Positions 1 to 64,000 of a stretch of 64,000 nucleotides of DNA are shown in pieces. The notes below the pieces were generated by a model. The model had not been told where the DNA came from and searched no databases. It saw nothing but the letters and a program-made list of their open reading frames with translations. The stretch is from Escherichia coli (lineage in GTDB: Bacteria > Pseudomonadota > Gammaproteobacteria > Enterobacterales > Enterobacteriaceae): NCBI RefSeq assembly GCF_003018115.1, contig NZ_CP027457.1; one strand, written 5' to 3'. Numbering within the stretch: the first letter of the stretch is position 1; every line of letters starts with the position of its first letter. The position numbers were made by a program, and so were the translations under genes.

Positions 1-2
1 GG

Positions 3-272
3 GTGGAGAAAAACATCAAAGTGCCACTGACTGAACCCCAGAAAGCGGGGATCGCGTCATTCTGCCCGTATAACATTGGCCCCGGTAAGTGTTTCCCGTC
101 GACGTTTTATAAACGAATTAATGCAGGCGATCGCCGGGGTGCATGCGAGGCGATTCGCTGGTGGATTAAAGACGGTGGCAGAGACTGCCGTATCCGCTCA
201 AATAACTGTTATGGTCAGGTATCCCGTCGTGACCAGGAGAGCGCGCTGGCGTGCTGGGGTATCGACAGATAA
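3..272 (+). CDS. Phage endolysin (lysozyme-type), C-terminal part; 5' end outside window
   Basis: ORF runs to window edge; C-terminal motifs resemble prophage lysozymes; lies upstream of Rz/Rz1. Confidence 0.6.
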   Translation: MEKNIKVPLTEPQKAGIASFCPYNIGPGKCFPSTFYKRINAGDRRGACEAIRWWIKDGGRDCRIRSNNCYGQVSRRDQESALACWGIDR

Positions 273-546
273 GCAGAATATTTTGCTGAAAAATGACGTT
301 GGCCAACGCGGACGGATAACACGAAATCCTGCGAACTGGCAAAATGTAAGTGAATAACGTCAGGAACATTATTTCACGCAGAGGCACCGTAATGGTGCCT
401 TTGTCATTTCTGCGCTTCGCACAAGCGTAAATAAACCAAAGAACCTTTCAGGATGAGCCCTGGTGGATAACCGGCAGTGGTCTGGTTAACCCTCTTTGGG
501 CTGGTTATTCCTGTGCGCAGGGTTCATCACTAAAAGGAAATAACCG

Positions 547-1119
547 ATGAATATGATGACCGTGCCGTTTCACGGCGATTCTCTTTATGTGGTTAACCAT
601 AACGGCGAACCATACGTTCCCATGAAACCTGTCGTTGAGGGAATGGGTATGACCTGGCAGTCTCAACACCGCAAATTGATGGAGAGATTTAAGACCTGCA
701 TCATCGAAATGATGATTCAGCTCCCCGGTGATACTCAGCGTCGTCTGGTTATCTGTCTTGCTTTACGTAAACTTGCAGGTTGGCTGCAAACCATCAACCC
801 AAATAAAGTTAAACCTGAAATCCGCGACAGAGTCATTCAGTATCAGGAAGAGTGCGACGATGTTCTCTATGAATACTGGACGAAGGGTTTTGTCGTTAAT
901 CCTCGTCAAATGAGCGTGATGGAAGAACTCAATCAGGCTTGCGCTGACATGCAACGGGATAAAAACATTGTCAGTGTGTTTGCTACCGGGCTGAATGAGT
1001 GGAAACAGGTTAAAGCTGCGCATGTATCAAAAATCCGCACATTGATAAACGAAGCGAATCTGCTGATTGATTTTGTCCTAGCTGATACAGGCAAAGGGAA
1101 AATAACAAAGGCGGATTGA
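547..1119 (+). CDS. Phage antirepressor-like regulatory protein (accessory gene between endolysin and spanins)
   Basis: 190-aa ORF; N-terminal region resembles phage antirepressor N-terminal domains; family assignment from recall only. Confidence 0.5.
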   Translation: MNMMTVPFHGDSLYVVNHNGEPYVPMKPVVEGMGMTWQSQHRKLMERFKTCIIEMMIQLPGDTQRRLVICLALRKLAGWLQTINPNKVKPEIRDRVIQYQEECDDVLYEYWTKGFVVNPRQMSVMEELNQACADMQRDKNIVSVFATGLNEWKQVKAAHVSKIRTLINEANLLIDFVLADTGKGKITKAD

Positions 1120-1133
1120 TGGAGAGGTGGCTA

Positions 1134-1268
1134 ATGATATCGGATAAAATCATAACGCTGACAAAGACCATTTGTGTGATTGTCGGCGTTTCATTTTCGC
1201 TAATGATGGTTGCTCTTTTTCTTTCCATAGCCTGGATGGCGTTGAGTTCGGTAGGGCTGGTGGGGTGA
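1134..1268 (+). CDS. Hypothetical small hydrophobic protein (about 44 aa)
   Basis: Short ORF read from sequence with GGAGAGG Shine-Dalgarno-like motif just upstream; single hydrophobic stretch; stop overlaps Rz GTG start; below ORF-track size cut-off. Confidence 0.25.
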
Positions 1269-1708
1269 GCATAAACCGAATTATTTCCGCGTTTACCGTT
1301 ATTCTGCTGGTGGTCTGTGGTGTGCTTAGTCTGGGGCTGAATCATTACCGTGATAACGCCATCGCCTACAAAGAGCAGCGCGATAAAGCCACATCCATCA
1401 TCGATGATATGCAGAAGCGGCAACGTGATGTAGCAGAACTTGACGCCAGATACACAAAGGAGCTTGCTGATGCTAATGCGACTATCGAAAGTCTCCGTGC
1501 TGATGTTTCTGCTGGTCGTAAGCGCCTGCAAGTCGCCGCCACCTGTGCAAAGTCAACGACCGGAGCCAGCAGCATGGGCGATGGAGAAAGCCCAGGACTT
1601 ACAGCAGATGCTGAACTCAATTATTACCGTCTCAGAAGTGGAATCGACAAGATAACCGCGCAGGTTAACTACCTGCAGGAATACATCAGGACGCAATGCC
1701 TGAAATAA
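1265..1708 (+). CDS. Rz: Spanin inner-membrane subunit Rz (GTG start)
   Basis: Internal start of track ORF 1172..1708; product closely resembles lambda Rz (NHYRDNA..YK.QRDK and AGRKRL motifs). Confidence 0.85.
1470..1655 (+). CDS. Rz1: Spanin outer-membrane lipoprotein Rz1, embedded in +1 frame of Rz
   Basis: 61-aa nested ORF with lipobox-like LVVSAC and proline-rich segment, as in lambda Rz1. Confidence 0.7.
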
Positions 1709-1738
1709 TTTTTTTGCAAATCACAAAGTCCATTTAAT

Positions 1739-1765
1739 GAGCCCCGCGATGCGGGGCTTTTTTAT
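1739..1765 (+). terminator. Rho-independent terminator after Rz
   Basis: GC-rich hairpin (gccccgcg..gcggggc) followed by T run. Confidence 0.6.
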
Positions 1766-1910
1766 GTACGCAGTAAACGCGCTTCACACGCGCGACTTAT
1801 GAACACAGAACCTTTCAGGATGACCCTTGAGGATGCCGGTTTGGTGATCGGTGCCTTTCTGTGGGCCGGAATCCTGTGTGACAAGGTTCATCACTAAAAG
1901 GTGTGCACTG

Positions 1911-2453
1911 ATGAATTATCCAACTATCGTTAACGGCATCGATTTTCGAGATCTGATTTTTGTGGCAAACAACGATCCGGTTACAGATTCTTTTATGGTG
2001 GCAAAAGCATTTGGAAAGCTGCCGAAGAACGTAGTTCGTGACATTGAACGAACCATAGAAGCTTGCCCTCCTGGGTTTGATACAAAGCTCAACTTTGAGC
2101 TTTGCTATAAAAACAATGAGTTACAGAATGGTAAGCCGCAAAAATTCTACCGTCTCCGCAAGGATGGGTTGATGCTTTTGGTTATGTCCTACACCAAAAA
2201 AGAAGCAATGCGTATCAAAATTGCTTACATCAACGCATTTAACTGGATGTACGCCATGCTTCAGGTTGGTCATCGTCAATTTGAAGAAGAGAGAAATGCC
2301 GTAATGCTGGAGTACATGAAAGAGAAGGATGTTGCCAGCATGTCAGGTCGCCTGCTAAATCGCTGGGGCAAAATTAAGAAGCCACAGTTGCTGGCTAGAA
2401 TTGAACGCCTTGAACAGCACGGGCAAACCGTAATCCCCGGACTCATCAATTAA
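1911..2453 (+). CDS. Phage regulatory protein, Rha-like
   Basis: Internal Met of track ORF 1851..2453; N-terminal region resembles Rha-family phage regulatory proteins (recall). Confidence 0.55.
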   Translation: MNYPTIVNGIDFRDLIFVANNDPVTDSFMVAKAFGKLPKNVVRDIERTIEACPPGFDTKLNFELCYKNNELQNGKPQKFYRLRKDGLMLLVMSYTKKEAMRIKIAYINAFNWMYAMLQVGHRQFEEERNAVMLEYMKEKDVASMSGRLLNRWGKIKKPQLLARIERLEQHGQTVIPGLIN

Positions 2454-2934
2454 CGGCAGTACCGCGAAACAACCCAAGCCAGTAAGTGGGGAAATAACAC
2501 TGGCAGCCACTGAAAGATGAACCTCCAGCCTTATGGCAAAAAAGATTCTTTGTGGTGGCGGACTGATGGAAAGACATCGGTTATTGCAGAGGCCATTCAA
2601 TGAGTGGTCTCGACAATGGCTTATACCCTACACGGGATAACTTAATTGATATCCTTTTTAACGGATAAAGGCATTTCAGCCTGACATAGCCATGCGCCGT
2701 ATCGTCGCCGTATTCCTGCATTAACAGAGACCGCAGCCCGACAGGGAGACTCCTCTGCGAGAGTGTGCGGGGATAATCAAAAACGATACACACCGGGGTT
2801 TACCGCGTTAACGGAGCGCGGCGTTGTCCCCTCATGGTCGCTGGTCCGGTGCGATGGTGGAAGAAACTGGATTTTGTTGCAACTGATAACCATTATCATT
2901 TTACGGGTCCTTTCCGGCGATCCAGGCCGTTACG

Positions 2935-2946
2935 GGGCGGCGACCT
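2935..2946 (+). other. cosN cohesive-end sequence GGGCGGCGACCT
   Basis: Exact lambda 12-nt cohesive-end sequence read about 175 bp upstream of Nu1 start. Confidence 0.75.
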
Positions 2947-3121
2947 CGCGGGTTTTCGCTATTTATGAAAATTTTCCGGGGAAAATCATGTCGGTACTTC
3001 TCGAACATAACTATTTGTTTTTTCTAATATCGAATCCGTAAAGGTCCGACATGAAAACGCCTGAAAAAGTCATTTTCGGGCACTTTCATGTCGGACCCTG
3101 TATTTGTTGTGAGACTGTTTC

Positions 3122-3641
3122 ATGAAGGTTAATAAAAAGAAACTTGCCGAAATTTTCAACGTGGATCCGCGAACGATTGAACGCTGGCAGTCTCAGGGGC
3201 TCCCTTGCGTCTCCGGAGGTGGTAAGGGCGTTGAATCTGTATTTGATACCGCCACGGCAATTCAGTGGTATGCGCAGAGGGAAGCTGATATCGAAAATGA
3301 AAAACTCCGTAAAGAGGTTGAGGATTACAGGGCTGCCAGCGAGGCAGATCTCCAGCCTGGGACTATTGAGTACGAACGCCATCGACTTACGCGTGCGCAG
3401 GCTGACGCCCAGGAGCTGAAGAATGCCAGAGACTCCGCAGAAGTGGTGGAAACCGCATTCTGTACTTTCGTGCTGTCACGGATCGCAGGTGAAATTGCCA
3501 GTATTCTTGACGGGATCCCTCTCTCAGTACAGCGGCGTTTTCCGGAACTGGAAAACCGACATGTTGATTTCCTGAAACGGGATATTATCAAAGCCATGAA
3601 CAAAGCAGCCGCGCTGGATGAACTGATACCGGGGTTGCTGA

Positions 3642-3667
<26 letters not shown>
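3122..3667 (+). CDS. Nu1: Terminase small subunit
   Basis: 181-aa product near-identical by recall to lambda Nu1. Confidence 0.95.
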
Positions 3668-7348
<3,681 letters not shown>

Positions 7349-7368
<20 letters not shown>

Positions 7369-8668
7369 TCTCCCGCATATTGCCAGCATGGCCTTTAATG
7401 AGCCGCTGATGCTTGAACCCGCCTATGCGCGGGTTTTCTTTTGTGCACTTGCAGGCCAGCTTGGGATCAGCCGCCTGACGGATGCAGTATCCGGCGACAG
7501 CCTGACTGCCGGAGAGGCACCCGCGGCGCTGGCGTTATCCGTTGATGATGACGGACCACGACAGGCCCGCAGTTATCAGGTCATGAACGGCATCGCCGTG
7601 CTGCCGGTGTCCGGCACGCTGGTCAGCCGGACGCGGGCGCTGCAGCCGTATTCGGGGATGAGCGGTTACAACGGCATTATCGCCCGTCTGCAACAGGCTG
7701 CCAGCGACCCGATGGTGGACGGCATTCTGCTCGATATGGACACGCCCGGTGGAATGGTGGCAGGGGCATTTGACTGCGCTGACATCATCGCCCGTGTGCG
7801 TGACATAAAGCCGGTATGGGCGCTGGCCAACGACATGAACTGCAGTGCAGGTCAGCTGCTTGCCAGCGCCGCCTCCCGGCGTCTGGTCACGCAGACCGCC
7901 CGGACAGGCTCCATCGGCGTCATGATGGCTCACAGTAATTACGGCGCTGCGCTGGAGAAACAGGGCGTGGAAATCACGCTGATTTACAGCGGCAGCCATA
8001 AGGTGGATGGCAACCCCTACAGCCATCTACCGGATGATGTCCGGGAAACACTGCAGTCCCGGATGGATGCAACCCGCCGGATGTTTGCACAGAAGGTATC
8101 GGCATATACCGGCCTGTCCGTGCAGGCTGTGCTGGATACCGAGGCTGCAGTGTACAGCGGTCAGGAGGCCATTGATGCCGGACTGGCTGATGAACTTGTT
8201 AACAGTACCGATGCGATCACCGTCATGCGTGATGCACTGGATGCACGTAAATCCCGTCTCTCAGGAGGGCGAATGACCAAAGAGACTCAATCAACAACGG
8301 TTTCAGCCACTGCTTCGCAGGCTGACGTTACTGACGTGGTGCCAGCGACGGAGGGCGAGAACGCCAGCGCGGCGCAGCCGGACGTGAACGCGCAGATCAC
8401 CGCAGCGGTTGCGGCAGAAAACAGTCGCATTATGGGGATCCTCAACTGTGAGGAGGCTCACGGACGCGAAGAACAGGCACGCGTGCTGGCCGAAACCCCT
8501 GGTATGACCGTGGAAACGGCCCGCCGCATTCTGGCAGCTGCACCACAGAGTGCACAGGCGCGCAGTGACACTGCGCTGGATCGTCTGATGCAGGGGGCAC
8601 CGGCACCGCTGGCTGCAGGTAACCCGGCATCTGATGCCGTTAACGATTTGCTGAACACACCAGTGTAA
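7349..8668 (+). CDS. C: Head maturation protease / minor capsid protein C (GTG start)
   Basis: In-frame internal start of track ORF 7214..8668; product matches lambda gpC. Confidence 0.9.
8273..8668 (+). CDS. Nu3: Capsid scaffolding protein Nu3, nested in-frame in 3' part of C
   Basis: Internal ATG (MTKETQ...) in the C frame, as for lambda Nu3. Confidence 0.7.
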   Translation: MTKETQSTTVSATASQADVTDVVPATEGENASAAQPDVNAQITAAVAAENSRIMGILNCEEAHGREEQARVLAETPGMTVETARRILAAAPQSAQARSDTALDRLMQGAPAPLAAGNPASDAVNDLLNTPV

Positions 8669-8677
8669 GGGATGTTT

Positions 8678-9010
8678 ATGACGAGCAAAGAAACCTTTAC
8701 CCATTACCAGCCGCTGGGCAACAGTGACCCGGCACATACCGCAACCGCGCCCGGCGGACTGAGTGCGAAAGCGCCTGCAATGACCCCGTTGATGCTGGAC
8801 ACCTCCACTCGTAAGCTGGTTGCGTGGGATGGCACCACCGACGGTGCTGCCGTTGGCATTCTGGCGGTTGCTGCTGACCAGACCAGCACCACGCTGACGT
8901 TCTACAAGTCCGGCACGTTCCGTTATGAGGATGTCCTCTGGCCGGAGGCTGCCAGCGACGAGACGAAAAAACGGACCGCGTTTGCCGGAACGGCAATCAG
9001 CATCGTTTAA
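8678..9010 (+). CDS. D: Head decoration protein D
   Basis: Product matches lambda gpD. Confidence 0.9.
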
Positions 9011-9030
9011 CCTGACCCTTCATCACTAAG

Positions 9031-9051
9031 GCCGCCTGTGCGGCTTTTTTT
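9031..9051 (+). terminator. Hairpin plus T run between D and E (possible attenuator)
   Basis: gccgcctgtgcggc hairpin followed by T run. Confidence 0.4.
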
Positions 9052-9064
9052 ACGGGATTTTTTT

Positions 9065-10090
9065 ATGTCGATGTACACAACCGCCCAGCTGCTGGCGGCA
9101 AATGAGCAGAAATTTAAGTTTGATCCGCTGTTTCTGCGTCTTTTTTTCCGTGAGAGCTATCCCTTCACCACGGAGAAAGTCTATCTCTCACAAATTCCTG
9201 GACTGGTAAACATGGCGCTGTACGTTTCGCCGATTGTTTCCGGTGAGGTTATCCGTTCCCGTGGCGGCTCCACCTCTGAATTTACGCCGGGATATGTCAA
9301 GCCGAAGCATGAGGTGAATCCCCAGATGACCCTGCGTCGCCTGCCGGATGAAGATCCACAGAATCTGGCGGACCCGGCTTACCGCCGCCGTCGCATCATC
9401 CTGCAGAACATGCGAGACGAAGAGCTGGCCATTGCTCAGGTCGAAGAGATGCAGGCAGTTTCTGCCGTGCTTAAGGGCAAATACACCATGACCGGTGAAG
9501 CCTTCGATCCGGTTGAGGTGGATATGGGCCGCAGTGAGGAGAATAACATCACGCAGTCCGGCGGCACGGAGTGGAGCAAGCGTGACAAGTCCACGTATGA
9601 CCCGACCGACGATATCGAAGCCTGCGCGCTGAACGCCAGCGGTGTGGTGAATATCATCGTGTTCGATCCGAAAGGCTGGGCGCTGTTCCGTTCCTTCAAA
9701 GCCGTCAGGGAGAAGCTGGATACCCGTCGTGGCTCTCATTCCGAGCTGGAGACAGCGGTGAAAGACCTGGGTAAAGCGGTGTCCTATAAGGGGATGTATG
9801 GCGATGTGGCCATCGTCGTGTATTCCGGACAGTACGTGGAAAATGGTGTCAAAAATAACTTCCTGCCGGACAACACAATGGTGCTGGGGAACACTCAGGC
9901 ACGCGGTCTGCGCACCTATGGCTGCATTCAGGATGCGGACGCACAGCGCGAAGGCATTAACGCCTCTTCCCGTTACCCGAAAAACTGGGTGACCACCGGC
10001 GATCCGGCGCGAGAGTTCACCATGATTCAGTCAGCACCGCTGATGCTGCTGGCTGACCCTGATGAGTTCGTGTCCGTACAACTGGCGTAA
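9065..10090 (+). CDS. E: Major capsid protein E
   Basis: Internal Met of track ORF 9038..10090; 341-aa product matches lambda gpE. Confidence 0.97.
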   Translation: MSMYTTAQLLAANEQKFKFDPLFLRLFFRESYPFTTEKVYLSQIPGLVNMALYVSPIVSGEVIRSRGGSTSEFTPGYVKPKHEVNPQMTLRRLPDEDPQNLADPAYRRRRIILQNMRDEELAIAQVEEMQAVSAVLKGKYTMTGEAFDPVEVDMGRSEENNITQSGGTEWSKRDKSTYDPTDDIEACALNASGVVNIIVFDPKGWALFRSFKAVREKLDTRRGSHSELETAVKDLGKAVSYKGMYGDVAIVVYSGQYVENGVKNNFLPDNTMVLGNTQARGLRTYGCIQDADAQREGINASSRYPKNWVTTGDPAREFTMIQSAPLMLLADPDEFVSVQLA

Positions 10091-10131
10091 TCATGGCCCT
10101 TCGGGGCCATTGTTTCTCTGTGGAGGAGTCC

Positions 10132-10530
10132 ATGACAAAAGATGAACTGATTGCCCGTCTCCGCTCCCTGGGTGAACAACTGAACCGTGATGTCAGCCTG
10201 ACGGGGACGAAAAAAGAACTGGCACTCCGTGTGGCAGAGCTGGAGGAGGAGCTTGATGACACGGATGAAACTTCCGGTCAGGATACCCCTCTCAGCCCGG
10301 AAAATGTGCTTACCGTACATAAAAATGAGGTGGTATCAGCGCAGCCAGATACAGTGATTCAGGATACGTCTGAGCTGGTCACGGTCGTGGCACTGGTGAA
10401 GCTGCATACTGATGCACTTCACGCCATGCGGGATGAACCTGTGGCATTTGTGCTGCCGGGAACGGCGTTTCGTGTCTCTGCCGGTGTGGCAGCCGAAATG
10501 ACAGAGCGCGGCCTGGCCAGAATGCAATAA
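10132..10530 (+). CDS. FI: DNA packaging protein FI
   Basis: Internal Met of track ORF 10093..10530; product matches lambda gpFI. Confidence 0.85.
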   Translation: MTKDELIARLRSLGEQLNRDVSLTGTKKELALRVAELEEELDDTDETSGQDTPLSPENVLTVHKNEVVSAQPDTVIQDTSELVTVVALVKLHTDALHAMRDEPVAFVLPGTAFRVSAGVAAEMTERGLARMQ

Positions 10531-10541
10531 CGGGAGGTGCT

Positions 10542-10895
10542 GTGGCTGATTTCGATAACCTGTTCGATGCTGCCATTGCCCGTGCTGATGAAACGATACG
10601 CGGGTACATGGGAACGTCAGCCACCATGACATCCGGTGAGCAGTCCGGTGCTGTGATACGTGGTGTTTTTGATGACCCTGAAAATATCAGCTATGCCGGA
10701 ATGGGTGTCCGCGTTGAAGGCTCTACACCGTCATTATTTGTGCGGACGGATACGGTGCGTGCCGTGCGGCGTGGTGACACGATGACCATTAACGGCGGGA
10801 TTTTCTGGGTGGATCGTGTTTCTACGGATGACGGGGGCAGCTGTTATCTCTGGCTCAACCGTGGGCAACCACCCGCTGTTAACCGGCGACGATAA
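10542..10895 (+). CDS. FII: Head-tail connector protein FII (GTG start)
   Basis: Product matches lambda gpFII. Confidence 0.9.
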   Translation: MADFDNLFDAAIARADETIRGYMGTSATMTSGEQSGAVIRGVFDDPENISYAGMGVRVEGSTPSLFVRTDTVRAVRRGDTMTINGGIFWVDRVSTDDGGSCYLWLNRGQPPAVNRRR

Positions 10896-10910
10896 ACGCA
10901 GGGTGAAATT

Positions 10911-11486
10911 ATGGCGATAAAAGGGCTTGATCAGGCGATTGACAATCTGAGCCGGGTTCGTAAAAACGCCATTCCGGCGGCTTCAGCAATGACGATTAAC
11001 CGCGTGGCCACAACGGCGATTAATCAGTCTTCATCACAGGTTGCCCGGGAGACAAAGGTACGCCGGAAACTGGTTAAGGAACGGTCCAGACTGAAACGGG
11101 CCACGGTCAGAAATCCGAATGCCAGAATTATCGTTAACCGCGGTGATCTCCCTGTGATTAAGCTGGGGATCAGAATGCTGGGGCGTCGTCCGGACAGCAT
11201 ACTCAAAGCCGGTCAGCATCGTTATCAGCGGGCATTTATCCAGCGATTAAATAATGAGCGCTGGCATGTTATGCAACGTCTTCCCCAGGCCAGATATGAG
11301 GAGGGCAATGATGACAAGGGCAGGAAAAAGCGTAATCGCCTTCCCATTCAGGTGGTGAAAATCCCGATGGCGGCCCCACTGAAACAGGCGTTTGATGAAA
11401 ACGTTGACCGTATCCGTCGAGAACGCCTGCCCAAAGAACTGGCATATGCGCTGAAACAACAACTGAGGATTGCGATAAAACGATGA
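10911..11486 (+). CDS. Z: Tail completion protein Z
   Basis: Product matches lambda gpZ. Confidence 0.9.
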   Translation: MAIKGLDQAIDNLSRVRKNAIPAASAMTINRVATTAINQSSSQVARETKVRRKLVKERSRLKRATVRNPNARIIVNRGDLPVIKLGIRMLGRRPDSILKAGQHRYQRAFIQRLNNERWHVMQRLPQARYEEGNDDKGRKKRNRLPIQVVKIPMAAPLKQAFDENVDRIRRERLPKELAYALKQQLRIAIKR

Positions 11487-11878
11487 AACATACTGATATT
11501 CGTGCCGCAGTGCTGGATGCACTCGAGCAGCATGAACACGGGGCGACGCTGTTTGATGGTCGCCCCGTTGTTTTTGACGAAGAGGATTTTCCCGCGATCG
11601 CGGTTTATCTGACGGATGCAGAGTATACCGGTGAAGAGCTGGATGCAGATACCTGGCGGGCCACACTGCATATTGAGGTGTTTTTACCGGCACAGGTACC
11701 GGATTCAGAGCTTGATCTGTGGATGGAAAGCCGGATTTACCCGGCGATAACTGCGATCCCGGCACTGGCGGGCATGATTACCGCGATGGTTACGCAGGGC
11801 TATGAGTATCGTCGTGATGACGATATGGCATTGTGGAGTTCTGCAGATCTGACTTATTCCATTACATACGAGATGTGA
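11483..11878 (+). CDS. U: Tail terminator protein U
   Basis: Product matches lambda gpU. Confidence 0.9.
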
Positions 11879-11885
11879 GGACGAT

Positions 11886-12635
11886 ATGGCAACACCAAAT
11901 CCCCTGGAGCCGGTAAAAGGTGCCGGTACCACACTGTGGGTTTACACCGGCAAGGGTGATGCTTATGCAAACCCGTTGTCAGACGATGAGTGGACGCGCC
12001 TGGCAAAAATAAAAGATCTGACCCCCGGCGAGATGACGGCAGAATCCTACGATGATAACTATCTGGATGATGAGGATGCTGACTGGGTATCCACCGGGCA
12101 GGGGCAGAAATCTGCCGGTGACACCAGTTTTACGCTGGCCTGGAAGCCGGGCGAGAAAGGGCAGCGCGATTTGATTGCCTGGTTTGACAGCAGTGAGAGC
12201 CGGGCCTACAAAATCCGTTTCCCGAATGGCACGGTGGATGTGTTTCGTGGCTGGGTGAGCGCCATTGGTAAAGCGGTGACCGCCAAAGAGGTGATCACCC
12301 GTACGGTAAAAATCACCAATATCGGTCGTCCGTCGCTGGCGGAAGATCAGGGGGACATCACACCGGTCACCGGTATTACCGTGACGCCACCAACGGGCAA
12401 TGTGGCAAAAGGTCAGAATATCACCCTGACCGTGGCTGTTCAGCCGGAAGGGGCGACGGATAAAACCTTCCGCGCCACGTCGGCGAATCAGAATTTTGCG
12501 ACCATTACCGTGAAAGGGAACACGATCACGGTGAAAGGTGTTGCGGCCGGTAAAGCGCAGATCCCTGTTGTCACCGGCAATGGTGAGTTTGCGGCGGTGG
12601 CGGAGATCACCGTCACGGATGGCGCTGCAGGCTGA
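11886..12635 (+). CDS. V: Major tail tube protein V
   Basis: Product matches lambda gpV. Confidence 0.95.
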
Positions 12636-12650
12636 GAGGGGAGATAAAGC

Positions 12651-13082
12651 ATGTTTCTGAAAACAGAACAATTTGAATATAACGGTGTGTCTGTCACGCT
12701 TTCTGAGCTGTCTGCGCTGCAGCGTATTGAGCATCTTGCCCTCCTGAAACGGCGGGCAGAAGAGGCAGAAGCCAGCGGCAACCTGCAGGTGAGCGTGGAA
12801 GACCTTGTCAGAACCGGGGCGTTTCTGGTGGCGATGTCCCTGTGGCATAACCATCCACAGAAAACGCAGTCACCGTCAATGAATGAGGCCGTGATGAAGA
12901 TAGAGCAGGAAGTGCTCACCACCTGGCCTGCCGATGCCATTGCCCGGGCGGAAGACGTTGTGTTGTGCCTGTCCGGGATGATCGAAGCTGTTCGTCCGGA
13001 TACTGATATTACTGAAGTGGCGAAAAATAACACGCTGACTGATGATGATTTTTCTGCGGGAAAGTCTTCGACGGCGAGCTGA
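12651..13082 (+). CDS. G: Tail assembly chaperone G
   Basis: Product matches lambda gpG. Confidence 0.9.
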   Translation: MFLKTEQFEYNGVSVTLSELSALQRIEHLALLKRRAEEAEASGNLQVSVEDLVRTGAFLVAMSLWHNHPQKTQSPSMNEAVMKIEQEVLTTWPADAIARAEDVVLCLSGMIEAVRPDTDITEVAKNNTLTDDDFSAGKSSTAS

Positions 13083-13522
13083 ACTTTGCCCTCAGACTGG
13101 CGCGTGAGATGGGGAGACCCGACTGGCGCGCCATGCTTGCCGGGATGACATCCACCGAATATGCCGACTGGCGACGTTTTTACCGCACGCATTATTTTCA
13201 CGATACCCAGCTGGATATGCATTTTTCCGGGCTGACGTACGCCGTACTCAGCCTGTTTTTATACGATCCGGATATGCATCCCTCGGATTTCAGTCTGCTT
13301 GTCCCCCGGCGTGAGGAAGCGCAGACGGAGAGGCCGGATGAGGAAGACATGCTGATGCAGAAAGCGGCAGGACTTGCCGGAGGCGTCCGGTTCGGCGGGG
13401 AGGGCGGGGGCGATATTTCACCTTCTGCGGATGTGGTGGATGTCAGCGAGGATGATGTCGCATTAATGATGGCTTCTGCGGGGATTTCCGGAGGTGTGAG
13501 ATATGTCCCAGCCGGTTGGTGA
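12651..13522 (+). CDS. GT: Tail assembly chaperone G-T fusion made by programmed -1 frameshift
   Basis: Slippery heptamer G GGA AAG near 13058..13064 at end of G; T frame (track ORF 13109..13522) is open in the -1 frame from the slip site; matches the lambda G/GT arrangement. Confidence 0.7.
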
Positions 13523-16082
13523 TCTTGTTATTGACCTGAGTCTGGATGCGGTCCGTTTCGATGAGCAGATGACCCGCGTAAGGCGTCATTTTTCAGGACT
13601 GGAGACTGACGCCAGAAAAACCGCCAGTGCTGTTGAGCAGGGGCTGAGCCGTCAGGCGCTGGCTGCACAAAAAGCCGGGATGTCCGTCGGGCAGTATAAA
13701 GCGGCCATGCGAACCCTGCCTGCACAGTTTACGGATATCGCCACGCAGCTTGCCGGTGGTCAGAATCCCTGGCTGATCCTGCTGCAACAGGGCGGTCAGG
13801 TGAAGGACTCCTTCGGCGGGATGATCCCCATGTTCAGGGGGCTCGCCGGTGCGATCACCCTGCCGATGGTCGGGGTCACCTCGCTGGCGGTGGCGACAGG
13901 TGCGCTGGTGTACGCCTGGTACCAGGGAGATTCCACGCTTTCAGCGTTTAATAAAACCCTGGTTCTTTCCGGTAATCAGTCCGGACTGACTGCCGATCGT
14001 ATGCTGACTCTCTCAAGAGCCGGGCAGGCAGCAGGGCTGACGTTTAACCAGGCGAGAGAGTCACTGGCAGCCCTGGTGAATGCCGGTGTGCGTGGTGGTG
14101 AACAGTTTGATGCCATCAACCAGAGTGTCGCGCGTTTTGCGTCTGCATCCGGTGTGGAGGTGGATAAAGTCGCTGAAGCCTTCGGGAAGCTGACCACTGA
14201 CCCGACGTCGGGACTGATGGCGATGGCGCGCCAGTTCCGTAACGTGACGGCAGAGCAGATTGCGTATGTTGCACAGCTGCAGCGTTCCGGAGACGAGGCC
14301 GGGGCATTGCAGGCGGCGAACGATATCGCCACGAAAGGCTTTGATGAGCAGACCCGTCGCCTGAAAGAAAACATGGGAACACTGGAGACCTGGGCGGATA
14401 AAACAGGGAAGGCATTCAAATCGATGTGGGATGCCATTCTGGATATCGGTCGTCCTGAATCCTCAGCGGATATGCTCGCCAGTGCGCAGAAGGCATTTGA
14501 TGAGGCGGATAAAAAATGGCAGTGGTACCAGAGCCGGAGCCAGCGCCGGGGAAAGACCTCCTCTTTTCGTGCGAACCTTCAGGGGGCATGGGATGACCGG
14601 GAAAATGCCCGTCTGGGTCTGGCAGCGGCCACGCTGCAGTCGGATATGGAAAAAGCCGGTGAACTGGCGGCAAGGGACCGGGCTGAGCGTGAGGCGTCAC
14701 AGCTGAAGTATACCGGAGAGGCGCAGAAGGCGTATGAGCGCCTGCAGACGCCGCTGGATAAATATACCGCCCGTCAGAAAGAGCTGAATAAGGCCCTGAA
14801 AGACGGAAAAATCCTGCAGGCGGATTACAACACGCTGATGGCGTCGGCGAAAAAGGATTATGAATCAACGCAGAAAAAACCGAAGTCGTCAGGTGTCAGA
14901 GTGTCAGCCGGGGAGCGTCAGGAAGACCGGGCGCATGCAGCCCTGCTGGCGCTTGAAACTGAGCTCCGGACGCTGGAGAAGCACAGCGGTGCGAATGAGA
15001 AAATCAGCCAGCAGCGCCGTGATTTATGGAAGGCGGAAAGTCAGTATGCGGTCCTGAAAGAGGCCGCCACGAAACGACAGTTATCCGGGCAGGAAAAATC
15101 CCTGCTGGCCCATGAGAAAGAGACGCTGGAGTACAAACGCCAGCTGGCTGAGCTGGGCGACAAGGTTGAATACCAGAAACGGCTGAATGAGCTGGCACAG
15201 CAGGCGGTGCGGTTTGAAGAGCAGCAGAGCGCGAAGCAGGCCGCCATCAGCGCAAAAGCCCGTGGTCTCACTGACCGTCAGGCGCAGCGGGAGTCTGAAG
15301 AGCAGCGTCTTCGTGACGTGTATGGCGATAATCCGCAGGCGCTGGCCCGGGTCACCGGGGCACTGAAACAGACATGGGCGGATGAAGACATGCTGCGCGG
15401 TGACTGGCTGGCCGGTCTGAAGTCCGGCTGGGGGGAGTGGACGGAAAGTGCGACGGACAGTTTTTCGCAGGTTAAAAGTGCTGCCACGCAGACCTTTGAC
15501 GGTATTGCACAGAATATGACGGCGATGCTGACCGGTGCAGAGGCAGACTGGCGGGGATTCACCCGTTCGGTGCTGTCCATGATGACAGAAATCCTGCTTA
15601 AACAGGCCATGGTGGGCATTGTCGGGCGTATCGGCAGCGCCATTGGTGGTGCTTTCGGTGGTGGGGCGTCTGCCTCCACGGGGACGGCCATTGAGGCTGC
15701 GGCGGCGAACTTCCATTTTGCGACCGGCGGATTTACGGGCACGGGCGGCAAATATGAGCCTGCGGGGATAGTTCACCGCGGGGAGTTTGTTTTCACGAAG
15801 GAGGCAACCAGCCGGATAGGCGTGGGGAATCTTTACCGTCTGATGCGCGGCTATGCGGAAGGGGGGTATGTGGGTGGTGCCGGAAGTCCGGCGCAGATGC
15901 GGCGGGCGGAAGGTATTAATTTTAATCAGAACAATCACGTGGTGATTCAGAACGACGGTATCAACGGACAGGCGGGGCCGCAGCTGATGAAGGCGGTGTA
16001 TGACATGGCCCGCAAGGGGGCGCAGGATGAGCTCCGGCTGCAGTTGCGTGATGGCGGTATGTTATCAGGGAGCGGGCGATGA
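13503..16082 (+). CDS. H: Tail tape measure protein H
   Basis: 859-aa product matches lambda gpH. Confidence 0.95.
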   Translation: MSQPVGDLVIDLSLDAVRFDEQMTRVRRHFSGLETDARKTASAVEQGLSRQALAAQKAGMSVGQYKAAMRTLPAQFTDIATQLAGGQNPWLILLQQGGQVKDSFGGMIPMFRGLAGAITLPMVGVTSLAVATGALVYAWYQGDSTLSAFNKTLVLSGNQSGLTADRMLTLSRAGQAAGLTFNQARESLAALVNAGVRGGEQFDAINQSVARFASASGVEVDKVAEAFGKLTTDPTSGLMAMARQFRNVTAEQIAYVAQLQRSGDEAGALQAANDIATKGFDEQTRRLKENMGTLETWADKTGKAFKSMWDAILDIGRPESSADMLASAQKAFDEADKKWQWYQSRSQRRGKTSSFRANLQGAWDDRENARLGLAAATLQSDMEKAGELAARDRAEREASQLKYTGEAQKAYERLQTPLDKYTARQKELNKALKDGKILQADYNTLMASAKKDYESTQKKPKSSGVRVSAGERQEDRAHAALLALETELRTLEKHSGANEKISQQRRDLWKAESQYAVLKEAATKRQLSGQEKSLLAHEKETLEYKRQLAELGDKVEYQKRLNELAQQAVRFEEQQSAKQAAISAKARGLTDRQAQRESEEQRLRDVYGDNPQALARVTGALKQTWADEDMLRGDWLAGLKSGWGEWTESATDSFSQVKSAATQTFDGIAQNMTAMLTGAEADWRGFTRSVLSMMTEILLKQAMVGIVGRIGSAIGGAFGGGASASTGTAIEAAAANFHFATGGFTGTGGKYEPAGIVHRGEFVFTKEATSRIGVGNLYRLMRGYAEGGYVGGAGSPAQMRRAEGINFNQNNHVVIQNDGINGQAGPQLMKAVYDMARKGAQDELRLQLRDGGMLSGSGR

Positions 16083-16408
16083 AAACCTTTCGCTGGAAAG
16101 TGAAGCCGGATATGGAGGTGAACTCGCAGCCATCGGTGCGTGAAGTGCGTTTTGGTGACGGGTACTCACAGCGTATGGCGGCAGGGCTGAATGCTGACCT
16201 GAAAACATACCGGGTGATGCTTTCCGTGACCCGGGAGGAGGCCCGGCATCTGGAAGCGTTCCTGGCAGAGCACGGGGGCTGGAAGGCATTTTTGTGGAAG
16301 CCACCCTATGCATACCGGCAGATAAAGGTGACCTGTGCCGGGTGGTCTGCGCGGGTCGGGATGTTGCGCGTTGAGTTCAGCGCGGAGTTTAAGCAGGTGG
16401 TGAACTGA
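16079..16408 (+). CDS. M: Tail tip protein M
   Basis: Product matches lambda gpM. Confidence 0.9.
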   Translation: MKTFRWKVKPDMEVNSQPSVREVRFGDGYSQRMAAGLNADLKTYRVMLSVTREEARHLEAFLAEHGGWKAFLWKPPYAYRQIKVTCAGWSARVGMLRVEFSAEFKQVVN

Positions 16409-17106
16409 TGCAGGATATTCACGAAGAAAGCCTGAACGAGTCGGTTAAGTCAGAGCAGTCACCGCGGGTGGTGCTCTGGGAAATCGACCTGACGGTGCAG
16501 GGCGGTGAGCGGTATTTTTTCTGCAATGAGCTGAATGAAAAAGGGGAGCCGGTGACCTGGCAGGGGCGTGAATATCAGGCGTACCCGATTGAGGGCAGCG
16601 GCTTTGAGATGAACGGAAAGGGCAGCAGTGCCCGCCCGTCGCTGACAGTGTCCAATCTTTTCGGCCTTGTCACCGGGATGGCGGAGGATTTGCAGAGCCT
16701 GGTGGGGGCCACGGTGGTCCGCCGCCGGGTGTATGCGCGTTTTCTGGATGCGGTGAATTTTGTGGCGGGGAATCCGGAGGCCGACCCGGAGCAGGAGCTG
16801 ACGGACCGGTGGGTGGTGGAGCAGATGTCAGCGCTGACGGCCATGACGGCCTCGTTTGTGCTGGCGACACCGACGGAGACGGACGGTGCGCTGTTTCCCG
16901 GTCGCATCATGCTGGCGAACACCTGTATGTGGGATTACCGGGGCGATGAATGCGGGTATAACGGTCCGGCAGTGGCGGATGAGTTCGACAACCCCACCAC
17001 GGATATCCGGAAGGACAGATGCAGTAAATGCATGCGCGGGTGTGAGATGCGCGGCATGGTGGCTAATTTCGGCGGTTTCCTTTCCATTAATAAACTTTCG
17101 CAGTAA
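16408..17106 (+). CDS. L: Tail tip protein L
   Basis: Product matches lambda gpL. Confidence 0.9.
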   Translation: MQDIHEESLNESVKSEQSPRVVLWEIDLTVQGGERYFFCNELNEKGEPVTWQGREYQAYPIEGSGFEMNGKGSSARPSLTVSNLFGLVTGMAEDLQSLVGATVVRRRVYARFLDAVNFVAGNPEADPEQELTDRWVVEQMSALTAMTASFVLATPTETDGALFPGRIMLANTCMWDYRGDECGYNGPAVADEFDNPTTDIRKDRCSKCMRGCEMRGMVANFGGFLSINKLSQ

Positions 17107-17116
17107 ATCCCGTTTT

Positions 17117-17860
17117 ATGACACAGACTGAATCAGCGATTCTGGCGCATGCCCGGCGGTGTGTGCCAGCGGAGTCGTGCGGCTTCGTGATAAGCACCCCG
17201 GAGGGCGAACGGTACCAGCCCTGCGTGAATATCTCCGCAGAGCCGGAGGCGTATTTTCGTATTGCGCCGGAAGACTGGCTGCAGGCACAGATGCAGGGGG
17301 AGATTGTGGCGCTGGTCCACAGTCATCCCGGTGGTCTGCCCTGGCTGAGCGAGGCGGACCGGCGGCTGCAGATAAAGAGTGCCCTGCCCTGGTGGCTGGT
17401 CTGCCGGGGTGAAATTCACCGGTTCCGCTGTGTGCCGCACCTGACCGGACGGCGCTTTGAACACGGTGTGACGGACTGTTACACCCTGTTCCGGGATGCA
17501 TACCATCTGGCGGGGATTGAGATGCCGGATTTTCATCGCGAGGATGACTGGTGGCGCAACGGTCAGAACCTGTACCTGGACAACCTGGCGGAAAACGGCT
17601 TTTGCCGGGTGTCTCCGTCCTGTGCACAGGCAGGCGATATTCTGCTGTGCTGCTTTGGTTCATCGGTGCCGAATCATGCCGCCATTTACTGTGGCAACGG
17701 TGAACTGCTTCACCATATACCTGAACAACTGAGTAAACGGGAGAGGTATTCTGAAAAATGGCAACGACGAACGCATTCTGTCTGGCGTCACCGCCACTGG
17801 TCCGCATCTGCCTTCACGGGGATTTACAACGATTTGGTCGCCGCATCAGTCTGTATGTGA
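17117..17860 (+). CDS. K: Tail tip assembly protein K (JAMM/MPN-like HSHPGG motif; NlpC/P60-like C-terminal region)
   Basis: Internal ATG of track ORF 16856..17860; product matches lambda gpK; true start uncertain (reference lambda annotation uses a shorter form). Confidence 0.75.
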   Translation: MTQTESAILAHARRCVPAESCGFVISTPEGERYQPCVNISAEPEAYFRIAPEDWLQAQMQGEIVALVHSHPGGLPWLSEADRRLQIKSALPWWLVCRGEIHRFRCVPHLTGRRFEHGVTDCYTLFRDAYHLAGIEMPDFHREDDWWRNGQNLYLDNLAENGFCRVSPSCAQAGDILLCCFGSSVPNHAAIYCGNGELLHHIPEQLSKRERYSEKWQRRTHSVWRHRHWSASAFTGIYNDLVAASVCM

Positions 17861-18438
17861 ACACGGCAGCGGAGGCCATCCGTGCCCTGTCGCTGCAGGT
17901 GCCGGGATTCCGCTGTCAGATGAACGAAGGCTGGTACCAGATACGTATTGCCGGTGAGGATACCGCGCCGGAGGTGGTGTATGCCCGTCTTCATGAACCG
18001 CTGAGCGGGAGGGCCGTGATTCATATTGTACCGAGGCTGGCAGGGGCCGGGGGAAATGGTGTTTTTCAGGTGGTGCTGGGGGCTGCAGCCATCGTGGGCT
18101 CTTTCTTCACCGCCGGTGCAACGATGGCGTTGTGGGGCGCAGCCCTGAGTGCCGGAGGGCTGACTGCCACCACGATGCTGTTCTCACTGGGTGCCAGCAT
18201 GATACTGGGTGGTGTGGCCCAGATGCTGGCCCCGAAGGCAAAGACGCCGGAATACAAAAGTACGGATAACGGTAAACAGAACACGTATTTTTCGTCACTG
18301 GACAACATGATTGCTCAGGGTAACCCGATGCCGGTGCCTTACGGTGAAATGCTGGTTGGTTCACGACGGATATCCCAGGACATCAGCACCCGTGATGAGG
18401 GCGGAGACGGGAAAGTGGTGGTTATCGGGCGGGGATAA
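17758..18438 (+). CDS. I: Tail tip assembly protein I
   Basis: Product matches lambda gpI; overlaps K 3' end as in lambda. Confidence 0.9.
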   Translation: MATTNAFCLASPPLVRICLHGDLQRFGRRISLYVNTAAEAIRALSLQVPGFRCQMNEGWYQIRIAGEDTAPEVVYARLHEPLSGRAVIHIVPRLAGAGGNGVFQVVLGAAAIVGSFFTAGATMALWGAALSAGGLTATTMLFSLGASMILGGVAQMLAPKAKTPEYKSTDNGKQNTYFSSLDNMIAQGNPMPVPYGEMLVGSRRISQDISTRDEGGDGKVVVIGRG

Positions 18439-18678
18439 AAATAAAAAAATCCCGCAGAGTTAGCGGAGCTGCGGGAGAGAACGATGAAGATTAACGTTAT
18501 GGAGTTATTTTTCAGGCATCAAAAATGTAACGCAGCGTCATTATTGCGGCTACAGGCAATTGCCGGAAATGTGAAGAGTTTCAGAAATTTTATTCCGTCA
18601 TGACACAGGCACCCTCCGGGGTGCCTGTTGTTTTCTGGCATAAACAGATTCAGACATCAGACAGGAGAGGGGGACAGA

Positions 18679-21600
18679 GTGGGTAAAGGGGGCGGCAAGG
18701 GGCACACACCGCGTGAGGCGAAGGACAATCTCAAATCCACGCAGATGATGAGCGTGATTGATGCCATTGGTGAGGGACCGGTGGAAGGTCCGGTGAAGGG
18801 ACTGCAGAGTATTCTGGTGAACAAAACCCCGCTGACGGACACGGACGGTAATCCCGTGATACACGGTGTGACCGCCGTCTGGCGTGCCGGGGAGCAGGAG
18901 CAGACACCACCTGAAGGCTTTGAGTCCTCCGGGGCGGAAACCGCACTGGGCGTGGAGGTGTCGAAGGCAAAGCCGGTGACGCGCACCATCACGTCAGCGA
19001 ACATTGACCGTCTGCGGGTCACCTTCGGGGTGCAGTCACTGGTGGAGACCACCTCAAAGGGTGACCGTAATCCCTCTTCTGTCCGGCTGCTGATTCAGCT
19101 TGAGCGTAATGGTAACTGGGTGACGGAGAAGGATGTCACCATTAACGGCAAGACCACCTCGCAGTACCTGACGTCGGTGATTCTGAATAATCTCCCTGAG
19201 CGCCCCTTTAACATCCGGGTGGTCAGGGTGACGGCGGACAGTACCACGGACCAGCTGCAGAACAGAACGCTGTGGTCGTCATACACCGAAATCATCGATG
19301 TGAAACAGTGCTACCCGAACACGGCCATTGTGGGGCTGCAGGTGGATGCGGAGCAGTTCGGTGGCCAGCAGATGGTGGTGAACTACCATATCCGCGGCCG
19401 CATCATTCAGGTGCCGTCAAACTATGACCCGGAAAAACGCACCTACAGCGGTATCTGGGACGGGAGTCTGAAACCGGCATACAGCAATAACCCGGCCTGG
19501 TGCCTGTGGGACATGCTGACTCACCCGCGCTACGGGATGGGAAAACGCCTGGGGGCCGCGGATGTGGACAAGTGGGCGCTGTATGCCATCGGGCAGTACT
19601 GCGACCAGACGGTCCCGGATGGTTTCGGGGGCACAGAGCCGCGGATGACCTTTAATGCGTACCTGTCACAGCAGCGTAAGGTGTGGGATGTCCTGGGGGA
19701 TTTCTGCTCGGCGATGCGCTGTATGCCGGTATGGAACGGTCAGACGCTGACGTTCGTTCAGGACCGTCCGTCGGATGTGGTGTGGCCGTACACGAACAGC
19801 GATGTGGTGGTGGATGATAACGGCGTGGGGTTCCGCTACAGCTTCAGTGCCCTGAAGGACCGGCACACGGCGGTGGAGGTGAATTACACCGACCCGCAGA
19901 ACGGCTGGCAGACTTCCACGGAACTGGTGGAAGACCCGGATGCCATCCTGCGCTACGGGCGCAACCTGCTGAAGATGGATGCGTTCGGCTGTACCAGCCG
20001 CGGTCAGGCCCACCGTGCCGGACTGTGGGTGATAAAGACAGAACTGCTGGAAACGCAGACGGTGGATTTCACGCTCGGGTCTCAGGGGCTGCGGCACACA
20101 CCCGGTGACATCATTGAAATCTGTGATAACGACTATGCCGGGACCCTGACCGGCGGACGCATCCTGTCCATCGATGCCGCCAGCCGCACACTGACGCTGG
20201 ACCGTGAGGTGACACTGCCGGAAGCAGGTACATCGACGGTGAACCTGATTAACGGCCGTGGTAAGCCGGTGCGCGTGGACATCACTGCACACCCCGCCCC
20301 TGACCGGATACAGGTCAGCGTCCTGCCTGATGGCGTGGCGACATACGGTGTGTGGGGACTCTCCCTGTCGTCACTGCGTCGTCGCCTGTTCCGCTGTGTT
20401 TCCATCCGGGAAAACACGGACGGCACCTTTGCCATCACGGCGGTGCAGCACGTACCGGAAAAAGAAGCCATTGTGGATAACGGGGCCCGCTTTGAGCCGA
20501 TGTCCGGCTCACTGAACAGCGTCATCCCGCCGGCAGTGCAGCACCTCACGGTGGAGGTGAGTGCCTCAGACGGCCAGTATCTGGCGCTGGCGAAATGGGA
20601 CACGCCGCGGGTGGTGAAGGGCGTGCGTTTCAGTCTGCGCCTGACCAGCGGAAACGGTGAAAACAGCCGCCTGGTGACCAGCGCCATCACGGCGGACACG
20701 GAGCACCGTTTCAGTGGCCTGCCTCTGGGGGAATACACCCTGACGGTCAGGGCGATAAACAGCTATGGCCAGCAGGGCGAACCTGCCACCACCACATTCC
20801 GGATTAATGCACCGGCGGCACCGGCCAGCATTGAACTGACGCCGGGCTATTTTCAGATAACGGTGGTCCCGCATCCTGCGGTGTATGACCCGACGGTACA
20901 GTATGAATTCTGGTTCTCAGAAAAACGCATCACGGACACGGCACAGGTGGAAACCTCAGCCCGTTATCTGGGTACCGACAGCCAGTGGAGCGTCTCCGGC
21001 CCGCACATTAAGCCGGGGAAGGATTTCTGGTTTTATGTGCGCAGCGTCAACCTGGTGGGGAAATCTGCGTTTGTGGAGGCCAGCGGGCAGGCCAGCAATG
21101 ATGGTGAAGGGTATCTGGAAATTTTCCGTGGGCTGATAGATGAGGCGCTGCTGGGGAAGGCACTGAAAGAGCGTATTGATGCGTCAGCCCTGCGTACTGA
21201 GGTCACGCAACTGGAAGAAGACATCCGCCAGCGGCTGGAGACGGATGTTGCGGAAGTGACCCGAAAAATAGGGGAGGCGGAAAACAGCCTCACGCAGCTG
21301 GTTGCGAAAAAGAATGAGGACCAGACGCTGGCCATCGCGCAGGTGAGTCAGCAGGTGGACCGGGTGAGCAGTGAAATCACACAGACAGTCAGCCAGAGCA
21401 CGGAGGAAAACGCCAGGCAGATAGCGCAGGTCCGCCAGTACGTGGATGACAAAGGGAGTGAAATCACCTCGACCACGGATAAAAAGCTGGAAGACCAGAG
21501 CGCGACCATACAGCAGATACAGCAGGTCCAGTCAGACACGAATGATGAGCTGGCAGCGCTGTACATGCTGAAGGTGCAGAAAACGAAAAACGGCATTCCG

Positions 21601-22374
21601 TATGTTGCCGGTATTGGTGCGGGGATTGAGGATGCTGATGGCCGGACGCTGAGCAATATTCTGCTGCAGGCGGACCGTATCGCGATGATTACCCCGGAGA
21701 ACGGCAACACCACGCCGCTGTTTGTGGCGCAGGGGAACCAGCTGTTCATGAACGACGTGTTCCTGAAGCGACTGTTTGCGGTGAGTATCACGTCATCCGG
21801 CAATCCCCCGACGTTCTCCCTGACGCCGGAGGGCAGGCTGACAGCCCGCAATGCGGATATCAGCGGAGCTGTTACAGCGAATTCTGGCACGCTCAATAAT
21901 GTCACCATTAACGAGAACTGTGTCATCAGAGGGAAACTGTCTGCGAACCAGATTGAAGGCGATCTGGTGAAGACGGTGGGGAAAGCCTTTCCCCGGAATA
22001 ACAGTTATGCCCGTGGCACGATAACCGTCACGGTTTACGATGACCAGGGCTTCGACCGGCAGATTATCATTCCACCGGTGCTGTTTCGTGGGACGAAACA
22101 CCAGAACGTCAACAGCCCGAATCAGCAGTCGTACTGGTATTCAACCTGTAAGCTGCAGGTGCTGAAAAACGGGGCAGAGATTTTTCATGAACCGGCAACG
22201 GATGTCAGCCGGGTGTTCTCATCGGTGATTGACATGCCAGCAGGACGGGGTCATGTCACCCTGACGTTTAATGTGTCGTCTACCGGCGCGAACAACTGGA
22301 CACCGACGACGTACATCAGTGATTTACTGGTTGTGGTGATGAAAAAATCCACGGCGGGAATCAGTATCAGCTGA
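18679..22374 (+). CDS. J: Central tail fibre / host specificity protein J (GTG start), about 1231 aa
   Basis: In-frame GTG with GGAGAGG motif upstream inside track ORF 18628..22374; N-terminal three-quarters match lambda gpJ; distal region diverges. Confidence 0.9.
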
Positions 22375-22391
22375 CGGTTTATTAACCCGGA

Positions 22392-22418
22392 CGGGCACCC
22401 GAAGTGGTGCCTTTTTTA
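22392..22418 (+). terminator. Rho-independent terminator after J
   Basis: gggcacc..ggtgcc hairpin followed by T run. Confidence 0.6.
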
Positions 22419-22442
22419 TTGACTGAAAACAAAGAGGTAATC

Positions 22443-23066
22443 ATGCGGTATTTATACGGAGCCATTTTATTTTTTACTACCCTGCCGGCAGTAATGACTT
22501 TTCCTGCACAGGCTGCAGGCGGACACGGTGCATTTTCCGTGGGATATGCTCAGGTTCACCCGGGCGGCGTGCCGGTATTGTCCGGTACCGGTGCCCGTAC
22601 AGGTGATTTAAAAGGGATCAACGTGAAATACCGTTATGAATTCACGGACCATCTGGGCGGCATAGCCTCGCTGAGTTACGCCTCTGCGAAAAAGAGCAGA
22701 ACCACGATGACCGGGGATAAGGCATTTCATTATGAAAGTCTGCGTGGCCGTTATGTGAGCCTGATGGCGGGGCCGGTCTGGCAGGTCAGTGAGCAGCTCA
22801 GCCTTTATGGCATGGCCGGGATGGCGCACACCCGCTGGTCTGACAGTGTTCAGGATTACCGGCGTGATGAAGTGACACCGGGGGATGTCAGGGTGACCAC
22901 CACTGCCAGTGATGGCCATTCTGCACGTCATCTGACGCTGGCATGGGGGGCAGGGCTTCAGTTTAATCCGGCGGATACGGTGGCGGTTGATCTTGCGTAC
23001 GAAGTGGCCGGTCATGGTGACTGGCGAACGGATGCGTTTATTGTTGGGATTGGATACCGTTTCTGA
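22443..23066 (+). CDS. lom: Outer membrane protein Lom (Ail/Lom family)
   Basis: Internal Met of track ORF 22404..23066; signal peptide; beta-barrel ending in F; matches lambda Lom. Confidence 0.85.
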   Translation: MRYLYGAILFFTTLPAVMTFPAQAAGGHGAFSVGYAQVHPGGVPVLSGTGARTGDLKGINVKYRYEFTDHLGGIASLSYASAKKSRTTMTGDKAFHYESLRGRYVSLMAGPVWQVSEQLSLYGMAGMAHTRWSDSVQDYRRDEVTPGDVRVTTTASDGHSARHLTLAWGAGLQFNPADTVAVDLAYEVAGHGDWRTDAFIVGIGYRF

Positions 23067-23170
23067 CGGCAGATACAGCTTTATCTTCTGTAAATATTGG
23101 TATAATGAGCATGTTCATCACACCTTATGGAGTGAACTGCGTCTGAGGAAACGTAAAGTTACACTGTCCT

Positions 23171-23200
23171 GAAGCCCGTGGCATTACTGCTGCGGGCTTT
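23171..23200 (+). terminator. Hairpin plus T run between lom and tail fibre gene
   Basis: gcccg..cgggc stem followed by T run; a TATAAT-like hexamer lies about 70 bp upstream. Confidence 0.4.
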
Positions 23201-23217
23201 TTTATTGGTGGAAAGGT

Positions 23218-25068
23218 ATGACGGTTAAAATTTCTGGTGTGCTGAAGGACGGGGCCGGTAAGCCGGTACCGGGATGCACGATAGAGCTGAAAGCGCGACG
23301 CACAACGGAGACGGTGATTGTCACCACGGTGGCGTATGGTCAGCCGGGGGAAACCGGCAGTTACAGTATGGATGTTGAGCCGGGTCTGTACCGGGTGACG
23401 CTGAACACGGAAGGGTACGCGCCGTCATATGTGGGTGACATTCTGGTGAAGGCGGAGTCTGCACCGGGAACGCTGAATAAATTTCTGATGGACCAGGAGG
23501 ACGCACAGTATTACCCGAAAGCCCTTGCAGAGCTGGAAGCGGTGGCCGCGGAAATCCTGAAACGTGCGGAAGCGTCAGCGGCGAGTGCAGAGGAAGCGAA
23601 GAAACGGGCAGAGAATGCGCGGGGACCGAAGGGGGATAAGGGAGACACCGGGCCACAGGGTATTCCCGGGCCAAAAGGCGATACCGGCGAGCGGGGGCCA
23701 AAGGGTGAGCGTGGTGAGAGGGGGCCGCAGGGGCTTCAGGGTGTGAAAGGTGAACGGGGAGAGAAGGGCGAAAAAGGCGAGCCGGGAGGACCGGATGCGA
23801 CGACGGCACAGAAGGGAATTGTGCAGTTAAGCAGCGCAACGGACAGTGATGATGAAACGAAGGCAGCCACCCCGAAAGCGGTGAAAGCGGCAATGGACAA
23901 AGCGGACGGATGCCTGGAGAAAGCGAAAAACGGTGACGATATCCCGGATAAGGTGCAGTTTCTGAACACTGTGGGAGCAGCCAGAGTATACGGGTGGGAC
24001 ATTCATACGGGGGCCGGTGAATGGACCACGAGCGAGTTTGTCGCCTGGCTGAAAGCCAAAGGGGCATTTGACCAGCCTTACTGGATGATGAAGGCATCAC
24101 TGCATGCGGGATTCAATAAGGTCATCACGGATGTCGGACCGGGAAAACTTAATCTGGGTGGCTGTGTCATTGAGGTGATGGGGAAGTATGAGGCAGCCAT
24201 AGTCCGGGTCACCATTGGCGAATACGGTGCAACGGGGTTTATTAATGGCACGGTCTGTACCTGTACGGTTTACGGCGACACACAGTATTTCCACTGGCGG
24301 GTGGATTACAGCACAAAAAACAAACCGGATACGGTCAGCCAGCGGGATGCCAGCACGACGCAGAAAGGTGTGGTGCAGTTAAGCAGTGATACTGGCAGTA
24401 ATGACGAAACAAAGGCAGCCACGCCGAAGGCCGTGAAGGCGGCAATGGATGTGGCAAATGAAGCGAAAACAAAGGCAGAAGAGGCTGCAGCAGGAGGTGG
24501 TGTTCCCGGTCCGAAAGGAGATAAAGGGGACACGGGGCCGGCAGGTCCGGCTGGGCCGGGGGGCCCTCAGGGACCAAAGGGGGATACTGGCGCTCCCGGG
24601 GCAAAAGGTGAGAAAGGAGCCACCGGCGCAACCGGGCCACAGGGAGCAAAAGGGGATAAAGGTGATCCCGGCCCTCAGGGACCAAAGGGGGATACTGGCG
24701 CTCCTGGGGCAAAAGGTGAGAAAGGAGCCACCGGCGCAACCGGGCCACAGGGACCAAAAGGGGATAAAGGTGATCCCGGTCCCCGGGGGGCAACAGGCCC
24801 ACAGGGACCAGCTGGCTCACCGGCAGGTGGTTTGCATGCTGTTGGGGCATTTGTCTTTGCTCAGGCCAGTATAAGTAACAGTGAAAAATATGCCGCAGGT
24901 GCCGTGCTTGCGGGAAGTAAACTGAGAGAATGTAGCATTCAACTGGGCTCTCAGAAAGCAGCCACATTAACCGGTAATACACTGCCAGGAACATGGCGGG
25001 TCTGTAGTCCACTTCAGGTCAGTTCAATATATCCTTACTGTGTGGGGCTGTTTCAGCGTATATCGTGA
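23218..25068 (+). CDS. stf: Side tail fibre protein with collagen-like Gly-X-Y domains (Stf-like)
   Basis: N-terminus resembles lambda Stf; two copies of a conserved fibre motif (KG-I/V-VQLSS...[10 protein letters not shown]); two collagen-like G-X-Y blocks. Confidence 0.8.
24568..24783 (+). repeat. Near-perfect tandem duplication (2 x 108 bp, 12 G-X-Y triplets each) inside the tail fibre gene
   Basis: Two adjacent 108-bp units differing at a handful of positions, in frame. Confidence 0.75.
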
Positions 25069-25335
25069 AGAGAACGACGGCAGTCAGGTGGGAACCGCCA
25101 GTGTAGCACGGTAAGGGGCAGGAAACGCTGAGCAGTGCAGATGAGATACAGGCATACAGGGGGGAGAAATAACAGACAAAAAGATGGGGGACCATCACCT
25201 CCCCCATGAACTGCGTTGATTATGTCATTATTGTGAAGGTATTCATTATGCCGGGTAAATAGTGCCACGGAAAAGTTAATTCCGGAAGTGACGGAACTCT
25301 CATTTTTCGTGCATCCTGTTGATATGGATGATTTT

Positions 25336-25665
25336 TCATATTTCCGGAAGTCCGTATTTTGCCCGGGCGCGGTTGCATGCTTCATTCGCGATGCCATTTT
25401 CTCCGGACATTGCAAATTCCCGGCATGTGGACGGACGGTTTTTGTAAACAGAGCAATATGCGTTTTCACCCGGAGTTCCCGCCAGAGCGACACATCGGGG
25501 ATTTTTCTGACTGGTGCCGCGCATACAGCGATGAAAGGGGGATATTTGCTCAGTGAGACTGACCGGAACCTTTCCGCCAGCATCGTCAGCTTCTGCCCAG
25601 TAAAAAGAGACGCGGAAAAATGCACAACAGGCACCACACGTCATGCATGGATTCGGATTGTTCAT
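25336..25665 (-). CDS. YkgJ/UPF0153-like protein with C-x2-C-x2-CC motif (putative metal-binding), prophage cargo
   Basis: 109-aa ORF with CMTCGACC motif and further conserved Cys; opposite strand to phage late genes; hairpin plus T run on minus strand just downstream (about 25185..25205). Confidence 0.55.
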
Positions 25666-25830
25666 TTTTATACTATTTGTTGTTTTTTCAGCGATCAGTT
25701 CAAAGGACGCTGAAAAAAAACATTCTCCAAAATTAAATTATAACTATTTGATTTTATGGATAGAGGCATGCTTTTTACGCAAAAGTAAAAAGCATGCCAA
25801 ATTTGCTATTAACTCTTTGAATATTCAGCA

Positions 25831-26694
25831 CTAATCATCTATTTCGGTTGCCTTCTTATTCAGCAGACGAGAAGCGCGCCAGTAAACCAGCAACATCAGG
25901 CCCATTACGATAGTCAGCGTAATGCTGGTGGCTGCACCAAACGGCCAGTCACGAATATTGAGGAACTGTACCTTGATGACGTTACCGATCAGCAGGTTTT
26001 TCGCACCGCCCATCAGGTCGGACACATAGAACAGGCCCATCGCTGGCAGCATCACCAGCAGACATCCGGCAATAATCCCCGGCATCGTCAGTGGAATAAT
26101 GATGCGGATAAAAGTCTGTAACTTGCTGGCACCGAGATCGCGCGCCGCCTCAAGCAACGGCTTATCCAGTTTTTCGATACTGGAGTACAGCGGCATCACC
26201 ATAAACGGTAGCAGAATGTAAACCAGACCGATAATCACCGCACTGGGCGTGAACATGATACGGATTGGTGTGTCGATAACGCCCAGCCAGAGCAAAAACT
26301 CGTTGAGATAGCCTTTGGTGCTGAGGAAAATTTTCAGCCCGTAGATGCGAATCAGTGAGTTGGTCCAGAAGGGAACAATCAGCAGAAACAGCAGCAGCGG
26401 ACGCACCTTGTGTGGCAGCTTCGCCAGAAACCAGGCAAACGGGTAGCCCAGCACCAGGCAGGCGAGAGTGGCGATCAGCGCCATATTCAGCGAGTGCAAT
26501 AGCACTTCAAAATAGAGCGGATCGAGCAGACGCGTGTAGTTATCCAGCGTAAAGACCATTTTGACGAAACTGGCGTCGTCGCGGGTCAAAAAGCTGGTGC
26601 CAATGATCATCAGGTTGGGCAGAAAGACAAACAACACAAGCCAACCGACAATAGTGACAATCACTACATTCTGGAACTTACTTGTGTTCTTCAT
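25831..26694 (-). CDS. potB: Spermidine/putrescine ABC transporter permease PotB
   Basis: 287-aa product matches E. coli PotB except the last few residues (ends KKATEIDD here). Confidence 0.93.
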
Positions 26695-27814
26695 CAGCCA
26701 GTACGACCTCCCAGCTTTCTACCCAATTAATGGCCATTTTTTGGTCGAGAGAGTGGTCAAAGTCAGGATCGTCTTCATTAAAGAATTCGCTGACCATCAC
26801 CATCTTGCCATTTTCCAGTTCAACAACCGACTCCAGCGTCATGCCTTTGTAGTTACGCTCGCGAACGTAACCAATCAGCCCTTCAGCGTGGTTGTCGTCG
26901 TTAATCTCTTCAACACGTAAGTCTTCCGGGCGCAGCAGAACATGCAGTTTTTGCCCCGGTTCAACGGCGAAGTTAACGTAGATATTACATTCGCGGCCTT
27001 CAACGTTGGCGCGTACGCGCTGCTCGTCGAGACGTTCGATGACAGTGGCGTTAAACATATTGATTTCGCCAATGAACCCGGCAACAAACAGGTTTTTCGG
27101 CTCTTCGTAGATTTCACGCGGCGTGCCGTCTTGCTCAATGCGACCATCGCGCATCACCACAATCCTGTCTGACATGGTGAGTGCTTCTTCCTGATCGTGA
27201 GTCACGAAGACGAATGTAATGCCAAGCTTACGCTGTAACGCTTTCAGCTCGTTCTGCATTTGCTTACGCAGTTTGTAATCCAGCGCTGAGAGCGACTCAT
27301 CCAGCAACAACAGACGAGGCTTGTTAACCACCGCGCGAGCAATGGCGACGCGTTGCTGTTGACCACCAGAGAGCTGATGCGGTTTGCGTTGAGCGAAGGT
27401 TTCCAGCTGCACCATCCGCAGGGCTTCCATCACGCGGGGCGTAATTTCAGCAGCGGGGGTTTTTTGCATGCGCAACCCAAAGGCCACATTTTCGAACACG
27501 GTCATGTGGGGGAAAAGTGCGTAGCTTTGGAAAACAGTGTTCACATAGCGGTTTTCCGCCGGAACGTGGGTGATGTCCTCGTTATCCAACATGATGCGTC
27601 CGGAATCAACAGTTTCCAGACCTGCAATCAGGCGAAGAACGGTTGTTTTACCGCAGCCAGAAGGGCCAAGCAGCGTGAGGAACTCGCCATTGTTGATAGT
27701 CAGATCCAGCTGGGGAATGACCTCTTTACCATCAAAGCATTTGCGAATTCCCGCCAATTGCACCAGCGGTGAAAGCGAACTCGGTTGTTTATTCAATTTT
27801 TTACTCTGTCCCAT
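26678..27814 (-). CDS. potA: Spermidine/putrescine ABC transporter ATPase PotA
   Basis: 378-aa product matches E. coli PotA; Walker A and ABC signature present. Confidence 0.97.
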
Positions 27815-28063
27815 GTAAACGCAACGGATGGCTTACCGATGCGGGGTTTGTGGTTAACCACCTTGGTGACTCTTAATGAGGGCGGTAATTCTACGGCAAA
27901 CCGCTTGAATCGCCAATCTTTGTTGTGAATTACTGGCTTAGCTTTATATTCATTAAGGTAATGCTGATAAATATTCCCGCTTGCAGGGGTAAAAGTGACC
28001 TGACGCAATATTTGTCTTTTCTTGCTTCTTAATAATGTTGTCACAAAAAGTGAGGGTGACTAC

Positions 28064-29293
28064 ATGGATAAACTACTTGAGCGATTTTTGAACTACGTGT
28101 CTCTGGATACCCAATCAAAAGCAGGGGTGAGACAGGTTCCCAGCACGGAAGGCCAATGGAAGTTATTGCATCTGCTGAAAGAGCAGCTCGAAGAGATGGG
28201 GCTTATCAATGTGACCTTAAGTGAGAAGGGCACTTTGATGGCGACGTTACCGGCTAACGTCCCTGGCGATATCCCGGCGATTGGCTTTATTTCTCATGTG
28301 GATACCTCACCGGATTGCAGCGGCAAAAATGTGAATCCGCAAATTGTTGAAAACTATCGCGGTGGCGATATTGCGCTGGGTATCGGCGATGAAGTTTTAT
28401 CACCGGTTATGTTCCCGGTGCTGCATCAGCTACTGGGTCAGACGCTGATTACCACCGATGGTAAAACCTTGTTAGGTGCCGATGACAAAGCAGGTATTGC
28501 AGAAATCATGACCGCGCTGGCGGTATTGCAACAGAAAAACATTCCGCATGGTGATATTCGCGTCGCCTTTACCCCGGATGAAGAAGTGGGCAAAGGGGCG
28601 AAACATTTTGATGTTGATGCCTTCGATGCCCGCTGGGCTTACACTGTTGATGGTGGTGGCGTAGGCGAACTGGAGTTTGAAAACTTCAACGCCGCATCGG
28701 TCAATATCAAAATTGTCGGTAACAATGTTCATCCGGGCACGGCGAAAGGAGTGATGGTAAATGCGCTGTCGCTGGCGGCACGTATTCATGCGGAAGTTCC
28801 GGCGGATGAAAGCCCGGAAATGACAGAAGGCTATGAAGGTTTCTATCACCTGGCGAGCATGAAAGGCACCGTTGAACGGGCCGATATGCACTACATCATC
28901 CGTGATTTCGACCGTAAACAGTTTGAAGCGCGTAAACGTAAAATGATGGAGATCGCCAAAAAAGTGGGCAAAGGGTTACATCCTGATTGCTACATTGAAT
29001 TGGCGATTGAAGACAGTTACTACAATATGCGCGAGAAAGTGGTTGAGCATCCGCATATTCTCGATATCGCCCAGCAGGCGATGCGTGACTGCGATATTGA
29101 ACCGGAACTGAAACCGATCCGCGGTGGTACCGACGGCGCGCAGTTGTCGTTTATGGGATTACCGTGCCCGAACCTGTTCACTGGCGGTTACAACTATCAT
29201 GGTAAGCATGAGTTTGTGACTCTGGAAGGTATGGAAAAAGCGGTGCAGGTGATCGTCCGTATTGCCGAGTTAACGGCGCAACGGAAGTCGTAA
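28064..29293 (+). CDS. pepT: Peptidase T (tripeptidase)
   Basis: Internal Met (MDKLLERF...) of track ORF 28022..29293; 408 aa as for E. coli PepT. Confidence 0.95.
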
Positions 29294-29438
29294 TTGCCCG
29301 ATGCGTATGTGGACTGCCAATTACCGGGATGAAACCGTTATATTGACACTGGTCCACATACTTATCGTGCCTACAGGCGTTCAGTGCATGTAGGCACGAT
29401 AAGGCGCAATCAGCGCCACATCCGGCTTAAATCCAAAC

Positions 29439-30560
29439 TTACCCTTCGAAGAACCAATACCCGCTATTGACCAGCGCCGCGAGCATCGCGAGGAATGACG
29501 GATCTTCCAGCGCATCGCCAAAATTCTCCGCAGTCAGCGCAATGTTGCTGGCGAGTGCATCCAGTGCCGGACGGTGCGGGGAATCGATCTTCTCACCATT
29601 GGCATACACGTCGTCGCCAATGCGCAATACGCGCAGACCACCCAGGCGCACCAGCACATCACCTTGTTTCAGCGCATCGTAGATTTCATCCGGCTGATAA
29701 GGCGGCTCTGGCGGCGCGATATCCAGTTCATGACGTGACTGAGATATAAACTCCCCAAACCATTGCTTAAAGTGTTCCGGCTGGTTAATCAATTCGAGCA
29801 TCATCTCACGCAGTTTATCCATCTCTTGCGGCAGAACATCCGCAGGATGAGCGCGAGGTGGAACATCAGGATCGCTGTAGTAGTTGCCGCCCAGTTCACG
29901 TTGCAGCACATAATCGGCAAATCCACTAATCAATTCCCGCGTATTTGGCGCGCGAAAACCCACGGAATAGTTCATCGCATTTTCCAGAGCGTAGCCTTCA
30001 TGCGGGAATCCTGGCGGAATATAAAGAATATCACCAGGCTCCAGCTCTTCATCGATGATGGCTTCGAACGGCTCGACCTGTAACAGATCTGGATGTGGGC
30101 AGTGCTGTTTCATTTGCAGTTTTTCGCCCACTCGCCAGCGACGACGTCCGGTACCCTGAATGATAAACACGTCGTACTGATCGAGATGCGGGCCGACGCC
30201 GCCGCCAGGTACAGAAAAAGAGATCATCAGATCATCAATACGCCAGTCCGGTAGTTCACGGAACGGTCGCATCAGCGCGGCGGTCGGCTCATGCCAGTGG
30301 TTCACTGCTTGCACTAACAATGACCAGTTAGTTTCACCGAGATGATCGTAGCTTTCGAACGGACCGTGGCTGACCTGCCATTTGCCATCCTGGTGACTGA
30401 CCAGTCGACTGTCGACTTCGCTTTCCATCGCCAGACCCGCCAACTCGTCTGGAGAGATCGGGTCAATAAAATTATTAAAGCCGCGTTTTAACACCACCGG
30501 GCGTTTCTGCCAGTGACGTTCAAGAAAATCGGGCCAGTTAAGAGTGAGTTGGTATTCCAT
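29439..30560 (-). CDS. ycfD: Ribosomal protein L16 arginine hydroxylase (cupin/JmjC-like) YcfD/RoxA
   Basis: Product matches E. coli YcfD from internal Met MEYQLTLNW. Confidence 0.9.
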   Translation of the reverse strand: MEYQLTLNWPDFLERHWQKRPVVLKRGFNNFIDPISPDELAGLAMESEVDSRLVSHQDGKWQVSHGPFESYDHLGETNWSLLVQAVNHWHEPTAALMRPFRELPDWRIDDLMISFSVPGGGVGPHLDQYDVFIIQGTGRRRWRVGEKLQMKQHCPHPDLLQVEPFEAIIDEELEPGDILYIPPGFPHEGYALENAMNYSVGFRAPNTRELISGFADYVLQRELGGNYYSDPDVPPRAHPADVLPQEMDKLREMMLELINQPEHFKQWFGEFISQSRHELDIAPPEPPYQPDEIYDALKQGDVLVRLGGLRVLRIGDDVYANGEKIDSPHRPALDALASNIALTAENFGDALEDPSFLAMLAALVNSGYWFFEG

Positions 30561-30635
30561 GTTAAGCATCCACAGGCTGGTATCTGCAACCGATTATAAC
30601 GGATGCTTAACGTAATGCGTGAAGTATGGACATAT

Positions 30636-32096
30636 TTATTCATCTTTCGGCGTAGAATGCTGGCGACCAAAAATCACCTCCATCCGCGCACCGCCAAGCA
30701 TGCTCTCTCCGGCGACGATTTTACCCTCATATTGCTCGGTGATTTCGCGGGCTACCGCCAGCCCCACACCTTGCCCAGGGCGTAAAGTATCAACCCGTTG
30801 ACCACGGTCGAAAATGACCTCTCGCTTGCTTAATGGAATACCGGGTCCATCATCCTCGACCACAATATAGAGATGCTCGTCGGTTTGCCTTGCAGAAATT
30901 TCGACAAACTCGAGGCAATATTTACAGGCATTATCCAGCACATTGCCCATCACCTCGACAAAATCGTTCTGCTCACCGACAAAGCTGATCTCTGGCGAAA
31001 TATCGAGAGAGATATTGACCCCTTTGCGTTGATACACTTTGTTCAGCGCCGAGGTGAGATTGTCCAGCAGTGGGGCGACCGGATGCAGCTCGCGGCTGAG
31101 CAATGTCCCGCCGCGCATACTGGCACGATGCAGGTAGTAGCCAATTTGCTGTGAAATGCGGCTGATTTGCTCCAGCATTACCGGTTCAGCATCACTGACG
31201 CTCATCTTTTCACTACGCAGAGAACGCAGCGTACTTTGCAGCACCGCCAGTGGCGTTTTCAGACTATGGGTCAGGTCGGTGAGCGTTGTACGATATTTGT
31301 CGTAACGTTCGCGTTCACTTTTTAACAATCGGTTCAGGTTTCGTACCAGACTGGTCAGTTCTCGCGTTGTGGCTGGATTGAGCAATTCGCGGTTATGTTC
31401 TTCCAGTTCGCGGACTTCTTTTGCCAGGGCTTCGATGGGGCGTAAACTCCACCAGGCGGCGACCCACAGCAGCGGGATCACTAACAGCAGATTGGCTGAG
31501 AGCACATAGATAAACCAGCTCCAGACCATATAGGAACTTTTTAGCTCCACCGGAATGGTATCCACCACCACAATGGTTAACTTTGGCATCCGCGATGTTG
31601 CCGGGTAGACGTTTACCGCCACCGAGTGGGTCATCTCCGCGTCGTCATCATCTTCCCGCACTTCCTGCAACTGTTGCTGTATCGAATGATCTCCACTCAG
31701 CAAGAGGCTGGTATCGTTAACATCCGCTTCAATTTCATGAAAACCATTCGATTTCAGCCAGTCAGGCTGGATCATCTTCATCAGCCAGGGCACGTCACGT
31801 TGCGCCCATAAAAGCTGCCCGTTCTCATCATAAATTAGCGTCATGGTGGGGCTTTGCTTGTCGATATTTTCGGGTAACTCGACATGCAACTTATTGTTTT
31901 CCCACTTCGCAAGGGTATAGAACAGATTGCTCTCGCCACGTAACAGCCGAAACGTAGTTTTATCGAAACTGACGCTATAACCGATCAGCGCGACCATTCC
32001 GTAGGCAAGCGAAAGCACCAGTACTACCGCTGCCGTTGCTAACAGAAAACGTACCCGCAGCGAGAGCGGGAAAAAAAGACGCAGTAATTTTTTCAT
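30636..32096 (-). CDS. phoQ: Sensor histidine kinase PhoQ
   Basis: 486-aa product matches E. coli PhoQ. Confidence 0.97.
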
Positions 32097-32767
32097 CAGC
32101 GCAATTCGAACAAATAGCCCTGGCCGCGAACGGTAGTAATCACTTCTTGCGGATATTGTGCCTGAATTTTTTTGCGCAGACGTCCCATCAGTACATCAAT
32201 GGTATGGCTTTCCCGCAGCTCCGCATCCGGATAGAGTTGTAGCATTAACGAATCTTTGCTGACCACTTTGCCATTATTACGTATCAACGTTTCCATAATG
32301 GTGTATTCGAACGCGGTCAGTTTGATCACTTCGTCATTAATAGATAATTCACGGCGAGAGAGATCAACCTGAAACGGGGGGAGCGAAATGACCTGTGAAG
32401 CCAGGCCGCTATTACGCCGCATTAATGCCTGCATTCGCGCCATCACCTCTTCAATATGAAATGGTTTAGTCACGTAATCATCAGCACCAGCACTTAATAC
32501 TTCGACTTTGTCCTGCCAGCTTTCACGGGCGGTTAATACCAGAATCGGCAGTGAAACATCATTGCTACGCCAGCGGCGAATCAGTGACAGACCGTCCTCG
32601 TCTGGCAATCCGAGATCGACAATCGCAATATCCGGTAAATGTTCATTGAGATAATAATCGGCTTCTTTGGCATCTTCTGCATCATCGACCTGATGACCAG
32701 CATCCTGAATCTGAACTTTAAGGTGGTGACGTAACAACGCATTGTCTTCAACAACCAGTACGCGCAT
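32096..32767 (-). CDS. phoP: Response regulator PhoP
   Basis: 223-aa product matches E. coli PhoP. Confidence 0.97.
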
Positions 32768-32827
32768 TTTTATTTCTCCCTGTCTTAATTATTAAAATAG
32801 TGTAACGCGATTATGTGGTTATGGGGG

Positions 32828-32844
32828 TAAACATTAAATAAACC
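32828..32844 (-). promoter_or_regulatory. PhoP box direct repeat (GGTTTA-N5-TGTTTA) upstream of phoP
   Basis: Minus-strand reading GGTTTATTTAATGTTTA about 60 to 80 bp upstream of phoP start; fits the known PhoP-box consensus. Confidence 0.6.
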
Positions 32845-32899
32845 AGCGGGGAGGGGAGGTAAAGTGAAAAAATAAAAAGCGGATAATCTTAATAAGCAG

Positions 32900-32922
32900 G
32901 CCGGACAGCATCGCCATCCGGC
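32900..32922 (-). terminator. REP-like hairpin immediately downstream of purB
   Basis: gccgga..tccggc palindrome; could be a REP element or the purB terminator. Confidence 0.35.
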
Positions 32923-32934
32923 ACTGATACGAGT

Positions 32935-34308
<1,374 letters not shown>

Positions 34309-34950
34309 TCACAACTCCGGGGTTAAATGAGCAAGAATTTGTTTTGCCTGAGTGGTCAGGCGATTACGAGAAAACATCAGTTGCAGACGTCCGCCGCCGA
34401 CCTGGTGCCAGAGCACGGCGGCGCGAATGCCTGCCAGCAGGGTTGCGCGAACTTTCGCCTGCACTTGTGGGCTTTGCAGTACAGCAGGGGAACCGGTGAC
34501 CTGAATGCGCGGGCCAAGCGGGCTGATCACATCAACATAGATAGCAGCCATCGCGCTCATCAGCGTTTCGGACTGTAAATCGAAGTGTTCGAGCTGGCGT
34601 TGCAGGCCGTTGATCCGGTTGCCCAGAGTGTCGAGCGCGCCTTTCGCTGAGGAGAGTTTGCGCTCAAGCACCATCAAGCTGAGTGTGTAGCGGGTTAACT
34701 CAGCGTTTAAGCCCTGGCGACTGCTGGCATTGAGCACGCCGAGCAGGGTTTCCAGCCCGACGCGCAGGTTGGCTTCGCTACCGCCAAAAACCGCCAGCGT
34801 CGAGCTGGGGTTCATATCAATAATACTGTTGAGTGAGACGTGTAGCGCATCGGCATCACAATGCCCCTGGTGAGCGAGTTGTTGCACCAGGCGTGCCGAC
34901 TGACAAATACCGGCCAGGGCGAGGGTGATGTCATAGTAATTCTTTGCCAC
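34309..34950 (-). CDS. hflD: High-frequency lysogenization protein HflD (GTG start)
   Basis: Product matches E. coli HflD from V/M-AKNYYD. Confidence 0.88.
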
Positions 34951-34985
34951 GTTCACTGCTTCCTTGTTGTAATTAAAGACAATAA

Positions 34986-36607
<1,622 letters not shown>

Positions 36608-36616
36608 TTTGCATCC

Positions 36617-37270
36617 TTAATCTGTCACTTCTCGCCATTCGCCATTAGCAAGATTATCCAAAGAGTAATCACCCATCGCATAGCGAATCAGTCGCAGCGT
36701 GGGGAAACCAACATGGGCGGTCATGCGGCGCACCTGGCGATTACGTCCTTCATATAAGGTGATCTTCAGCCAGCTGGTGGGAATACTTTTGCGTTCACGA
36801 ATTGGTGGATTCCGCGGCCATAACCACGCAGGTTCGTCAACCAGCTCCGCGCCGGCGGGCAGGGTAGGGCCATCATTTAAGGTTACGCCATTGCGCAAGG
36901 CTTCAAGTGCGTCTTGTGTGGGAATACCTTCCACCTGCACATAATAGATTTTCCCGGTGCGTTTGCCCGGCTGGGTTAAACGCGCCTGCAACGCGCCGTT
37001 ATTGGTCAGCACCAGTAACCCTTCGCTATCGCGGTCAAGACGACCTGCTGCATAAACGCCCTGAACCGGGATGAATTCTTTTAATGTTTTGCGTCCGGCT
37101 TCATCGGTGAACTGCGGAAGAACATCGTAGGGTTTATTGAACAGGATCACACGCGTGGGCTGGTTTTCAGGTTTACGCCTGGTAGAACGTTGCGAGCTGA
37201 ATCGCTTAACCTGGTGATTTCTAAAAGAAGTTTTTTGCATGGTATTTTCAGAGATTATGAATTGCCGCAT
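36617..37270 (-). CDS. rluE: 23S rRNA pseudouridine synthase RluE
   Basis: 217-aa product matches E. coli RluE. Confidence 0.9.
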
Positions 37271-37441
37271 TATAGCCTAATAACGCGCATCTTTCATGAC
37301 GGCAAACAATAGGGTAGTATTGACAAGCCAATTACAAATCATTAACAAAAAATTGCTCTAAAGCATCCGTATCGCAGGACGCAAACGCATATGCAACGTG
37401 GTGGCAGACGAGCAAACCAGTAGCGCTCGAAGGAGAGGTGA

Positions 37442-38692
37442 ATGGAAAGTAAAGTAGTTGTTCCGGCACAAGGCAAGAAGATCACCCTGCAAAACGGCAA
37501 ACTCAACGTTCCTGAAAATCCGATTATCCCTTACATTGAAGGTGATGGAATCGGTGTAGATGTAACCCCAGCCATGCTGAAAGTGGTCGACGCTGCAGTC
37601 GAGAAAGCCTATAAAGGCGAGCGTAAAATCTCCTGGATGGAAATTTACACCGGTGAAAAATCCACACAGGTTTATGGTCAGGACGTCTGGCTGCCTGCTG
37701 AAACTCTTGATCTGATTCGTGAATATCGCGTTGCCATTAAAGGTCCGCTGACCACTCCTGTTGGTGGCGGTATTCGCTCTCTGAACGTTGCCCTGCGCCA
37801 GGAACTGGATCTCTACATCTGCCTGCGTCCGGTACGTTACTATCAGGGCACTCCAAGCCCGGTTAAACACCCTGAACTGACCGATATGGTTATCTTCCGT
37901 GAAAACTCGGAAGACATTTATGCAGGTATCGAATGGAAAGCTGACTCTGCCGACGCTGAGAAAGTGATTAAATTCCTGCGTGAAGAGATGGGCGTGAAGA
38001 AAATTCGCTTCCCGGAACATTGCGGTATCGGTATTAAGCCGTGTTCTGAAGAAGGCACCAAACGTCTGGTTCGTGCAGCGATCGAATACGCAATTGCCAA
38101 CGATCGTGACTCTGTGACCCTGGTGCACAAAGGCAACATCATGAAGTTCACCGAAGGCGCGTTTAAAGACTGGGGCTACCAGCTGGCGCGTGAAGAATTT
38201 GGCGGTGAACTGATCGACGGCGGCCCGTGGCTGAAAGTTAAAAACCCGAATACCGGCAAAGAGATCGTCATTAAAGACGTGATTGCTGATGCATTCCTGC
38301 AACAGATCCTGCTGCGTCCGGCTGAATATGATGTTATCGCCTGTATGAACCTGAACGGTGACTACATTTCTGACGCTCTGGCAGCGCAGGTTGGCGGTAT
38401 CGGTATCGCCCCTGGAGCAAACATCGGTGACGAATGCGCCCTGTTTGAAGCCACCCACGGTACTGCGCCGAAATATGCCGGTCAGGACAAAGTAAACCCA
38501 GGCTCTATTATTCTCTCTGCAGAGATGATGCTGCGCCACATGGGTTGGACTGAAGCCGCAGACCTGATTGTTAAAGGTATGGAAGGCGCGATCAACGCGA
38601 AGACTGTAACCTATGACTTCGAACGTCTGATGGAAGGCGCTAAACTGCTGAAATGTTCAGAGTTTGGTGAAGCGATCATCGAAAACATGTAA
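37442..38692 (+). CDS. icd: Isocitrate dehydrogenase (NADP)
   Basis: 416-aa product matches E. coli Icd. Confidence 0.97.
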
Positions 38693-38714
38693 TCTCTCCA
38701 TGAGTTAAATATTG

Positions 38715-64000: not shown

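Follow-up and report, generated by a model that had tools for sequence, protein, structure and literature searches.

The stretch of 64,000 nucleotides from an Escherichia coli chromosome analysed here (the window) carries a lambda-like prophage which, with a probability that we place at about 90%, is inserted at an attachment site at the potB/potC junction and separates potAB from potCD, with int, attL, potC and potD following each other on its far side. We base this reading on the prophage-free arrangement of the locus, on a core sequence shared between attR, attB and attL and on the far-side layout of every relative inspected; as the left end of the prophage itself lies outside of the window, the latter step rests on analogy. 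The insertion is real and was correctly interpreted in the original prediction, which had been made from the nucleotide sequence of the window, and it was already known: the site is well documented and commonly occupied and the event thus an ordinary one.

The right end of the prophage is located within potB

Similarity to prophage-free chromosomes starts precisely at position 25851, which therefore places a 12-bp core inside potB and leaves the last six codons and the stop of this gene encoded by the phage (Table 1). The core occurs a single time in the window and is the same as in attB of K-12 and in attL of related lysogens, where attL cores are seen. On the coding strand of potB, it spans the codons L-N-K-K and is followed after 13 nt by the start codon of potC, and a junction between prophage and chromosome at this sequence in the last potB codons is the hallmark of lambdoid prophages using the potB/potC attB (Sp6-type). 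When aligned to the prophage-free potB–potC junction of GF3-3, the closest backbone genome, which contains an intact potABCD operon, the matching block begins exactly at 25851 and extends as one alignment of 38,120 bp with 99.63% identity to position 63968, with the chromosome from pepT onwards being collinear in both genomes. A low-GC stretch between 39 and 47 kb, which we examined as a possible additional island comparable to e14 at icd, is native backbone with iraM, ycgX, bluRF, ycgZ-ymgABC and pdeG, again collinear with GF3-3.

On the phage side, about 250 bp beside the core align with attR of Sakai Sp6 and are identical to attR of strain 99-3311, which defines this region as a homologous P' arm. 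It contains a candidate arm-type Int binding motif, of which the attL arm of 99-3311 has three copies and which is also conserved in attR of Sp6, and a hairpin whose stem is mostly conserved in Sp6. The 91-nt stretch surrounding this hairpin (25745-25835, minus strand) folds with –26.9 kcal/mol (z = –4.3), a stability reached by none of 200 shuffled sequences. We rejected the hairpin as a terminator of potAB read-through, as it is stable but without a U tract on either strand. A second hairpin downstream of a YkgJ-like gene, which in 99-3311 carries a RefSeq annotation, does not fold significantly better than its shuffles (z = –1.3). The original prediction had let the phage DNA end roughly 760 bp from the potB stop, but this distance is the one between the stop of the tail-fibre gene (25068) and that of potB (25831), and the interval is filled by the YkgJ-like gene and the P' arm of attP, with the phage boundary lying within potB.

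Both potA and potB, which score higher than the curated thresholds of the corresponding NCBIfam equivalogs (PotA and PotB), are present as orthologues of the potABCD spermidine/putrescine ABC importer operon. Their description as intact minus-strand genes holds for potA, whose product is identical to GF3-3 PotA over 378 of 378 residues, but has to be amended for potB: residues 1–281 are identical to GF3-3 (281/281) before the sequences diverge, so that 281 of the 285 residues are kept and the C-terminus VELE-stop, which follows RLLNKK, is replaced by the phage-encoded ATEIDD-stop. The equivalent end in Sakai reads ATEIDN-stop.

Table 1. Features of the window, with coordinates, strand and basis of assignment.
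Feature	Coordinates	Strand	Basis
Endolysin gene, 3' part, cut by window edge	3..272	+	matches lysozyme CDS of W24 prophage
Phage antirepressor (P22_AR_N)	547..1119	+	identical protein on 26 contigs
Rz-type lysis protein	1265..1708	+	W24 annotation; PF03245 in relatives
Rha-family regulator	1911..2453	+	W24 annotation; PF09669 in relatives
Terminase small subunit	3122-3667	+	phrog_57, E = 8e-74
Terminase large subunit	3642-5567	+	phrog_15, E = 0
Head module: W, portal (5767-7368), S49 protease/scaffold (7349-8668), decoration protein (8678-9010), major capsid (9065-10090), FI, FII	5564..10895	+	phrog_21, phrog_53, phrog_6020; W24 annotation
Tail module: Z, U, V (11886-12635), G, T, tape measure H (13503-16082), M, L, K, I	10911..18438	+	phrog_41, phrog_24; W24 annotation
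Central tail fibre / host-specificity protein J	18628..22374	+	phrog_31, E = 0
Lom-family outer membrane protein	22443..23066	+	phrog_108, E = 5.5e-80
Side tail fibre, chimeric	23218..25068	+	phrog_366
Intrinsic-terminator-like hairpin with T tract, downstream of YkgJ-like gene	25174..25207	-	pattern scan
CxxCxxCC / YkgJ-family cysteine-cluster protein, phage accessory gene, co-oriented with potAB	25336..25665	-	Pfam PF03692, E = 6.3e-12
TTTTGGAGA motif, candidate arm-type Int binding site in P' arm	25724..25732	-	sequence motif
Perfect 14-bp-stem hairpin in P' arm, 33 nt past new potB stop	25765..25798		RNA fold
attR core CCTTCTTATTCA (TGAATAAGAAGG on potB strand), 12 bp	25851..25862		three-way alignment of window, K-12 and 99-3311 attL
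potB, 287 codons, final 6 codons and stop (25831-25850) phage-derived	25831..26694	-	NF007044, 551.6 bits (cut-off 348)
potA, intact	26678..27814	-	NF006987, 731.9 bits (cut-off 482)
pepT, divergent neighbour of potA, start of unbroken backbone	28064..29293	+	NF003976, 677.5 bits

The window contains the late half of a mosaic lambda-like prophage

Positions 1–25850 constitute the late (right) half of the prophage, from the endolysin to the tail fibre. As proposed initially, these roughly 25.8 kb are of lambda-like origin: between 3122 and 25068, ten proteins with PHROG matches (E = 0 to 1e-74) follow the order of lambda, from the small and large terminase subunits (Nu1/A) via portal, head protease, major head and tail proteins and tape measure to J, Lom and the tail fibre, as is characteristic of the morphogenesis genes of lambda-like siphoviruses, and positions 1–23718 are 99.3% identical to the annotated Stx1a prophage of strain W24. 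The Pfam families assigned in a near-identical relative comprise Phage_Nu1, GpA_ATPase, gpW, Phage_portal_2, Peptidase_S49, HDPD, Phage_cap_E, Packaging_FI, Phage_attach and Minor_tail_Z. Every late gene from the terminase to the tail fibre is present as a full-length, intact open reading frame.

The phage is probably Shiga-toxin-converting, as judged from its relatives. In all eight contigs shown, out of 26 that encode exactly the same antirepressor, stxA and stxB are found 5–7 kb upstream of the antirepressor gene and a PF00959 lysozyme just upstream of it. In Shiga-toxin-converting phages, stxA-stxB are expected to be flanked by the Q antiterminator and the lysis genes, a position that would lie about 5 kb to the left of the window, and it is there that the eight contigs carry RIP and SLT_beta genes.

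In an exact-protein look-up covering many contigs with this antirepressor, the W24 prophage (NZ_CP141591.1) emerged as best match to the window with 5 mismatches in 11 kb (99.955% identity over positions 1–11119), while none of the genomes in the collection is an exact match to the window. The W24 prophage shows the same gene order from the endolysin to the N-terminus of the tail fibre, but it resides at ompW, has a different right end with DUF4376 and ORF6N genes, and several of its tail genes, intact in the window, are annotated as frameshifted. Its match to the window stops near 23718 and that to potB-site prophages begins at 24562, with both positions located in the tail-fibre gene. This gene is thus a chimera, whose 5' part resembles ompW-type Stx1a phages and whose 3' part resembles potB-site phages, and the exact-protein look-up returned no record for its product.

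The Stx2c prophage of 99-3311 shares the integration site and is 99.5% identical to the window from the end of the tail fibre through the YkgJ gene, attR and potB to potA, but its head genes are of a type with fused ClpP-protease and capsid. Prophage Sp6 of Sakai (NC_002695.2, 1541611-1590033), whose EDL933 counterpart is located between Z1763 (potC) and Z1830 (potB), is an O157:H7 prophage annotated at the same attB, at the 3' end of potB and the 5' end of potC. It resembles the phage of the window in its core, in a homologous P' arm of about 250 bp with hairpin and TCTCCAAAA arm motif, in a substitute PotB tail of the same kind and in the direction of its late genes toward potB, with int adjoining potC. 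Conversely, its structural genes are of an unrelated type with a prohead protease/capsid fusion in the head module, and it carries the type III secretion effectors espX7, espN, espK and espO and an IS2 near attR, whereas the phage of the window contains a true lambda-type Nu1-A-W-B-C-D-E...J-lom-stf module and the YkgJ-like gene at attR. Lambda itself shares the late-gene families and their order (Nu1, A, W, B, C, D, E, FI, FII, Z, U, V, G, T, H, M, L, K, I, J, lom, stf) and, with relatives of the window phage, an attP with arm-type repeats and an Int with an arm-binding domain, although on the DNA level it is only distantly related. Whereas attB of lambda is intergenic, between gal and bio, the site described here is found inside an operon and its use rewrites the end of a gene.

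The potABCD operon is split at a commonly occupied site

In prophage-free chromosomes such as K-12 and GF3-3, potC directly follows potB with a 4-bp overlap between stop and start (ATGA), as the original prediction had stated. Its statement that potC and potD are missing from the 64-kb window is equally borne out: tblastn returned only a paralogous similarity of 42% between PotC and PotB and blastn searches with the segment from potC to cobB found nothing, and potB is thus not contiguous with potC and potD in the window. The five related genomes inspected, 99-3311, O157:H7 NE1127, DDG220, EC2257 and Sakai (Sp6), all display the layout potD-potC-attL-int-xis...tail-attR-potB-potA, with an integrase containing an arm-binding domain and an excisionase next to attL and potC. 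In all five, potC and potD are intact, and PotC of 99-3311, NE1127 and EC2257 carries the same protein accession as that of prophage-free GF3-3. By analogy, the far side in the present genome is expected to read int-attL-potC-potD, and together with the att core this layout argues for the proposed separation of potAB from potCD.

In a survey of complete E. coli genomes, in which a junction probe matched 5,425 of 5,426, the potB/potC junction is contiguous in 3,800 and split at the core in the remaining, about 1,625. An int-attL-potC junction with this type of integrase is found in 1,402 of the 5,425 genomes and an attR arm of the window type in 653. Between about one quarter and one third of the complete genomes thus have this site occupied. 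Prophages at potB/potC and their operon-splitting effect have been published before (PMC9453080, PMC8190617, PMC3486847, PMC8065619), including Stx2 prophages that occupy potC in LEE-negative STEC such as O113:H21, with the four potC-site Stx2 phages examined sharing one highly homologous integrase type (PMC9453080). As cited in PMC8065619, the site is also credited to Steyert et al., 2012; since the main text of that paper (PMC3491183) contains no occurrence of potC, nor of potB or spermidine, the attribution rests on PMC8065619 and PMC9453080.

Alternative explanations

We have considered whether the junction might be genuine but the prophage a product of chromosomal rearrangement involving a resident prophage at potB/potC and a further one at ompW or elsewhere, which would leave potCD beside a different prophage half at some distance. 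As the element is mosaic with W24-like late genes, a history of recombination between prophages is conceivable: the late module is 99.3–99.96% identical to the ompW Stx1a prophage and only the last 1.3 kb or so resemble potB-site phages, both types are present at separate loci in strain 2012C-4431, and an inversion of 650 kb involving the potC prophage and a second prophage was reported in O157:H7 (PMC10925052). We nevertheless regard this scenario as improbable, since both types of prophage have the same chromosomal orientation in W24 and the window, where a single crossover would delete the interval between potB and ompW instead of generating the observed arrangement, and since the backbone on the right is perfectly collinear with GF3-3 over 38 kb. 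An exchange between phages before integration, which is the norm for lambdoid phages, offers a simpler source of the mosaicism.

Similarly improbable, and slightly more so, is a defective remnant whose left part was deleted, possibly along with potCD, which would then be absent rather than displaced. Large deletions (47 kb) have been described within the compound potC prophage (PMC10925052), Sakai Sp6 has a truncated exonuclease and IS insertions, and the window, beyond which the left half lies, says nothing on the integrity of that half. Yet all late genes, beginning with the terminase and ending with the tail fibre, are intact and full-length, potC and potD are intact in each of the lysogens inspected, with the shared PotC accession of three of them and GF3-3, and the junction probe failed to match in only one of the 5,426 genomes. 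Least credible, to the extent that it is practically negligible, is an assembly join in a chimeric contig, a possibility raised in the original prediction. Prophage repeats can cause misassemblies, with nothing pointing to one here, whereas the break coincides exactly with the 12-bp core common to attB and attL, the adjoining 200 bp of phage DNA represent a conserved P' arm that is also found in Sakai Sp6, and the succession of tail-fibre end, YkgJ, attR, potB and potA recurs in eight independent complete genomes with 98.8–99.5% identity, and this attR in 653. We thus retain the insertion of a prophage between potB and potC as explanation.

Consequences of the integration

In the proposed mechanism, a temperate lambda-like phage would have integrated by site-specific recombination, catalysed by its tyrosine integrase, at an attB overlapping the 3' end of potB. 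The genes potA and potB would remain under control of the potA promoter, with PotB receiving its new C-terminus from the phage. On the attL side, potC would retain its own Shine-Dalgarno sequence and ATG immediately downstream of, and in the same orientation as, the phage int, with only 25 nt of host DNA left upstream of its start codon and a prophage of about 50 kb placed between the potA promoter and potCD. In this arrangement potCD may still be transcribed from the phage side, as suggested by published O157:H7 arrays, which report hybridisation signals rather than mapped transcripts in EDL933 and Sakai: potC mRNA shows a log2 signal of 11.7 in wild type and 13.4 in an rpoS mutant of EDL933 (Z1763) and a –2.14-fold change at a growth transition in Sakai (ECs1500), so expression of potC is not abolished in these two lysogens. 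In the int-potC interval of 99-3311, a standard scan detected no sigma-70 promoter on the potC strand and a relaxed scan only weak matches (8–9 of 12 positions). A mini-ORF in the attL arm that ends at the native potB stop (ATG-AAT-AAG-AAG-GTG-GAA-CTC-GAA-TGA) is found in all four attL sequences aligned, but it is not preceded by a Shine-Dalgarno sequence and we thus rejected it as a device for translational coupling to potC; as the attL arm is 99% conserved, there is no power to test for selection on it.

As a discovery the insertion carries little weight: annotation of the Sakai genome already placed Sp6 at the potB/potC junction, this junction figures in lists of Stx-phage insertion sites, and the separation of potAB from potCD has been described in the literature. 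The practical value of the insertion lies in the annotation of the phage boundary at 25851-25862, of the rewritten PotB C-terminus and of a probably Stx-converting prophage. We tentatively propose, at somewhat less than even odds, that in lysogens of the potB/potC class, which account for roughly one in four complete E. coli genomes, potCD are driven by prophage-initiated transcription through int and attL and no longer by the potA promoter. If this were the case, half of the spermidine importer would be under phage-dependent control, and the stoichiometry of PotAB versus PotCD would be decoupled and switched by induction or excision of the prophage.

Integration of the prophage within the 3' end of potB

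Up to about 25 kb, the ORF listing and base composition of the window define a GC-rich run of co-oriented plus-strand reading frames, which is followed by E. coli backbone. Genes matched in a PHROG search retain the order of lambda from the small terminase subunit to the side tail fibre (table), and the annotated Stx1a prophage of strain W24, residing at ompW (NZ_CP141591.1), is 99.3% identical to positions 1-23718. The remaining small genes, named via the W24 annotation, are an endolysin fragment, the antirepressor, Rz, Rha, W, D, FI, FII, Z, U, G, T, M, L, K and I. Since the endolysin gene is truncated by the left end of the window, what is visible of the prophage is its late half alone, with all late ORFs being intact.

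Features of the prophage and of the adjacent chromosome
Feature	Coordinates	Strand	Basis or remark
Antirepressor, 190 aa	547-1119	+	Identical protein on other contigs
Terminase small subunit	3122-3667	+	PHROG
Terminase large subunit	3642-5567	+	PHROG
Portal	5767-7368	+	PHROG
S49 head protease/scaffold	7349-8668	+	PHROG
Major head protein	9065-10090	+	PHROG
Major tail protein	11886-12635	+	PHROG
Tape measure	13503-16082	+	PHROG
J	18628-22374	+	PHROG
Lom	22443-23066	+	PHROG
Side tail fibre, 616 aa	23218-25068	+	PHROG
Terminator-like hairpin and T tract	~25207-25174	-	Beyond YkgJ-family gene
CxxCxxCC/YkgJ-family gene	25336-25665	-	PF03692, E = 6e-12; annotated likewise in 99-3311
Perfect hairpin, 14-bp stem (GGCATGCTTTTTAC / GTAAAAAGCATGCC)	25765-25798		33 nt beyond new potB stop
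potB	25831-26694	-	Above curated NCBIfam cut-off
potA	26678-27814	-	Above curated NCBIfam cut-off

The boundary of the phage was located by comparison with the prophage-free potB-potC junctions of K-12 and of GF3-3, the genome with the closest backbone. GF3-3, where potABCD is intact, matches the window in a single block of 38,120 bp with 99.63% identity (25851-63968), and in a population search the matches of prophage-free genomes likewise start at 25851. In a three-way alignment, the break falls on a 12-bp core, CCTTCTTATTCA (25851-25862), which is common to the window, K-12 and the attL of a related lysogen and is present once in the window. On the potB strand this core reads TGAATAAGAAGG and encodes L-N-K-K. 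The phage DNA originally noted beside potAB is confirmed as a late prophage block, and its junction is a genuine, classical attR resulting from conservative site-specific recombination, the core lying within the 3' end of a gene. The noted gap of 760 bp between phage and potB has to be corrected, as this figure measures how far the potB stop lies from that of the tail-fibre gene, and the whole interval is phage DNA.

PotA is identical to its GF3-3 counterpart (378/378 residues) and PotB is the same over 281 residues, whereas its native end, ...RLLNKKVELE*, is swapped for a different C-terminus, ending in ATEIDD*. By supplying a replacement 3' end and stop codon, the phage keeps the potB reading frame open. 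Of the two minus-strand genes described as intact, potA is so in full and potB for the bulk of its length, with the end of PotB being phage-encoded. In the native arrangement, the potB TGA overlaps the potC ATG.

To the right of potA, pepT also scores above its curated NCBIfam cut-off. Further along the backbone, an ECIAI39_1904-family autotransporter adhesin (46716-49364) forms an intact ORF of 882 aa, whereas the annotation of GF3-3, whose backbone is otherwise 99.6% identical, gives it as frameshifted. A low-GC stretch at 37443-47000, with a minimum of 31.5% at 39-40 kb, was rejected as an island, with iraM, ycgX, bluRF, ycgZ-ymgABC and pdeG being collinear with GF3-3. An e14-type prophage is absent at icd (37443-38693).

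Organization of the phage arm adjoining potB

The interval between the tail-fibre and potB stops consists of the YkgJ-family gene and the P' arm of attP. This arm is identical to that of 99-3311, a related lysogen carrying an Stx2c prophage, homologous to the attR arm of Sp6, the prophage of O157:H7 Sakai at the same site, and aligns at 87.5% to the right ends of Stx1a phages in deposited records. It contains the perfect hairpin, whose surrounding 91-nt stretch folds with -26.9 kcal/mol (z = -4.3). The hairpin is devoid of a U tract on both strands, its stem is largely kept in Sp6, and it could act either in attP, as a palindrome bound by a protein, or in RNA, as an element defining an end or stability. 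The YkgJ-family gene is located directly downstream of potAB in the same orientation and precedes a terminator-like hairpin plus T tract, gene and hairpin together covering 25174-25665 (minus strand). Transcripts from the host potA promoter may include this gene together with potAB, in which case transcription would proceed past the new potB stop through the perfect hairpin and the YkgJ-like gene to the terminator-like site. The motif TTTTGG(A/G)G(A/G) is found once in the attR arm (25724-25732, minus strand), where it is conserved in Sp6, and in three tandem copies of the same orientation in the attL arm of 99-3311 (locus L001, 30034-30066), and is a plausible candidate for an arm-type Int binding site. 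As judged from the annotation of relatives, the integrase would be a tyrosine recombinase of the lambda-Int type with an arm-binding domain.

Location of potC and potD in related lysogens

As originally noted, the window contains neither potC nor potD. In tblastn searches with PotC and PotD of GF3-3, the sole match reflects the paralogy of PotC to PotB (42% over 69 residues), and a blastn search with the DNA from potC to cobB gave no match. The far side was placed by analogy. 99-3311 shares the tail-fibre end, YkgJ gene, attR, potB and potA with the window at 99.5% identity, and the other end of its prophage shows exo-xis-int followed by 166 bp, intact potC and potD, and cobB. The int-attL-potC-potD layout recurs in O157:H7 NE1127, DDG220, EC2257 and Sakai, whose record places 'prophage Sp6; lambda-like phage' (1541611-1590033) between potC (ECs_1500) and potB (ECs_1570). 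These relatives support the proposed separation of potAB from potCD by the prophage. At attL of the lysogens, the core is followed by 13 native nucleotides and the potC ATG, so that just 25 nt of the sequence preceding potC derive from the host, with the ribosome-binding region retained. At attL of 99-3311, the former reading frame of potB contains a mini-ORF, MNKKVELE*, with a stop overlapping the potC ATG (L001, 30113-30139). Its start codon is created by the phage base directly before the core. The mini-ORF is shared by all four of the aligned attL sequences (99-3311 and loci L006-L008) and has no obvious Shine-Dalgarno sequence. It could preserve translational coupling or have arisen by chance.

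Mosaic structure and alternative explanations

For the left 11 kb of the window, W24 gives the best match (99.955%, 5 mismatches). The side tail-fibre gene is a chimera, where similarity to the ompW-site Stx1a phage extends to near 23718 and that to potB-site prophages begins at 24562, and its exact product is absent from a collection of 15 billion proteins. Since stxA/stxB (PF00161 and PF02258) are found 5-7 kb upstream in 8/8 contigs encoding the identical antirepressor, and W24 as closest relative encodes Stx1a, the prophage is probably Shiga-toxin-converting, with stx expected about 5 kb to the left, just beyond the window edge.

This switch between phage types, with late genes resembling an ompW-site phage, makes a rearrangement of the chromosome between two resident prophages worth mentioning. 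However, both prophage types share the same orientation, so that a single crossover would delete the interval instead of yielding the observed arrangement, and ordinary phage mosaicism is sufficient to explain the element. An assembly artefact at the junction to potB can in practice be dismissed, given the break at the exact core, the conserved attR arm and independent genomes carrying the same junction. A remnant prophage with deleted potCD is unlikely and unsupported in light of the intact late ORFs and of potCD being intact in every lysogen examined.

Occupancy of the site and expression of potCD

A probe of 601 bp centred on K-12 attB, the empty site, aligns without interruption to 3,800 of the 5,425 complete genomes and is split at the core in the others (pieces 1-314 and 301-601). 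At a coverage of 80% or more, the int-attL-potC junction was detected in 1,402 genomes and the attR junction of the window in 653. By these counts, a prophage occupies the potB/potC site in some 26-30% of the complete genomes sequenced for E. coli. The same site is used by Sp6 and by potC-site Stx phages: potC has been named as one of the insertion sites of Stx phages (PMC8065619), potB/potC is the site assigned to prophage J in an O104:H4 isolate (PMC3486847), and Sp6 and its equivalents were tabulated between potC and potB (PMC8190617). Observation and interpretation are thus both already published for this well-known and very common prophage site.

Array data published for O157:H7 lysogens with a prophage at this site indicate that potC mRNA is present and regulated despite the split. 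In EDL933, the log2 signal of the potC (Z1763) probe set is 11.7 in wild type and 13.4 in an rpoS mutant, which parallels the changes of potA (Z1831, 10.1 to 12.0) and potB (Z1830, 7.8 to 10.9; PMC2907692, supplement). In Sakai, potC (ECs1500) changes significantly at a growth transition (-2.14-fold; PMC2241611). With almost no host DNA upstream of potC, its mRNA must either originate from a start site in phage DNA or result from processing of phage-derived transcripts. In 99-3311, standard and relaxed scans for sigma-70 promoters gave no good candidate in the int-potC interval or within the 3' part of int. The most likely source would be read-through from the side of exo-xis-int.

Follow-up and report, generated by a model that had tools for sequence, protein, structure and literature searches.

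The two regulatory genes that lie between the endolysin and cos in this lambda-like late region raise the question of what they encode and what decides when they are translated. The region is at the beginning of the 64,000-nucleotide stretch of Escherichia coli DNA analysed here (the window), and all its features up to cosN are on the + strand. The window begins within the endolysin gene (lysozyme R), whose 3' part (3..272 in the ORF list) is called 'lysozyme' in identical E. coli records. It is followed by ORF1 (547..1119), by orf50 (1116..1268; ORF list and PHROGs), which encodes a predicted membrane protein of 50 aa (phrog_4906), and by Rz (i-spanin; 1265..1708), for which a GTG at 1265 is the likely start. 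Rz1 (1470..1655), recognized in translation as an o-spanin lipoprotein with the lipobox LVVSAC, is in the +1 frame inside Rz, and the phi24B and P22 records annotate it likewise. Next come ORF2 (1911..2453) and a lambda-type cosN read from the sequence (GGGCGGCGACCT, 2935-2946), which closes the lysis-to-cos segment; Nu1 (3122..3667) and A (3642..5567) lie beyond it. At its start orf50 overlaps the ORF1 stop (ATGA at 1116), and at its end the GTG with which Rz begins (GTGA at 1265); because of these overlaps, ORF1, orf50 and Rz appear to form a translationally coupled chain. The initial annotation had placed ORF1 between endolysin and Rz and ORF2 between Rz and cos, both in late-gene direction: the ORF list confirmed coordinates and strand, and the flanking genes and cosN bear out the placement.

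Profile searches agreed with the families initially proposed for the two proteins. ORF1 (190 aa), a 'phage antirepressor N-terminal domain-containing protein' (ORF list, Pfam, PHROGs, PGAP), has the antirepressor-type N-terminal domain P22_AR_N (PF10547; Pfam E 1.1e-45, residues 5-114) and falls in phrog_524 'anti-repressor Ant' (5e-106). ORF2 (180 aa from the ATG at 1911), assigned to the Rha family from the same four sources, is indeed Rha-like: it matches Phage_pRha (PF09669; Pfam E 1e-20, residues 25-113) and ORF11CD3 (Pfam E 7.9e-26) and falls in phrog_518 'Rha-like transcriptional regulator' (2e-80). It also has the position expected of a rha gene, between Rz/Rz1 and the packaging genes (Rz, ORF2, cos, Nu1 here; 15/Rz1, rha, gene 3 in P22). 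The antirepressor function attributed to ORF1, by contrast, is unsupported by its domains, since P22_AR_C gave no Pfam match in ORF1 even at E up to 10 and the tblastn alignment with P22 Ant (45% identity) is confined to residues 1-127 of 190. The name 'antirepressor' must thus be considered unproven for ORF1, because the match to P22 Ant covers the N-terminal domain only. The C-terminus of ORF1 has a weak ORF11CD3 match (Pfam E 1.3e-3), and a C-terminal module common to both proteins is, for ORF1, only weakly supported (hhalign probability 11%). Homologues of ORF1 at a coverage of at least 80% occur in 266 phage records. Of 279 Stx phages, 126 have been described as having Ant (PMC8136144). 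The phi24B homologue of ORF1 was labelled 'D_Ant', likely interrupted, by its annotators; the ant of phi24B for which an effect (faster induction) was measured is a separate gene, located before qut (PMC3064807). For the Rha family, no demonstration of antirepressor activity was found in the literature searched. Both proteins seem more likely to be DNA-binding regulators than proven antirepressors.

Are these genes insertions? That word is fair in comparison with lambda and P22, where endolysin and Rz abut (the endolysin-to-Rz gap is 990 bp in the window and P22 genes 19 and 15 overlap), but Stx phages commonly show the arrangement, and their records annotate it already. The comparison with close relatives, by which the initial annotation proposed to judge the matter, therefore went partly against it. 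The order R-ant-Rz-Rha is annotated in POCJ13, phi191 and P13374, and the exact two-gene region, with PGAP names on both genes, is present in 38 of 5426 complete E. coli genomes. The lambda order used as reference (R, Rz/Rz1, then cos) was also oversimplified: in lambda, bor and further ORFs sit between Rz and cos, and the phi24B record has bor in the same interval. Since public annotation already covers both genes and the order in which they stand (POCJ13, phi191, P13374, phi24B and PGAP, with P22 rha in the same slot), the two-gene observation by itself adds nothing new. Accessory gene units of late operons are reportedly called morons, in the sense of Juhala and colleagues in 2000. The two genes resemble these in being extra genes between genes that are adjacent in related phages; they differ in that no promoter of their own was predicted, the terminator is 5' and not 3' of the gene, and ORF1 is coupled to orf50/Rz.

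The non-coding stretches 273-546 and 1709-1910, absent from the initial annotation, contain what we consider the most interesting feature of the segment. A common module is found there 5' of both genes, made of a terminator, a hairpin (P0), a CA-rich spacer, a long hairpin and two long-range pairings. The structured untranslated leader measures ~130-170 nt, with an A/C-rich linker of 12-14 nt between P0 and the long hairpin. The base of the 5' arm of the long hairpin (CCUUU) pairs with the Shine-Dalgarno (SD) sequence. One long-range pairing (PK1) is between the P0 loop and a bulge of 5-6 nt that the 3' strand forms where P1 meets P2; the other (PK2) is between a segment of the apical loop and the spacer just 5' of, and reaching into, the AUG.

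Module 1 starts with T0a (380..411), a terminator-like GC hairpin (AGAGGCACC/GGUGCCUUU) with an interrupted U-run, seen in the MFE fold of 376-549. A consensus terminator scan did not flag T0a; a terminator exists at the matching relative position in all four leader types (see below). The hairpin P0a (411..429; UGCGCUU-CGCAC-AAGCGUA), whose loop (418-422) pairs with the bulge at 513-517 to give PK1, is separated from the main hairpin by an A/C-rich single-stranded spacer, J0/1 (430..440). The leader core (copy 1, type B; 441..537) has the anti-SD CCUUU at 444-448, a P2 + P(1:2) stem, an apical loop with UGGUUA (483-488), the bulge GUGCG (513-517) and a 3' arm that ends in the SD AAAGG (533-537). 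In the SD-to-AUG spacer (538..546), UAACCG (541-546) is complementary to the apical-loop UGGUUA (PK2). Module 2 starts after Rz with T0b (1739..1766), an intrinsic terminator (GAGCCCCGC-GAU-GCGGGGCUU) with a U-run. There, the loop of P0b (1778..1794; CGCGC-UUCACAC-GCGCG) provides UCACAC (1784-1789) for pairing with the bulge GUGUGA (1876-1881), which constitutes PK1, and the J0/1 spacer (1795..1807) reads ACUUAUGAACACA. The core (copy 2, type A; 1808..1901) likewise has a 5' arm with the anti-SD and a 3' arm ending in AAAGG (1897-1901); its P2 is AGGA:UCCU, its P(1:2) is CCGG:CCGG, and its apical-loop segment AUCGGUGC (1847-1854) pairs with GCACUGAU (1905..1912), made up of spacer and the initial AU of the start codon, over 8 bp including one G.U (PK2).

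Both conserved arms are present exactly twice in the window, each time 5' of one of the two ORFs, and two matches to the 3' arm were obtained in 0 of 100 shuffles. The leader model R1 scored 78 bits for copy 1 (E 4e-15) and 119 bits for copy 2. MFE folds of both full modules contained the terminator, P0 and the SD-sequestering hairpin (z = -5.1 for copy 1 and -3.0 for the other module); the probability of being unpaired was at most 0.13 for the SD bases of both modules and at most 0.11 for the SD of copy 1. The predicted stability of the hairpin is -37 to -50 kcal/mol, P1 being ~17 bp long within a quasi-continuous helix of ~27 bp interrupted by small bulges.

Comparison of leaders, which belong to at least four sequence types (A-D), gave further evidence for the fold. 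For types A and B modelled with both pseudoknots, 96.2% of cells were paired versus 28-45% with slid partners; the corresponding values for type C were 93.5% and 32-48%, and the type C covariation score was reached by 0 of 500 shuffles, which ignore the relatedness of the sequences. Individual pairs vary as expected of helices, with strong covariation in both PK1 and PK2: pair 39-73 of type C is U-A in 29 and C-G in 11 sequences, PK1 pair 33-130 of types A+B is G-C in 31, A-U in 28, U-A in 15 and unpaired in 1, and PK2 pair 101-159 is U-A in 46, A-U in 15, U-G in 5 and C-G in 1. The arms of types A and B are invariant by search design, so that support for P1 comes from types C and D and from the cross-type alignment, in which 17 of 26 pairs changed on both sides and which, being fitted to the model, leans towards the modelled structure. 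PK1 occurs as at least eight complementary sequence variants across types (0 of 2000 permutations matched the observed value), and the CGCAC/GUGCG complementarity is present in 13 of 13 type B copies; PK2 is retained in every type although its sequences are unrelated between types. An independent test set from other genera contained new compensatory variants of both PK1 (CCGAAA/UUUCGG and CCGCAAU/AUUGCGG) and PK2 (UGCAU/AUGCA, GUACCAA/UUGGUAC and AGCAUCG/UGAUGCU). Comparative covariation has thus been shown to back P0, P1, P(1:2), PK1 and PK2 as predicted pairings. Since G.U pairs are frequent, the leader probably acts as a sense-strand RNA. SD occlusion would be weaker in type C, where the SD falls immediately 3' of P1 and no more than 2-3 additional pairs cover it (helix 1, 82% paired). 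PK2 and a fully formed P1 would be incompatible in a straight rod; either a sharp bend at the P1/P2/PK1 junction would be needed, or PK2 would belong to an alternative conformer.

The leader is not restricted to this locus. It was found in 305 phage records, in ~800 of 5426 E. coli genomes (two counts gave 805 and 724), with up to 8-10 copies per O157-type genome, and at 36 species-representative loci, nearly all from Enterobacterales. In IMG/VR, leaders of types A/B occur in at least 120 contigs, those of type C in at least 120 and those of type D in 115. In the late operons of lambdoid and P22-like phages, the leader stands before many genes that are unrelated to one another, among them P22 rha: the genes 3' of leaders include KilA-N, Rha, P22_AR_N, Ant-like, HNH and TerB-like ones, and Rz, endolysin and Q-like genes are found 5', the Rz of the window being homologous to the Rz cluster upstream of 103 copies. 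The downstream gene differs among loci with identical flanks, and the small ORF orf50 is also present 3' of type B cassettes at five other loci. No Rfam 15 model overlaps the leaders of types A-D (the window was checked to E up to 10), no description of the leader was found in the literature searched, and the leader RNA is unannotated in records of POCJ13/phi24B-type Stx phages. The leader is a well-supported and widespread structured RNA that is new to Rfam 15 and to the literature searched. No trans-acting partner for it was found within the window, and a consensus scan, which cannot exclude a sigma-70-like promoter, found none upstream of either leader.

How might the leader work? We favour, with some confidence though well short of certainty, a reading of the segment as two accessory ('moron'-type) late-operon cassettes, one in the endolysin/Rz gap and the other in the Rz/cos gap, each built of an intrinsic terminator, then the structured untranslated leader acting as a default-off translational gate, then the gene. 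In both products, the N-terminal module would be of a DNA-binding type and belong to the Bro-N/KilA-N/Rha/P22_AR_N group; the C-terminus would be of the ORF11CD3 type, clearly so in ORF2 and weakly in ORF1. Cassette genes would be transcribed only by terminator-resistant (Q-modified) polymerase. Because thermodynamic prediction places the ribosome-binding site in a caging fold, and because the SD and AUG regions both have pairing partners, we infer that the genes are Q-dependent and translationally off by default, so that an opening event would be required for translation. Opening might come about through RNase III-type cleavage of the ~27-bp helix, through invasion of the 5' arm by an RNA or a protein via the single-stranded linker, or through slow standby loading of ribosomes. 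The late expression of both genes suggested in the initial annotation is plausible at the level of transcription only: since a terminator and a predicted RBS-blocking leader precede each gene, late transcription need not mean late translation.

That initial suggestion, in which both genes are functional late antirepressors that target either the repressors carried by resident or superinfecting phages or regulation in the host, now appears unlikely; on such a view, the DNA upstream of the genes would be ordinary. It accords with the P22_AR_N and Rha family matches, with database names such as 'anti-repressor Ant', with the orientation of the genes in the late operon and with the antirepressor-driven cross-induction between prophages that is known in Salmonella; a different phi24B ant does speed induction (PMC3064807). 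However, ORF1 is without the C-terminal half of P22 Ant and its 'D_Ant' homologue in phi24B is annotated as defective, Rha-family proteins have no demonstrated activity of this kind in the literature searched, and inactivating a repressor after commitment to lysis would be of no use to the producing phage. Moreover, the upstream regions are conserved and covarying and therefore are not ordinary DNA. We consider it equally unlikely that the leader is mainly an element of RNA processing or stability, cleaved by an enzyme such as RNase III in the manner of T7 gene boundaries, which would split the cassette mRNA off the late transcript and free the ribosome-binding site as a side effect. The length of the quasi-continuous helix and the position of the modules, beside terminators at gene boundaries of a long operon, would suit such an element, and a cut in P1 would be expected to leave SD and AUG free of the anti-SD arm and the apical loop; yet a simple RNase III site needs neither a covarying pair of pseudoknots nor a pairing with the AUG-proximal spacer. 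There is partial overlap between this explanation and the gate that we propose, for which cleavage is one candidate trigger.

The remaining alternatives concern what else such a block could be. Two pseudoknots, a perfectly paired three-way junction, conserved unpaired stretches and an order-wide spread are typical of riboswitches and small ribozymes, and the core of the pistol ribozyme, a pseudoknot between hairpin loop and internal loop, is similar in kind, a likeness that offers a lead. A sensor of a small molecule or protein, with the pseudoknots as core and the SD helix as expression platform, or a self-cleaving ribozyme of a new class, is nevertheless improbable in our opinion: no Rfam riboswitch or ribozyme model matched at E up to 10, P1 is long and very stable where riboswitches have short switching helices, the sequences of apical loop and bulge are wholly different between types with few universal unpaired nucleotides, and the downstream genes have no common metabolic theme. 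Lambdoid phages have been suggested to carry conserved sequences at gene boundaries, and one leader before many unrelated genes, together with a recombinant (L102) that combines the P0 of type B with a leader of type A, would fit upstream blocks that are only recombination 'boundary' sequences or terminator remnants for cassette swapping. Since homology requires no compensatory changes, no G.U-tolerant pairing and no loop-bulge complementarity across genera, we regard the version of this idea that denies any RNA function as very improbable. Boundary and RNA roles are compatible, and exchange of cassettes via the leader blocks is likely. Least credible, to the point of being nearly negligible, is a small hydrophobic peptide (MTLEDAGLVIGAFLWAGILCDKVHH in copy 2) encoded by the leader and acting by coupling or as a type I toxin. 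Copy 2 does have a frame of 25 codons from a 5'-arm AUG to a UAA overlapping the SD, and the Gifsy-1 IsrK system requires a small upstream ORF (orf45) for coupling (PMC4825925). But of 40 unique type A/B leaders only 10 keep the frame open up to its stop, which argues that it is non-coding; in copy 1 the frame closes after 5 codons, the lengths of leaders (85-95 nt) change in steps that are not multiples of 3, the type C frame has 3 codons, type D lacks an AUG there, and the sequence has no SD at a working distance from the 5'-arm AUG.

Beyond the default-off gate, a bolder extension can be offered tentatively, and we hold it to be doubtful rather than probable. The leader could represent a regulatory RNA class of its own, new to science: either a gate that a particular signal opens (a phage or host RNA, a protein, a nuclease or a small molecule) or a processed trans-acting RNA. 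Its exchangeable loop and target sequences (types A-D and sub-variants) would set specificity groups among co-resident STEC prophages, as c4 does for P1/P7 immunity, and the leader would time or coordinate KilA-N, Rha, Ant-like, HNH and TerB-like genes across Enterobacterales phages. Were the gate to answer a particular signal, it would add a novel level to the control of prophage behaviour in STEC and would be a small natural RNA switch open to reuse. In any case, the leader, whose carriers include the medically important Stx phages, the model phage P22 and prophages throughout the Enterobacterales, offers a testable handle on how temperate phages silence potentially toxic Rha, KilA-N, Ant-like and HNH regulators and when they release them. 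It also bears on the true start of P22 rha and on why cassettes shuffle as units.

At the level of genes, the closest known counterparts are the late regions of Stx and other lambdoid phages (933W, VT2-Sa, phi24B, POCJ13, phi191 and P13374), which have the same gene order, families and orientation. Their annotated genes are 81-88% (ORF1) and 64-99% (ORF2) identical to those described here, and they too have the leader upstream (R1 gives 124 bits for phi24B). There is no essential gene-level difference, except that the window combines both cassettes in the exact form found in few E. coli genomes (38/5426). P22 rha resembles ORF2 in its Phage_pRha domain, its location between Rz and the small terminase/packaging site and its upstream leader; that leader is of type C, whereas the one in the window is of type A. 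According to what Henthorn and Friedman reportedly described in 1995, rha of P22 and phi80 is associated with inhibition of phage growth in IHF-deficient hosts. P22 Ant shares the N-terminal P22_AR_N with ORF1, but is a protein of ~300 aa encoded in the immI region, whereas ORF1 (190 aa, without the P22_AR_C half) is in the lysis cluster. In P22, immI is under the control of Mnt, Arc and the sar antisense RNA; Rfam gave no match to sar RNA in the window.

With respect to mechanism, the leader has something in common with systems in which a late-gene start is hidden until a factor opens it, such as Mu com-mom and lambda cIII (alternative structures, RNase III). By analogy with these and with 'toehold'-type hairpins, the SD/AUG would be held in a stable hairpin with a single-stranded entry stretch on its 5' side; none of them is known to have P0-loop:bulge or apical-loop:spacer pseudoknots. 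The C4/icd-ant (P1, P7) and IsrK-orf45-anrP (Gifsy-1) systems offer another parallel, and in the latter, as here, a structured RNA lies between a terminator and an antirepressor-like gene, 3' of a Q-type antiterminator (PMC4825925). Membership of the leader in the C4/IsrK family was ruled out by searches in both directions. C4 (RF01695), c4-a1b1 (RF03163) and isrK (RF01394; C4 clan CL00128) had no match in the window at the gathering score or at E up to 10, whereas Gifsy-1 as positive control gave 79 bits for isrK, 69 bits for C4 and 48 bits for c4-a1b1 (E 1e-11 to 1e-17); conversely, R1 found no match in Gifsy-1. As a likely difference from C4/IsrK, no short sRNA isoform or conserved small ORF is evident at the leaders, nor, by consensus scan, an own promoter. 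The likeness is therefore one of working and not of membership: through PK2, the leader has a loop complementary to the RBS region of the first downstream gene, and the logic of a long inactive transcript with such loops would be similar in all three; sequence-specific variants could set specificity groups here as well.

The window begins inside a lambda-like prophage, within the gene for endolysin (3..272). Next come ORF1 (547..1119, 190 aa), Rz (1265..1708) with Rz1 inside it (1470..1655), ORF2 (1911..2453, 180 aa), a lambda-type cosN (GGGCGGCGACCT, 2935-2946) and then Nu1 (3122..3667) and A (3642..5567), the genes for terminase. Both ORFs are present as the initial annotation stated, and domain searches back P22_AR_N for ORF1 (E = 1.1e-45; a weak ORF11CD3 match has E = 1.3e-3) and Phage_pRha for ORF2 (E = 1e-20; ORF11CD3, E = 7.9e-26); their PHROGs names are 'anti-repressor Ant' and 'Rha-like transcriptional regulator', respectively. 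Absent from that annotation was orf50, a predicted membrane ORF of 50 aa lying between ORF1 and Rz (1116-1268; phrog_4906, function unassigned). It overlaps the ORF1 stop via ATGA and the Rz start via GTGA, so that ORF1, orf50 and Rz form a coupled chain, and it may be an accessory protein related to lysis. It was also found in five other loci, 3' of cassettes with the same type of leader as ORF1 (type B). The gap between cosN and Nu1 contains a near-perfect long inverted repeat (3038-3102; GGTCCGACATGAAA ... TTTCATGTCGGACC), which for this Nu1 variant probably corresponds to the inverted R-type sites of cosB where terminase binds; it is the source of spurious weak 'MIR8001' matches on both strands. 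The E. coli sRNA C0299 is matched over its full length at 57760-57838 (112 bits), which indicates host chromosome, and not prophage, in the right part of the window.

This gene arrangement is already known, and its members are ordinary accessory genes already in annotations. E. coli O178:H19 strain 2012C-4431 and other STEC chromosomes match segment 200-2500 with 100% identity, and annotations of the order lysozyme-ant-Rz-Rha exist for many phages, among them Shigella phage POCJ13, phi191 and O104:H4 phage P13374. Of 5426 complete E. coli genomes, 38 have the exact two-gene region and 4267 have parts of it; PGAP gives names to both genes in RefSeq. Homologues with at least 80% of the protein covered were found in 266 phage records for ORF1 (mostly Stx phages) and in 238 for ORF2, and a survey reported Ant in 126 of 279 Stx phages (PMC8136144). 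In phi24B the gene between R and Rz is annotated 'D_Ant', similar to the 933W putative anti-repressor and likely interrupted relative to the related P22 gene. Since P22 rha is located between gene 15/Rz1 and the small terminase gene, a Rha gene directly ahead of the packaging site occupies a classical position. What appears to be new resides in the 'intergenic' DNA around the genes, not in the arrangement itself.

P22_AR_N, Phage_pRha, Bro-N and KilA-N were reportedly described by Iyer, Koonin and Aravind (cited in PMC8951638) as shuffled N-terminal DNA-binding domains of viral regulators. Although the initial annotation described the genes correctly, its proposal of a late-acting antirepressor is weakly supported: ORF1 aligns with P22 Ant over residues 1-127 only (45% identity) and the domain search did not find P22_AR_C in it, so the label 'antirepressor' is not established for this protein. 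The phi24B ant that speeds induction is a different gene, located upstream of qut and possessing the C-terminal part of P22 Ant (PMC3064807). Judging from their sequences, ORF1 and ORF2 may share a C-terminal module (motif K-[DN]-[IV]-x-S...L-N-x-W-x-x-[IV]-K), albeit with weak statistics, direct BLASTP (E = 0.17) and profile-profile hhalign of the C-termini (E = 0.0027, probability 11%) being suggestive only. Searches of PDB sequences with both proteins yielded no meaningful relatives.

GAACCTTTCAGGATGA opens and GGTTCATCACTAAAAGG closes the ~95 nt ahead of each ORF. The 64 kb contain exactly two copies of the former, at 441 and 1808, and of the latter, at 521 and 1885 (two matches to the latter in 0 of 100 shuffles). 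These two arms pair together, the base of the helix being formed by CCUUU with the Shine-Dalgarno sequence (SD) AAAGG. Folding of the whole modules (376-549 and 1735-1913) gave a terminator hairpin, a small hairpin, P0, and a long SD-sequestering hairpin (z = -5.1 and -3.0, respectively), in which the predicted unpaired probability of the SD bases is at most 0.13. A scan found no promoter upstream of the leaders, between terminator and gene. With up to 3 mismatches allowed, neither arm nor its complement has a further match in the rest of the 64-kb window; an antisense partner was thus not found there.

A pattern with exact arms retrieved at least 120 contigs from IMG/VR, and blastn detected the leader in 305 phage records (Stx phages, Salmonella P22-like phages, Shigella, Klebsiella). 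A covariance model (R1) built from the collected leader sequences exposed divergent copies, which led to two further sequence types (at least 120 and 115 contigs). We refer to window copy 2 as type A, to window copy 1 as type B, to the kind found with P22 rha as type C and to the kind always ahead of a 143-aa TerB-like gene as type D. The order of elements is identical in all four. From 5' to 3', an intrinsic terminator is followed by a conserved linker (UUUUUURUAYCCGCA-like), hairpin P0 (GC stem, loop of 5-7 nt), an A/C-rich spacer of 12-14 nt, GA(A/G)CC and the 5' arm of helix P1; then come P2 (AGGA:UCCU), P(1:2) (CCGG:CCGG or CCAG:CUGG), an apical loop of ~25 nt and the return strands, where 5-6 nt bulge out on the 3' side between P2 and P1, and finally the 3' arm of P1, which ends in or beside the SD, and a short spacer before the AUG. 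In several type A variants (L001, L007, L014 and others) the A/C-rich spacer (window equivalent 1795-1807) is CACAACACA and so includes CACAACA, published as the consensus of GcvB R1 targets; the window copies have instead ACUUAUGAACACA and AAUAAACCAAA, and, as CACAACA is not kept across the family, the likeness to a GcvB target may be coincidence.

Two pseudoknots complete the fold. In PK1 the P0 loop pairs with the bulge, and the partner sequences co-vary (loop/bulge): UCACAC/GUGUGA, UCUCAC/GUGAGA and UCGCAC/GUGCGA in type A, CGCAC/GUGCG in type B, CCGCA/UGCGG, CCGCAA/UUGCGG and UCGCAU/AUGCGA in type C, and ACGCCC/GGGCGU in type D; the observed match was reached in 0 of 2000 permutations. 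In PK2 a segment of the apical loop pairs with the spacer and the beginning of the start codon. The type A pair is ACCGAU/AUCGGU (spacer/loop), with spacer variants UCCGAU, GCCGAU and CACUGAU and loop variants GUCGGA, GUCGGC and AUCGGUG; type B has UAACCG/UGGUUA, type C has CGCYA/UGGCG or the variants GUACC/GGUAC and AGCAUCA/UGAUGCU, and type D has GUCAC/GUGAC. In the type C alignment (46 sequences), 93.5% of cells were paired versus 32-48% with slid partners, the covariation score was reached in 0 of 500 shuffles, and pair 39-73, for example, is U-A in 29 sequences and C-G in 11. For types A and B together (75 sequences, P0 and both pseudoknots included), the figures were 96.2% versus 28-45%; PK1 pair 33-130 is G-C in 31, A-U in 28 and U-A in 15 with one exception, and PK2 pair 101-159 is U-A in 46, A-U in 15, U-G in 5 and C-G in 1. 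In a cross-type alignment 17 of 26 pairs had changed on both sides, a count that leans towards the structure because the alignment was fitted to R1. Both pseudoknots are also kept in a species-level set of sequences unused in deriving the structure, with new compensatory variants of PK1 (CCGAAA/UUUCGG in Xenorhabdus, CCGCAAU/AUUGCGG in Buttiauxella) and of PK2 (UGCAU/AUGCA in Photorhabdus, GUACCAA/UUGGUAC in Yersinia, AGCAUCG/UGAUGCU in Xenorhabdus). The alternation of A-U with G.U at many positions implies that the fold works only on sense-strand RNA. Natural 'mutants' were encountered as well: leader L037:1169-1275 has no P0-pairing bulge, and L102:2505-2654 has a type B P0 (loop CGCAC) ahead of a type A leader (bulge GUGAGA), PK1 being broken; by its sequence, the latter looks like a recombinant with the junction between P0 and leader.

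Among the 5426 complete E. coli genomes, 805 contain type A, at 2279 places in all, and 724 contain type B, at 2726 places in all and with as many as 10 in one genome; the matches listed showed no annotated RNA feature at these sites. A scan of one genome per species located type C in Xenorhabdus, Photorhabdus, Yersinia, Serratia, Pantoea, Erwinia, Brenneria, Arsenophonus, Citrobacter, Enterobacter, Kluyvera, Kosakonia, Cedecea, Buttiauxella and others. In the genome scan (L380/L361), a match in Arthrobacter was due to chance (no P0, no pseudoknots), and contamination during binning probably explains a 'Candidatus Nanosynbacter' MAG contig whose leader and gene are of the E. coli-phage type. 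The P22 rha CDS as annotated (39575..40180, 201 aa; BK000583.1, locus L352, leader 1035-1148) starts inside the conserved leader. The leader consensus puts the SD and start codon at record position 39643, which gives a protein ~23 aa shorter, and the published start is probably too far upstream.

The gene 3' of the leader is KilA-N-like or Rha-like in 167 loci (one linked cluster); the other kinds in this position are TerB-like genes (90, type D only), HNH endonucleases (33), P22_AR_N (19), another Ant family (11), a second Rha family (8) and single cases of a glycosyltransferase and others. Directly 5' are Rz (103), a DNA methylase (34, type D), endolysin (27), Q-like antiterminators (~24) and other kinds of gene. 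Such varied 3' genes, combined with late-operon 5' neighbours, make the module a portable front end for late-operon accessory genes. In viral contig L011 (3372-5426, minus strand) three leader cassettes of types A, C and A lie in tandem; cassettes can thus stack serially in the same late-operon slot. In L020 (5356-5525) the Rfam sRNA STnc100 (102 bits) lies just 3' of a type D leader and its TerB-like gene and adjoins a cluster of three tRNA genes.

We infer the function of the leader from its demonstrated fold. In lambdoid late operons, Q-modified polymerase is terminator-resistant. The terminator ahead of each module should halt ordinary transcription, and the genes would then be reached mainly by the Q-modified enzyme. 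In the transcript, the 5' arm would mask the SD by pairing and the apical loop would do so for the spacer and AUG; P0 would dock on the bulge and meet P1 and P2 in a fully paired three-way junction. The ribosome-binding site thus seems to be caged, and the leader is expected to keep translation off by default. Candidate ways of opening it are RNase III-like cleavage of the ~27-bp helix, which would detach the apical loop together with the anti-SD arm, entry of an RNA or protein via the single-stranded A/C-rich spacer, and slow standby ribosome loading. In type A the SD and the PK2 strand are joined by only 3-6 nt, which makes PK2 incompatible with a straight, fully formed P1: either the P2 arm would fold back along P1 from the junction or PK2 would be an alternative state. 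A single loop segment is complementary to both the spacer and the 5' strand of a local hairpin, P3; this resemblance of the P3 strand to the spacer would fit a switch that works by strand exchange.

Other identities of the element were considered. An integron attC-like DNA hairpin was rejected because G.U-rich pairing and loop-to-bulge helices point to RNA; moreover, the conserved ends misfit the RYYYAAC/GTTRRRY core and no integrase lies nearby. A small leader peptide was rejected as well: just 10 of 40 unique leaders preserve the frame that it would use, beginning in the 5' arm, so the leader element is not coding. Identity with the AgvB/AsxR anti-sRNAs of EHEC prophages (Tree et al. 2014) was likewise rejected, since these map to the PR' moron site in antisense orientation, measure 51-60 nt and have published sequences unrelated to the leader. 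No Rfam 15 match overlaps the leaders (whole window at gathering score; 250-3150 at E ≤10), those of P22, L011 and L020 were unmatched at E ≤1, and no family matches types A-D; matches elsewhere were at chance level (asX2, MIR8001, rimP, others), besides the distant C0299. A full-text literature search with the conserved arm sequences returned no paper, and keyword searches found no description of the element. It appears that the leader is an undescribed structured RNA family; the comparative support for it is unusually clear, and it is widely distributed, P22 rha and Stx phages included.

Membership of the IsrK/C4 family was also rejected: Rfam isrK, C4 and c4-a1b1 match Gifsy-1 strongly and nothing in the window, and R1 has no match in Gifsy-1. 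Within Gifsy-1 (L353, 34131-34329, minus strand) c4-a1b1 lies over IsrK and C4 over the 'orf45/STnc1160' region, which makes the IsrK-orf45-anrP locus a member of the P1/P7 c4-ant type, in agreement with the likeness to P4-like antisense control remarked on in the paper describing it (PMC4825925). RNA-level gating of phage regulator genes, the kind of control to which the leader would belong, is already known, and the new part would be the leader family itself. By analogy, the nearest known logic is that of the c4 RNA of P1/P7 and of the IsrK-orf45-anrP locus of Gifsy-1, where the mRNA of an antirepressor-like protein, just after a terminator and downstream of a Q-type gene, is translationally inactive and becomes activated through RNA pairing (PMC4825925).

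Follow-up and report, generated by a model that had tools for sequence, protein, structure and literature searches.

Small membrane proteins of phage lysis cassettes include the antiholins S107 of lambda and S21-71, the 'releasin' gp25 of Mu, and LysA and LysB of P2. In lambda, the stop codon of the endolysin gene R and the start codon of the spanin gene Rz overlap as 5′-ATGA. The small open reading frame (ORF) analyzed here has the same four-base arrangement, with its TGA overlapping the GTG of Rz, and stands in R's place. The upstream partner in lambda is the endolysin gene, whereas here it is a 44-codon ORF for a predicted membrane peptide, which arrived with an inserted cassette.

Like the antiholins, releasin, LysA and LysB, the predicted product is a small membrane protein encoded among the holin, endolysin and spanin genes of a late operon. 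Unlike them, it has one helix and an uncharged tail, and no sequence relationship to them was found in Pfam or PHROGs. Also unlike that set, the ORF occurs with two unrelated combinations of holin and endolysin.

A homologue with 61% identity to the small-ORF protein across 49 residues, XECs191, was reported as a 'novel small gene' of E. coli O157:H7 Sakai (coordinates 1945984-1946130; Hucker et al. 2017, PMC5597208). It was among 465 intergenic ORFs with RIBOseq support. In LB, it had a transcript RPKM of 30.0, a translatome RPKM of 12.6, a ribosomal coverage value of 0.43 and an ORF coverage of 0.55; the authors predicted an inner-membrane location and a single transmembrane helix for it, and their classifier called it 'real' (PMC5597208). 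That study did not place XECs191 in a lysis region and did not discuss its function. XECs191 matches our ORF in length and in the single transmembrane helix predicted for it, but represents another allele, whose C-terminal half has diverged. Its RIBOseq signal, obtained from uninduced cultures, is modest, and the homologue may share multi-mapped reads.

The late region and the annotation of the small ORF

We analyzed a stretch of 64,000 nucleotides of E. coli DNA (contig NZ_CP027457.1 of assembly GCF_003018115.1), called the window below. Its first 4 kb are the late region of a lambdoid, Stx-phage-like E. coli prophage, with the following features.

3..272, + strand: 3′ end of the endolysin gene R, for a phage-21-type lysozyme (ORF list; PF00959 Phage_lysozyme in the full-length homologues of loci L027 and L086)
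547..1119, + strand: antirepressor gene ant, the 'd_ant' of Stx phages (PF10547 P22_AR_N, E 7e-46; phrog_524; PGAP)
1121..1127, + strand: Shine-Dalgarno sequence GGAGAGG, 6 nt 5′ of ATG 1134 (sequence)
1134..1268, + strand: small ORF from its most likely start, 44 codons plus stop (phrog_4906, E 5e-22; start kept across contexts; single helix)
1265..1708, + strand: i-spanin gene Rz, GTG start (PF03245, E 5e-35; phrog_13; PGAP 'lysis protein')
1470..1655, + strand: o-spanin gene Rz1, inside Rz in the +1 frame, ATG start (ORF 1440-1655; homologue annotated in 933W)
1739..1759, + strand: intrinsic-terminator-like hairpin 3′ of Rz/Rz1 (9 pairs, 7 of them G-C, then a T run)
1911-2453: Rha-like regulator gene, downstream of the hairpin
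from 3122: terminase genes

R is labelled 'lysozyme' in the RefSeq record of identical sequence, and PGAP chose the same GTG (1265) as the Rz start in that sequence. The stop codon of ant is TGA 1117-1119; the name d_ant for this Stx-phage antirepressor follows PMC4426718. Rz1 has the lipobox LVVSAC and a Shine-Dalgarno sequence (AAGGAG) 8 nt upstream. In related loci, an actual holin gene (PF04971) lies upstream of R. E. coli strain 2012C-4431 (O178:H19) matches the 281 nt from 1050 to 1330 at 100% identity.

A structured leader was observed at 440..546 (+ strand), 5′ of ant, with a closing helix that pairs with the ant Shine-Dalgarno sequence (RNAalifold; 44 instances in 7 variants compared). 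A second copy, at 1807-1910, precedes the Rha-like gene (direct repeats D2 and D3, by alignment). An Rfam search of positions 1-4000, including the leader at 440-546 and the small-ORF region, gave nothing credible.

The first-pass annotation of the window had called the small ORF unannotated. This was incorrect: RefSeq holds it in the identical sequence as WP_032295774.1 ('hypothetical protein', 49 aa), between a 'phage antirepressor N-terminal domain-containing protein' and a 'lysis protein', and PHROGs holds it as phrog_4906, a family of unknown function. The match to the phrog_4906 HMM had an E value of 5.2e-22, with residues 1-44 on profile positions 6-49 of 49, and divergent members (P0035 and the L027 type) likewise matched this profile. 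In phage P13374 the same ORF is listed as ORF53 (YP_006906870.1), between ant and Rz. P13374 ORF53, WP_032295774.1 and phrog_4906 are the same entity as our ORF, with no difference. RefSeq, phrog_4906 and XECs191 thus already record this hypothetical protein.

Function was not indicated by these or other records. Pfam gave sub-threshold noise alone for the product (DUF7186, E 0.039), and NCBIfam had no family for it. The exact 49-residue protein was found on 216 public contigs and a common 43-residue variant on at least 1000, all named hypothetical. In the older records of phages 933W, phi24B, Min27 and Stx2 phage 86, the interval of the small ORF is blank; in 933W, for example, the unlabelled ORF lies between ant and Rz exactly as in the window. 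A text search of main texts in the literature found no mention of the sequence or accession. The ORF is not mentioned in a comparison of Stx-phage lysis cassettes (PMC8136144), in the paper on d_ant/24B_1 (PMC4426718) or in a spanin census (PMC6139136).

The ORF is widespread in E. coli. A protein search returned 27 clusters, and every cluster with a named source was labelled E. coli or Shigella. Megablast with positions 1050-1330 (the 3′ end of ant, the small ORF and the 5′ end of Rz) matched 749 of 5,426 complete E. coli genomes, with a median of 4 places per matching genome. A 451-nt query for the O157-type context, which includes flanking sequence, matched 2,008 E. coli genomes. The ORF was also found in 276 phage records, nearly all from Stx-converting phages. 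When 1.84 billion representative proteins were searched with a profile, 29 matched, and the 17 inspected were all phrog_4906-type proteins or frameshifted or truncated fragments of them, none of which indicated a function.

Start codon, conservation and predicted product

Three in-frame start codons are available for the small ORF: TTG 1116, ATG 1119 (49 codons), which is the PGAP start, and ATG 1134 (44 codons). Its stop codon is TGA 1266-1268. The first-pass annotation had described an ORF of 44 to 49 codons with a good Shine-Dalgarno-like motif and a stop overlapping the Rz start, and this description holds for starts 1119 and 1134, with GGAGAGG 6 nt before the latter and a 5′-GTGA overlap at 1265-1268. 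A start equivalent to ATG 1134 was present in all the loci examined, and loci outside the ant-linked context lack the five codons upstream. A Shine-Dalgarno-like motif lies 4-7 nt before this same ATG in each of three unrelated upstream sequences (GGAGAGG or GGAGTGG, GGGAGGA, and AGAGGT or AGGGGT, according to the context). Because the equivalent start is conserved across contexts and the five upstream codons are not, ATG 1134 is most likely the translation start.

With random codons, an open frame of 45 codons has a probability of about 0.11, and the first 4 kb of the window contain 53 ORFs of at least 25 aa. The length of the frame alone is thus within chance, and the case for a gene rests on comparison with related sequences. 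The frame was unbroken in 83 of 83 related loci (80 from IMG/VR and three annotated records), which carry 20 distinct nucleotide alleles diverging by up to ~26%. The sole indel among the alleles is one whole codon after the ATG, resulting in 43-44 residues. All 276 phage records align across at least 80% of the peptide, and neither they nor the 20 alleles contain a stop or frameshift. Judged by this comparison, the ORF exceeds chance through its conservation and not through its length.

Selection on the amino acid sequence varied with the depth of comparison. The deepest pairs of alleles had a dN/dS of 0.24-0.33 (Fisher p 0.0008-0.009), and dS reached ~0.5-0.7 with the frame retained. Closer pairs had a dN/dS of 0.4-0.8, which was not significant, and some lineages had values near or above 1, with a dN/dS of ~1.5 in that of L086. 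When variant bases were compared with the consensus codon, 23 were synonymous and 40 non-synonymous, so that neutrality was not rejected (p 0.14); a test for conservative replacement was marginal (p 0.06-0.12). The periodicity of conservation along the helix peaked at 106 degrees per residue (permutation p 0.03), and the invariant residues S20, F21, S31, W34, L37 and G41 lie mostly on one side of the helix. As estimated from these alleles, amino-acid constraint on the ORF is weak and uneven. In view of the weak pooled and close-pair tests and the modest RIBOseq signal, we read it as constraint on the frame and a helix face: what is kept looks like an open frame for a hydrophobic helix with one conserved face rather than a fixed sequence.

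Absence of conservation and of a translation signal had been named in the first-pass annotation as grounds for rejecting the ORF. Both were found, the one in all 83 loci and the other in the RIBOseq signal of XECs191, and we consider that the small ORF is very probably a real translated gene.

The product is very hydrophobic, with a mean of 2.54 in the best 19-residue Kyte-Doolittle window and a GRAVY of 1.6-1.8 among the alleles. AlphaFold2 predicted one helix at residues 2-39 (pLDDT 90), in agreement with the small membrane protein with one transmembrane helix that had been proposed for this ORF. Two lysines and one aspartate precede the helix and no charge follows it; the uncharged C-terminus (...SSVGLVG) extends ~8 residues beyond the helix. 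By the positive-inside rule, this distribution of charges suggests an N-in, C-out topology.

We compared the product with the known classes of lysis proteins. A holin or antiholin of the lambdoid kind (class I or II, or the pinholin S21) was rejected: the product has one helix, where classes I and II need two or more, and no charged cytoplasmic C-terminal tail. There was no match to holin families in Pfam or PHROGs, and the dual-start motif of holins is not conserved, two ATGs (1119 and 1134) being present only in the ant-linked context. With 44 residues, no periplasmic coiled-coil domain of ~100 residues and no PF03245 match, it is not an i-spanin. For an o-spanin or other lipoprotein, we required a lipobox ([LVI][ASTVI][GAS]C) after a signal sequence; the sole cysteine, in KTIC, KILC or KGLC, follows an I or L (position -1) where the helix begins, and this class was also rejected. 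The product shares with the type I toxins Hok, TisB, Ibs and Ldr that it is a small hydrophobic single-helix peptide. Such toxin genes have a promoter of their own and an overlapping antisense RNA; at the small ORF, a simple consensus scan found no promoter-like site near 1100-1300 on either strand, and this region had no Rfam match.

Other readings of the DNA were also rejected. An N-terminal extension of Rz is conceivable where its frame is open across the small ORF, but this extension has no conserved start, and TTG 1172 is absent elsewhere. The minus-strand ORFs at 1010-1531 (173 aa) and 1150-1272 are broken in L003.

A relic of an exchanged lysis cassette had also been considered for this ORF. 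According to this explanation, the ORF is a non-functional leftover, the 5′ membrane segment of an older Rz or lysis gene, that stays open through recent descent and T-rich composition. The succession of an N-terminal membrane segment and Rz does resemble a duplicated 5′ end of Rz, the two share short motif echoes (WMA; ICVIV versus ICIIV), and the pooled test of variant bases was not significant. The small-ORF product and the N-terminal anchor of Rz both have a short, weakly basic N-terminus and one helix predicted to be N-in, but the former lacks a periplasmic domain, PF03245 and any significant similarity. When the product was compared with four Rz N-termini, the scores were no better than with shuffles (z -0.8 to 1.1), and there was no similarity at the DNA level; a duplicated or relic Rz segment was therefore rejected. 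The frame that is never broken even at the highest dS, the start and Shine-Dalgarno motif re-created in three unrelated contexts, and the RIBOseq signal of the homologue further argue against a relic, which we regard as very improbable.

A module at the edge of inserted cassettes

Homology between loci breaks at the start (~1129-1137) and at the stop (1268) of the small ORF. With breaks at both its ends, the ORF acts as a separate module. It is always downstream of the endolysin gene and at the 3′ edge of the inserted material, as the last gene of cassettes placed just after the endolysin gene. These cassettes hold either the leader and an antirepressor gene or a gene for a 60-residue membrane protein.

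We found four arrangements upstream of the ORF. The first is the P22_AR_N-type ant, as in the window. The second and commonest, found in O157-type prophages, is the 60-residue, tail-anchored membrane protein (phrog_1115). In the third, a hydrophobic ORF of 31 residues (phrog_6632) lies between an antirepressor gene of the ANT/KilAC type and the small ORF; its start overlaps with the stop of ANT, and 2 nt separate its own stop from the small ORF. In the fourth (L021 and L022), ant is truncated by an insertion with a putative IS-element-ATPase-like ORF.

Five arrangements were found downstream. In ~70 loci Rz overlaps the small ORF as 5′-GTGA, and in L003, likewise in 933W, Rz has its own ATG 7 nt later. 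The third arrangement is a module of ~900 bp with a hydrophobic ORF of 28-38 residues and a DNA methyltransferase gene; this module sits exactly after the small-ORF stop, and 5′-GGTGA flanks it on both sides. The fourth, in L026, has a methyltransferase of a second type, and in the fifth, in L073, Rz is preceded by a second, truncated phrog_1115 copy together with a relative of 28 residues. Several small membrane ORFs therefore share this slot, phrog_1115 and phrog_6632 upstream and phrog_4493/3246-like ORFs downstream.

The small ORF is also present in three phiP27-like prophages (L084, L085 and L091). These loci have two other holins and a GH108 endolysin, and no Rz adjoins the small ORF. 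Instead, a small lipoprotein gene starts 5 nt past its stop. This gene belongs to the phiP27 backbone, and phiP27 itself has the lipoprotein gene without the small ORF. A mini-spanin made up of the small-ORF product and this lipoprotein was rejected, as the former has no periplasmic domain and the latter exists without it. The small ORF is not tied to Rz, to a SAR lysozyme or to a pinholin, because it occurs in the phiP27-like backbone, where no Rz adjoins it and the endolysin and holins are different.

Such mobility would fit a moron payload unrelated to lysis, with a role in superinfection exclusion, in modulation of the host membrane or as a toxin-like peptide, possibly expressed in the lysogen. 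The ORF moves with different cassettes, including into the phiP27-like backbone where no Rz is adjacent, and it is often paired with the other small membrane ORFs listed above. The transcript and footprints of XECs191 in uninduced Sakai cultures would also fit such a payload. However, this expression could come from a spontaneously induced minority of the cells, the consensus scan found no promoter-like site near the ORF, and the product matched no Pfam or NCBIfam family. We think a moron of this kind unlikely, yet still a serious rival explanation.

Probable coupling to Rz and a possible role in the membrane

Whatever the context, no more than 8 nt separate the small-ORF stop from the next gene's start. 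Apart from the 5′-GTGA overlap with Rz, the distances are 7 nt in L003, 2 nt in L012 and L073, and 5 nt in L084. The Rz start is GTG where it overlaps this stop and ATG where it lies a few nucleotides downstream. The overlapping GTG lacks a well-spaced Shine-Dalgarno sequence, the nearest purine-rich tract being too close. From the GTG overlap without a Shine-Dalgarno sequence, the ATG when the two genes are separated, and the analogy to R and Rz of lambda, we infer that ribosomes ending the small ORF would re-initiate on the Rz GTG. Judged by this geometry, translational coupling of the small ORF to Rz is rather probable.

The explanation that we favor, with about even confidence, is a genuine late-operon gene for an inner-membrane accessory peptide, with its translation termination feeding Rz. 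The late operon would encode a single-pass inner-membrane peptide of 43-44 residues, of the family phrog_4906, and re-initiation on Rz would restore the coupling broken by the inserted cassette. The fixed length, the kept helix, the one-sided conservation and the low dN/dS of the deep comparisons suggest that the peptide also acts in the inner membrane. Late in infection it would serve as an accessory factor that the phage can do without, inserted N-in and C-out and making its contacts with one side of the helix. To our knowledge, lambda, phage 21 and the cryptic prophages of K-12 lyse without the small ORF.

The same geometry could be explained by a pure translational relay, in which only translation and termination at the next start matter, and an inert peptide is made while coupling from R to Rz is restored. 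By the position of its stop near the next start (5′-GTGA; at most 8 nt everywhere), the small ORF fits a relay upstream ORF. Also in line with a relay, the Rz GTG lacks a well-placed Shine-Dalgarno sequence exactly where it overlaps the small ORF, the ORF is always at the 3′ edge of its cassette in two phage backbones, and amino-acid constraint is weak overall, with a dN/dS of ~1.5 in one lineage. However, genes of phage late operons are commonly packed this tightly, and these explanations cannot be told apart by geometry. A relay would need neither a fixed length of 43-44 codons nor a hydrophobic helix, yet both are kept in all alleles; the deep dN/dS of 0.24-0.33 and conservation on one helical face likewise speak against it. 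We consider an inert peptide about as unlikely as the moron, likewise a serious rival, and retain the accessory peptide as the favored explanation.

That the peptide may be involved in lysis is suggested only by its position. A modulating effect at the end of the infection cycle would be the simplest guess, but it is a tentative one, to which we give less credence than to the coupling. The GH108 endolysin, the other holins and the lack of an adjacent Rz in phiP27-like prophages argue against a specific partnership with Rz, SAR lysozyme or pinholin. Any role of the small ORF cannot depend on these three.

These results tidy the record of this locus: the small ORF is in all probability a real gene, with ATG 1134 as its most likely start; it behaves as a module of its own on the 3′ edge of the cassettes placed after the endolysin gene, and is not an Rz relic. 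It lies in a region left blank by the classic annotations of 933W, phi24B and Min27. Among the 5,426 complete E. coli genomes, ~750 to 2,000 have a match to it or to its surroundings, and several copies per genome are frequent. New findings are its likely true start, its modular behavior, its presence in a second phage backbone and the series of small membrane ORFs that occupy the same slot.

Lysis of Stx-phage lysogens releases Shiga toxin, so factors that alter late expression or the timing of lysis are medically relevant. As a speculative proposal, with odds that we put as low, phrog_4906 might be an unrecognized component of the Stx-phage lysis cassette. In one form of this proposal, the membrane peptide would tune the timing or efficiency of the last steps of lysis, and hence toxin release, through helix-helix contacts. 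In the other, the ORF would be a portable adaptor: by handing on ribosomes to the membrane-protein gene that follows, it would keep the spanin genes from being silenced when a foreign cassette enters after the endolysin gene. The small membrane ORFs in the same slot (phrog_1115, phrog_4493/3246 and phrog_6632) suggest that it may belong to a wider, unstudied class.

Tiny hydrophobic ORFs and methyltransferase modules between R and Rz

Besides the small ORF (window 1134-1268, + strand), a 44-codon membrane-helix ORF, the slot between the endolysin gene R and the i-spanin gene Rz held a series of further tiny hydrophobic ORFs, whose stops and starts overlapped or nearly touched. In the related prophage and phage loci (L handles, each with its own coordinates), they were located as follows:

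L027: 2310-2492
L073: 2431-2547 and 2561-2647
L012: 2656-2772
L084 (a phiP27-like prophage): 2903-2998
L026 and L029: equivalent ORFs

The products encoded in this slot were a 60-aa tail-anchored protein (phrog_1115) and a truncated second copy of 38 aa, 28-aa relatives (phrog_4493/3246), and a 31-aa product (phrog_6632) from an ORF 3′ of ANT. One phrog_1115 homologue, lying directly upstream of the small ORF in E. coli strain E9 (L091 3311-3493), was a pseudogene with an internal stop, while the small ORF next to it was intact. Therefore, the small ORF and the phrog_1115 homologue are not strictly co-dependent.

In loci L009, L011-L014 and L020 (for example, L012 2654-3551), a module of approximately 900 bp, which includes a DNA methyltransferase gene of the Dam-like type (phrog_56) along with a small hydrophobic ORF, was inserted exactly between the small ORF stop and Rz, at the point equivalent to that after window 1268. 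The sequence GGTGA was present on either side of the module, and the start ATG of Rz was provided by the module itself. A different methyltransferase gene (phrog_67) occupied the identical point in L026.

Neighboring genes in related phages

In the Stx2a phage Stx2_EH0787 (L003 1635-2525), the 5′ part of the antirepressor gene ant was split by a 296-aa ORF, which from its sequence reads like a putative IS transposase. The small ORF and Rz were intact downstream.

The phiP27-like prophages carried a small lipoprotein gene (phrog_7528; lipobox LLVGC) 3′ of the endolysin region:

L084: 3141-3322
L091 (strain E9): 3677-3832
phiP27 (L092): 2953-3108, gene L32

No Rz/Rz1 annotation was found in the displayed region around this gene. 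Two candidate roles for its product are an o-spanin-like lipoprotein and an exclusion lipoprotein.

Predicted RNA structures and a shared leader

The predicted RNA fold of window 1100-1310 (-68.2 kcal/mol) was more stable than those of shuffled sequences (z = -3.2), with the Shine-Dalgarno and start region of the small ORF (~1110-1143) pairing with the 5′ portion of the Rz coding sequence (~1273-1308). At window 382-400, ~110 nt past the R stop, a hairpin (AGGCACC-GUAAU-GGUGCCU) followed by UUGUCAUUU resembles a terminator as judged by eye; the terminator scan did not return it.

A conserved leader of ~105 nt preceded antirepressor-type genes:

Window: 440-546 and 1807-1910
L084: 2103-2220
L020: 224-343
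L019: 1810-1926

It was shared by three unrelated genes of this type (P22_AR_N ant, Rha-like, and ANT/KilAC), with 44 instances in 7 variants among 91 sequences. An Rfam search of window 1-4000 gave no match to it. In the consensus fold (RNAalifold), 5′ CCUUUCAGGAUGA.CCYUG paired with 3′ CARGG.UUCAUC.AC.UAAAAGG, with only one compensatory pair. This predicted pairing would mask the Shine-Dalgarno sequence of the downstream gene. The leader could act as a translational operator or be targeted by an sRNA.

What the first reader, a model, noticed from the sequence alone, without database searches (positions are those of the whole stretch)
3043..3097. 14-bp inverted repeat in the cosB region between cosN and Nu1
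Between cosN and the Nu1 start there is an inverted repeat, ggtccgacatgaaa ... tttcatgtcggacc, with about 27 nt between the arms. Lambda cosB is organised as small-subunit (R) sites around an IHF site; this symmetric element may be the equivalent site for this phage's Nu1-like protein or a packaging-related structure.
Basis: partly seen in the sequence, partly recalled or inferred. Interest (0 to 1): 0.4.

Follow-up and report, generated by a model that had tools for sequence, protein, structure and literature searches.

The report
Phage terminase-binding sites R2 and R1
The inverted repeat is real, but it is a well-known element: its two arms are two of the three docking sites (R2 and R1 of cosB) that a phage-21-type small terminase subunit uses to recognise its own DNA for packaging.

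Summary
GGTCCGACATGAAA (3043-3056) and TTTCATGTCGGACC (3084-3097) are perfectly complementary with exactly 27 nt between them, against 0.025 such repeats expected per shuffled window.

The arms coincide base for base with the R2 and R1 boxes annotated in phage 21 cosB. Measured from the cohesive end at 2935, R3 is bp 50-65, I1 bp 74-86, R2 bp 107-122 and R1 bp 150-165. The IHF site I1 (3008-3020) lies between R3 and R2, not between the arms.

The adjacent Nu1 gene carries the phage-21 recognition helix, RTIERWQS. In about 80 related loci the helix type and the R-box type are perfectly linked. In a lineage with a different cosN and diverged cosB, the three R boxes differ at 1 of 48 positions against 28 of 91 elsewhere (p=2e-5).

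The element is already known and of low interest.

Two small extras:
- The 27-bp spacer is inverted relative to phage 21 (24/27 matches inverted, 17/27 direct), and both orientations are common in nature.
- Nu1 is a natural chimera of phage 21 (N-terminus) and lambda (C-terminus).

The parts
2904..2915 (+). cosQ / 'R4' box (CGGGTCCTTTCC), the packaging-termination subsite
   Evidence: Mapped from the M81255 annotation (136-147, 'R4 ... recognition for terminal cos cleavage; putative') through alignment A1. The sequence was read.
2935..2946 (+). cosN cohesive-end sequence GGGCGGCGACCT (bp 1-12 of the virion left end)
   Evidence: Identical to bases 1-12 of phage 21 OL657228, which are annotated as the cos nicking subsite.
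2964..2978 (+). I2 segment between cosN and cosB
   Evidence: Mapped from M81255 196-210, 'IHF I2 site'. I2 is described as a static bend needed for packaging in lambda (PMC4856287).
2984..2999 (+).
   Evidence: Same coordinates as R3 of phage 21 (OL657228 50-65), with 15/16 identity. Bp 56 and 59 are G and G as in phage 21; lambda has T and C.
3008..3020 (-). I1, the IHF site between R3 and R2 (AAACAAATAGTTA on the minus strand; bp 74-86)
   Evidence: One mismatch to WATCAANNNNTTR. Same coordinates as the I1 annotated in OL657228 (74-86) and overlapping M81255 I1.
3041..3056 (-). R2 box (AAGGTCCGACATGAAA; bp 107-122), which is the left arm of the reported inverted repeat, inverted relative to R3 and R1
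   Evidence: 16/16 identical to phage 21 R2, which is annotated 'in opposite orientation to R3 and R1'.
3057..3083 (.). 27-bp spacer with its own imperfect dyad (GCCTGAAAA / TTTTCGGGC), inverted relative to phage 21
   Evidence: dyad. (17/27 matches direct, 24/27 inverted against phage 21). (P=5e-5 for the direct mismatches at the flanking divergence rate). (both orientations common; length 27 in 79 of 80 loci).
3084..3099 (+). R1 box (TTTCATGTCGGACCCT; bp 150-165), which is the right arm of the reported inverted repeat
   Evidence: Same coordinates as R1 of phage 21 (OL657228 150-166), with 14/16 identity. The distal flank varies among relatives (GGACC / GGCCC / GGATC / GGGCC).
3122..3667 (+). 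Nu1 / small terminase subunit gene. Codons 1 to about 66 encode a phage-21-type winged helix-turn-helix domain (recognition helix RTIERWQS, with E20 and S24). The rest is lambda-type.
   Evidence: Pfam Phage_Nu1, E=4e-91. PDB 1j9i (lambda gpNu1 DNA-binding domain) E=1e-23 and 6hn7 E=4e-42. Protein alignment. DNA crossover at about 3300-3350.
3642..5567 (+). gpA / large terminase subunit, lambda-type, the enzyme that the cosB-bound small subunit anchors at cosN
   Evidence: Pfam GpA_ATPase and GpA_nuclease. DNA identity to lambda of 80-100% per 60-column bin, mostly 93-100%.

Best explanation
The two arms are R2 (inverted) and R1 (direct) of a phage-21-specificity cosB. This is the packaging-recognition site that lies between the nicking site cosN and the small-terminase gene of a lambda-like prophage. 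A third box, R3, lies 43 bp upstream of R2, with the IHF site I1 in between.

Inferred mechanism, taken from the lambda/21 literature:
- IHF bends the DNA at I1 so that the oppositely oriented R3 and R2 boxes face each other.
- The tight dimer of winged helix-turn-helix domains of the small subunit (Nu1/gp1) then docks on R3 and R2.
- R1 adds an accessory binding site.
- The bound small subunit positions the large subunit gpA to nick cosN 50 bp away, and stays on this DNA end to start packaging.

The inverted repeat exists because R2 is inverted relative to R1. Its sequence (core CATGTCGG) is dictated by the recognition helix of the adjacent Nu1 gene.

Shown here: the position, sequence identity, conservation and helix/box linkage. 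Inferred from published work on lambda and phage 21: binding, bending and the role in packaging.
For: 1. The arms map exactly onto the R2 and R1 features of phage 21 (M81255, OL657228), and there are no indels from cosN to R1. R3 is bp 50-65, I1 bp 74-86, R2 bp 107-122 and R1 bp 150-165.

2. Three of the four CATGTCGG 8-mers in the 64-kb window fall in this 113-bp stretch, in the R3>, R2<, R1> arrangement.

3. An IHF consensus with one mismatch lies between R3 and R2.

4. Nu1 has the phage-21 recognition helix, with residues E20 and S24. R3 has G56 and G59. These are the positions reported to determine 21 versus lambda specificity (PMC4669245 Fig. 2 legend).

5. Linkage is perfect in the 80 IMG/VR loci plus reference phages. 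Every 21-type helix sits next to CATGTCGG boxes and every lambda-type helix next to CGTTTCC boxes. PhiR5_1 (RTIDRWQT) and SerU-LTIIb (RTITGWQS) each have their own box type in all three boxes.

6. Purifying selection acts on the boxes. In the L169 lineage, where 7 of 12 bases at the cosN position differ, the R boxes differ at 1/48 positions and the rest of cosB at 28/91 (Fisher p=2e-5).

7. R2 and R1 change together at 7 of 14 arm positions between specificity types. R3, which is not part of any hairpin, changes the same way.

8. [quoted passage not shown]
Against: - There are no binding or packaging data for this prophage.
- The R boxes of phage 21 are marked 'putative' in M81255. According to the papers read here, box boundaries rest mostly on sequence conservation.
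- R1 is non-essential in lambda, so the right arm may contribute little.
- The extra complementarity inside the spacer (9 further pairs) is not explained by two independent protein sites. This complementarity is also seen in lambda and PhiR5_1.
Confidence: 0.9

Rival explanations
1. The 55-bp quasi-palindrome (3043-3097) acts as a nucleic-acid structure in its own right. It could be a long hairpin in the late mRNA just upstream of the Nu1 start codon (a terminator or attenuator, a stability element or an RNase III-type substrate), or a cruciform in supercoiled DNA.
For: The region folds strongly: -23.6 kcal/mol as DNA (z=-8.3) and -36.4 kcal/mol as RNA (z=-8.7). The plus-strand RNA hairpin is equally stable in phage 21 despite the inverted spacer (-35.5 kcal/mol). 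Spacer complementarity is partly shared with lambda and PhiR5_1, while the loops differ (86% of cells paired in the spacer helix). The consensus scan flags 3059-3081 as terminator-like.
Against: - The arm pairing follows automatically from two inverted copies of a protein site. R3 shows the same substitutions without any pairing partner.
- The spacer helix gives weak evidence. Only 2 pairs change on both sides, one pair is broken in 7 of 19 sequences and another in 13 of 19, and many 'pairs' are G-T.
- In phi80 and mEp237 the spacer has no dyad concentric with R2/R1.
- One terminator-like site was found against 1.3 expected in shuffles.
- No Rfam family reaches its threshold; there are only sub-threshold miRNA-precursor-like hairpin hits.
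- Template switching at the hairpin could extend a palindrome without selection (inference).
Confidence: 0.06
2. The R2/R1 dyad is itself the functional unit. A second small-subunit dimer, or the octameric ring, bridges R2 and R1, helped by the symmetric A-tract/T-tract spacer. The symmetry and the 27-bp spacing would then be selected directly.
For: The spacer length is 27 bp in 79 of 80 loci found through the arms, and it is the same in lambda, since alignment A3 has no gaps between the boxes. The A/T tracts at spacer columns 27-29 and 37-39 are invariant across three specificity types. Both spacer orientations occur in nature, as expected if only symmetric properties matter.
Against: [quoted passage not shown] No IHF site or other known bending site lies between R2 and R1. 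N15 and the PICIs package with R3 alone. The loci were retrieved with a pattern that required both arms, which biases the spacing estimate.
Confidence: 0.12
3. The repeat is an operator for a dimeric transcription regulator that controls Nu1 and the head genes.
For: Dyad symmetry just upstream of a gene start is typical of operators.
Against: No sigma-70-like promoter was found in 2500-3700. From general knowledge of lambda, the head genes are read from the late promoter through cos. The element maps onto annotated terminase sites and co-varies with the terminase recognition helix.
Confidence: 0.01
4. The palindrome arose by chance.
For: None beyond the fact that short palindromes do occur.
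Against: Expected 0.025 per shuffled window. The arms are conserved in more than 100 viral contigs and in three lineages with diverged flanks.
Confidence: 0.005

Closest known systems
cosB of phage 21 (R3-I1-R2-R1; GenBank M81255 and OL657228)
   Same: Same boxes at the same distances from the cohesive end. R2 is 16/16 identical, R3 15/16 and R1 14/16. The I1 position is the same, and the recognition helix in the small subunit is identical.
   Different: The 27-bp R2-R1 spacer is in the opposite orientation. There is a 1-bp deletion between R1 and the ATG. The C-terminal two-thirds of Nu1 and all of gpA are lambda-type rather than 21-type.
cosB of phage lambda
   Same: Same architecture and register. 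R2 and R1 also form an inverted repeat with the same spacing, because alignment A3 needs no gaps between the boxes. The IHF site lies between R3 and R2, and the spacer dyad is similar (GCTGAAA/TTTTTGGC) (PMC9026076).
   Different: The box core is CGTTTCC instead of CATGTCGG (bp 56 and 59 are T and C instead of G and G). The recognition helix is RTIQNWQE instead of RTIERWQS. The two specificities are mutually exclusive by more than 1000-fold according to PMC4669245.
Laboratory lambda-21 hybrids (for example lambda 21hy51) with a chimeric small subunit
   Same: cosB-21 plus the 21-type DNA-binding N-terminus of the small subunit, joined to the lambda-type C-terminus and lambda gpA (PMC9026076).
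   Different: This one is a natural prophage variant found in many E. coli-derived viral contigs and in the isolated phage IdasGreatGrand. Its crossover is at about codons 60-75.
phi80 cos 'IR1' (JX871397 repeat_region 109-118 / 156-165)
   Same: An annotated inverted repeat at the R2/R1 position upstream of the small terminase gene.
   Different: Lambda-type boxes, a 37-bp interval between the annotated 10-bp arms, and no concentric spacer dyad.
Simple cosB of N15 and of PICIs
   Same: Same family of small subunit, and an R3 box at the same place.
   Different: They lack I1, R2 and R1, so they have no inverted repeat upstream of the gene. N15 has only a distal inverted copy, rR2, inside the gene.

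Membership tests
Complex cosB of lambda-like cos phages (R3-I1-R2-R1) | Located directly downstream of cosN and upstream of the small terminase gene | tested here: met
   cosN is at 2935-2946, the boxes span 2984-3099 and the Nu1 ATG is at 3122.
Complex cosB of lambda-like cos phages (R3-I1-R2-R1) | Three related R boxes of about 16 bp, with R2 inverted relative to R3 and R1 | tested here: met
   CATGTCGG occurs at 2987(+), 3046(-) and 3087(+). The boxes were aligned to the phage 21 annotation.
Complex cosB of lambda-like cos phages (R3-I1-R2-R1) | [quoted passage not shown] | tested here: met
   AAACAAATAGTTA at 3008-3020(-) has one mismatch to WATCAANNNNTTR, at the annotated I1 position. This is a consensus match only; binding was not tested.
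Complex cosB of lambda-like cos phages (R3-I1-R2-R1) | [quoted passage not shown] | tested here: met
   Pfam PF07471, E=4e-91. PDB 1j9i and 6hn7 match residues 1-68 and 1-98.
Complex cosB of lambda-like cos phages (R3-I1-R2-R1) | The small subunit binds the R boxes, and the boxes are required for cos cleavage and packaging | not testable with these tools
   This needs EMSA or footprinting and helper-packaging assays. It is supported indirectly by helix/box linkage and by box-specific conservation.
Phage-21 packaging specificity (as opposed to lambda) | R3 bp 56 and 59 and TerS residues 20 and 24 are of the 21 type | tested here: met
   The window has G56 and G59, and E20 and S24, as in phage 21. 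Lambda has T56 and C59, and Q20 and E24. The positions are named in PMC4669245.
Phage-21 packaging specificity (as opposed to lambda) | Packaged by 21-specific but not by lambda-specific terminase | not testable with these tools
   This needs a genetic helper-packaging assay.
Intrinsic (rho-independent) terminator | G+C-rich stem-loop followed by a U run, found more often than chance | tested here: inconclusive
   One consensus match (3059-3081) against 1.3 expected in shuffles. The tail ACTTTCATGT is a poor U run.
Any curated RNA family (Rfam 15) | Score at or above the family's gathering threshold | tested here: not met
   The best hits are miRNA-precursor models at 28-29 bits against thresholds of 90-95, which are generic hairpin matches.

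The most novel reading that the evidence does not exclude
The R2-spacer-R1 quasi-palindrome may be more than two protein sites. It has flipped its 27-bp core at least once between lineages, and both isomers are common. It also keeps a concentric spacer dyad and invariant A/T tracts across lambda, 21 and PhiR5_1 specificities. This would fit a symmetric, orientation-independent function, such as a bend or cruciform that lets a second small-subunit dimer bridge R2 and R1, or a 25-bp RNA hairpin in the late transcript 25 nt upstream of the Nu1 start that affects Nu1 expression.
Probability: 0.12. Interest if true: 0.4.

Novelty: already known. Interest (0 to 1): 0.1.

Why it matters
It matters little beyond correct annotation. 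The repeat marks the packaging-recognition site of a phage-21-specificity prophage. It therefore tells which helper terminase could package this element or any cosmid or island carrying the same cos.

The two side observations are modest additions to the picture of how packaging-specificity modules evolve and are exchanged among lambda-like phages:
- A natural chimera of the 21-type DNA-binding domain with the lambda-type gpA-binding domain of the small subunit.
- An inversion of the spacer bounded by the R2/R1 repeat.

Tried and rejected
- **Terminator and promoter scan of 2500-3700.** No promoter was found, and the one terminator-like hit is no more than chance.
- **Rfam at a permissive threshold.** It returned only sub-threshold generic hairpin hits.
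- **Covariation test of the spacer helix.** The result is inconclusive. The arms co-vary strongly, but that is expected for repeated protein sites. The spacer has only 2 pairs with double changes and several broken pairs.
- **Using the inversion to argue against an RNA role.** I expected one orientation to lose the plus-strand hairpin. Both keep it (-36.4 and -35.5 kcal/mol), so I dropped the argument.
- **Window against phage 21 alone as a test of selection on arms versus spacer.** I rejected this once the spacer proved to be inverted, because 3/27 mismatches in the inverted orientation is no different from the flanks. I used the more diverged L169 lineage instead.
- **Literature.** A search for 'cosB' plus 'inversion' returned only unrelated papers such as CoSb materials. 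Sippy et al. 2015 (PMC5006951) is not held. Two paper-reading runs failed because the search terms were too short.
- **The fourth CATGTCGG inside Nu1 (3556-3563) as an N15-like rR2.** I judged it a coincidence, because lambda has the same bases there and phage 21 does not.

Full report
**Observation.** The sequence at 3043-3056 (GGTCCGACATGAAA) is the exact reverse complement of 3084-3097 (TTTCATGTCGGACC), with 27 nt between them. In 200 dinucleotide-preserving shuffles of the 64-kb window, a perfect inverted repeat of at least 14 bp with a spacer of at most 60 nt appears 0.025 times on average, so chance is excluded. The complementarity continues imperfectly through the spacer. This gives 25-nt arms (3043-3067 / 3073-3097) that are 88% complementary around a 5-nt loop, with a folding z-score of about -8 as DNA or RNA. 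The core 8-mer CATGTCGG occurs four times in the window. Three of these lie within 113 bp here: 2987(+), 3046(-) and 3087(+).

**What it is.** The region is a phage-21-type cos. It is 87% identical to phage 21 (M81255, X02501, OL657228) and 97% identical to the isolated phage IdasGreatGrand. The phage 21 records annotate R4/cosQ, cosN, I2, R3, I1, R2, R1 and I0. An ungapped alignment from cosN to R1 transfers these annotations to the window:
- cosQ: 2904-2915
- Cohesive end GGGCGGCGACCT: 2935-2946
- R3: 2984-2999
- I1: 3008-3020
- R2: 3041-3056
- R1: 3084-3099
- Nu1 ATG: 3122

Counted from the cohesive end, R3 is bp 50-65, I1 bp 74-86, R2 bp 107-122 and R1 bp 150-165. These are exactly the coordinates annotated in OL657228. 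The left arm of the reported repeat is therefore R2, which OL657228 annotates as 'in opposite orientation to R3 and R1', and the right arm is R1. The IHF consensus (one mismatch) lies between R3 and R2, and there is none between the arms.

**Link to the protein.** The ORF at 3122-3667 is a Nu1-family small terminase subunit (Pfam PF07471, E=4e-91). Its N-terminus matches the solved lambda gpNu1 DNA-binding domain (1j9i and 6hn7). Residues 1 to about 66 are phage-21-like, including the recognition helix RTIERWQS with E20 and S24. Residues from about 70 to 181 are nearly identical to lambda. At the DNA level the switch from 21-like to lambda-like lies at about 3300-3350, and gpA downstream is lambda-type. 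At R3 bp 56 and 59 the window has G and G like phage 21, whereas lambda has T and C. According to Feiss et al. 2015 (PMC4669245), those base pairs and TerS residues 20 and 24 are the ones involved in discriminating between lambda and 21.

**Conservation and co-variation.** In 80 IMG/VR loci retrieved through the protein, plus reference phages, every 21-type helix is next to CATGTCGG boxes and every lambda-type helix is next to CGTTTCC boxes. Two further helix variants have their own box cores in all three boxes: PhiR5_1 (RTIDRWQT) and SerU-LTIIb (RTITGWQS). A third 21-specificity lineage (for example L169) differs from the window at 7 of 12 bases at the cosN position and at 28 of 91 positions of non-box cosB, but at only 1 of 48 box positions (Fisher p=2e-5). 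On an alignment of 19 distinct R2-R1 segments, 7 of the 14 arm pairs change on both sides between specificity types. Because R3 shows the same changes without a pairing partner, this reflects co-evolution with the protein, not base pairing.

**Mechanism (inferred from the literature).** Complex cosB sites of lambda, 21, phi80 and Gifsy-1 are ordered R3-I1-R2-R1, with R2 opposite to R3 and R1. [quoted passage not shown] R1 is accessory. Bound TerS then anchors TerL for accurate nicking of cosN and remains on the cosB end to start packaging (PMC4669245, PMC9026076, PMC4856287). The R2/R1 inverted repeat is thus a by-product of box orientation. Lambda has the same feature, with 16 bp of R2 and R1 identical and the same spacing. 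The phi80 GenBank record even annotates it as 'IR1'.

**What the R-site model does not explain.** The spacer has its own dyad (GCCTGAAAA / TTTTCGGGC), concentric with the arms. Similar dyads occur in lambda (GCTGAAA/TTTTTGGC) and PhiR5_1, while the loops differ. The formal count is weak. In the spacer helix, 86% of cells are paired, but only 2 pairs change on both sides and two pairs are broken in 7 and 13 of the 19 sequences. In phi80 and mEp237 the spacer dyad is not concentric. The terminator scan is at chance level and Rfam gives nothing above threshold. An RNA or cruciform role is not excluded, because the plus-strand RNA hairpin is about -36 kcal/mol in both the window and phage 21. A neutral origin by hairpin-templated strand switching is at least as likely, though that is inference.

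**Side finding: an inverted spacer.** The window's 27-bp spacer matches the phage 21 spacer at 17/27 positions as aligned, but at 24/27 when reverse-complemented. At the flanking divergence of 8.7%, ten mismatches in 27 have P=5e-5, whereas three are as expected. The flanks outside the arms are collinear, so the end-points lie within the R2/R1 repeat. This is the signature of an inversion mediated by the inverted repeat. The contigs retrieved with both arms have these properties (one search found 106; searches list and analyse 80):
- The spacer is 27 bp in 79 of 80 listed loci.
- About 45 loci have the window orientation, with either a lambda-type or a 21-type Nu1 C-terminus.
- About 31 loci have the phage 21 orientation.

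Both isomers occur in phages isolated as viable viruses (phage 21 and IdasGreatGrand). Spacer orientation therefore appears functionally neutral.

**Verdict.** The element is the known R2 and R1 of cosB-21, so its novelty is nil and its interest is low. The natural 21/lambda chimeric small subunit and the spacer inversion are minor curiosities.

Noticed in passing
window 3057-3083 (compare L001/M81255 289-315): The 27-bp spacer between R2 and R1 is inverted relative to phage 21 (24/27 matches reverse-complemented, 17/27 direct) while the flanks are collinear. Both orientations are common among viral contigs. This looks like an inversion mediated by the R2/R1 inverted repeat.
   Followed up: yes
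window 3122-3667, crossover at about 3300-3350: Nu1 is a natural chimera. [quoted passage not shown] The C-terminal two-thirds and gpA are lambda-type, like the laboratory lambda-21 hybrids. The same chimera is present in about 30 IMG/VR contigs at 98-100% identity and, at least over the N-terminal 70 residues compared (98.6% identity), in phage IdasGreatGrand.
   Followed up: yes
window 3556-3563 (minus strand): A fourth CATGTCGG core, extending to CATGTCGGT as in R3, lies inverted inside the lambda-derived part of Nu1. Lambda has the same bases and phage 21 does not, so it is probably a coincidence, although it recalls the accessory rR2 site inside the N15 small-terminase gene.
   Followed up: partly
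window 2763-3041 (+), 92 aa: This ORF spans cosQ, cosN and R3. The equivalent is annotated 'hypothetical protein' in phage IdasGreatGrand. It has no Pfam match and would be cut in two by cos cleavage, so it is probably a spurious gene call.
   Followed up: partly
L015, L023, L043, L066 and others; L097/L162/L169/L170: Related loci carry different sequences at the cohesive-end position (GGGCGGAAGGCG instead of GGGCGGCGACCT, and a more divergent one in the L169 group). These are combined with either lambda-type or 21-type cosB, so cosN and cosB variants appear to assort independently.
   Followed up: partly
window 547-1119 and 1851-2453 (+): Two anti-repressor/Rha-family genes (P22_AR_N; Phage_pRha plus ORF11CD3) sit between the lysis genes and cos, a position that is empty in lambda.
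   Followed up: partly
window 25741-25798: A perfect 14-bp hairpin (GGCATGCTTTTTAC-gcaaaa-GTAAAAAGCATGCC) lies just downstream of an exact IHF consensus (AATCAAATAGTTA, minus strand). It is near where prophage tail-fibre DNA gives way to host potB-potA-pepT. It could be a terminator or part of the attachment-site region.
   Followed up: no
window 29361-29403, 41224-41261, 44215-44250, 46031-46111: Four other perfect inverted repeats of at least 14 bp occur in the window, in the part beyond about 26 kb that matches the E. coli chromosome. They were not examined.
   Followed up: no
whole window, especially about 39-46 kb: Matches to the IHF consensus with at most one mismatch are more frequent than in shuffles (76 against 59 +/- 6.6; none of 100 shuffles reach 76). 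Many cluster at 39-46 kb, which suggests an A+T-rich segment there.
   Followed up: no
window about 23.2-34 kb: Host context: the prophage abuts potB, potA, pepT, roxA, phoQ, phoP and purB, at about 98% identity to E. coli chromosomes. potC appears to be displaced, so the prophage probably sits at the potB/potC locus.
   Followed up: partly

Follow-up and report, generated by a model that had tools for sequence, protein, structure and literature searches.

The extra sequence between the tail genes I and J in the window, by which we mean the whole stretch of 64,000 nucleotides of Escherichia coli DNA analysed here, very probably (we estimate a probability of about 0.88) holds an already published small RNA gene, pasB / EcOnc22-24, which lies on the minus strand, antisense to the tail genes. 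The finding is a rediscovery: a 2014 study had already detected the RNA in EHEC, and its name followed in 2021, from work on EPEC. The initial annotation of this DNA had suspected a regulatory or small-gene insertion between I and J. Expansion of a structured spacer by a small regulatory gene is indeed what we find, but the gene is not the plus-strand open reading frame (ORF) singled out at the time; what the spacer encodes is a non-coding RNA, read from the opposite strand. Equating EcOnc22-24 with PasB brings the EHEC and EPEC data sets together, and this equivalence, a CRP-like site upstream of the gene and the tandem arrays described below are modest, testable additions to what has been published.

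The spacer belongs to a plus-strand lambdoid tail operon, which spans 13.5-23 kb of the window and comprises, according to the ORF list, H, M, L, K, I and J, followed by an outer-membrane-protein-like ORF. With I ending at 18438 and J starting at 18679, the gap of 240 bp (18439-18678) reported initially is borne out, and the roughly 60 bp given there for lambda also proves correct (the end of I at 15444 and the start of J at 15505 leave 60 bp); the spacer is about 180 bases longer in the window than in lambda. Both hairpins and the 39-codon ORF that had been described in 18439-18678 are present, and on each strand the spacer gives a more stable fold than its shuffles (z = -2.9 for both). Matching spacers are found in 147 phage records, mainly of Stx-converting phages (98.9% for VT1-Sakai). 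Among 5426 complete E. coli genomes, 801 have the spacer, the median number of copies being 3 in those that do. A spacer that is common and free of structure in relatives had been named as the observation that would speak against a regulatory insertion: common it is, but both hairpins are kept by compensatory changes. In the genome and phage records examined, nothing is annotated in the spacer besides I, J and a sporadic "hypothetical protein", and pasB is annotated in none of them, nor in Rfam 15. The value of the identification for annotation lies in this absence and in the occasional spurious small ORFs that are found in its place. Two such "hypothetical protein" ORFs have been deposited inside the I-J spacers of phage 1720a-02 (L001:1466-1618) and PhiR12_1 (L002:1558-1656); their frames and positions are unlike each other and unlike the 39-codon ORF of the window (ORF39), and they are probably gene-caller artefacts over the pasB locus. 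For comparison, viral contigs were searched with the N-terminus of J; the 80 I-J junctions assembled in this way contain 61 distinct spacers. The features discussed below are collected in Table 1.

Table 1. Features of the I-J spacer in the window, and comparative loci with expanded spacers
Feature	Position	Strand	Basis or remark
Tail assembly gene I	17758-18438	+	Left border of spacer; ORF list and annotation of homologous records (tail assembly protein I)
pasB / EcOnc22-type sRNA, ~76 nt	~18518 to 18443	-	Homology, terminator, predicted -10
Hairpin 1, pasB intrinsic terminator	18443-18475	-	Terminator scan; conserved in variants
Candidate single-stranded seed GUUAAUCUUCAU	18484-18495	-	Conserved block in 52 aligned family members
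ORF39 (MKINVMELFF...)	18484-18603	+	Judged not to be a gene
Predicted -10 hexamer TACATT (TAnnnT)	18524-18529	-	Predicted start ~18517-18518
Alternative -10-like hexamer AATAAT (TATAAT in E2348/69)	18540-18545	-	Alignments; conservation 0.84
CRP-like palindrome AAATGTGA-AGAGTT-TCAGAAAT	18567-18588 (core 18570-18585)	.	Upstream of predicted pasB promoter, centre ~-60.5
Hairpin 2, terminator-like stem-loop in J leader	18605-18635 (stem-loop 18605-18628)	+	Terminator scan, covariation
J ribosome-binding site (GGAGAGGGGG, 18663-18672) and GTG 18679	18663-18681	+	Sequence, ORF frame, tblastn of J N-terminus against loci
Gene J	GTG start 18679, end 22374	+	ORF list
Tandem arrays, four units	L027 (594-1500), L021, L008, L011, L013-L015		
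Tandem array, three units	L020		
Tandem arrays, two units	L012, L028, L033, L023, L031, L032		
sodC loci	L043, L045, L047, L048, L050, L058, L077	- (sodC)	I-J spacers 851-852 bp

The gene ends in an intrinsic terminator, hairpin 1, in which the stem CCCGCAG/CUGCGGG (18475-18469 with 18457-18451) encloses an 11-nt loop and is followed by A and U7 (18449-18443). Seen on the plus strand, cccgcag (18451-18457) pairs with ctgcggg (18469-18475) next to an A run (18443-18449). A hairpin with an A run on one side had been noted from the start; it is there, and the side on which the run lies makes it a minus-strand terminator, with its U tail read from the other strand. Hairpin and U run are kept in 38 of 38 distinct 3' ends, and the stem comes in three compensatory versions (CCCGCAG/CUGCGGG, CCCACAG/CUGUGGG and CUCCCGUAAUA/UAUUACGGGAG). 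These counts come from per-sequence folding, because RNAalifold gave no consensus structure for the 52 family members, the MAFFT alignment of which misregisters the three stem types. Since the U7 run sets it, the 3' end of pasB in the window is placed at 18443, 5 nt past the I stop codon, and the same arrangement is found in E2348/69 and Sakai.

PasB (pathogenicity-associated sRNA B) has been described in prophage PP6 of EPEC E2348/69 (Pearl Mizrahi et al. 2021, PMC8550237; Zhu, Shabalina & Storz 2026, bioRxiv 10.64898/2026.05.13.724894), as an RNA of 83 nt on the minus strand of NC_011601 (1466343->1466261), between E2348C_1436 and E2348C_1437 (PMC8550237 Table S6). These two genes are I (end 1466255) and J (start 1466496), again with a spacer of 240 bp. 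The RNA was detected by RNA-seq, RIL-seq and Northern blot, needs Hfq for its stability and takes part in 37 RIL-seq interactions (PMC8550237). It shares with the window RNA its antisense position in a 240-bp I-J spacer, the terminator stem with U7, a conserved AUCUUCAU block beside the terminator, the upstream palindrome and hairpin 2. The PasB Northern probe, AATCCCGCAGTGATCGCGGAGCT, corresponds to hairpin 1 of the E2348/69 spacer and agrees with hairpin 1 of the window in 20 of its 23 bases. Over the RNA as a whole, 64 of 85 aligned positions are identical; a deletion in its 5' half makes the window RNA about 7 nt shorter, and its terminator loop differs as well.

The counterpart in EHEC is closer still. 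In O157:H7 Sakai, EcOnc22 (Sp15), EcOnc23 (Sp14) and EcOnc24 (Sp11) were reported as mutual homologues (Tree et al. 2014, PMC4104026 Table S2), and EcOnc22 as an RNA of ~85 nt that is destabilised in an hfq deletion (PMC4104026). Each of the three maps to an I-J spacer of Sakai and is antisense to the two tail genes. The Sp15 spacer is identical to that of the window at 238 of 240 positions; the RNA-coding stretch (18443-18518) is identical throughout, the two differing bases (18526 and 18531) lying outside the mature RNA, in or beside the predicted -10. The EcOnc coordinates of Tree et al. (2014) refer to an older Sakai sequence and need a shift of ~+128 for NC_002695.2. Rfam places AgvB1 at 1941920-1941981 of NC_002695.2, as against 1941783-1941835 in the paper, and STnc100 at 3486448-3486638, as against 3486349-3486411 for EcOnc06; the offset of ~128 bp holds at 1.94 and 3.49 Mb, flanking the EcOnc22 region on both sides. 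EcOnc RNAs mapped onto NC_002695.2 without this correction are misplaced by ~128 bp. After the shift, the Hfq-crosslinking peak of EcOnc22 corresponds to 18527->18467 of the window on the minus strand, where it covers the body of the RNA as far as the 5' arm of hairpin 1; nothing substantive distinguishes EcOnc22 from the window RNA. A location of the peak on hairpin 2, which results from taking the coordinates at face value, was dropped because the paper uses the older sequence.

The equivalence of PasB and EcOnc22-24 rests on this coordinate mapping, made here; it is not stated in Table S6 of PMC8550237, which gives EHEC homologues for PasA and PasD only, and the EcOnc names are absent from the survey of Zhu et al. 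(2026). By these comparisons, the window RNA is an EHEC-type sequence variant of pasB/EcOnc22, not the E2348/69 allele, and a length of ~80-85 nt with Hfq-dependent stability, known from E2348/69 and the identical Sakai locus, would be expected of it too. AgvB, AsxR and Esr41 were considered as its identity and ruled out by Rfam and by position. No Rfam family corresponds to it, either in an E-value search of 17500-19500 or in gathering-threshold searches of the whole window and the Sakai locus, which returned merely a chance snoRNA match (E = 0.12) and an unrelated core sRNA far downstream. AgvB and AsxR, encoded by convergent sRNA genes downstream of PR' (Tree et al. 2014), resemble pasB as short Hfq-binding sRNAs of Stx-type prophages, whereas pasB sits inside the tail operon and has no sequence or Rfam similarity to them.

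In placing the 5' end of pasB in the window, we relied on the predicted -10 and on homology with E2348/69 PasB, the 5' end of which was mapped from read coverage. A scan of 17500-19500 for consensus Sigma-70 promoters found nothing, and the proposed promoter therefore rests on comparative conservation. Within the TAnnnT hexamer, T1, A2 and T6 are invariant in 65 unique modules, and in 63 of the 65 it lies 48.5 bp from the centre of the upstream palindrome. The mapped PasB 5' end in E2348/69 is 6 nt past the equivalent hexamer, a spacing that supports TAnnnT as the -10. If the alternative hexamer were used instead, the 5' end could extend to ~18533; this would give a primary transcript of ~91-98 nt (~91 nt in the window) and put the palindrome at -44.5, fitting no standard CRP class. 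The alternative hexamer is missing from the diverged module 2 of L027.

Within the module, conservation is highest in the half-sites of the palindrome (AAATGTGA-N6-TCAGA, 18567-18585), which have a mean identity of 0.99 among the 65 unique modules, compared with 0.82 for the central N6 and 0.91-0.96 for the terminator stems. Invariant half-sites around a variable centre are the pattern of a dimeric transcription-factor site. The palindrome agrees with the CRP consensus AAATGTGA-N6-TCACATTT at 9 of 10 core positions, the left half being perfect and the one departure being TCAGA for TCACA. It is the sole match in the 64-kb window, where 15 of 100 shuffles also have one, so that a single match is not significant alone, and it is present in every copy of the tandem arrays. 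Its centre lies ~-60.5 ± 1 from the predicted start, one base off the lac-type class I position. The class I CRP promoter lac P1, with its site at -61.5, likewise combines TGTGA-N6-TCAnA, invariant half-sites and a variable centre with a poor -35; its distance from the centre to the first -10 base is 49.5 bp, so that pasB is 1 bp shorter. From this likeness we infer a possible CRP dependence of pasB, and predict that the gene would be switched on by cAMP-CRP; if true, a prophage sRNA would be tied to carbon status. Spf is repressed by CRP. In the EPEC data, Spf is ~5-fold higher in DMEM, and PasB shows the opposite pattern, with higher levels in overnight static LB (PMC8550237). This pair of profiles agrees with catabolite control of pasB; stationary phase or growth phase, or low oxygen, explain it equally well.

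We propose that pasB is a small "moron", a self-contained gene for an Hfq-dependent sRNA that would have enlarged the I-J spacer relative to lambda. Transcription would start near 18517-18518 from its own minus-strand promoter, with a TAnnnT -10 and a poor -35, and would end at hairpin 1 and its U7 run (18475-18443). Loading on Hfq would be through the U tail and terminator, and the CU-rich GUUAAUCUUCAU...UCUCU beside the terminator would pair in trans with Shine-Dalgarno and start-codon regions of target mRNAs. The GUUAAUCUUCAU block, immediately 5' of the terminator, is largely unpaired in the predicted fold; a seed just upstream of the terminator has also been proposed for PasB (Zhu et al. 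2026, bioRxiv 10.64898/2026.05.13.724894), and PasB and EcOnc22 have been described as a trans-acting Hfq-bound sRNA (PMC8550237, PMC4104026). As with other lambdoid morons, the unit would be transcribed independently, from a promoter and to a terminator of its own, between conserved late genes: the 60-bp spacer of lambda has none of the pasB sequence, the terminator is present and the promoter is predicted, and the copy number ranges from 1 to 4.

This range of copy numbers became apparent from the comparative set, in which the 80 loci are the closest J relatives, so that fractions among them are not population estimates: 15 of them have longer spacers made of tandem pasB-like units, ~220-230 bp apart, and 7 carry a minus-strand gene for a Cu,Zn superoxide dismutase (sodC; Pfam Sod_Cu, E = 3.9e-32) at the I-J site. 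Spacers of 421-489 bp contain two units, a spacer of 715 bp contains three and spacers of 907-920 bp contain four. A terminator, a TAnnnT hexamer and a palindrome recur in every unit, but the seed differs (for example AAUCUUCAU, AGUCAACAU and GACUAUUCGU). In the survey of Zhu et al. (2026), Pas genes were typically single per prophage region and the minimum pasB-pasB distance was 28 kb; the BLAST criteria used there probably missed the diverged tandem copies. Neither the tandem arrays nor the upstream palindrome that the units share seems to have been described before. At the sodC loci, the initial ~95 nt of the pasB unit, with the terminator, come after sodC, while the palindrome and hairpin 2 are absent, and PasB could there be a 3'-UTR-derived RNA. 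The I-J junction is thus a cargo site, occupied by one to four pasB-like modules or by a periplasmic superoxide dismutase gene. Going further, and tentatively, since we would sooner bet against this extension than for it, pasB may be a portable, catabolite-controlled sRNA cassette, consisting of CRP-like site, TAnnnT -10, seed and terminator, that has multiplied in tandem to up to four copies at the I-J junction. Some prophages would then carry expandable arrays of differently targeted sRNAs in their tail operon, perhaps acting also in cis on the late tail mRNA.

The occupation of the same site by sodC in 7 of the 80 loci, followed by the same ~95 nt and terminator, also brings up the reading that pasB is what was left when a larger moron on the minus strand, for example sodC, decayed: a 3' UTR and terminator without function of their own. 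We regard this as very unlikely: a conserved -10 and upstream palindrome of its own, retention of the module in 801 genomes, tandem duplicates with diversified seeds and, in two pathotypes, an abundant RNA bound to Hfq are features that debris should not have. Even less credible is the view that the gene in the spacer is ORF39, which would encode a real small protein, perhaps a type I toxin with the overlapping antisense RNA as its antitoxin. The ORF has a good-looking Shine-Dalgarno sequence, GGGAGA, 5 nt ahead of its ATG, its stop codon lies directly ahead of a plus-strand terminator-like hairpin, the antisense RNA overlaps its 5' end, and two phage records annotate small hypothetical ORFs in the spacer, albeit in other frames and at other positions. 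Yet its ATG is ACG in 14 of 43 distinct spacers of the 240-bp class, the open frame varies from 6 to 41 codons among variants (22 codons in E2348/69), and it is broken by stop codons and by indels that are not multiples of three. The peptide has no Pfam match and is not hydrophobic, whereas a type I system would have a conserved, usually hydrophobic toxin ORF under the antisense RNA. The 39-codon small gene considered possible in the initial annotation is accordingly not conserved and, judged from these variants, not a real gene. Its appearance has a ready source, because a seed that is anti-RBS and anti-AUG has a complement that mimics a ribosome-binding site and ATG: the ATG and first codons of ORF39 are the plus-strand complement of GUUAAUCUUCAU, and its "RBS plus ATG", GGGAGAgaacgATGAAGATTAAC, complements the conserved, mostly unpaired GUUAAUCUUCAUCGUUCUCUCCC beside the terminator. 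Pairing of the seed with ribosome-binding regions would in this way explain the RBS look of the opposite strand. A minus-strand ORF of 40 codons (18641-18519) was also rejected, its ATG not being conserved (many variants have GCGT for GCAT) and no Pfam match being found.

It had further been suggested that the insertion affects J expression, and hairpin 2 is the element that bears on this. Its 10-bp stem (acaggcaccc/gggtgcctgt, with 7 G-C pairs) encloses the loop UCCG and is followed by the tail TGTTTTCTGG / UGUUUUC; contrary to the first description, it does not stand directly before the J ribosome-binding site, ending 34 nt short of the J Shine-Dalgarno sequence. In the alignment, 98.7% of its cells are paired, one pair changes from C-G to U-A in 10 of 30 distinct sequences, and eight cells are U-G or G-U wobbles, which would be A-C mismatches if read on the minus strand. 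As the wobbles pair on the plus strand only, hairpin 2 is selected in the plus-strand (I-J sense) RNA. It is found once per spacer, even where pasB units repeat, which shows that it is not part of the pasB module. With a G+C-rich stem and a U-rich run, it has the makings of an intrinsic terminator, and transcript release is predicted; no plus-strand sRNA ending at hairpin 2 was found in the searchable EPEC RIL-seq tables. The 60-bp spacer of lambda has a strong plus-strand stem-loop, AAACCGCC-UGCG-GGCGGUUU, with a U-rich run just before the J ribosome-binding site (L088:262-285, lambda 15461-15484; -21 kcal/mol, z = -3.0), which the simple terminator scan did not call despite its strong folding. 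Homology of the two spacers was considered and rejected (local alignment score of 16, as against 14.3 ± 2.1 for shuffles), and the lambda stem-loop is a positional analogue of hairpin 2 only, with no detectable sequence homology. We know of no described function for it.

One could therefore read the whole spacer as a cis-acting leader controlling J, in which hairpin 2 attenuates or terminates transcription and PasB triggers cleavage of the I-J mRNA, lowering J. A conserved plus-strand hairpin and U-rich run ~50 nt ahead of the J start, a stem-loop and U run at the equivalent place in lambda, and the necessary complementarity of PasB to ~76-90 nt of the late transcript would all suit this reading, which we nevertheless consider unlikely. 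As established for lambda, late transcription is Q-antiterminated and should ignore intrinsic terminators. The J ribosome-binding site, over 140 nt downstream of where PasB would pair, cannot be occluded by it, RIL-seq has PasB engaged with many trans partners, and nothing in this analysis, in PMC8550237 or in PMC4104026 connects any spacer element with J expression. We favour instead a trans-acting pasB, with hairpin 2 as an element independent of it that probably stops or stabilises transcripts made without Q antitermination.

Some further observations concern the surroundings of these elements. Between hairpin 2 and the J ribosome-binding site, the J leader of the window contains the heptamer TCAGACA twice in tandem (18649-18662); there are three copies in L009 and L010, and the block is absent from other variants. 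Besides pasB itself, six sites of the window (at 895, 9347, 10781, 10988, 31770 and 61738) match the complement of the PasB seed region, over 13 nt and with 2 mismatches apiece, making 7 in total as against 1.2 expected from shuffles. At 57760-57838 on the plus strand lies C0299, the E. coli core sRNA returned by the Rfam searches (111.9 bits), a sign that the DNA at this end of the window may belong to the bacterial chromosome and not to prophage.

Follow-up and report, generated by a model that had tools for sequence, protein, structure and literature searches.

The J protein of a lambda-like Escherichia coli prophage: an extended helical shaft and a receptor-binding domain of the A8 family

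When a lambda-like phage meets a bacterium, it is the fibre protein J that decides whether the cell can be infected. The lambda-like prophage family transfers virulence genes between E. coli strains that produce Shiga toxin (STEC), and chimeric J proteins are already in use for targeting DNA-delivery particles to E. coli in the gut. In lambda itself, the fibre comprises four parts, namely two FNIII domains, the alpha-helical shaft (AHS, residues 809-861; hereafter the shaft), a beta-prism straight fibre and an Ig-like receptor-binding domain (RBD) with four bottom loops (PMC11101478, Ge et al.). Lambda gpJ binds LamB, and upon this binding the upper helix of the shaft (809-840) shortens and residues 841-861 turn into beta strands atop the prism; the shaft then folds back, so that the FNIII domains are released and the tip opens (PMC11101478). 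The lambda fibre holds the tube ~17 nm off the cell (PMC12617516).

Other receptors have been reported within the same protein family. In particular, OmpC is the reported receptor of the J protein of lambda h434, the classical OmpC-using host-range variant (PMC11101478), and lambda J is reported to gain the use of OmpF via point mutations (PMC11101478). A8, an engineered lambda J with a natural C-terminus, delivers DNA to cells that lack LamB, and lamB ompC double-deletion cells receive DNA from it only if OmpC is supplied (PMC11338833). A second tested chimera, 1A2, has an OmpC-allele range unlike that of A8 (PMC11338833), which implies that specificity within such families shifts. The natural RBD of A8 is of the type carried by phages 2H10, Lys8385Vzw, PhiR70_1 and phi330; the last of these, a long-tailed Stx2a phage, fails on a Keio ompC mutant, a defect that complementation repairs (PMC12502783). 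The PDB entry 9wcb holds "A8 gpJ 713" together with three chains named outer membrane porin C.

Here we consider the J gene in a stretch of 64,000 nucleotides of E. coli DNA (contig NZ_CP027457.1, assembly GCF_003018115.1), referred to below as the window. Measured against the above systems, this J is ordinary in kind: it has the lambda domain order, a shaft module of the long type and an RBD of the A8 family, and represents a common natural variant.

Gene J and its counterpart in lambda

Gene J occupies positions 18679..22374 of the window (plus strand) and encodes a protein of 1231 aa. Its reading frame opens at 18628, and the true start is the GTG codon at 18679, with a purine-rich stretch just before it; the protein that begins here matches the N-terminus of lambda gpJ. 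The best match among PDB sequences is lambda gpJ itself (8iyk, 1132 aa), which HMMER aligns in two collinear stretches: residues 1-836 correspond to lambda 1-838 (E = 0, 1422 bits), and residues 937-1231 to lambda 838-1131 (937-1230 by HMMER, with MAFFT in agreement). An initial annotation of this DNA, made from the letters alone, had held that J matches lambda gpJ over most of its length, and the collinearity of 1-836 and 937-1231 with lambda bears this out. Identity to lambda amounts to 73% over residues 1-798 and to 58.9% over 937-1083, the beta-prism part.

The Pfam families follow one another in the order PF24421, PF24489, PF09327 and PF12421 (every E < 1e-23), and lambda gpJ (8iyk, 8xcg-8xck) has the same domain order and the same families, PF12421 included. 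Specifically, two Ig/FNIII domains at residues 609-712 (PF24421, E = 3.8e-41) and 714-816 (PF24489, E = 2.3e-38) are encoded at 20503..21126; the beta-prism central straight fibre spans residues 944-1071 (21508..21891; PF09327 Phage_Tail_Tip, E = 7.3e-24); and the C-terminal Ig-like RBD, which belongs to the BP-4795/A8 allele family, spans residues 1084-1231 (21928..22371; PF12421, E = 1.1e-38), all on the plus strand. Upstream of J, candidate ORFs lie at the positions of the lambda tail genes H-M-L-K-I, and downstream J is followed by a Lom/Ail-like outer-membrane protein and then by a collagen-repeat side tail fibre (stf). Related E. coli loci have the same annotated gene order around J, and the equivalent gene in other E. 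coli genomes is annotated gpJ. With its 3.7-kb frame uninterrupted and collinear with lambda, J is an intact gene for a lambda-type tail-tip fibre, borne by a lambda-like prophage of E. coli.

The intergenic gap between I and J (18439..18678) measures 240 bp, where lambda has 60 bp, BP-4795 ~246 bp and E. coli JNE141411 914 bp, and it has the look of a site of variable insertion. Within the gap lies a 39-codon ORF (18484..18603, plus strand; MKINVMELFF...) with a Shine-Dalgarno-like sequence, GGGAGAG; directly after this ORF, and upstream of J by 50 nt, comes a terminator-like hairpin with a T run (18605..18628), and another such hairpin is found on the minus strand (18467..18451). Neither Rfam nor PHROG gave a match in the gap.

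The extended helical shaft

Upstream of the RBD, J departs from lambda in its shaft, which in lambda is 100 residues shorter. A block of 100 aa that is absent from lambda J (residues 837-936; 21187..21486, plus strand), as delimited by the HMMER and MAFFT alignments, is placed exactly between the counterparts of lambda 809-840 and 841-861, and both ends of the shaft, the FNIII-proximal and the fibre-proximal one, are kept relative to lambda. Since the block falls within the AHS, and since Pfam finds no domain over residues 817-943 of J, it is an extension of the existing lambda shaft (from ~53 to ~146 residues), not a foreign domain. The initial annotation had described a Q/E-rich, heptad-like coiled-coil insertion at about 21100..21600. 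This interval brackets a real insert but is too wide, inasmuch as the insert comprises 300 nt and not ~500, and the insertion is more exactly described as the lengthening of a helical shaft present in lambda as well.

The commonest residues of the block are T, E and Q (12 each), with V following at 10; it contains two glycines and not a single proline. Over residues 806-965, hydrophobicity has a periodicity peak at 3.65 residues, which was reached by none of 2000 shuffles and which fits a 29/8 or an 11/3 repeat more closely than the 3.5 of a true heptad. AlphaFold2, applied to the C-terminal 433 residues of J as a monomer with a 21-row alignment, predicts two short helices (809-832) and, after them, a single helix that runs without a break from residue 835 to 954 (11-24, 27-34 and 37-156 in the numbering of the fragment), so that the extended alpha-helical shaft would comprise residues ~809-954 (21103..21540, plus strand). 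The pLDDT is 85-90 over roughly 839-898 and 75-96 across the RBD, and drops below 50 in the beta-prism; the mean over the whole model is 65. Thus, the periodicity and the continuous helix obtained by structure prediction, a check that the initial annotation had proposed, both speak for an amphipathic-helical segment, one that is better characterised by a repeat nearer to 29/8 or 11/3 than by the label "heptad-like".

An alpha helix rises by 0.15 nm per residue, and the block, if fully helical, would add ~15 nm to the fibre. Packing of the shaft as a trimeric coiled coil appears plausible; the structure model itself is that of a monomer.

Part of the shaft is repetitive at the protein level. 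Self-comparison reveals three tandem repeats of 29 residues (878-906, 907-935 and 936-964; 21310..21570, plus strand): when residues 806-975 are compared with themselves, the best diagonals lie at offset 29 (score 50) and offset 58 (score 43), as against a mean of 26 (sd 4, maximum 43) in 200 shuffle controls, all of which are exceeded by offset 29. The third copy (936-964) is the counterpart of lambda 838-866; hence, part of the extension is an old tandem duplication of the very segment that switches conformation in lambda. The age of the repeats follows from the DNA, where Tandem Repeats Finder detects no 87-nt period, so that the repeats are visible in the protein only.

A metagenomic fragment, P0122 (538 aa of J), suggests a helical shaft longer still, in which the repeat unit recurs in additional copies; the C-terminus of this fragment is unlike that of lambda. 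This fragment contains exact internal duplications, which point to a possible misassembly, and it is not relied on here.

The receptor-binding domain and its likely receptor

The last 148 residues of the window J (1084-1231) share 47.6% identity with the lambda RBD, from which they are separated by three indels, each adjoining a predicted loop or lying in one, including a 4-residue deletion and a 5-residue insertion. As judged from this alignment, the domain is substantially different from that of lambda and yet clearly homologous to it. The divergence of the last ~140 residues from lambda, noted in the initial annotation, is thereby confirmed, and a high identity to the lambda domain, which would have spoken for a shared receptor, is not found.

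The relationships within the family are graded. The window RBD is 96.6% identical to that of BP-4795, 89.2% to that of 4A7, 77.0% to that of A8 and 2H10, 75.7% to that of phi330 and 45.5% to that of h434; the A8 RBD, in turn, is 100% identical to those of phage 2H10 and several Stx1a phages and 98.6% identical to that of phi330. For the C-terminal part of J, the best match among solved structures is "A8 gpJ 713" (9wca/9wcb), which scores 444 bits as compared to 304 for lambda, and the alignment with A8 runs over 295 residues without a gap. Within the RBD, 34 of the 148 residues differ between the window and A8. These substitutions are not enriched in the predicted loops (9 of 50 loop positions as against 24 of 83 in strands; Fisher p = 0.21), and the long loops are, if anything, conserved; in particular, GANNWTPTT, MPAGRG and the family-specific 5-residue loop insertion are nearly unchanged.

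The initial annotation had proposed that this phage uses an outer-membrane receptor different from that of lambda, and the placement of the RBD in the A8/2H10/phi330 allele family supports the proposal, with OmpC as the candidate. Because the tested members of this family, A8 and phi330, need OmpC, we consider OmpC the most likely receptor of the window RBD, and probably the actual one, by homology. The OmpC dependence of A8 and phi330 is experimental, whereas that of the window phage is predicted from the sequence. The phage would probably prefer particular OmpC alleles. Should it use OmpC, its RBD type differs from the one by which h434 does so.

Alternatively, the RBD might recognise another outer-membrane protein, such as OmpF, LamB or some other porin, despite its A8-like family. 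The identity to the tested allele is only 77%, and near-identity to any allele with a determined receptor is lacking (77.0% for A8, 75.7% for phi330); lambda J can be redirected, for instance to OmpF, by a small number of changes (PMC11101478), and the distinct OmpC-allele range of the 1A2 chimera indicates that specificity moves within such families. We nevertheless regard this alternative as unlikely, considering the ungapped alignment with A8, the shared 5-residue loop insertion and the near conservation of the long loops. Besides, the RBD of 4A7 is intermediate (89% identical to the window, 82% to A8), which suggests a graded series of alleles rather than a functional jump. No receptor data for BP-4795, the 96.6% relative, or for the PhiR phages were found in the literature searched. 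If the allele uses OmpC, as we favour, a receptor could be predicted for the BP-4795-type RBD alleles of many STEC prophages.

Shaft length classes, exchange of modules and frequency

Comparison of J proteins reveals at least three classes of shaft length. The short class includes lambda, 2H10 and 4A7 (1132 aa) as well as h434 (1137 aa); the medium class, with 26 additional residues, includes BP-4795 (1158 aa) and phi330, whose annotated CDS of 1042 aa is N-terminally short; and the long class, with 100 additional residues, includes the window J (1231 aa) and PhiR49_2 (1232 aa). These classes combine freely with RBD alleles. Specifically, BP-4795 ORF72 and the J proteins of long-tailed Stx1a/Stx2a phages (~1158 aa) share the RBD of the window (96.6%) but have a shaft extension of 26 residues only; the A8-type phages, which differ from the window by the 34 RBD substitutions, have a short (2H10) or medium (phi330) shaft; and h434 joins its distant RBD to a short one. 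Conversely, PhiR49_2 and PhiR40_1 have the long shaft of the window along with another RBD allele, 67% identical and without the 5-residue loop insertion. The joints of such an exchange can be seen at the DNA level: a block that has been replaced, measuring 361 nt in the window (21119..21479) and 142 nt in BP-4795, is flanked on either side by DNA in which the two are 91% identical at the nt level.

Taken together, these data make it likely, in our opinion, that J is the central fibre of a lambdoid prophage in which shaft and RBD are exchanged as modules, the shaft serving as a spacer and the RBD binding OmpC. In this scenario, a trimeric central tail fibre of lambda gpJ domain order, encoded by a prophage adjoining potAB, would have had two of its modules, the helical shaft and the RBD, swapped by recombination. 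The shaft block, made up in part of 29-residue duplications of the refolding segment of lambda (841-861), would serve as a rigid spacer that lengthens by ~15 nm a fibre holding the tube, in lambda, ~17 nm off the cell, and the RBD, as a sister allele of the A8/2H10/phi330 domain, would mediate irreversible adsorption to OmpC instead of LamB.

The long shaft is not rare in E. coli genomes. As counted by a 351-nt stretch containing the insert (at least 80% coverage), the insert is present in J of 720 out of 5426 complete E. coli genomes (13%), and the long shaft occurs together with a window-type RBD in 37 genomes (at least 80% coverage of nt 20900..22374); 14 genome records agree with this segment at 99% or more. 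The best-matching genomes with both modules belong mostly to STEC-associated serotypes or isolates, e.g. O91, O113:H21, O104:H21 and O178:H19. The exact sequence of the C-terminal 433 residues is already in NCBI under automatic names, and the full insert was seen in few clusters when representative proteins were searched. PhiR40_1 and PhiR49_2 are its sole carriers among 50,697 phage records, the insert of PhiR40_1 being 90% identical to the window. The shaft that in lambda transmits the receptor signal thus comes in at least three lengths; the longest is present in 13% of the complete E. coli genomes, yet hardly any isolated phage has it.

A published study of defence employed PhiR40.1 as an infectious phage (PMC13190303), so that a J protein with a long shaft can work. 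This bears on the view that the window J is a relic of a defective prophage with no working fibre, for which the terminator-like hairpin 50 nt upstream of J could be cited. We find this view highly improbable: a related long-shaft J works in PhiR40_1, the 3.7-kb frame runs collinear with lambda and without interruption, the adjacent tail genes, lom and stf have candidate ORFs, and the above 14 records (at least 99%) and 37 genomes (at least 80% coverage) share the J segment.

It is harder to decide what, if anything, the additional length is for. The 100 extra residues may have no tuned function at all, being a tolerated by-product of unequal recombination or duplication that has spread by mosaic exchange. 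We rate this as a possibility to be taken seriously, albeit somewhat doubtful. The 29-residue repeats are a substrate for unequal crossover, the three or more length classes occur with several RBD alleles, and the P0122 fragment, possibly misassembled, suggests that shafts can grow longer still. In addition, shaft class shows no link to plating host in a sample of eight PhiR phages, too small a number for a firm conclusion: phages with a long shaft plate on ECOR13, those with a medium shaft on E. coli C and ECOR13, and those with a short shaft on ECOR13 and K-12. However, the insert retains 90% protein identity between the window and PhiR49_2 while the adjacent RBD has diverged to 67%, it lacks proline and keeps an unbroken helical periodicity, and it is present in 13% of complete E. 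coli genomes. Conservation, helical pattern and frequency suggest that the long shaft is maintained; any adaptive role of its length is an inference.

A more specific suggestion is that the shaft is a length-variable module made of duplicated copies of the segment that in lambda refolds from helix to beta strands upon receptor binding, and that their number (~1, 2 or 4) sets both the reach through O-antigen or capsule and the signalling from the receptor to the opening of the tip. We offer it as a speculation with a rather low probability; if true, it would make the shaft a tunable trigger and spacer, previously undescribed. Limited literature searches turned up nothing relevant on J shaft-length variation, and this polymorphism seems to be the one under-explored aspect of J, its role apparently unasked so far. 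The role would be cheap to test with the existing tools of lambda engineering.

Among the PhiR phages, PhiR63_2 (L010 831..4312) has an annotated J that ends early, at 1090 aa, with the RBD match continuing in another frame, a sign that close to the 3' end of J there is either a frameshift or an error of sequencing; this phage is reported to plate on ECOR13.

The stretch 17700..27700 around J is matched at 80% coverage or more by none of the complete E. coli genomes searched, so that this particular mosaic is absent from the complete-genome collection. Downstream of lom, the side tail fibre gene (23218..25068) encodes collagen-like Gly-X-Y repeats with weak matches to models of Scl/Lcl collagen-like adhesins, an arrangement typical of the "prophage tail fiber N-terminal domain" proteins of STEC prophages. 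At 25800..27800, the right end of the prophage adjoins potB/potA.

Follow-up and report, generated by a model that had tools for sequence, protein, structure and literature searches.

A collagen-like side tail fiber of an Escherichia coli lambdoid prophage, with a length-variable repeat array and a conserved tip that has no chaperone gene beside it

Introduction

The collagen-like proteins EPclA to EPclD, encoded by EHEC prophages, were described by Ghosh et al. in 2012 (PMC3368898). They are assembled from a set of building blocks that comprises PfN, a coiled-coil region, collagen, Pf2 and C-terminal domains (PMC3368898). Recombinant EPclA is trimeric and adopts a genuine collagen triple helix, and the collagen lengths of EPcl proteins vary between copies in multiples of three residues (PMC3368898). 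PfC (PF06820) is the defining domain of EPclA and EPclB, and the C termini of EPclC and EPclD are unrelated to it (PMC3368898).

A second point of reference is phage lambda, in which the side tail fiber Stf has a coiled-coil stalk and the tfa gene lies downstream. The collar domain of Ur-lambda binds gpV/gpM at the tail tip (PMC12617516). In the Alteromonas phages V22 and A5, DUF4376 proteins (gp27 and gp9, respectively) are experimentally required fiber chaperones (PMC7289586, PMC10579305).

Here, we analyzed a collagen-like fiber gene in a 64,000-nucleotide stretch of Escherichia coli DNA, called the window hereafter. A first-pass annotation of its sequence had proposed a side tail fiber with a lambda-Stf-like N terminus and duplicated modules. 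It had overlooked the fact that the EPcl class was already described, the remnant of a DUF4376 gene at the locus, and the chaperone gene found next to distant relatives of the fiber tip.

Results

The fiber gene ends the late region of a lambdoid prophage

The fiber gene and its upstream neighbors are arranged as follows.

18628..22374: J (tail-tip gene), directly 5' of lom
22404..23066: Lom; the fiber gene comes next
23218..25068, plus strand: side tail fiber gene, collagen-like, EPcl class, 616-aa ORF

A lambdoid prophage that sits between potB and potC, with potB, potA and pepT adjoining its right end, has J, lom and the fiber gene at the end of its late region. The same gene order recurs in annotated relatives, whose fibers are labeled "prophage tail fiber N-terminal domain-containing protein" in RefSeq. 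The best PHROG for the product of 23218..25068 is phrog_366 tail fiber (E 2e-124). A promoter scan found no sigma-70-like promoter near the fiber gene.

The N-terminal region and the stalk comprise the following parts.

23218..23619, plus strand: N-terminal attachment domain PfN (PF08400, phage_tail_N), residues 1-134, Pfam E 3.4e-40
23620..23787, plus strand: collagen block 1, residues 135-190, with a GEPGGPD interruption at its end, Pfam Collagen E 2e-9
23800..23922, plus strand: Phage_fiber_2 (Pf2) copy 1, residues 195-235, Pfam PF03406 E 2e-18
23890..24333, plus strand: shaft module resembling Mu tail fiber S, residues 225-372, between the Pf2 copies, matched to 8ju3_A
24352..24477, plus strand: Pf2 copy 2, residues 379-420, Pfam PF03406 E 3e-16
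24499..24825, plus strand: collagen block 2, residues 428-536, about 36 unbroken G-X-Y triplets, two Pfam Collagen matches

These searches support the proposed lambda-Stf-like N terminus and duplicated modules. In addition to the PF08400 match, a PDB sequence search identified residues 1-91 as the collar domain of lambda gpStfN (9e7m_Ta, E 5.5e-28), and residues 1-99 of lambda Stf (orf-401) are 58.6% identical to the product of 23218..23508 by tblastn. The two Pf2 copies share about 80% DNA identity, and both are matched by the Pf2 region of orf-401. The module between them aligns with chain residues 175-324 of Mu tail fiber S/S' (8ju3_A; PDB sequence search, E 1.4e-42). The two collagen-like G-X-Y blocks of the first-pass annotation were also recovered, with Pfam Collagen matches at residues 135-190 and 428-534, the latter made up of matches to residues 428-485 and 476-534. 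An interruption motif of the GEPGGPD kind has been reported for EPcl proteins (PMC3368898). By homology with gpStfN (9e7m, Ur-lambda structure), the PfN domain would anchor the fiber at the tail tip. The fiber is probably trimeric, and its stalk would then consist of two collagen triple helices, two Pf2 repeats and the Mu-S-like module.

The protein has the PfN domain, the (Gly-X-Y)n collagen and the lambdoid tail-module position after J and lom that characterize EPcl proteins. It also shares their Pf2 repeats and collagen lengths that vary in multiples of three residues and, as in the EPclC class, has a non-PfC C terminus. As Pfam found no match to PF06820, the fiber is not EPclA or EPclB. 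The C terminus of a 467-aa fiber of E. coli 55989 is 45% identical to the tip of the window fiber; judging by genome and length, the 55989 protein is probably EC55989_1078, which is listed as an EPclC variant (EPclC*). Unlike the 55989 fiber gene, which is followed by a DUF4376 gene, the window fiber gene has no intact one. The window fiber also lacks a PCoil region, and a Mu-S-like module with a Pf2 repeat on either side does not figure in any of the four architectures described in the text of the EPcl paper (PMC3368898). Thus, the 616-aa protein is a mosaic addition to the described EPcl family of E. coli lambdoid prophage collagen-like fibers.

The collar domain, the Pf2 repeats and the J-lom-fiber order are common to lambda Stf and the window fiber, whereas the stalk of the latter is collagen rather than coiled coil. 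The gp37-like receptor-binding region of lambda orf-314 is unrelated to the window tip, and tblastn with orf-314 gave no significant match in the fiber. Searches of the fiber with NCBIfam returned sub-threshold collagen adhesin matches only, in which the Scl/Lcl models match the collagen part alone and score far below their cutoffs. In BclA of Bacillus anthracis and the streptococcal proteins Scl1 and Scl2, the G-X-Y copy number varies by strain and sets filament length, and a C-terminal globular domain nucleates the trimer. These are cell or spore surface proteins, and their terminal domains are unrelated to those of the window fiber.

Collagen block 2 contains a length-variable array

Much of collagen block 2 is occupied by a tandem duplication.

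24562..24779, plus strand: tandem 2 x 108-bp in-frame repeat, 36-aa unit ending in [A/P]KGDKGDP (Tandem Repeats Finder)

Tandem Repeats Finder reported a period of 108, 2.0 copies, 98% matches and a score of 422 for this segment, a repeat far beyond chance. Direct comparison showed that the copies are in phase 0 with the ORF and differ at 2 of 108 bases (24597, C/T; 24646, G/C). The near-perfect 2 x 108-bp repeat of the first-pass annotation is thus borne out, although the boundaries given there, 24568..24783, were a few bases off.

The same annotation had held that in-frame repeats of this type expand and contract, and it had suggested comparing copy numbers across related prophages. We searched 5,426 complete E. 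coli genomes for the tip cassette (24815..25125), which was present in 35 of them at an identity of at least 98.7%, and fetched and translated 7 of the 35 fibers. They differ substantially only in collagen block 2, and the flanks are 98.7 to 100% identical. The arrays observed were as follows.

Two units of 36 aa: window and RM10410, 616 aa
Three units of 36 aa: FORC_041, 652 aa
Four units of 36 aa: FWSEC0008, 688 aa
Irregular arrays, including a (KGD)n run: 2013C-3181, NCCP 13905 and EH53, with 643, 649 and 664 aa

Fiber length thus differs among E. coli genomes by 36-aa units, with irregular variants of +3, +27, +33 and +48 aa. Coordinate arithmetic on the genome matches indicated that +108 bp, i.e., three units, is the commonest state, found in at least nine genomes. 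The presence of two-, three- and four-copy alleles in near-identical fibers shows that expansion and contraction of the repeat are real, as the first-pass annotation had anticipated. The array would gain or lose whole units by slippage or unequal recombination. The EPcl literature already records length polymorphism of this kind. Since collagen has a rise of 0.286 nm per residue, one 36-residue unit would add roughly 10 nm of stalk.

Could the two copies of the window result from assembly collapse of a three-copy array? Such a collapse is compatible with the other explanations considered below. The window fiber is identical to that of FORC_041 minus its middle unit, and three copies are the commonest state among complete genomes. 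Short-read assemblies break in the collagen region, as illustrated by a run of N there in a related prophage (L015), and numerous "partial" proteins in databases start within the repeat. However, two complete genomes, RM10410 and JNEC-KY175, independently carry the two-copy allele, and the window is contiguous over 64 kb, which makes a collapse unlikely.

The tip is a complete domain of an uncatalogued family

The fiber ends in a distinct domain immediately after collagen block 2.

24817..25065, plus strand: tip domain, residues 534-616, small and all-beta, from an uncurated phage-fiber tip family (homologues, AlphaFold2 model)

The first-pass annotation had viewed the C terminus as a possible truncation or intramolecular chaperone and had suggested a domain search. 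Searches of Pfam, NCBIfam and PDB sequences with the last 83 aa gave no match, and the tip family has no solved structure. A tblastn search of about 50,000 phage genomes gave no match to the tip at E<=1e-3, and a word-index protein search with the 83-aa tip alone returned partial E. coli proteins only. Relatives were found only through exhaustive representative and profile searches. An exhaustive HMMER search of 1.8 billion representatives yielded three true relatives with 44 to 48% identity and a shared end motif (P0009, P0010 and P0011). Two large repetitive proteins from the representative search (P0007 and P0008) were rejected as low-complexity false positives. A 65-aa protein that might have been taken for a broken gene (P0004) is an artifact: the L015 assembly has a gap in its collagen region.

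A profile search with the tip retrieved 66 proteins, with matches down to E 1e-12 and beyond. Most are small metagenomic proteins of 115 to 165 aa, which carry the signature AVGTY ... AGSSL ... LPGTWRCMGY ... LWLRIS at their extreme C terminus; the motifs of the window tip are LHAVGxF, AGSxL, LPGTWRxC and GLFQRIS. Tip homologues also occupy the extreme C termini of many phage fibers. One small homologue is encoded in a siphovirus tail module, following the genes for the tape-measure and tip proteins; another is found on a contig bearing a phiKZ-type capsid gene. In an alignment of 50 sequences, G33, G58, W60 and R81 are invariant, and G10, G28, L36, T59, R61, G64 and L78 are nearly so. From this alignment, AlphaFold2 modeled the tip as six beta strands (pLDDT 85.3, pTM 0.75). 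In a Foldseek search of BFVD, the model resembled predicted tail fibers of Pseudomonas, Aeromonas, Roseobacter and Sinorhizobium phages (TMq 0.60 to 0.76). The predicted fold of the tip is thus a compact beta fold common to the tips of annotated phage tail fibers.

The tip of L015 is 77% identical to that of the window (73% nucleotide identity), and the dN/dS ratio between the two is 0.12, a value that points to purifying selection on the tip. Together, the low dN/dS, the homologues and the confident model exclude that the C terminus arose by frameshift or truncation: the tip is full length relative to about 60 homologues, all of which have the same motif (LWLRIS or LFQRIS) at their own C terminus. 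We also compared the three frames of 24790..25340 with an alternative tip and DUF4376; only a short DUF4376 tail was matched, and the other frames hold nothing recognizable. The lack of an external chaperone gene 3' of the fiber gene would be consistent with a cleaved intramolecular chaperone. The tip has no Peptidase_S74 signature or other Pfam match, and its 83 aa are too few for such a domain, as known CIMCD domains are longer. In this respect, it differs from fibers that end in a Peptidase_S74-type C-terminal domain. We regard both proposals for the C terminus, truncation and intramolecular chaperone, as effectively refuted. The tip is a complete, conserved and uncatalogued domain.

By analogy with PfC of EPclA, the tip would register the three chains at the C-terminal end and nucleate trimerization and zippering of the collagen from there (PMC3368898). 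It probably also contacts the receptor.

A cassette probably replaced the resident tip and most of a chaperone gene

The junction and the region downstream of the fiber gene contain the following features.

24595..25117, plus strand: cassette of distal collagen, tip and about 50 bp; 523 bp in place of 1,040 bp in L002
25118..25172, plus strand: 3'-terminal remnant of a DUF4376 chaperone gene, ending in SSADEIQAYRGEK and the stop codon (tblastn with the L002 protein, 25122..25160; DNA alignment)
25184..25207: GC-rich hairpin between the convergent fiber and ykgJ genes (terminator scan)
25336..25665, minus strand: YkgJ-family cysteine-cluster gene, last prophage gene before potB (ORF; RefSeq annotation of relatives)

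The first-pass annotation had noted that no tfa-like gene comes next, and re-inspection agrees: no tfa gene lies immediately downstream, and the next sizeable ORF is the minus-strand YkgJ-family gene. It had also suggested looking for a tfa homologue elsewhere. No lambda Tfa was detected in the 64-kb window by tblastn, and searches with three DUF4376 chaperones found no intact gene in the window, only a 13-codon match at 25122..25160. This remnant lies 50 bp after the fiber stop codon and retains the last ~15 codons (13 to 17) of the gene. Relatives of the window fiber have a DUF4376 gene directly 3' of the fiber gene, where a fiber chaperone would be encoded, whereas the window keeps the remnant only.

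The origin of the remnant became apparent by comparison with L002, a prophage of strain 2015C-3121 that occupies the same potB site and is otherwise homologous but has a different fiber tip. In L002, the tip is followed by a 223-aa DUF4376 protein with a Tfa-like N terminus (phrog_136, E 1e-36), and the hairpin found at 25184..25207 is also present 3' of this intact gene. In blastn alignments of this region, homology between the window and L002 is restricted to 23190..24594 and 25118..25900, and it resumes at 25118, 63 bp before the DUF4376 stop codon. The cassette would thus have replaced the resident tip and nearly the whole DUF4376 gene, leaving its last ~15 codons. A simple in-place deletion of the cognate chaperone gene was considered and rejected: the remnant DNA matches the L002-type gene and not the 55989 type, so that cassette replacement fits better.

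Related tips occur with and without chaperone genes

In E. coli 55989/L014, L008 and L010, tips ~45% identical to that of the window are followed by a DUF4376 gene 8 to 11 bp downstream. The DUF4376 proteins of these loci are alike over their full length, including a specific N-terminal region, which suggests that tip and chaperone form a cognate pair. All DUF4376 proteins compared have a common C-terminal domain (44 to 51% identity). In contrast, the common L002-type protein shows no relationship to the cognate 55989/L014 type in its N-terminal half. L015, the closest diverged relative with its 77%-identical tip, has no DUF4376 gene; directly 3' of its fiber gene are a hairpin and then chromosomal genes. 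The FORC_041 prophage is 96 to 99.6% identical to the window over the tail region 11861..25800, and no tfa or DUF4376 gene was found in the whole 45 kb of this prophage.

A chaperone might be supplied in trans by another prophage of the same cell, as STEC genomes carry many DUF4376 genes. Most of the matching E. coli genomes do hold several related fiber regions (median 2, up to 11 places per genome), and the C-terminal domain common to all DUF4376 proteins could favor such cross-complementation. Nevertheless, the cognate 55989/L014 type was absent from all 35 cassette-bearing genomes at megablast sensitivity, and the divergent N-terminal half of the L002 type speaks against a substitute. We thus consider supply in trans distinctly improbable.

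In 33 of the 35 complete genomes, annotation treats the cassette, including its junction, as an ordinary CDS, and none of the seven fetched fibers carries a pseudogene flag. The cassette is found at three integration sites, potB, ompW and tRNA-Ser/hyaA, and on different phage backbones, including the Stx2a prophage of FORC_041.

Discussion

We propose that the locus encodes an EPcl fiber with a variable collagen array, that a cassette swap brought in its present tip, and that the fiber is still functional without a dedicated chaperone. Taken as a whole, this account is the one we favor, with moderate confidence. Its most delicate part is the last one. We lean toward the view that the window tip subtype folds without a dedicated chaperone, on sequence grounds of four kinds. 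First, the tip appears to be under purifying selection across two chaperone-less lineages, that of the window and that of L015. Second, the fetched ORFs are intact, and the cassette is predominantly annotated as a CDS. Third, the cassette has reached three integration sites and different phage backbones. Fourth, the small stand-alone tip homologues in phage tail modules have no DUF4376 neighbor on record.

Several observations weigh on the other side. Tips with ~45% identity are paired with DUF4376 genes, proteins of this type are experimentally required in Alteromonas phages (PMC7289586, PMC10579305), the FORC_041 prophage has no tfa or DUF4376 gene, and the 55989-type chaperone was absent from the 35 genomes at megablast sensitivity. 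Furthermore, the 35 copies of the cassette are nearly identical, too similar to reveal decay, so that their intactness says little about selection. Changes in repeat number are in frame by construction.

A serious rival explanation is that the fiber is orphaned and non-functional: the cassette swap would have removed the chaperone, the tip could not trimerize, and the phage, if viable, would adsorb via J alone. Laboratory lambda, which has a frameshifted stf and adsorbs through J alone, provides a precedent for the last step. The DUF4376 remnant 50 bp after the fiber stop codon, the pairing of ~45%-identical tips with a DUF4376 gene and the absence of tfa and DUF4376 genes from the window and from the whole FORC_041 prophage are all as expected of an orphan. 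Side fibers are moreover dispensable in lambda (PMC12617516). However, a dN/dS of 0.12 between two chaperone-less lineages would not be expected of a useless tip, nor would a CDS in 33 of 35 genomes, with no pseudogene flag or frameshift in the seven fetched despite a hypermutable repeat nearby. The spread of the cassette over three att sites and different phage backbones also argues against an orphan. We hold this explanation to be rather doubtful, and continue to favor a functional fiber.

What is new beyond the literature is modest. It consists of a large fiber-tip family with neither a Pfam entry nor a solved structure, and of natural pairs in which the same tip occurs with and without a DUF4376 gene, which offer a simple system for studying the need for a chaperone.

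The host range and adsorption rate of lambdoid phages depend in part on their side tail fibers. We tentatively suggest that the tip subtype of the window and L015 has become independent of the DUF4376 chaperone on which its relatives depend and that the collagen array acts as a fast-evolving length adjuster, of two to four units of ~10 nm each, that tunes the reach of the side fiber. If so, lambdoid phages, Stx2a-converting ones among them, would have their fiber reach matched to hosts that differ in their surface layers. The same fiber module is carried by an Stx2a-converting prophage of FORC_041, so the module bears on the spread of Shiga-toxin genes.

Relation to the FORC_041 prophage

The tail and fibre module of the window (11861..25800) is 96-99.6% identical to its counterpart in E. 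coli FORC_041 (NZ_CP016628.1 2851300-2901000). In the head region (about 3100..10100), the window has lambda-like genes unlike those of the FORC_041 prophage. That prophage is Stx2a-converting and lies between potB and potC. The window begins inside its own prophage, and the Stx2a assignment applies to FORC_041.

Expression of the fibre gene

Two terminator-like hairpins were found, one on either side of lom:

22393..22412, + strand: hairpin 1, strong, with a T tract
23171..23200, + strand: hairpin 2, strong, with a T tract and a 13-bp stem

The second ends 18 bp upstream of the fibre start codon, and antiterminated late transcription is therefore presumably required for fibre expression. No sigma-70-like promoter was found between 22300 and 25900.

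Genes and rearrangements around the fibre

The last prophage gene lies downstream, on the strand opposite to the fibre:

25336..25665, - strand: YkgJ-family cysteine-cluster gene

It had no match in PHROG or NCBIfam and looks like a moron. Prophages at the potB and tRNA-Ser/hyaA sites keep it beside the fibre or the chaperone; strain 55989 has a frameshifted copy.

In the ompW-site prophages (L003, L006 and L007), the fibre cassette is followed by additional remnants:

At about 5361..5811 or 3547..3997 of the loci: a DinI-like pseudogene fragment, plus a separate, second 3′ piece of a DUF4376 gene

Their presence indicates that the DNA 3′ of the fibre has been rearranged repeatedly in these prophages. 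At the potB site of strain 2015C-3121 (L002), where J is frameshifted, another gene stands in the place of lom between J and the fibre gene:

L002 2744..2884: Hok/Gef toxin gene

Collagen repeats in assemblies and gene calls

Public short-read assemblies frequently break or contain N gaps inside the fibre collagen repeats (e.g., 4770..4870 of L015, which carries a tip variant; proteins P0001-P0003, P0012 and P0013), which is why many database proteins are 'partial'. Repeat copy numbers taken from such assemblies are unreliable.

The collagen-coding regions are overlapped by two long stop-free antisense ORFs:

23321..24100, - strand: 259 aa
24335..25012, - strand: 225 aa

Both are most likely a side effect of G-X-Y codon periodicity. 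A counterpart in L015 (3895..4674, - strand) was predicted as a gene by a gene caller.

Stand-alone tip-domain proteins

The tip domain, whose family has no Pfam entry, also occurs after a short N-terminal part in small stand-alone proteins:

L011 5001..5366: 121 aa
L013 5001..5465: 154 aa

One of the two settings is a contig that carries a phiKZ-type capsid gene; the other is a siphovirus tail module, where the gene lies 3′ of the tape-measure and tip genes. The tip-domain family reaches far beyond E. coli prophages.

Follow-up and report, generated by a model that had tools for sequence, protein, structure and literature searches.

The 109-aa minus-strand ORF located at the very end of a lambdoid prophage integrated in potB is almost certainly a real, selected gene of the YkgJ family, and it is referred to here as ykgJ-like. 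It was examined in a stretch of 64,000 nucleotides from Escherichia coli (NZ_CP027457.1), which as a whole is called the window; positions 25069-25830 are the span between the neighboring genes and not ykgJ-like itself, whose own limits are given in Table 1. The gene is already annotated and is a known family member, and in O157:H7 potB is known as a site at which prophages integrate (PMC9997748). What is added here is the exact att junction, the paralogy with the host ykgJ, the purifying selection across prophage copies and an orientation argument for expression by read-through. Alignment with K-12 indicates that ykgJ-like is a diverged paralogue of the chromosomal ykgJ, and the codon comparisons show purifying selection acting on it among lambdoid prophages. 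As for the complete picture, in which ykgJ-like would be a functional phage-carried moron encoding a small cytoplasmic cysteine-cluster metalloprotein, paralogous to but diverged from the host YkgJ, expressed by read-through and having an Fe-S role, we hold the chances to be evenly balanced.

Table 1 Features identified at the att-proximal end of the prophage (window coordinates)
Feature	Position	Strand	Basis
Tail-fibre gene with collagen-like repeats, last late gene, converging on ykgJ-like	23218..25068	plus	ORF list, PGAP
Intrinsic-terminator-like hairpin (8 bp, 5 G-C pairs) and T run	about 25178..25207	minus	terminator scan
ykgJ-like CDS (109 aa, CxxCxxCC cysteine-cluster domain)	25336..25665	minus	ORF list, Pfam, PGAP
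AT-rich phage arm of the att site, which is the 5′ leader of ykgJ-like	25666..25850	minus	K-12 alignment, attL/attR/attB comparison
potB′ (spermidine/putrescine ABC permease with phage-supplied C-terminus)	25831..26694	minus	ORF list, PGAP, K-12 comparison
att core CCTTCTTATTCA (gene-sense TGAATAAGAAGG), attR, prophage/host junction inside the potB 3′ end	25851..25862	no strand	

The protein encoded by ykgJ-like is identical to WP_022581964.1, which carries the RefSeq name 'YkgJ family cysteine cluster protein'. In the Pfam profile-HMM search it matched PF03692 (labelled 'CxxCxxCC, putative zinc- or iron-chelating domain') along model positions 1-85 of 85, with an E-value of 5.1e-12 and 46.8 bits against a cut-off of 23, which is far above chance level. 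The CMTCGACC motif covers residues 7-14 (C7-M-T-C10-G-A-C13-C14). All eight cysteines that are invariant or nearly invariant in the family (C7, C10, C13, C14, C58, C71, C81 and C97) were found in ykgJ-like in an alignment of 110 sequences, across which each of the four downstream ones (C58, C71, C81 and C97) was at least 90% conserved, and 108 of the 110 diverse homologues matched PF03692. A sequence-only reading of this DNA had noticed the motif, together with several more conserved cysteines, in a 109-aa minus-strand ORF, and had proposed an HMM search for the CxxCxxCC/YkgJ family; the ORF with its eight family cysteines and the full-length PF03692 match bear this out. The NCBIfam search with ykgJ-like returned zero families at E≤1, and PHROGs and NCBIfam taken together offered no meaningful family.

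The same reading had raised the possibility that the ORF is a fragment of a larger disrupted gene. This was ruled out, as the Pfam domain is complete from end to end and K-12 YkgJ is also 109 aa; homologues of 131-137 aa from other genera have an extra 25-aa tail, which is poorly conserved. Three further ORFs that overlap ykgJ-like, one of 194 aa on the minus strand and two of 141 and 63 aa on the plus strand, were rejected, having no credible family match and no PGAP annotation. In the FORC_041 locus, which is 99.9% identical to window positions 24900-26000, PGAP annotated ykgJ-like as the sole gene between potB and the tail-fibre gene, and it likewise stands alone there in the RefSeq genomes with a 98.5-100% identical stretch. 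Together with the ORF list, this annotation agrees with the earlier description of the gene as antisense to the late operon and as the only one in the distal stretch. An Rfam scan of positions 24500-26500 gave nothing close to threshold.

According to the alignment with K-12 potB/potC, the last phage position is 25850 and host homology is back from 25851. A 12-bp core, TGAATAA(G/A)AAGG, which lies within the last potB codons, is common to attR, to attL of FORC_041 and to attB of K-12. Positions 25831-25850 are the phage-supplied end of potB, comprising its last six codons and stop, and therefore phage DNA reaches 25850; the PotB C-terminus thus reads ATEIDD, which is phage-encoded, instead of VELE. 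The gene with this C-terminus, potB′, is directly upstream of ykgJ-like on the same strand. The arm of the att site is 185 bp long with 30% GC (GC profile), and it showed no homology to the K-12 ykgJ-ecpE intergenic region. The free form of the site could be read from RM10809-3 (L011), in which tandem prophages meet at a junction that keeps attP: int is followed by 341 bp and then by ykgJ-like on the same strand. This junction is 100% identical to window positions 25666-25862, and the match stops at 25862.

The complete layout was visible in FORC_041, where the phage splits potABCD with about 45 kb between potAB′ and potCD. On one strand lie potA-potB′-ykgJ-like, on the other the tail fibre, stx2a and cI, and then exo-xis-int-potC-potD on the strand of potAB. 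It was also seen in FORC_041 that potC-potD are directly downstream of int and co-oriented with it, potC retaining its own ribosome-binding region (L005 46480-46700). The ORF is thereby placed precisely in a potB-integrating lambdoid prophage, whose att-proximal end is common to Stx1a and Stx2a phages.

The close paralogy of ykgJ-like to the host's own ykgJ was missing from the sequence-only reading. Aligned without gaps to K-12 YkgJ (b0288, NP_414822.1, 'putative metal-chelating domain-containing protein'), ykgJ-like agrees with it at 83% on the amino acid level and 81% on the nucleotide level, and the two share their length, the CxxCxxCC motif and the downstream cysteines. The nucleotide homology is limited to positions 25349-25665, that is, from the start codon to four codons short of the stop, with no match in either flank. 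In the last four codons the two genes diverge (LPEI against LTPL). Their settings differ as well: K-12 ykgJ adjoins the ecp operon, whereas ykgJ-like lies in a prophage with unrelated flanks, its native 5′ region replaced by the att arm.

Of the 5426 complete E. coli genomes searched, most carried chromosomal ykgJ. The same search gave about 136 records with copies at least 90% identical to ykgJ-like, while the full unit of the gene and the potB-type arm was found in 66 of the 5426 genomes. Other prophage copies were located beside yecD/aspS (L006), beside the trp operon (L007) and beside serT-hya (L008); all three adjoin tail-fibre genes and converge on them. The slot between the tail-fibre genes and the att site is taken by ykgJ-like copies at no fewer than four prophage integration sites. 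For O157:H7 SS17, the published phage-region table includes a ykgJ carried by a prophage (PMC4321836). The protein alignment put the identity of K-12 YkgJ to the prophage copies at 79-83%, as against 73% to the 134-aa YkgJ forms of E. albertii and Salmonella, which were 79-81% identical to each other. The 109-aa YkgJ of E. coli and the phage copies may form a clade of their own.

Sequences from the host ykgJ locus have been described in prophages before. Phages can integrate into prophages by way of a 96-bp site, attB-in-PP_2, whose homologue is in the ykgJ/ecpE intergenic region (Nakamura et al. 2021, PLoS Pathog, PMC8112680). When mapped on the K-12 locus, the described segments consist of the first 114 bp of ykgJ together with intergenic sequence of about 193 bp on its upstream side, and they lie next to dinI. 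They resemble ykgJ-like in being host ykgJ-locus sequence near the att-proximal prophage end, about 81-84% identical to the chromosome, but they are an integration target made of partial ykgJ and intergenic DNA, whereas the window has the whole CDS and none of the intergenic part. Since the K-12 homology stops at the ATG, with no intergenic match, the window lacks the portion in which the 96-bp site was reported, and attB-in-PP_2 was thus ruled out for this copy. It might still be supposed that ykgJ-derived DNA matters as DNA, as a target that lets other phages integrate into the prophage, given that the site has been defined (PMC8112680), that the described segments map to ykgJ and its upstream region and that L006 and L008 retain upstream homology to the ykgJ/ecpE intergenic region. 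With a potB-type att arm in the 185 bp upstream of the window copy, which has no similarity to that intergenic region, and with purifying selection at the codon level left unexplained, we regard this supposition as having hardly any chance of being right.

The selection was estimated as dN/dS and dS by the Nei-Gojobori method, with the window copy as reference. Against K-12, dN/dS was 0.055 at a dS of 1.28, at which synonymous divergence is near saturation; against the prophage copies it was 0.21 for L006 (dS 0.31), 0.09 for L007 (dS 1.44) and 0.13 for L008 (dS 0.23). The ykgJ-like comparisons altogether ranged over about 0.055-0.24, and those among prophage copies over 0.09-0.24 at dS 0.23-1.5. 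Within the potB lineage, three nucleotide differences were found in the CDS in all, each of them synonymous. The prophage copies have intact ORFs and keep all eight family-conserved cysteines. Taken together, the low dN/dS, the intact ORFs and the retained cysteines favour a functional protein over drifting passenger DNA, although evolution in the chromosome before capture may account for part of the low dN/dS against K-12.

Related phages provided a different kind of evidence. Stx1a_10012 (L003) has the same att arm followed by only the first 66 bp of ykgJ-like, whereas 1720a-02 (L004) and P-EibE (AF151676.1) have only the 3′ end of the gene with the terminator region. Because these phages hold only 5′ or 3′ fragments, ykgJ-like is dispensable to the phage. 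The fragments in the three phages are joined to differing int/att or cargo modules (for example, beside eibE), which makes ykgJ-like a recurrent recombination junction at the tail-fibre/att boundary.

Such fragments would suit the idea that the gene is a neutral passenger, namely a host relic from the ykgJ-ecpE locus that arose through aberrant excision or recombination, was shuffled with tail-fibre/att modules, has no role and is intact by chance. It would also suit this idea that the window copy is without a recognisable promoter or Shine-Dalgarno sequence, and that ykgJ-ecpE-derived sequence, for which a chromosomal origin has been inferred, recurs in numerous prophages, both Stx and non-Stx (Nakamura et al. 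2021, PMC8112680). However, the selection values, intact ORFs and complete cysteine sets of the prophage copies stand against it, the downstream terminator is conserved, and the K-12 homology has one limit precisely at the start codon and the other only four codons short of the stop, a placement that random breakpoints would rarely preserve. We therefore consider the passenger explanation unlikely and keep to a functional gene. That phages have kept a diverged YkgJ copy is a small argument for the usefulness of the protein to the cell.

Regarding the transcription signals, the first terminator-like site downstream of ykgJ-like on the minus strand was found at 25184-25207, where the hairpin ATGGGGGAGGTGATGGTCCCCCAT is followed by CTTTTTGTCT (minus strand, 25207-25184) about 130 nt past the stop codon. 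A terminator of the same build, whose stem has a G4/C4 core and is followed by a T7 run, occupies the corresponding place in L006 and L008. The hairpin and T run of its own, which the gene had been credited with from the letters alone, were thus recovered by the terminator scan and are conserved in related prophages. Upstream, the promoter consensus scan detected no sigma-70-like site on the minus strand of 25666-25850. On the minus strand, a lone perfect TATAAT (...AAATAGTTATAATTTAATT...) precedes the ATG by about 75 nt, with no acceptable -35 element, and the 20 nt ahead of the ATG have no Shine-Dalgarno-like sequence. From the end of potB′ in the attR form, or of int in the attP form, to the ATG, the scans gave neither a canonical terminator nor a promoter-like site.

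The arm contains two perfect inverted repeats, of 14 bp at 25765-25798 and of 11 bp at 25683-25718, and folds as RNA better than its shuffles (z = -3.75); neither hairpin has a U tract after it. In the attP form, these repeats are located just beyond the core and downstream of int, which is the position of sib/tI in lambda, and Int/IHF binding, RNA processing or termination are candidate roles for them. The gene itself is similarly placed with respect to the layout generally known for lambda, just beyond attP and downstream of int; no sign of retroregulation emerged for it. An A8 homopolymer (plus strand) lies at 25711-25718, upstream of the ATG, and in a database variant of 143 aa (P0001) an apparent one-base difference in this run fuses an upstream in-frame ORF to ykgJ-like; this may be a sequencing artefact or reflect a slippage-prone tract.

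The classic lambdoid morons, such as lom and bor, are accessory genes organised as autonomous transcription units. ykgJ-like is similarly accessory, lies between the tail genes and att and has a terminator of its own (the hairpin and T run described above), but an own promoter was not detected for it. According to the sequence-only reading, the gene is likely expressed independently of the late operon, possibly in the lysogen; such autonomous expression would call for a promoter in the AT-rich arm that escaped recognition and acts independently of potAB and int. The perfect TATAAT, the dedicated and conserved terminator and an organisation that is generally known from lom and bor are what this account can draw on; the TATAAT lacks an acceptable -35 element and the promoter scan was empty, the arm is constrained as attP DNA, and the upstream region of the native ykgJ is gone. 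An autonomous moron is thus rather doubtful in our opinion, though a little less so than a neutral passenger.

The alternative source of transcription is indicated by orientation. One strand holds potA-potB′-ykgJ in the lysogen and int-attP-ykgJ in the phage, each co-oriented. Since no promoter was found, and since the co-oriented potA-potB′ is not separated from the gene by a canonical terminator, expression of ykgJ-like may depend on host read-through, a proposal that we put forward as possible but somewhat short of probable. It would run as follows. In the potB-integrating phage, the att arm would have taken the place of the native ykgJ upstream region, leaving no recognisable own promoter. 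In the lysogen, ykgJ-like would then most likely be the 3′ cistron of a potA-potB′-ykgJ read-through transcript, and in the circular or tandem form of the phage it would be transcribed as a 3′ extension of int transcripts, both kinds of transcript ending at the terminator at 25184-25207. Despite lacking a U tract, the 14-bp hairpin at 25765-25798 could stop or process the read-through transcripts. The resulting protein would most likely hold iron-sulfur (or zinc) at two Cys4 sites and would supplement or replace the activity of the host YkgJ. If read-through is true, it would show neatly how the integration event can by itself connect an accessory gene of a phage to an operon of its host.

A stronger form of this proposal can be stated, in which ykgJ-like is a promoter-less moron: integration into the potB 3′ end would create its expression through potA-potB′-ykgJ, int transcripts would serve in the free phage, and the lysogen would acquire a further YkgJ-type Fe-S protein, whose gene no longer has the native ykgJ 5′ region and may have lost RyhB/iron-sparing control along with it. 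With all these parts together, it is improbable. Chromosomal ykgJ is listed as one of the validated targets of RyhB, whose regulon is rich in iron-using proteins (PMC4666370, PMC8534726), which gives an indirect link to iron. K-12 RyhB was paired by ViennaRNA duplexfold with the 5′ region of either copy, chromosomal or prophage; the duplexes obtained without constraints were long and scarcely better than those of shuffled sequences. Deletion of ykgJ was reported to cause filamentation in maturing biofilms (PMC8743551). If the second YkgJ-type protein of the lysogen is real, it could change redox, iron or cell-division behaviour.

For the protein, AlphaFold2 with the diverse 110-sequence alignment gave a model with a pLDDT of 93.6 and a pTM of 0.83, as compared to a pLDDT of 44 with a shallow alignment of Enterobacteriaceae only. 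Foldseek found no match of this model in the PDB at E≤0.001, and the PDB sequence search with the family profile gave zero matches; in BFVD, the best structural match was a phage protein named 'zinc- or iron-chelating domain' (E=0.12). Gene neighbourhoods of three distant homologues revealed no conserved partner. YkgJ-type proteins are widespread, with a fold that is confidently predicted and, as modelled, absent from the PDB. The eight conserved cysteines are enough for two four-Cys metal sites.

Two distant relatives have been characterised. FliB of Salmonella is a [4Fe-4S]- and SAM-dependent flagellin lysine N-methyltransferase, whose oxygen-sensitive cluster is bound through a Cys motif (Wang et al. 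2021, PMC8598068). Its N-terminal Cys-rich motif ends in CC, as does that of ykgJ-like, both proteins have eight conserved cysteines, and the authors relate the motif to PF03692 (PMC8598068). On the other hand, FliB has CX4CX3CC and is membrane-associated and oligomeric, whereas ykgJ-like has CX2CX2CC in 109 aa at a prophage end. FliB is also far larger, at about 400 aa, and its gene accompanies flagellin genes; with its spacing, size and context all differing, ykgJ-like was not assigned to the FliB family.

The second relative, DpdM, is phage-encoded and N-methylates dPreQ1 in DNA; its eight cysteines are predicted to make two Cys4 metal sites (Hutinet et al. 2023, PMC10516641). Its authors name YkgJ as the E. 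coli homologue, and describe a CxxxCxxCC motif that is split across the two predicted Cys4 sites and a fold that is absent from other methylases (PMC10516641). However, DpdM is larger, with reported cysteines beyond residue 220 as against the 109 aa of ykgJ-like, and it is encoded with dpdA and preQ1-pathway genes. The Pfam search with ykgJ-like gave no match to DUF3109 at E≤1, and no dpdA or que genes were found in the annotation of the related FORC_041 prophage; ykgJ-like was thus not assigned to the DpdM/DUF3109 dPreQ1 methyltransferases either. As ykgJ-like was placed in neither family, its likeness to FliB and DpdM is a resemblance only. The sole characterised distant relatives are N-methyltransferases that depend on metal clusters or are predicted to do so, and by analogy a role in group transfer or redox chemistry that requires a metal may be guessed. 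The protein probably binds two metal centres, most likely Fe-S, and may act by electron transfer or group transfer, but for an Fe-S or group-transfer role as such our expectation is rather low.

Beyond its att-proximal end, the prophage in the window is a mosaic. When window positions 1-24783 were compared with the FORC_041 Stx2a phage, identity was 97-99.5% over the tail and att-proximal part, and most of the head/packaging region of the window had no megablast match in that phage; the position of stx lies outside the window. PGAP gave the tail-fibre gene the name 'prophage tail fiber N-terminal domain-containing protein'. Its long repeats are of the collagen-like Gly-X-Y type, and it is not followed by a tail-fibre-assembly gene; at that place, a DUF4376 gene is found in sister prophages that share the ykgJ/att end. 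Just upstream of the tail-fibre gene, at 22404-23066, an outer-membrane moron of the Ail/Lom family was identified.

Follow-up and report, generated by a model that had tools for sequence, protein, structure and literature searches.

The stretch of Escherichia coli DNA analysed here (the window, 64,000 nucleotides) carries a potB gene with an altered C-terminus, a strong inverted repeat just beyond its stop codon and, further left, phage genes in place of potC. This raises the question of whether the end of potB marks the border of a prophage, which sequence served as the attachment core, and what the inverted repeat does next to it. A preliminary description of the locus had taken E. coli PotB to end in LLNKKVELE and had proposed on this basis that the final codons of potB are of phage origin, in the way known from e14 at icd.

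Attachment site at the 3' end of potB

The segment is very probably the attR of a lambdoid prophage that was integrated by a tyrosine recombinase of the lambda Int family into a 12-bp core, CCTTCTTATTCA, within potB. The features that define this junction are as follows.

1-25850, plus strand: right-hand part of a lambdoid prophage (ORF list; collinearity with the 99-3311 prophage)
25831-25850, minus strand: phage-supplied end of potB, comprising most of the ATEIDD codons and the TAG stop at 25831-25833 (translations, attB alignment)
25851-25862, strand not applicable: att core CCTTCTTATTCA, the sole sequence common to attR, attB and attL
25831-26694, minus strand: potB, 287 aa, host sequence down to the core, then a phage-encoded tail

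To locate the border, a 701-nt junction query was compared with 5,426 complete E. coli genomes. The potB side was matched in 5,425 of them, most of the matches beginning only at 25851, which is also where similarity to the 3,800 prophage-free genomes ends. An alignment with the potB-potC region of a non-lysogen, a check that the preliminary description had suggested, was identical from CCTTCTTATTCAGCA rightward and unrelated leftward, diverging to the left of 25851, with potC directly adjacent in attB. The right boundary of the prophage therefore lies at 25850/25851, with host sequence extending to the right of the core and phage sequence to the left.

The other prophage end was seen in a relative. 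Strain 99-3311 has the window-type junction at 99.6% identity and carries a 46-kb Stx2c prophage between potB and potC, the far end of which reads excisionase, integrase, potC, potD, with the integrase and excisionase directly before potC. The 99-3311 integrase (372 aa) aligns with residues 26-371 of lambda Int (E = 6.6e-54 to PDB 1z1b), and the match extends into the arm-binding N-terminal region. When the window attR, the attB of the K-12-like strain KMS2005 and the 99-3311 attL were aligned three ways, CCTTCTTATTCA was the only shared block. In the potB sense it comprises the Asn-Lys-Lys codons together with the final two bases of the Leu codon before them and the initial base of the codon after them, so that the core sits in the potB codons L-N-K-K, 19 nt upstream of the overlapping potC start. 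The matching core that had been looked for at the opposite end of the prophage was thus found at the 99-3311 attL, in a related genome instead of the window. In the 64-kb window the core occurs as a single copy (25851-25862), with no second copy found, and attL, int and potC consequently lie beyond the window start. The closest complete genome among the 5,426 covers the window to 83% at 97.6% identity; since the exact genome of the window is absent from this collection, the core was defined via 99-3311, whose junction region is 99.6% identical.

It is next to inconceivable that the altered PotB C-terminus is ordinary allelic variation and the hairpin a native intergenic element: the lack of a second att site in the window itself is the sole weak point of the junction and nothing else was found in favour of this explanation, whereas potB and potC overlap directly in prophage-free genomes with no intergenic region between them, tail genes adjoin potB in the window and potC is missing, the relative 99-3311 shows the identical junction type and has int and potC at a distance of 46 kb, and hardly any overlap exists between the junction classes in the 5,426 genomes. 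A prophage-free potB with the same end and the same hairpin, named beforehand as the observation that would speak against a junction, was not found, and phage or cargo genes flank the P arm in the loci inspected.

The translations bear out both the PotB end given in the preliminary description and its proposal. PotB of KMS2005 (locus L001) does end in LLNKKVELE, followed by the stop codon that overlaps the potC start in prophage-free genomes. After the core the host reads GTG GAA CTC GAA TGA (VELE and stop), and the phage arm reads GCA ACC GAA ATA GAT GAT TAG (ATEIDD and stop). The six last potB codons and the stop thus come from phage DNA, as the translations and the break in similarity to attB at 25851 indicate. 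The replacement tail is in frame, exchanging VELE-stop for ATEIDD-stop in the manner of e14 at icd, and this in-frame substitute for the displaced end leaves potB an intact ORF. The junction accounts for potB here being 2 aa longer with a different tail. Three tail variants occur, ATEIDD, ATEIDN and VSELDD, and the differences between them are synonymous or conservative. RefSeq likewise annotates an 864-nt potB in the lysogens 99-3311, 2011C_4037, strain 131 and ATCC 25922.

The phages e14 and 21 integrate into the 3' end of icd with phage-supplied replacement codons. The logic at potB is the same: the crossover falls in the last codons, the phage arm supplies an in-frame end and the gene stays intact. 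The two sites differ in extent, only six codons and the stop being replaced at potB and about 50 at icd, and in context, the potB insertion splitting an operon (potAB from potCD), which has no parallel at icd.

Prophage genes, site occupancy and the pot operon

To the right of the junction the window follows the host gene order. The upstream neighbour of potB is potA (26678-27814, minus strand, ORF list), and pepT, roxA, phoQ and phoP lie beyond it among the window ORFs. To the left, no potC was found in the window, and phage genes stand there instead, collinear with the annotated 99-3311 prophage from the terminase to gpJ, Lom, tail fibre, YkgJ and potB. The genes nearest to the junction are listed below (coordinates from the ORF list).

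18628-22374: J-type tail tip protein, 1,248 aa
22404-23066: lom, a Lom-family gene
23218-25068: collagen-repeat tail fibre gene
25336-25665, minus strand: phage cargo gene of the ykgJ-like cysteine-cluster type, 109 aa, with no further gene between it and the att site

The tail fibre gene contains long collagen-like Gly-X-Y repeats in two blocks, and these repeats give rise to long spurious ORFs on its reverse strand. The equivalent of the ykgJ-like gene in 99-3311 is annotated as 'YkgJ family cysteine cluster protein'; the window protein had no match in NCBIfam. Which cargo lies immediately inside attR varies among prophages at potB. The position holds the ykgJ-like gene in the window and in 99-3311, a SAM-dependent methyltransferase gene in ATCC 25922 (L002 1792-2460), genes for a DUF1076 protein and a bfpT-regulated chaperone in 2011C_4037 (L006 34-1457), and espK in strain 131 (L007 1-1329).

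To assess how often the site is used, junction classes were counted at 80% coverage among the 5,426 complete E. coli genomes.

Intact potB-potC junction: 3,800 of 5,426 genomes
Window-type attR: 675 of 5,426 genomes
ATCC 25922-type attR: 969 of 5,426 genomes

The three counts add up to 5,444 against 5,426 genomes, so the classes are close to mutually exclusive. The empty site (attB) is therefore present in related genomes (3,800/5,426), and the window-type and ATCC 25922-type attR together correspond to a site occupied in about 30% of complete E. coli genomes.

The locus itself has been described. The literature treats potB as a standard site of prophages, with one report on O157:H7 clade 8 (PMC9997748) and another on O145:H28 (PMC7067040), and potC is listed among Stx-phage insertion sites in a passage of PMC8065619 that cites Steyert et al. 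In the portions of these three papers that were consulted, the 12-bp core, the replaced codons and the P-arm hairpin were not found. The prophage of the window shares both the locus and the lambdoid kind with the known potB/potC prophages and Stx phages, its closest relative being the 99-3311 Stx2c prophage (99.6% at the junction), but none of the 5,426 complete genomes contains an identical one. The junction belongs to a known kind at an already known, heavily used phage site. Its value is one of annotation, in that the right prophage boundary is fixed, and the current view of phage integration is unchanged. Since the site is about 30% occupied and hosts Stx1a and Stx2c phages as well as effector-carrying prophages, the map of core and arms is useful for prophage typing; it is also useful for the design of attB/attP PCR assays.

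Integration splits potABCD, and the potC ribosome-binding region is kept at attL (99-3311, L004 25969-26136). In 99-3311, potC and potD lie about 46 kb from the potA promoter, behind int and xis. No promoter-like site facing potC was detected in the 99-3311 attL and P' arm, and no terminator-like site was detected between int and potC on the potC strand. Given no promoter facing potC and no terminator after int, potCD expression would depend on read-through from the int side, a reliance that the sequence of 99-3311 suggests may exist.

Arms of the attachment site and the hairpin

The phage DNA between the ykgJ-like gene and the core forms the P arm of the attachment site. It contains two candidate protein-binding sites.

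25724-25732, plus strand: candidate arm-type Int site TCTCCAAAA, P arm (motif count)
25741-25753, minus strand: exact match to the IHF consensus WATCAANNNNTTR, P arm (by consensus match only)

In the P' arm, TCTCCAAAA recurs as three tandem copies in the same orientation at +48 to +80, one of them with one mismatch. The two arms together contain four copies where 0.19 would be expected, and none of 2,000 shuffles reached four. Arm-type sites are to be expected given the homology of the 99-3311 integrase to lambda Int, and we infer from the motif that the TCTCCAAAA copies are candidate arm-type Int binding sites. The attP core reads CCTTC-TTATTCA-TAAGG, in which CCTTC and TAAGG form a short inverted repeat around TTATTCA; by analogy with lambda, TTATTCA is a candidate 7-bp overlap region. 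The layout would then be lambda-like, with one arm-type site and IHF on the P side, three arm-type sites on P' and a 7-bp overlap. The likeness to the lambda attP and attR thus comprises a homologous Int, three tandem candidate P' arm-type sites and one P site, the IHF consensus in P, and int and xis adjoining P' in the potB-site prophage of 99-3311. Core and arm motifs nevertheless differ in sequence from those of lambda, and the P arm here has a single clear arm-type site, itself a candidate.

A second P-arm family, the ATCC 25922 type, is used by phages with a 97%-identical Int and a 100%-identical Xis. The blocks common to both families are TTCTCCAAAA, TTGATTTT, TTGAATAT and the last ~20 bp, and nothing else. 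Of these, TTCTCCAAAA in the arm-type region and TTGATTTT in the IHF region are invariant between the families, and the last ~20 bp encode VSELDD and the stop in the ATCC 25922-type arm. The P arm of Stx1a phage records is about 87% identical to that of the window.

Contiguous P-core-P' sequences were found in four IMG/VR contigs (L009, L010, L012 and L013), all with the sister, ATCC 25922-type P arm; these joints could be attP or tandem-prophage junctions. For the window-type P arm, junction with P' was seen with just 8 nt of the arm, at a contig end (L011), and no contiguous window-type attP was present among the virion-derived genomes of the phage collection. The records vB_EcoS-640R1 and vB_EcoS-813R8 were considered as attP and rejected, as their similarity is confined to the core, P' and int; the former is a prophage record with host potC and potD flanks, hence attL. 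The Stx1a phage record LC744186 lacks the core in its first 1.8 kb, and a further IMG/VR match (L008) was discarded as a chance match to unrelated sequence.

Between the IHF consensus and the core lies the inverted repeat.

25765-25798, strand not applicable: P-arm inverted repeat, two perfectly matching 14-nt arms around a 6-nt loop, 53-86 bp from the core

Its arms, GGCATGCTTTTTAC (25765-25778) and GTAAAAAGCATGCC (25785-25798), are separated by 6 nt, and its near end is 33 nt past the potB stop (25831-25833). The preliminary description had placed a perfect repeat of 12-bp arms at about 25760 to 25800; the perfection holds, and the arms are 14 nt long. It had also considered that the hairpin might be part of the att core, which is ruled out by the 53 bp between them: at 53-86 bp from the core, the hairpin is an element of the phage P arm, outside the core.

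As RNA, the hairpin folds with -21.8 kcal/mol on the minus strand and -23.0 kcal/mol on the plus strand. Shuffled sequences average about -8 (z of -6.2 and -6.4 relative to dinucleotide shuffles, with 0 of 200 shuffles folding as well), so that the hairpin exceeds chance. The stem contains 6 G-C pairs, as a stem of an intrinsic terminator should. A U-tract 3' of the stem is absent on both strands, the flanks being UCUAUCCA (minus) and AAAUUUGC (plus). A terminator scan left the hairpin unflagged and flagged four other sites nearby, Rfam at permissive thresholds returned only sub-threshold noise for it, and a promoter scan of the interval from potB to the ykgJ-like gene detected nothing promoter-like. 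The arm sequence has no other copy in the window.

The window-type P-arm family contains three hairpin sequence variants, all of which fold stably (z of -4 to -6.6) even though they carry 6 substitutions in 34 nt, mostly in the loop. Four of the six loop positions differ among variants, and one loop change adds a closing pair. In the stem, the variant of Stx1a phages and 2011C_4037 has two adjacent uncompensated mismatches and that of strain 131 has one; the outer GGCATGC/GCATGCC blocks are invariant in every variant of the family. At the same position the ATCC 25922-type P arm is unrelated in sequence and forms no more than a 6-bp hairpin (z of -1.7 to -2.9), again lacking a U-tract.

The geometry of attP relative to int suggests a role at the RNA level. 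Our preference, a tentative one that could well prove wrong, is that the hairpin serves as a 3' stem-loop that stabilises or limits transcripts running into the P arm; the missing U-tract argues against a canonical terminator. It would act on the potAB mRNA in the lysogen and on int mRNA crossing attP in the free phage, in whose circular genome int transcription would run through P', core and P and then into the hairpin.

It is somewhat less likely that the hairpin has no selected function and was merely inherited in one P-arm lineage. Its restriction to a single lineage, the uncompensated stem mismatches of its variants and the lack of any family or consensus match would agree with such an origin. 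A perfect 14-bp stem is rare, however, with three comparable repeats in 64 kb, and the clustering of substitutions in the loop with stability kept in all variants (z of -4 to -6.6) also counts against it.

The preliminary description had suggested a phage-supplied terminator, here one that ends the potAB transcript and insulates the prophage from host read-through. The strong stem on the potB-sense strand (-21.8 kcal/mol), 33 nt after the new stop, is in keeping with this suggestion, and a barrier would be useful because the next gene in the potB sense is phage cargo, after which transcription would run antisense to the tail genes. We nevertheless consider a terminator unlikely, because the potB-sense 3' flank of the stem is UCUAUCCAUAAAAUC and not a U-tract, neither strand offers one, the terminator scan misses the hairpin though it flags four neighbours, and the sister P arm has merely a 6-bp hairpin at this position, likewise without a U-tract.

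An improbable reading is that of a retroregulator like lambda sib, by which int transcripts crossing attP would gain the hairpin and be directed to processing or decay, the prophage state separating the hairpin from int. Retroregulation by sib is itself established, reportedly by Guarneros et al. in 1982. The geometry fits: int read through P', core and P meets the hairpin 53-86 nt past the core, and the hairpin lies on the P-arm side of attP in the int-sense strand, downstream of int, and is separated from int in the prophage (99-3311 attL, window attR). The lambda tI/sib hairpin, also strong, lies on the same side and in the same strand. The window hairpin is nearer to the core, however (53-86 against ~160-200 nt), and has neither the U6 tract nor the longer, extended duplex of the lambda element. 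Its 14-bp stem, with no flanking extension, is short for an RNase III site, as substrates of this enzyme typically span some two helical turns, and phages that share Int and Xis but have the other P arm lack a comparable stem.

More doubtful still is a role of the palindrome as DNA, either as a site for a dimeric protein or as an architectural or spacer element of the intasome. Each arm ends in a self-palindromic octamer, GGCATGCC, with the octamer centres 26 bp apart, and the outer GGCATGC/GCATGCC blocks do not vary within the window family. The P arm of lambda carries Xis and Fis sites, and by analogy the palindrome occupies the corresponding part. A required Int or Xis site is ruled out, since the sister P arm is unrelated there: Xis is identical and Int 97% identical despite the different P arm, so the palindrome is not required for recombination. 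No candidate binding protein for it was found.

Besides the hairpin, the 64-kb window contains two short-loop inverted repeats whose arms measure 14 nt or more, which makes three in all. One, at 41224-41261, pairs 14 nt perfectly around a 10-nt loop and lies between the genes for an MlrA-like regulator (40443-41174, minus strand) and an EAL-domain protein (41379-42668, minus strand). The other, at 44206-44259, is a 24-nt pair with 96% complementarity, about 140 bp upstream of a c-di-GMP phosphodiesterase gene (44401-45966).

P-arm sequences in other prophages and neighbouring loci

In IMG/VR, the window-type P arm with its hairpin, the potB-tail codons and the whole or part of the core also occurs inside other prophages. 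These copies accompany espK or DUF1076/chaperone cargo and abut the 3' parts of broken tail-fibre genes instead of potB or P'. Three types of junction were distinguished. In L019, L024 and L025 the core is followed by AAGATGGAGTTATCG, with the 3' end of ssrA about 800 bp further; in L031 and L033, CCTTCTT is followed by CAGTAGATCTGG, from the C-terminal part of tfa; and in L021 and L023, CCTTCTTAT is followed by CCGTCAGGCG, from the C-terminal part of stf. In all three the break falls in or at the core. One of the targets has an uninterrupted counterpart in phage 2851, GGTTTATTGCTCAGAAGATGG, which is only loosely core-like.

The tail-fibre joints could stem from Int-mediated exchange at secondary sites that moves effector cargo, or they could be old illegitimate joints. 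A broader idea, which we rate as rather improbable, joins these copies to the hairpin. It holds that the hairpin is a sib-like RNA element without a U-tract, whose targets would be int mRNA in the free phage and potAB mRNA in the lysogen, jointly with Int-catalysed core exchange that moves a module of cargo, P arm and core between lambdoid prophages into tail-fibre genes. If true, this would constitute a site-specific shuffling route for type III effector genes carried as cargo, espK and nleG-like ones among them.

Elsewhere in the window, no large e14-type prophage follows icd (37442-38692): the 1.7 kb after it contain no ORF of at least 150 aa. The ORFs examined from 40443 on are chromosomal, encoding an MlrA-like regulator, EAL-domain proteins, an autotransporter, MinD and MinC. 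Nearer to the junction, roxA (29439-30569) is followed directly by phoQ (30636-32096) in the window, with no island between them. In 99-3311, an island of about 10 kb lies between these two genes (L003 25210-35647). It encodes an integrase, Icd-like genes, a RepA-family helicase, PerC, a major capsid protein, a head decoration protein and a small terminase, and looks like a capsid-forming, phage-inducible chromosomal island.
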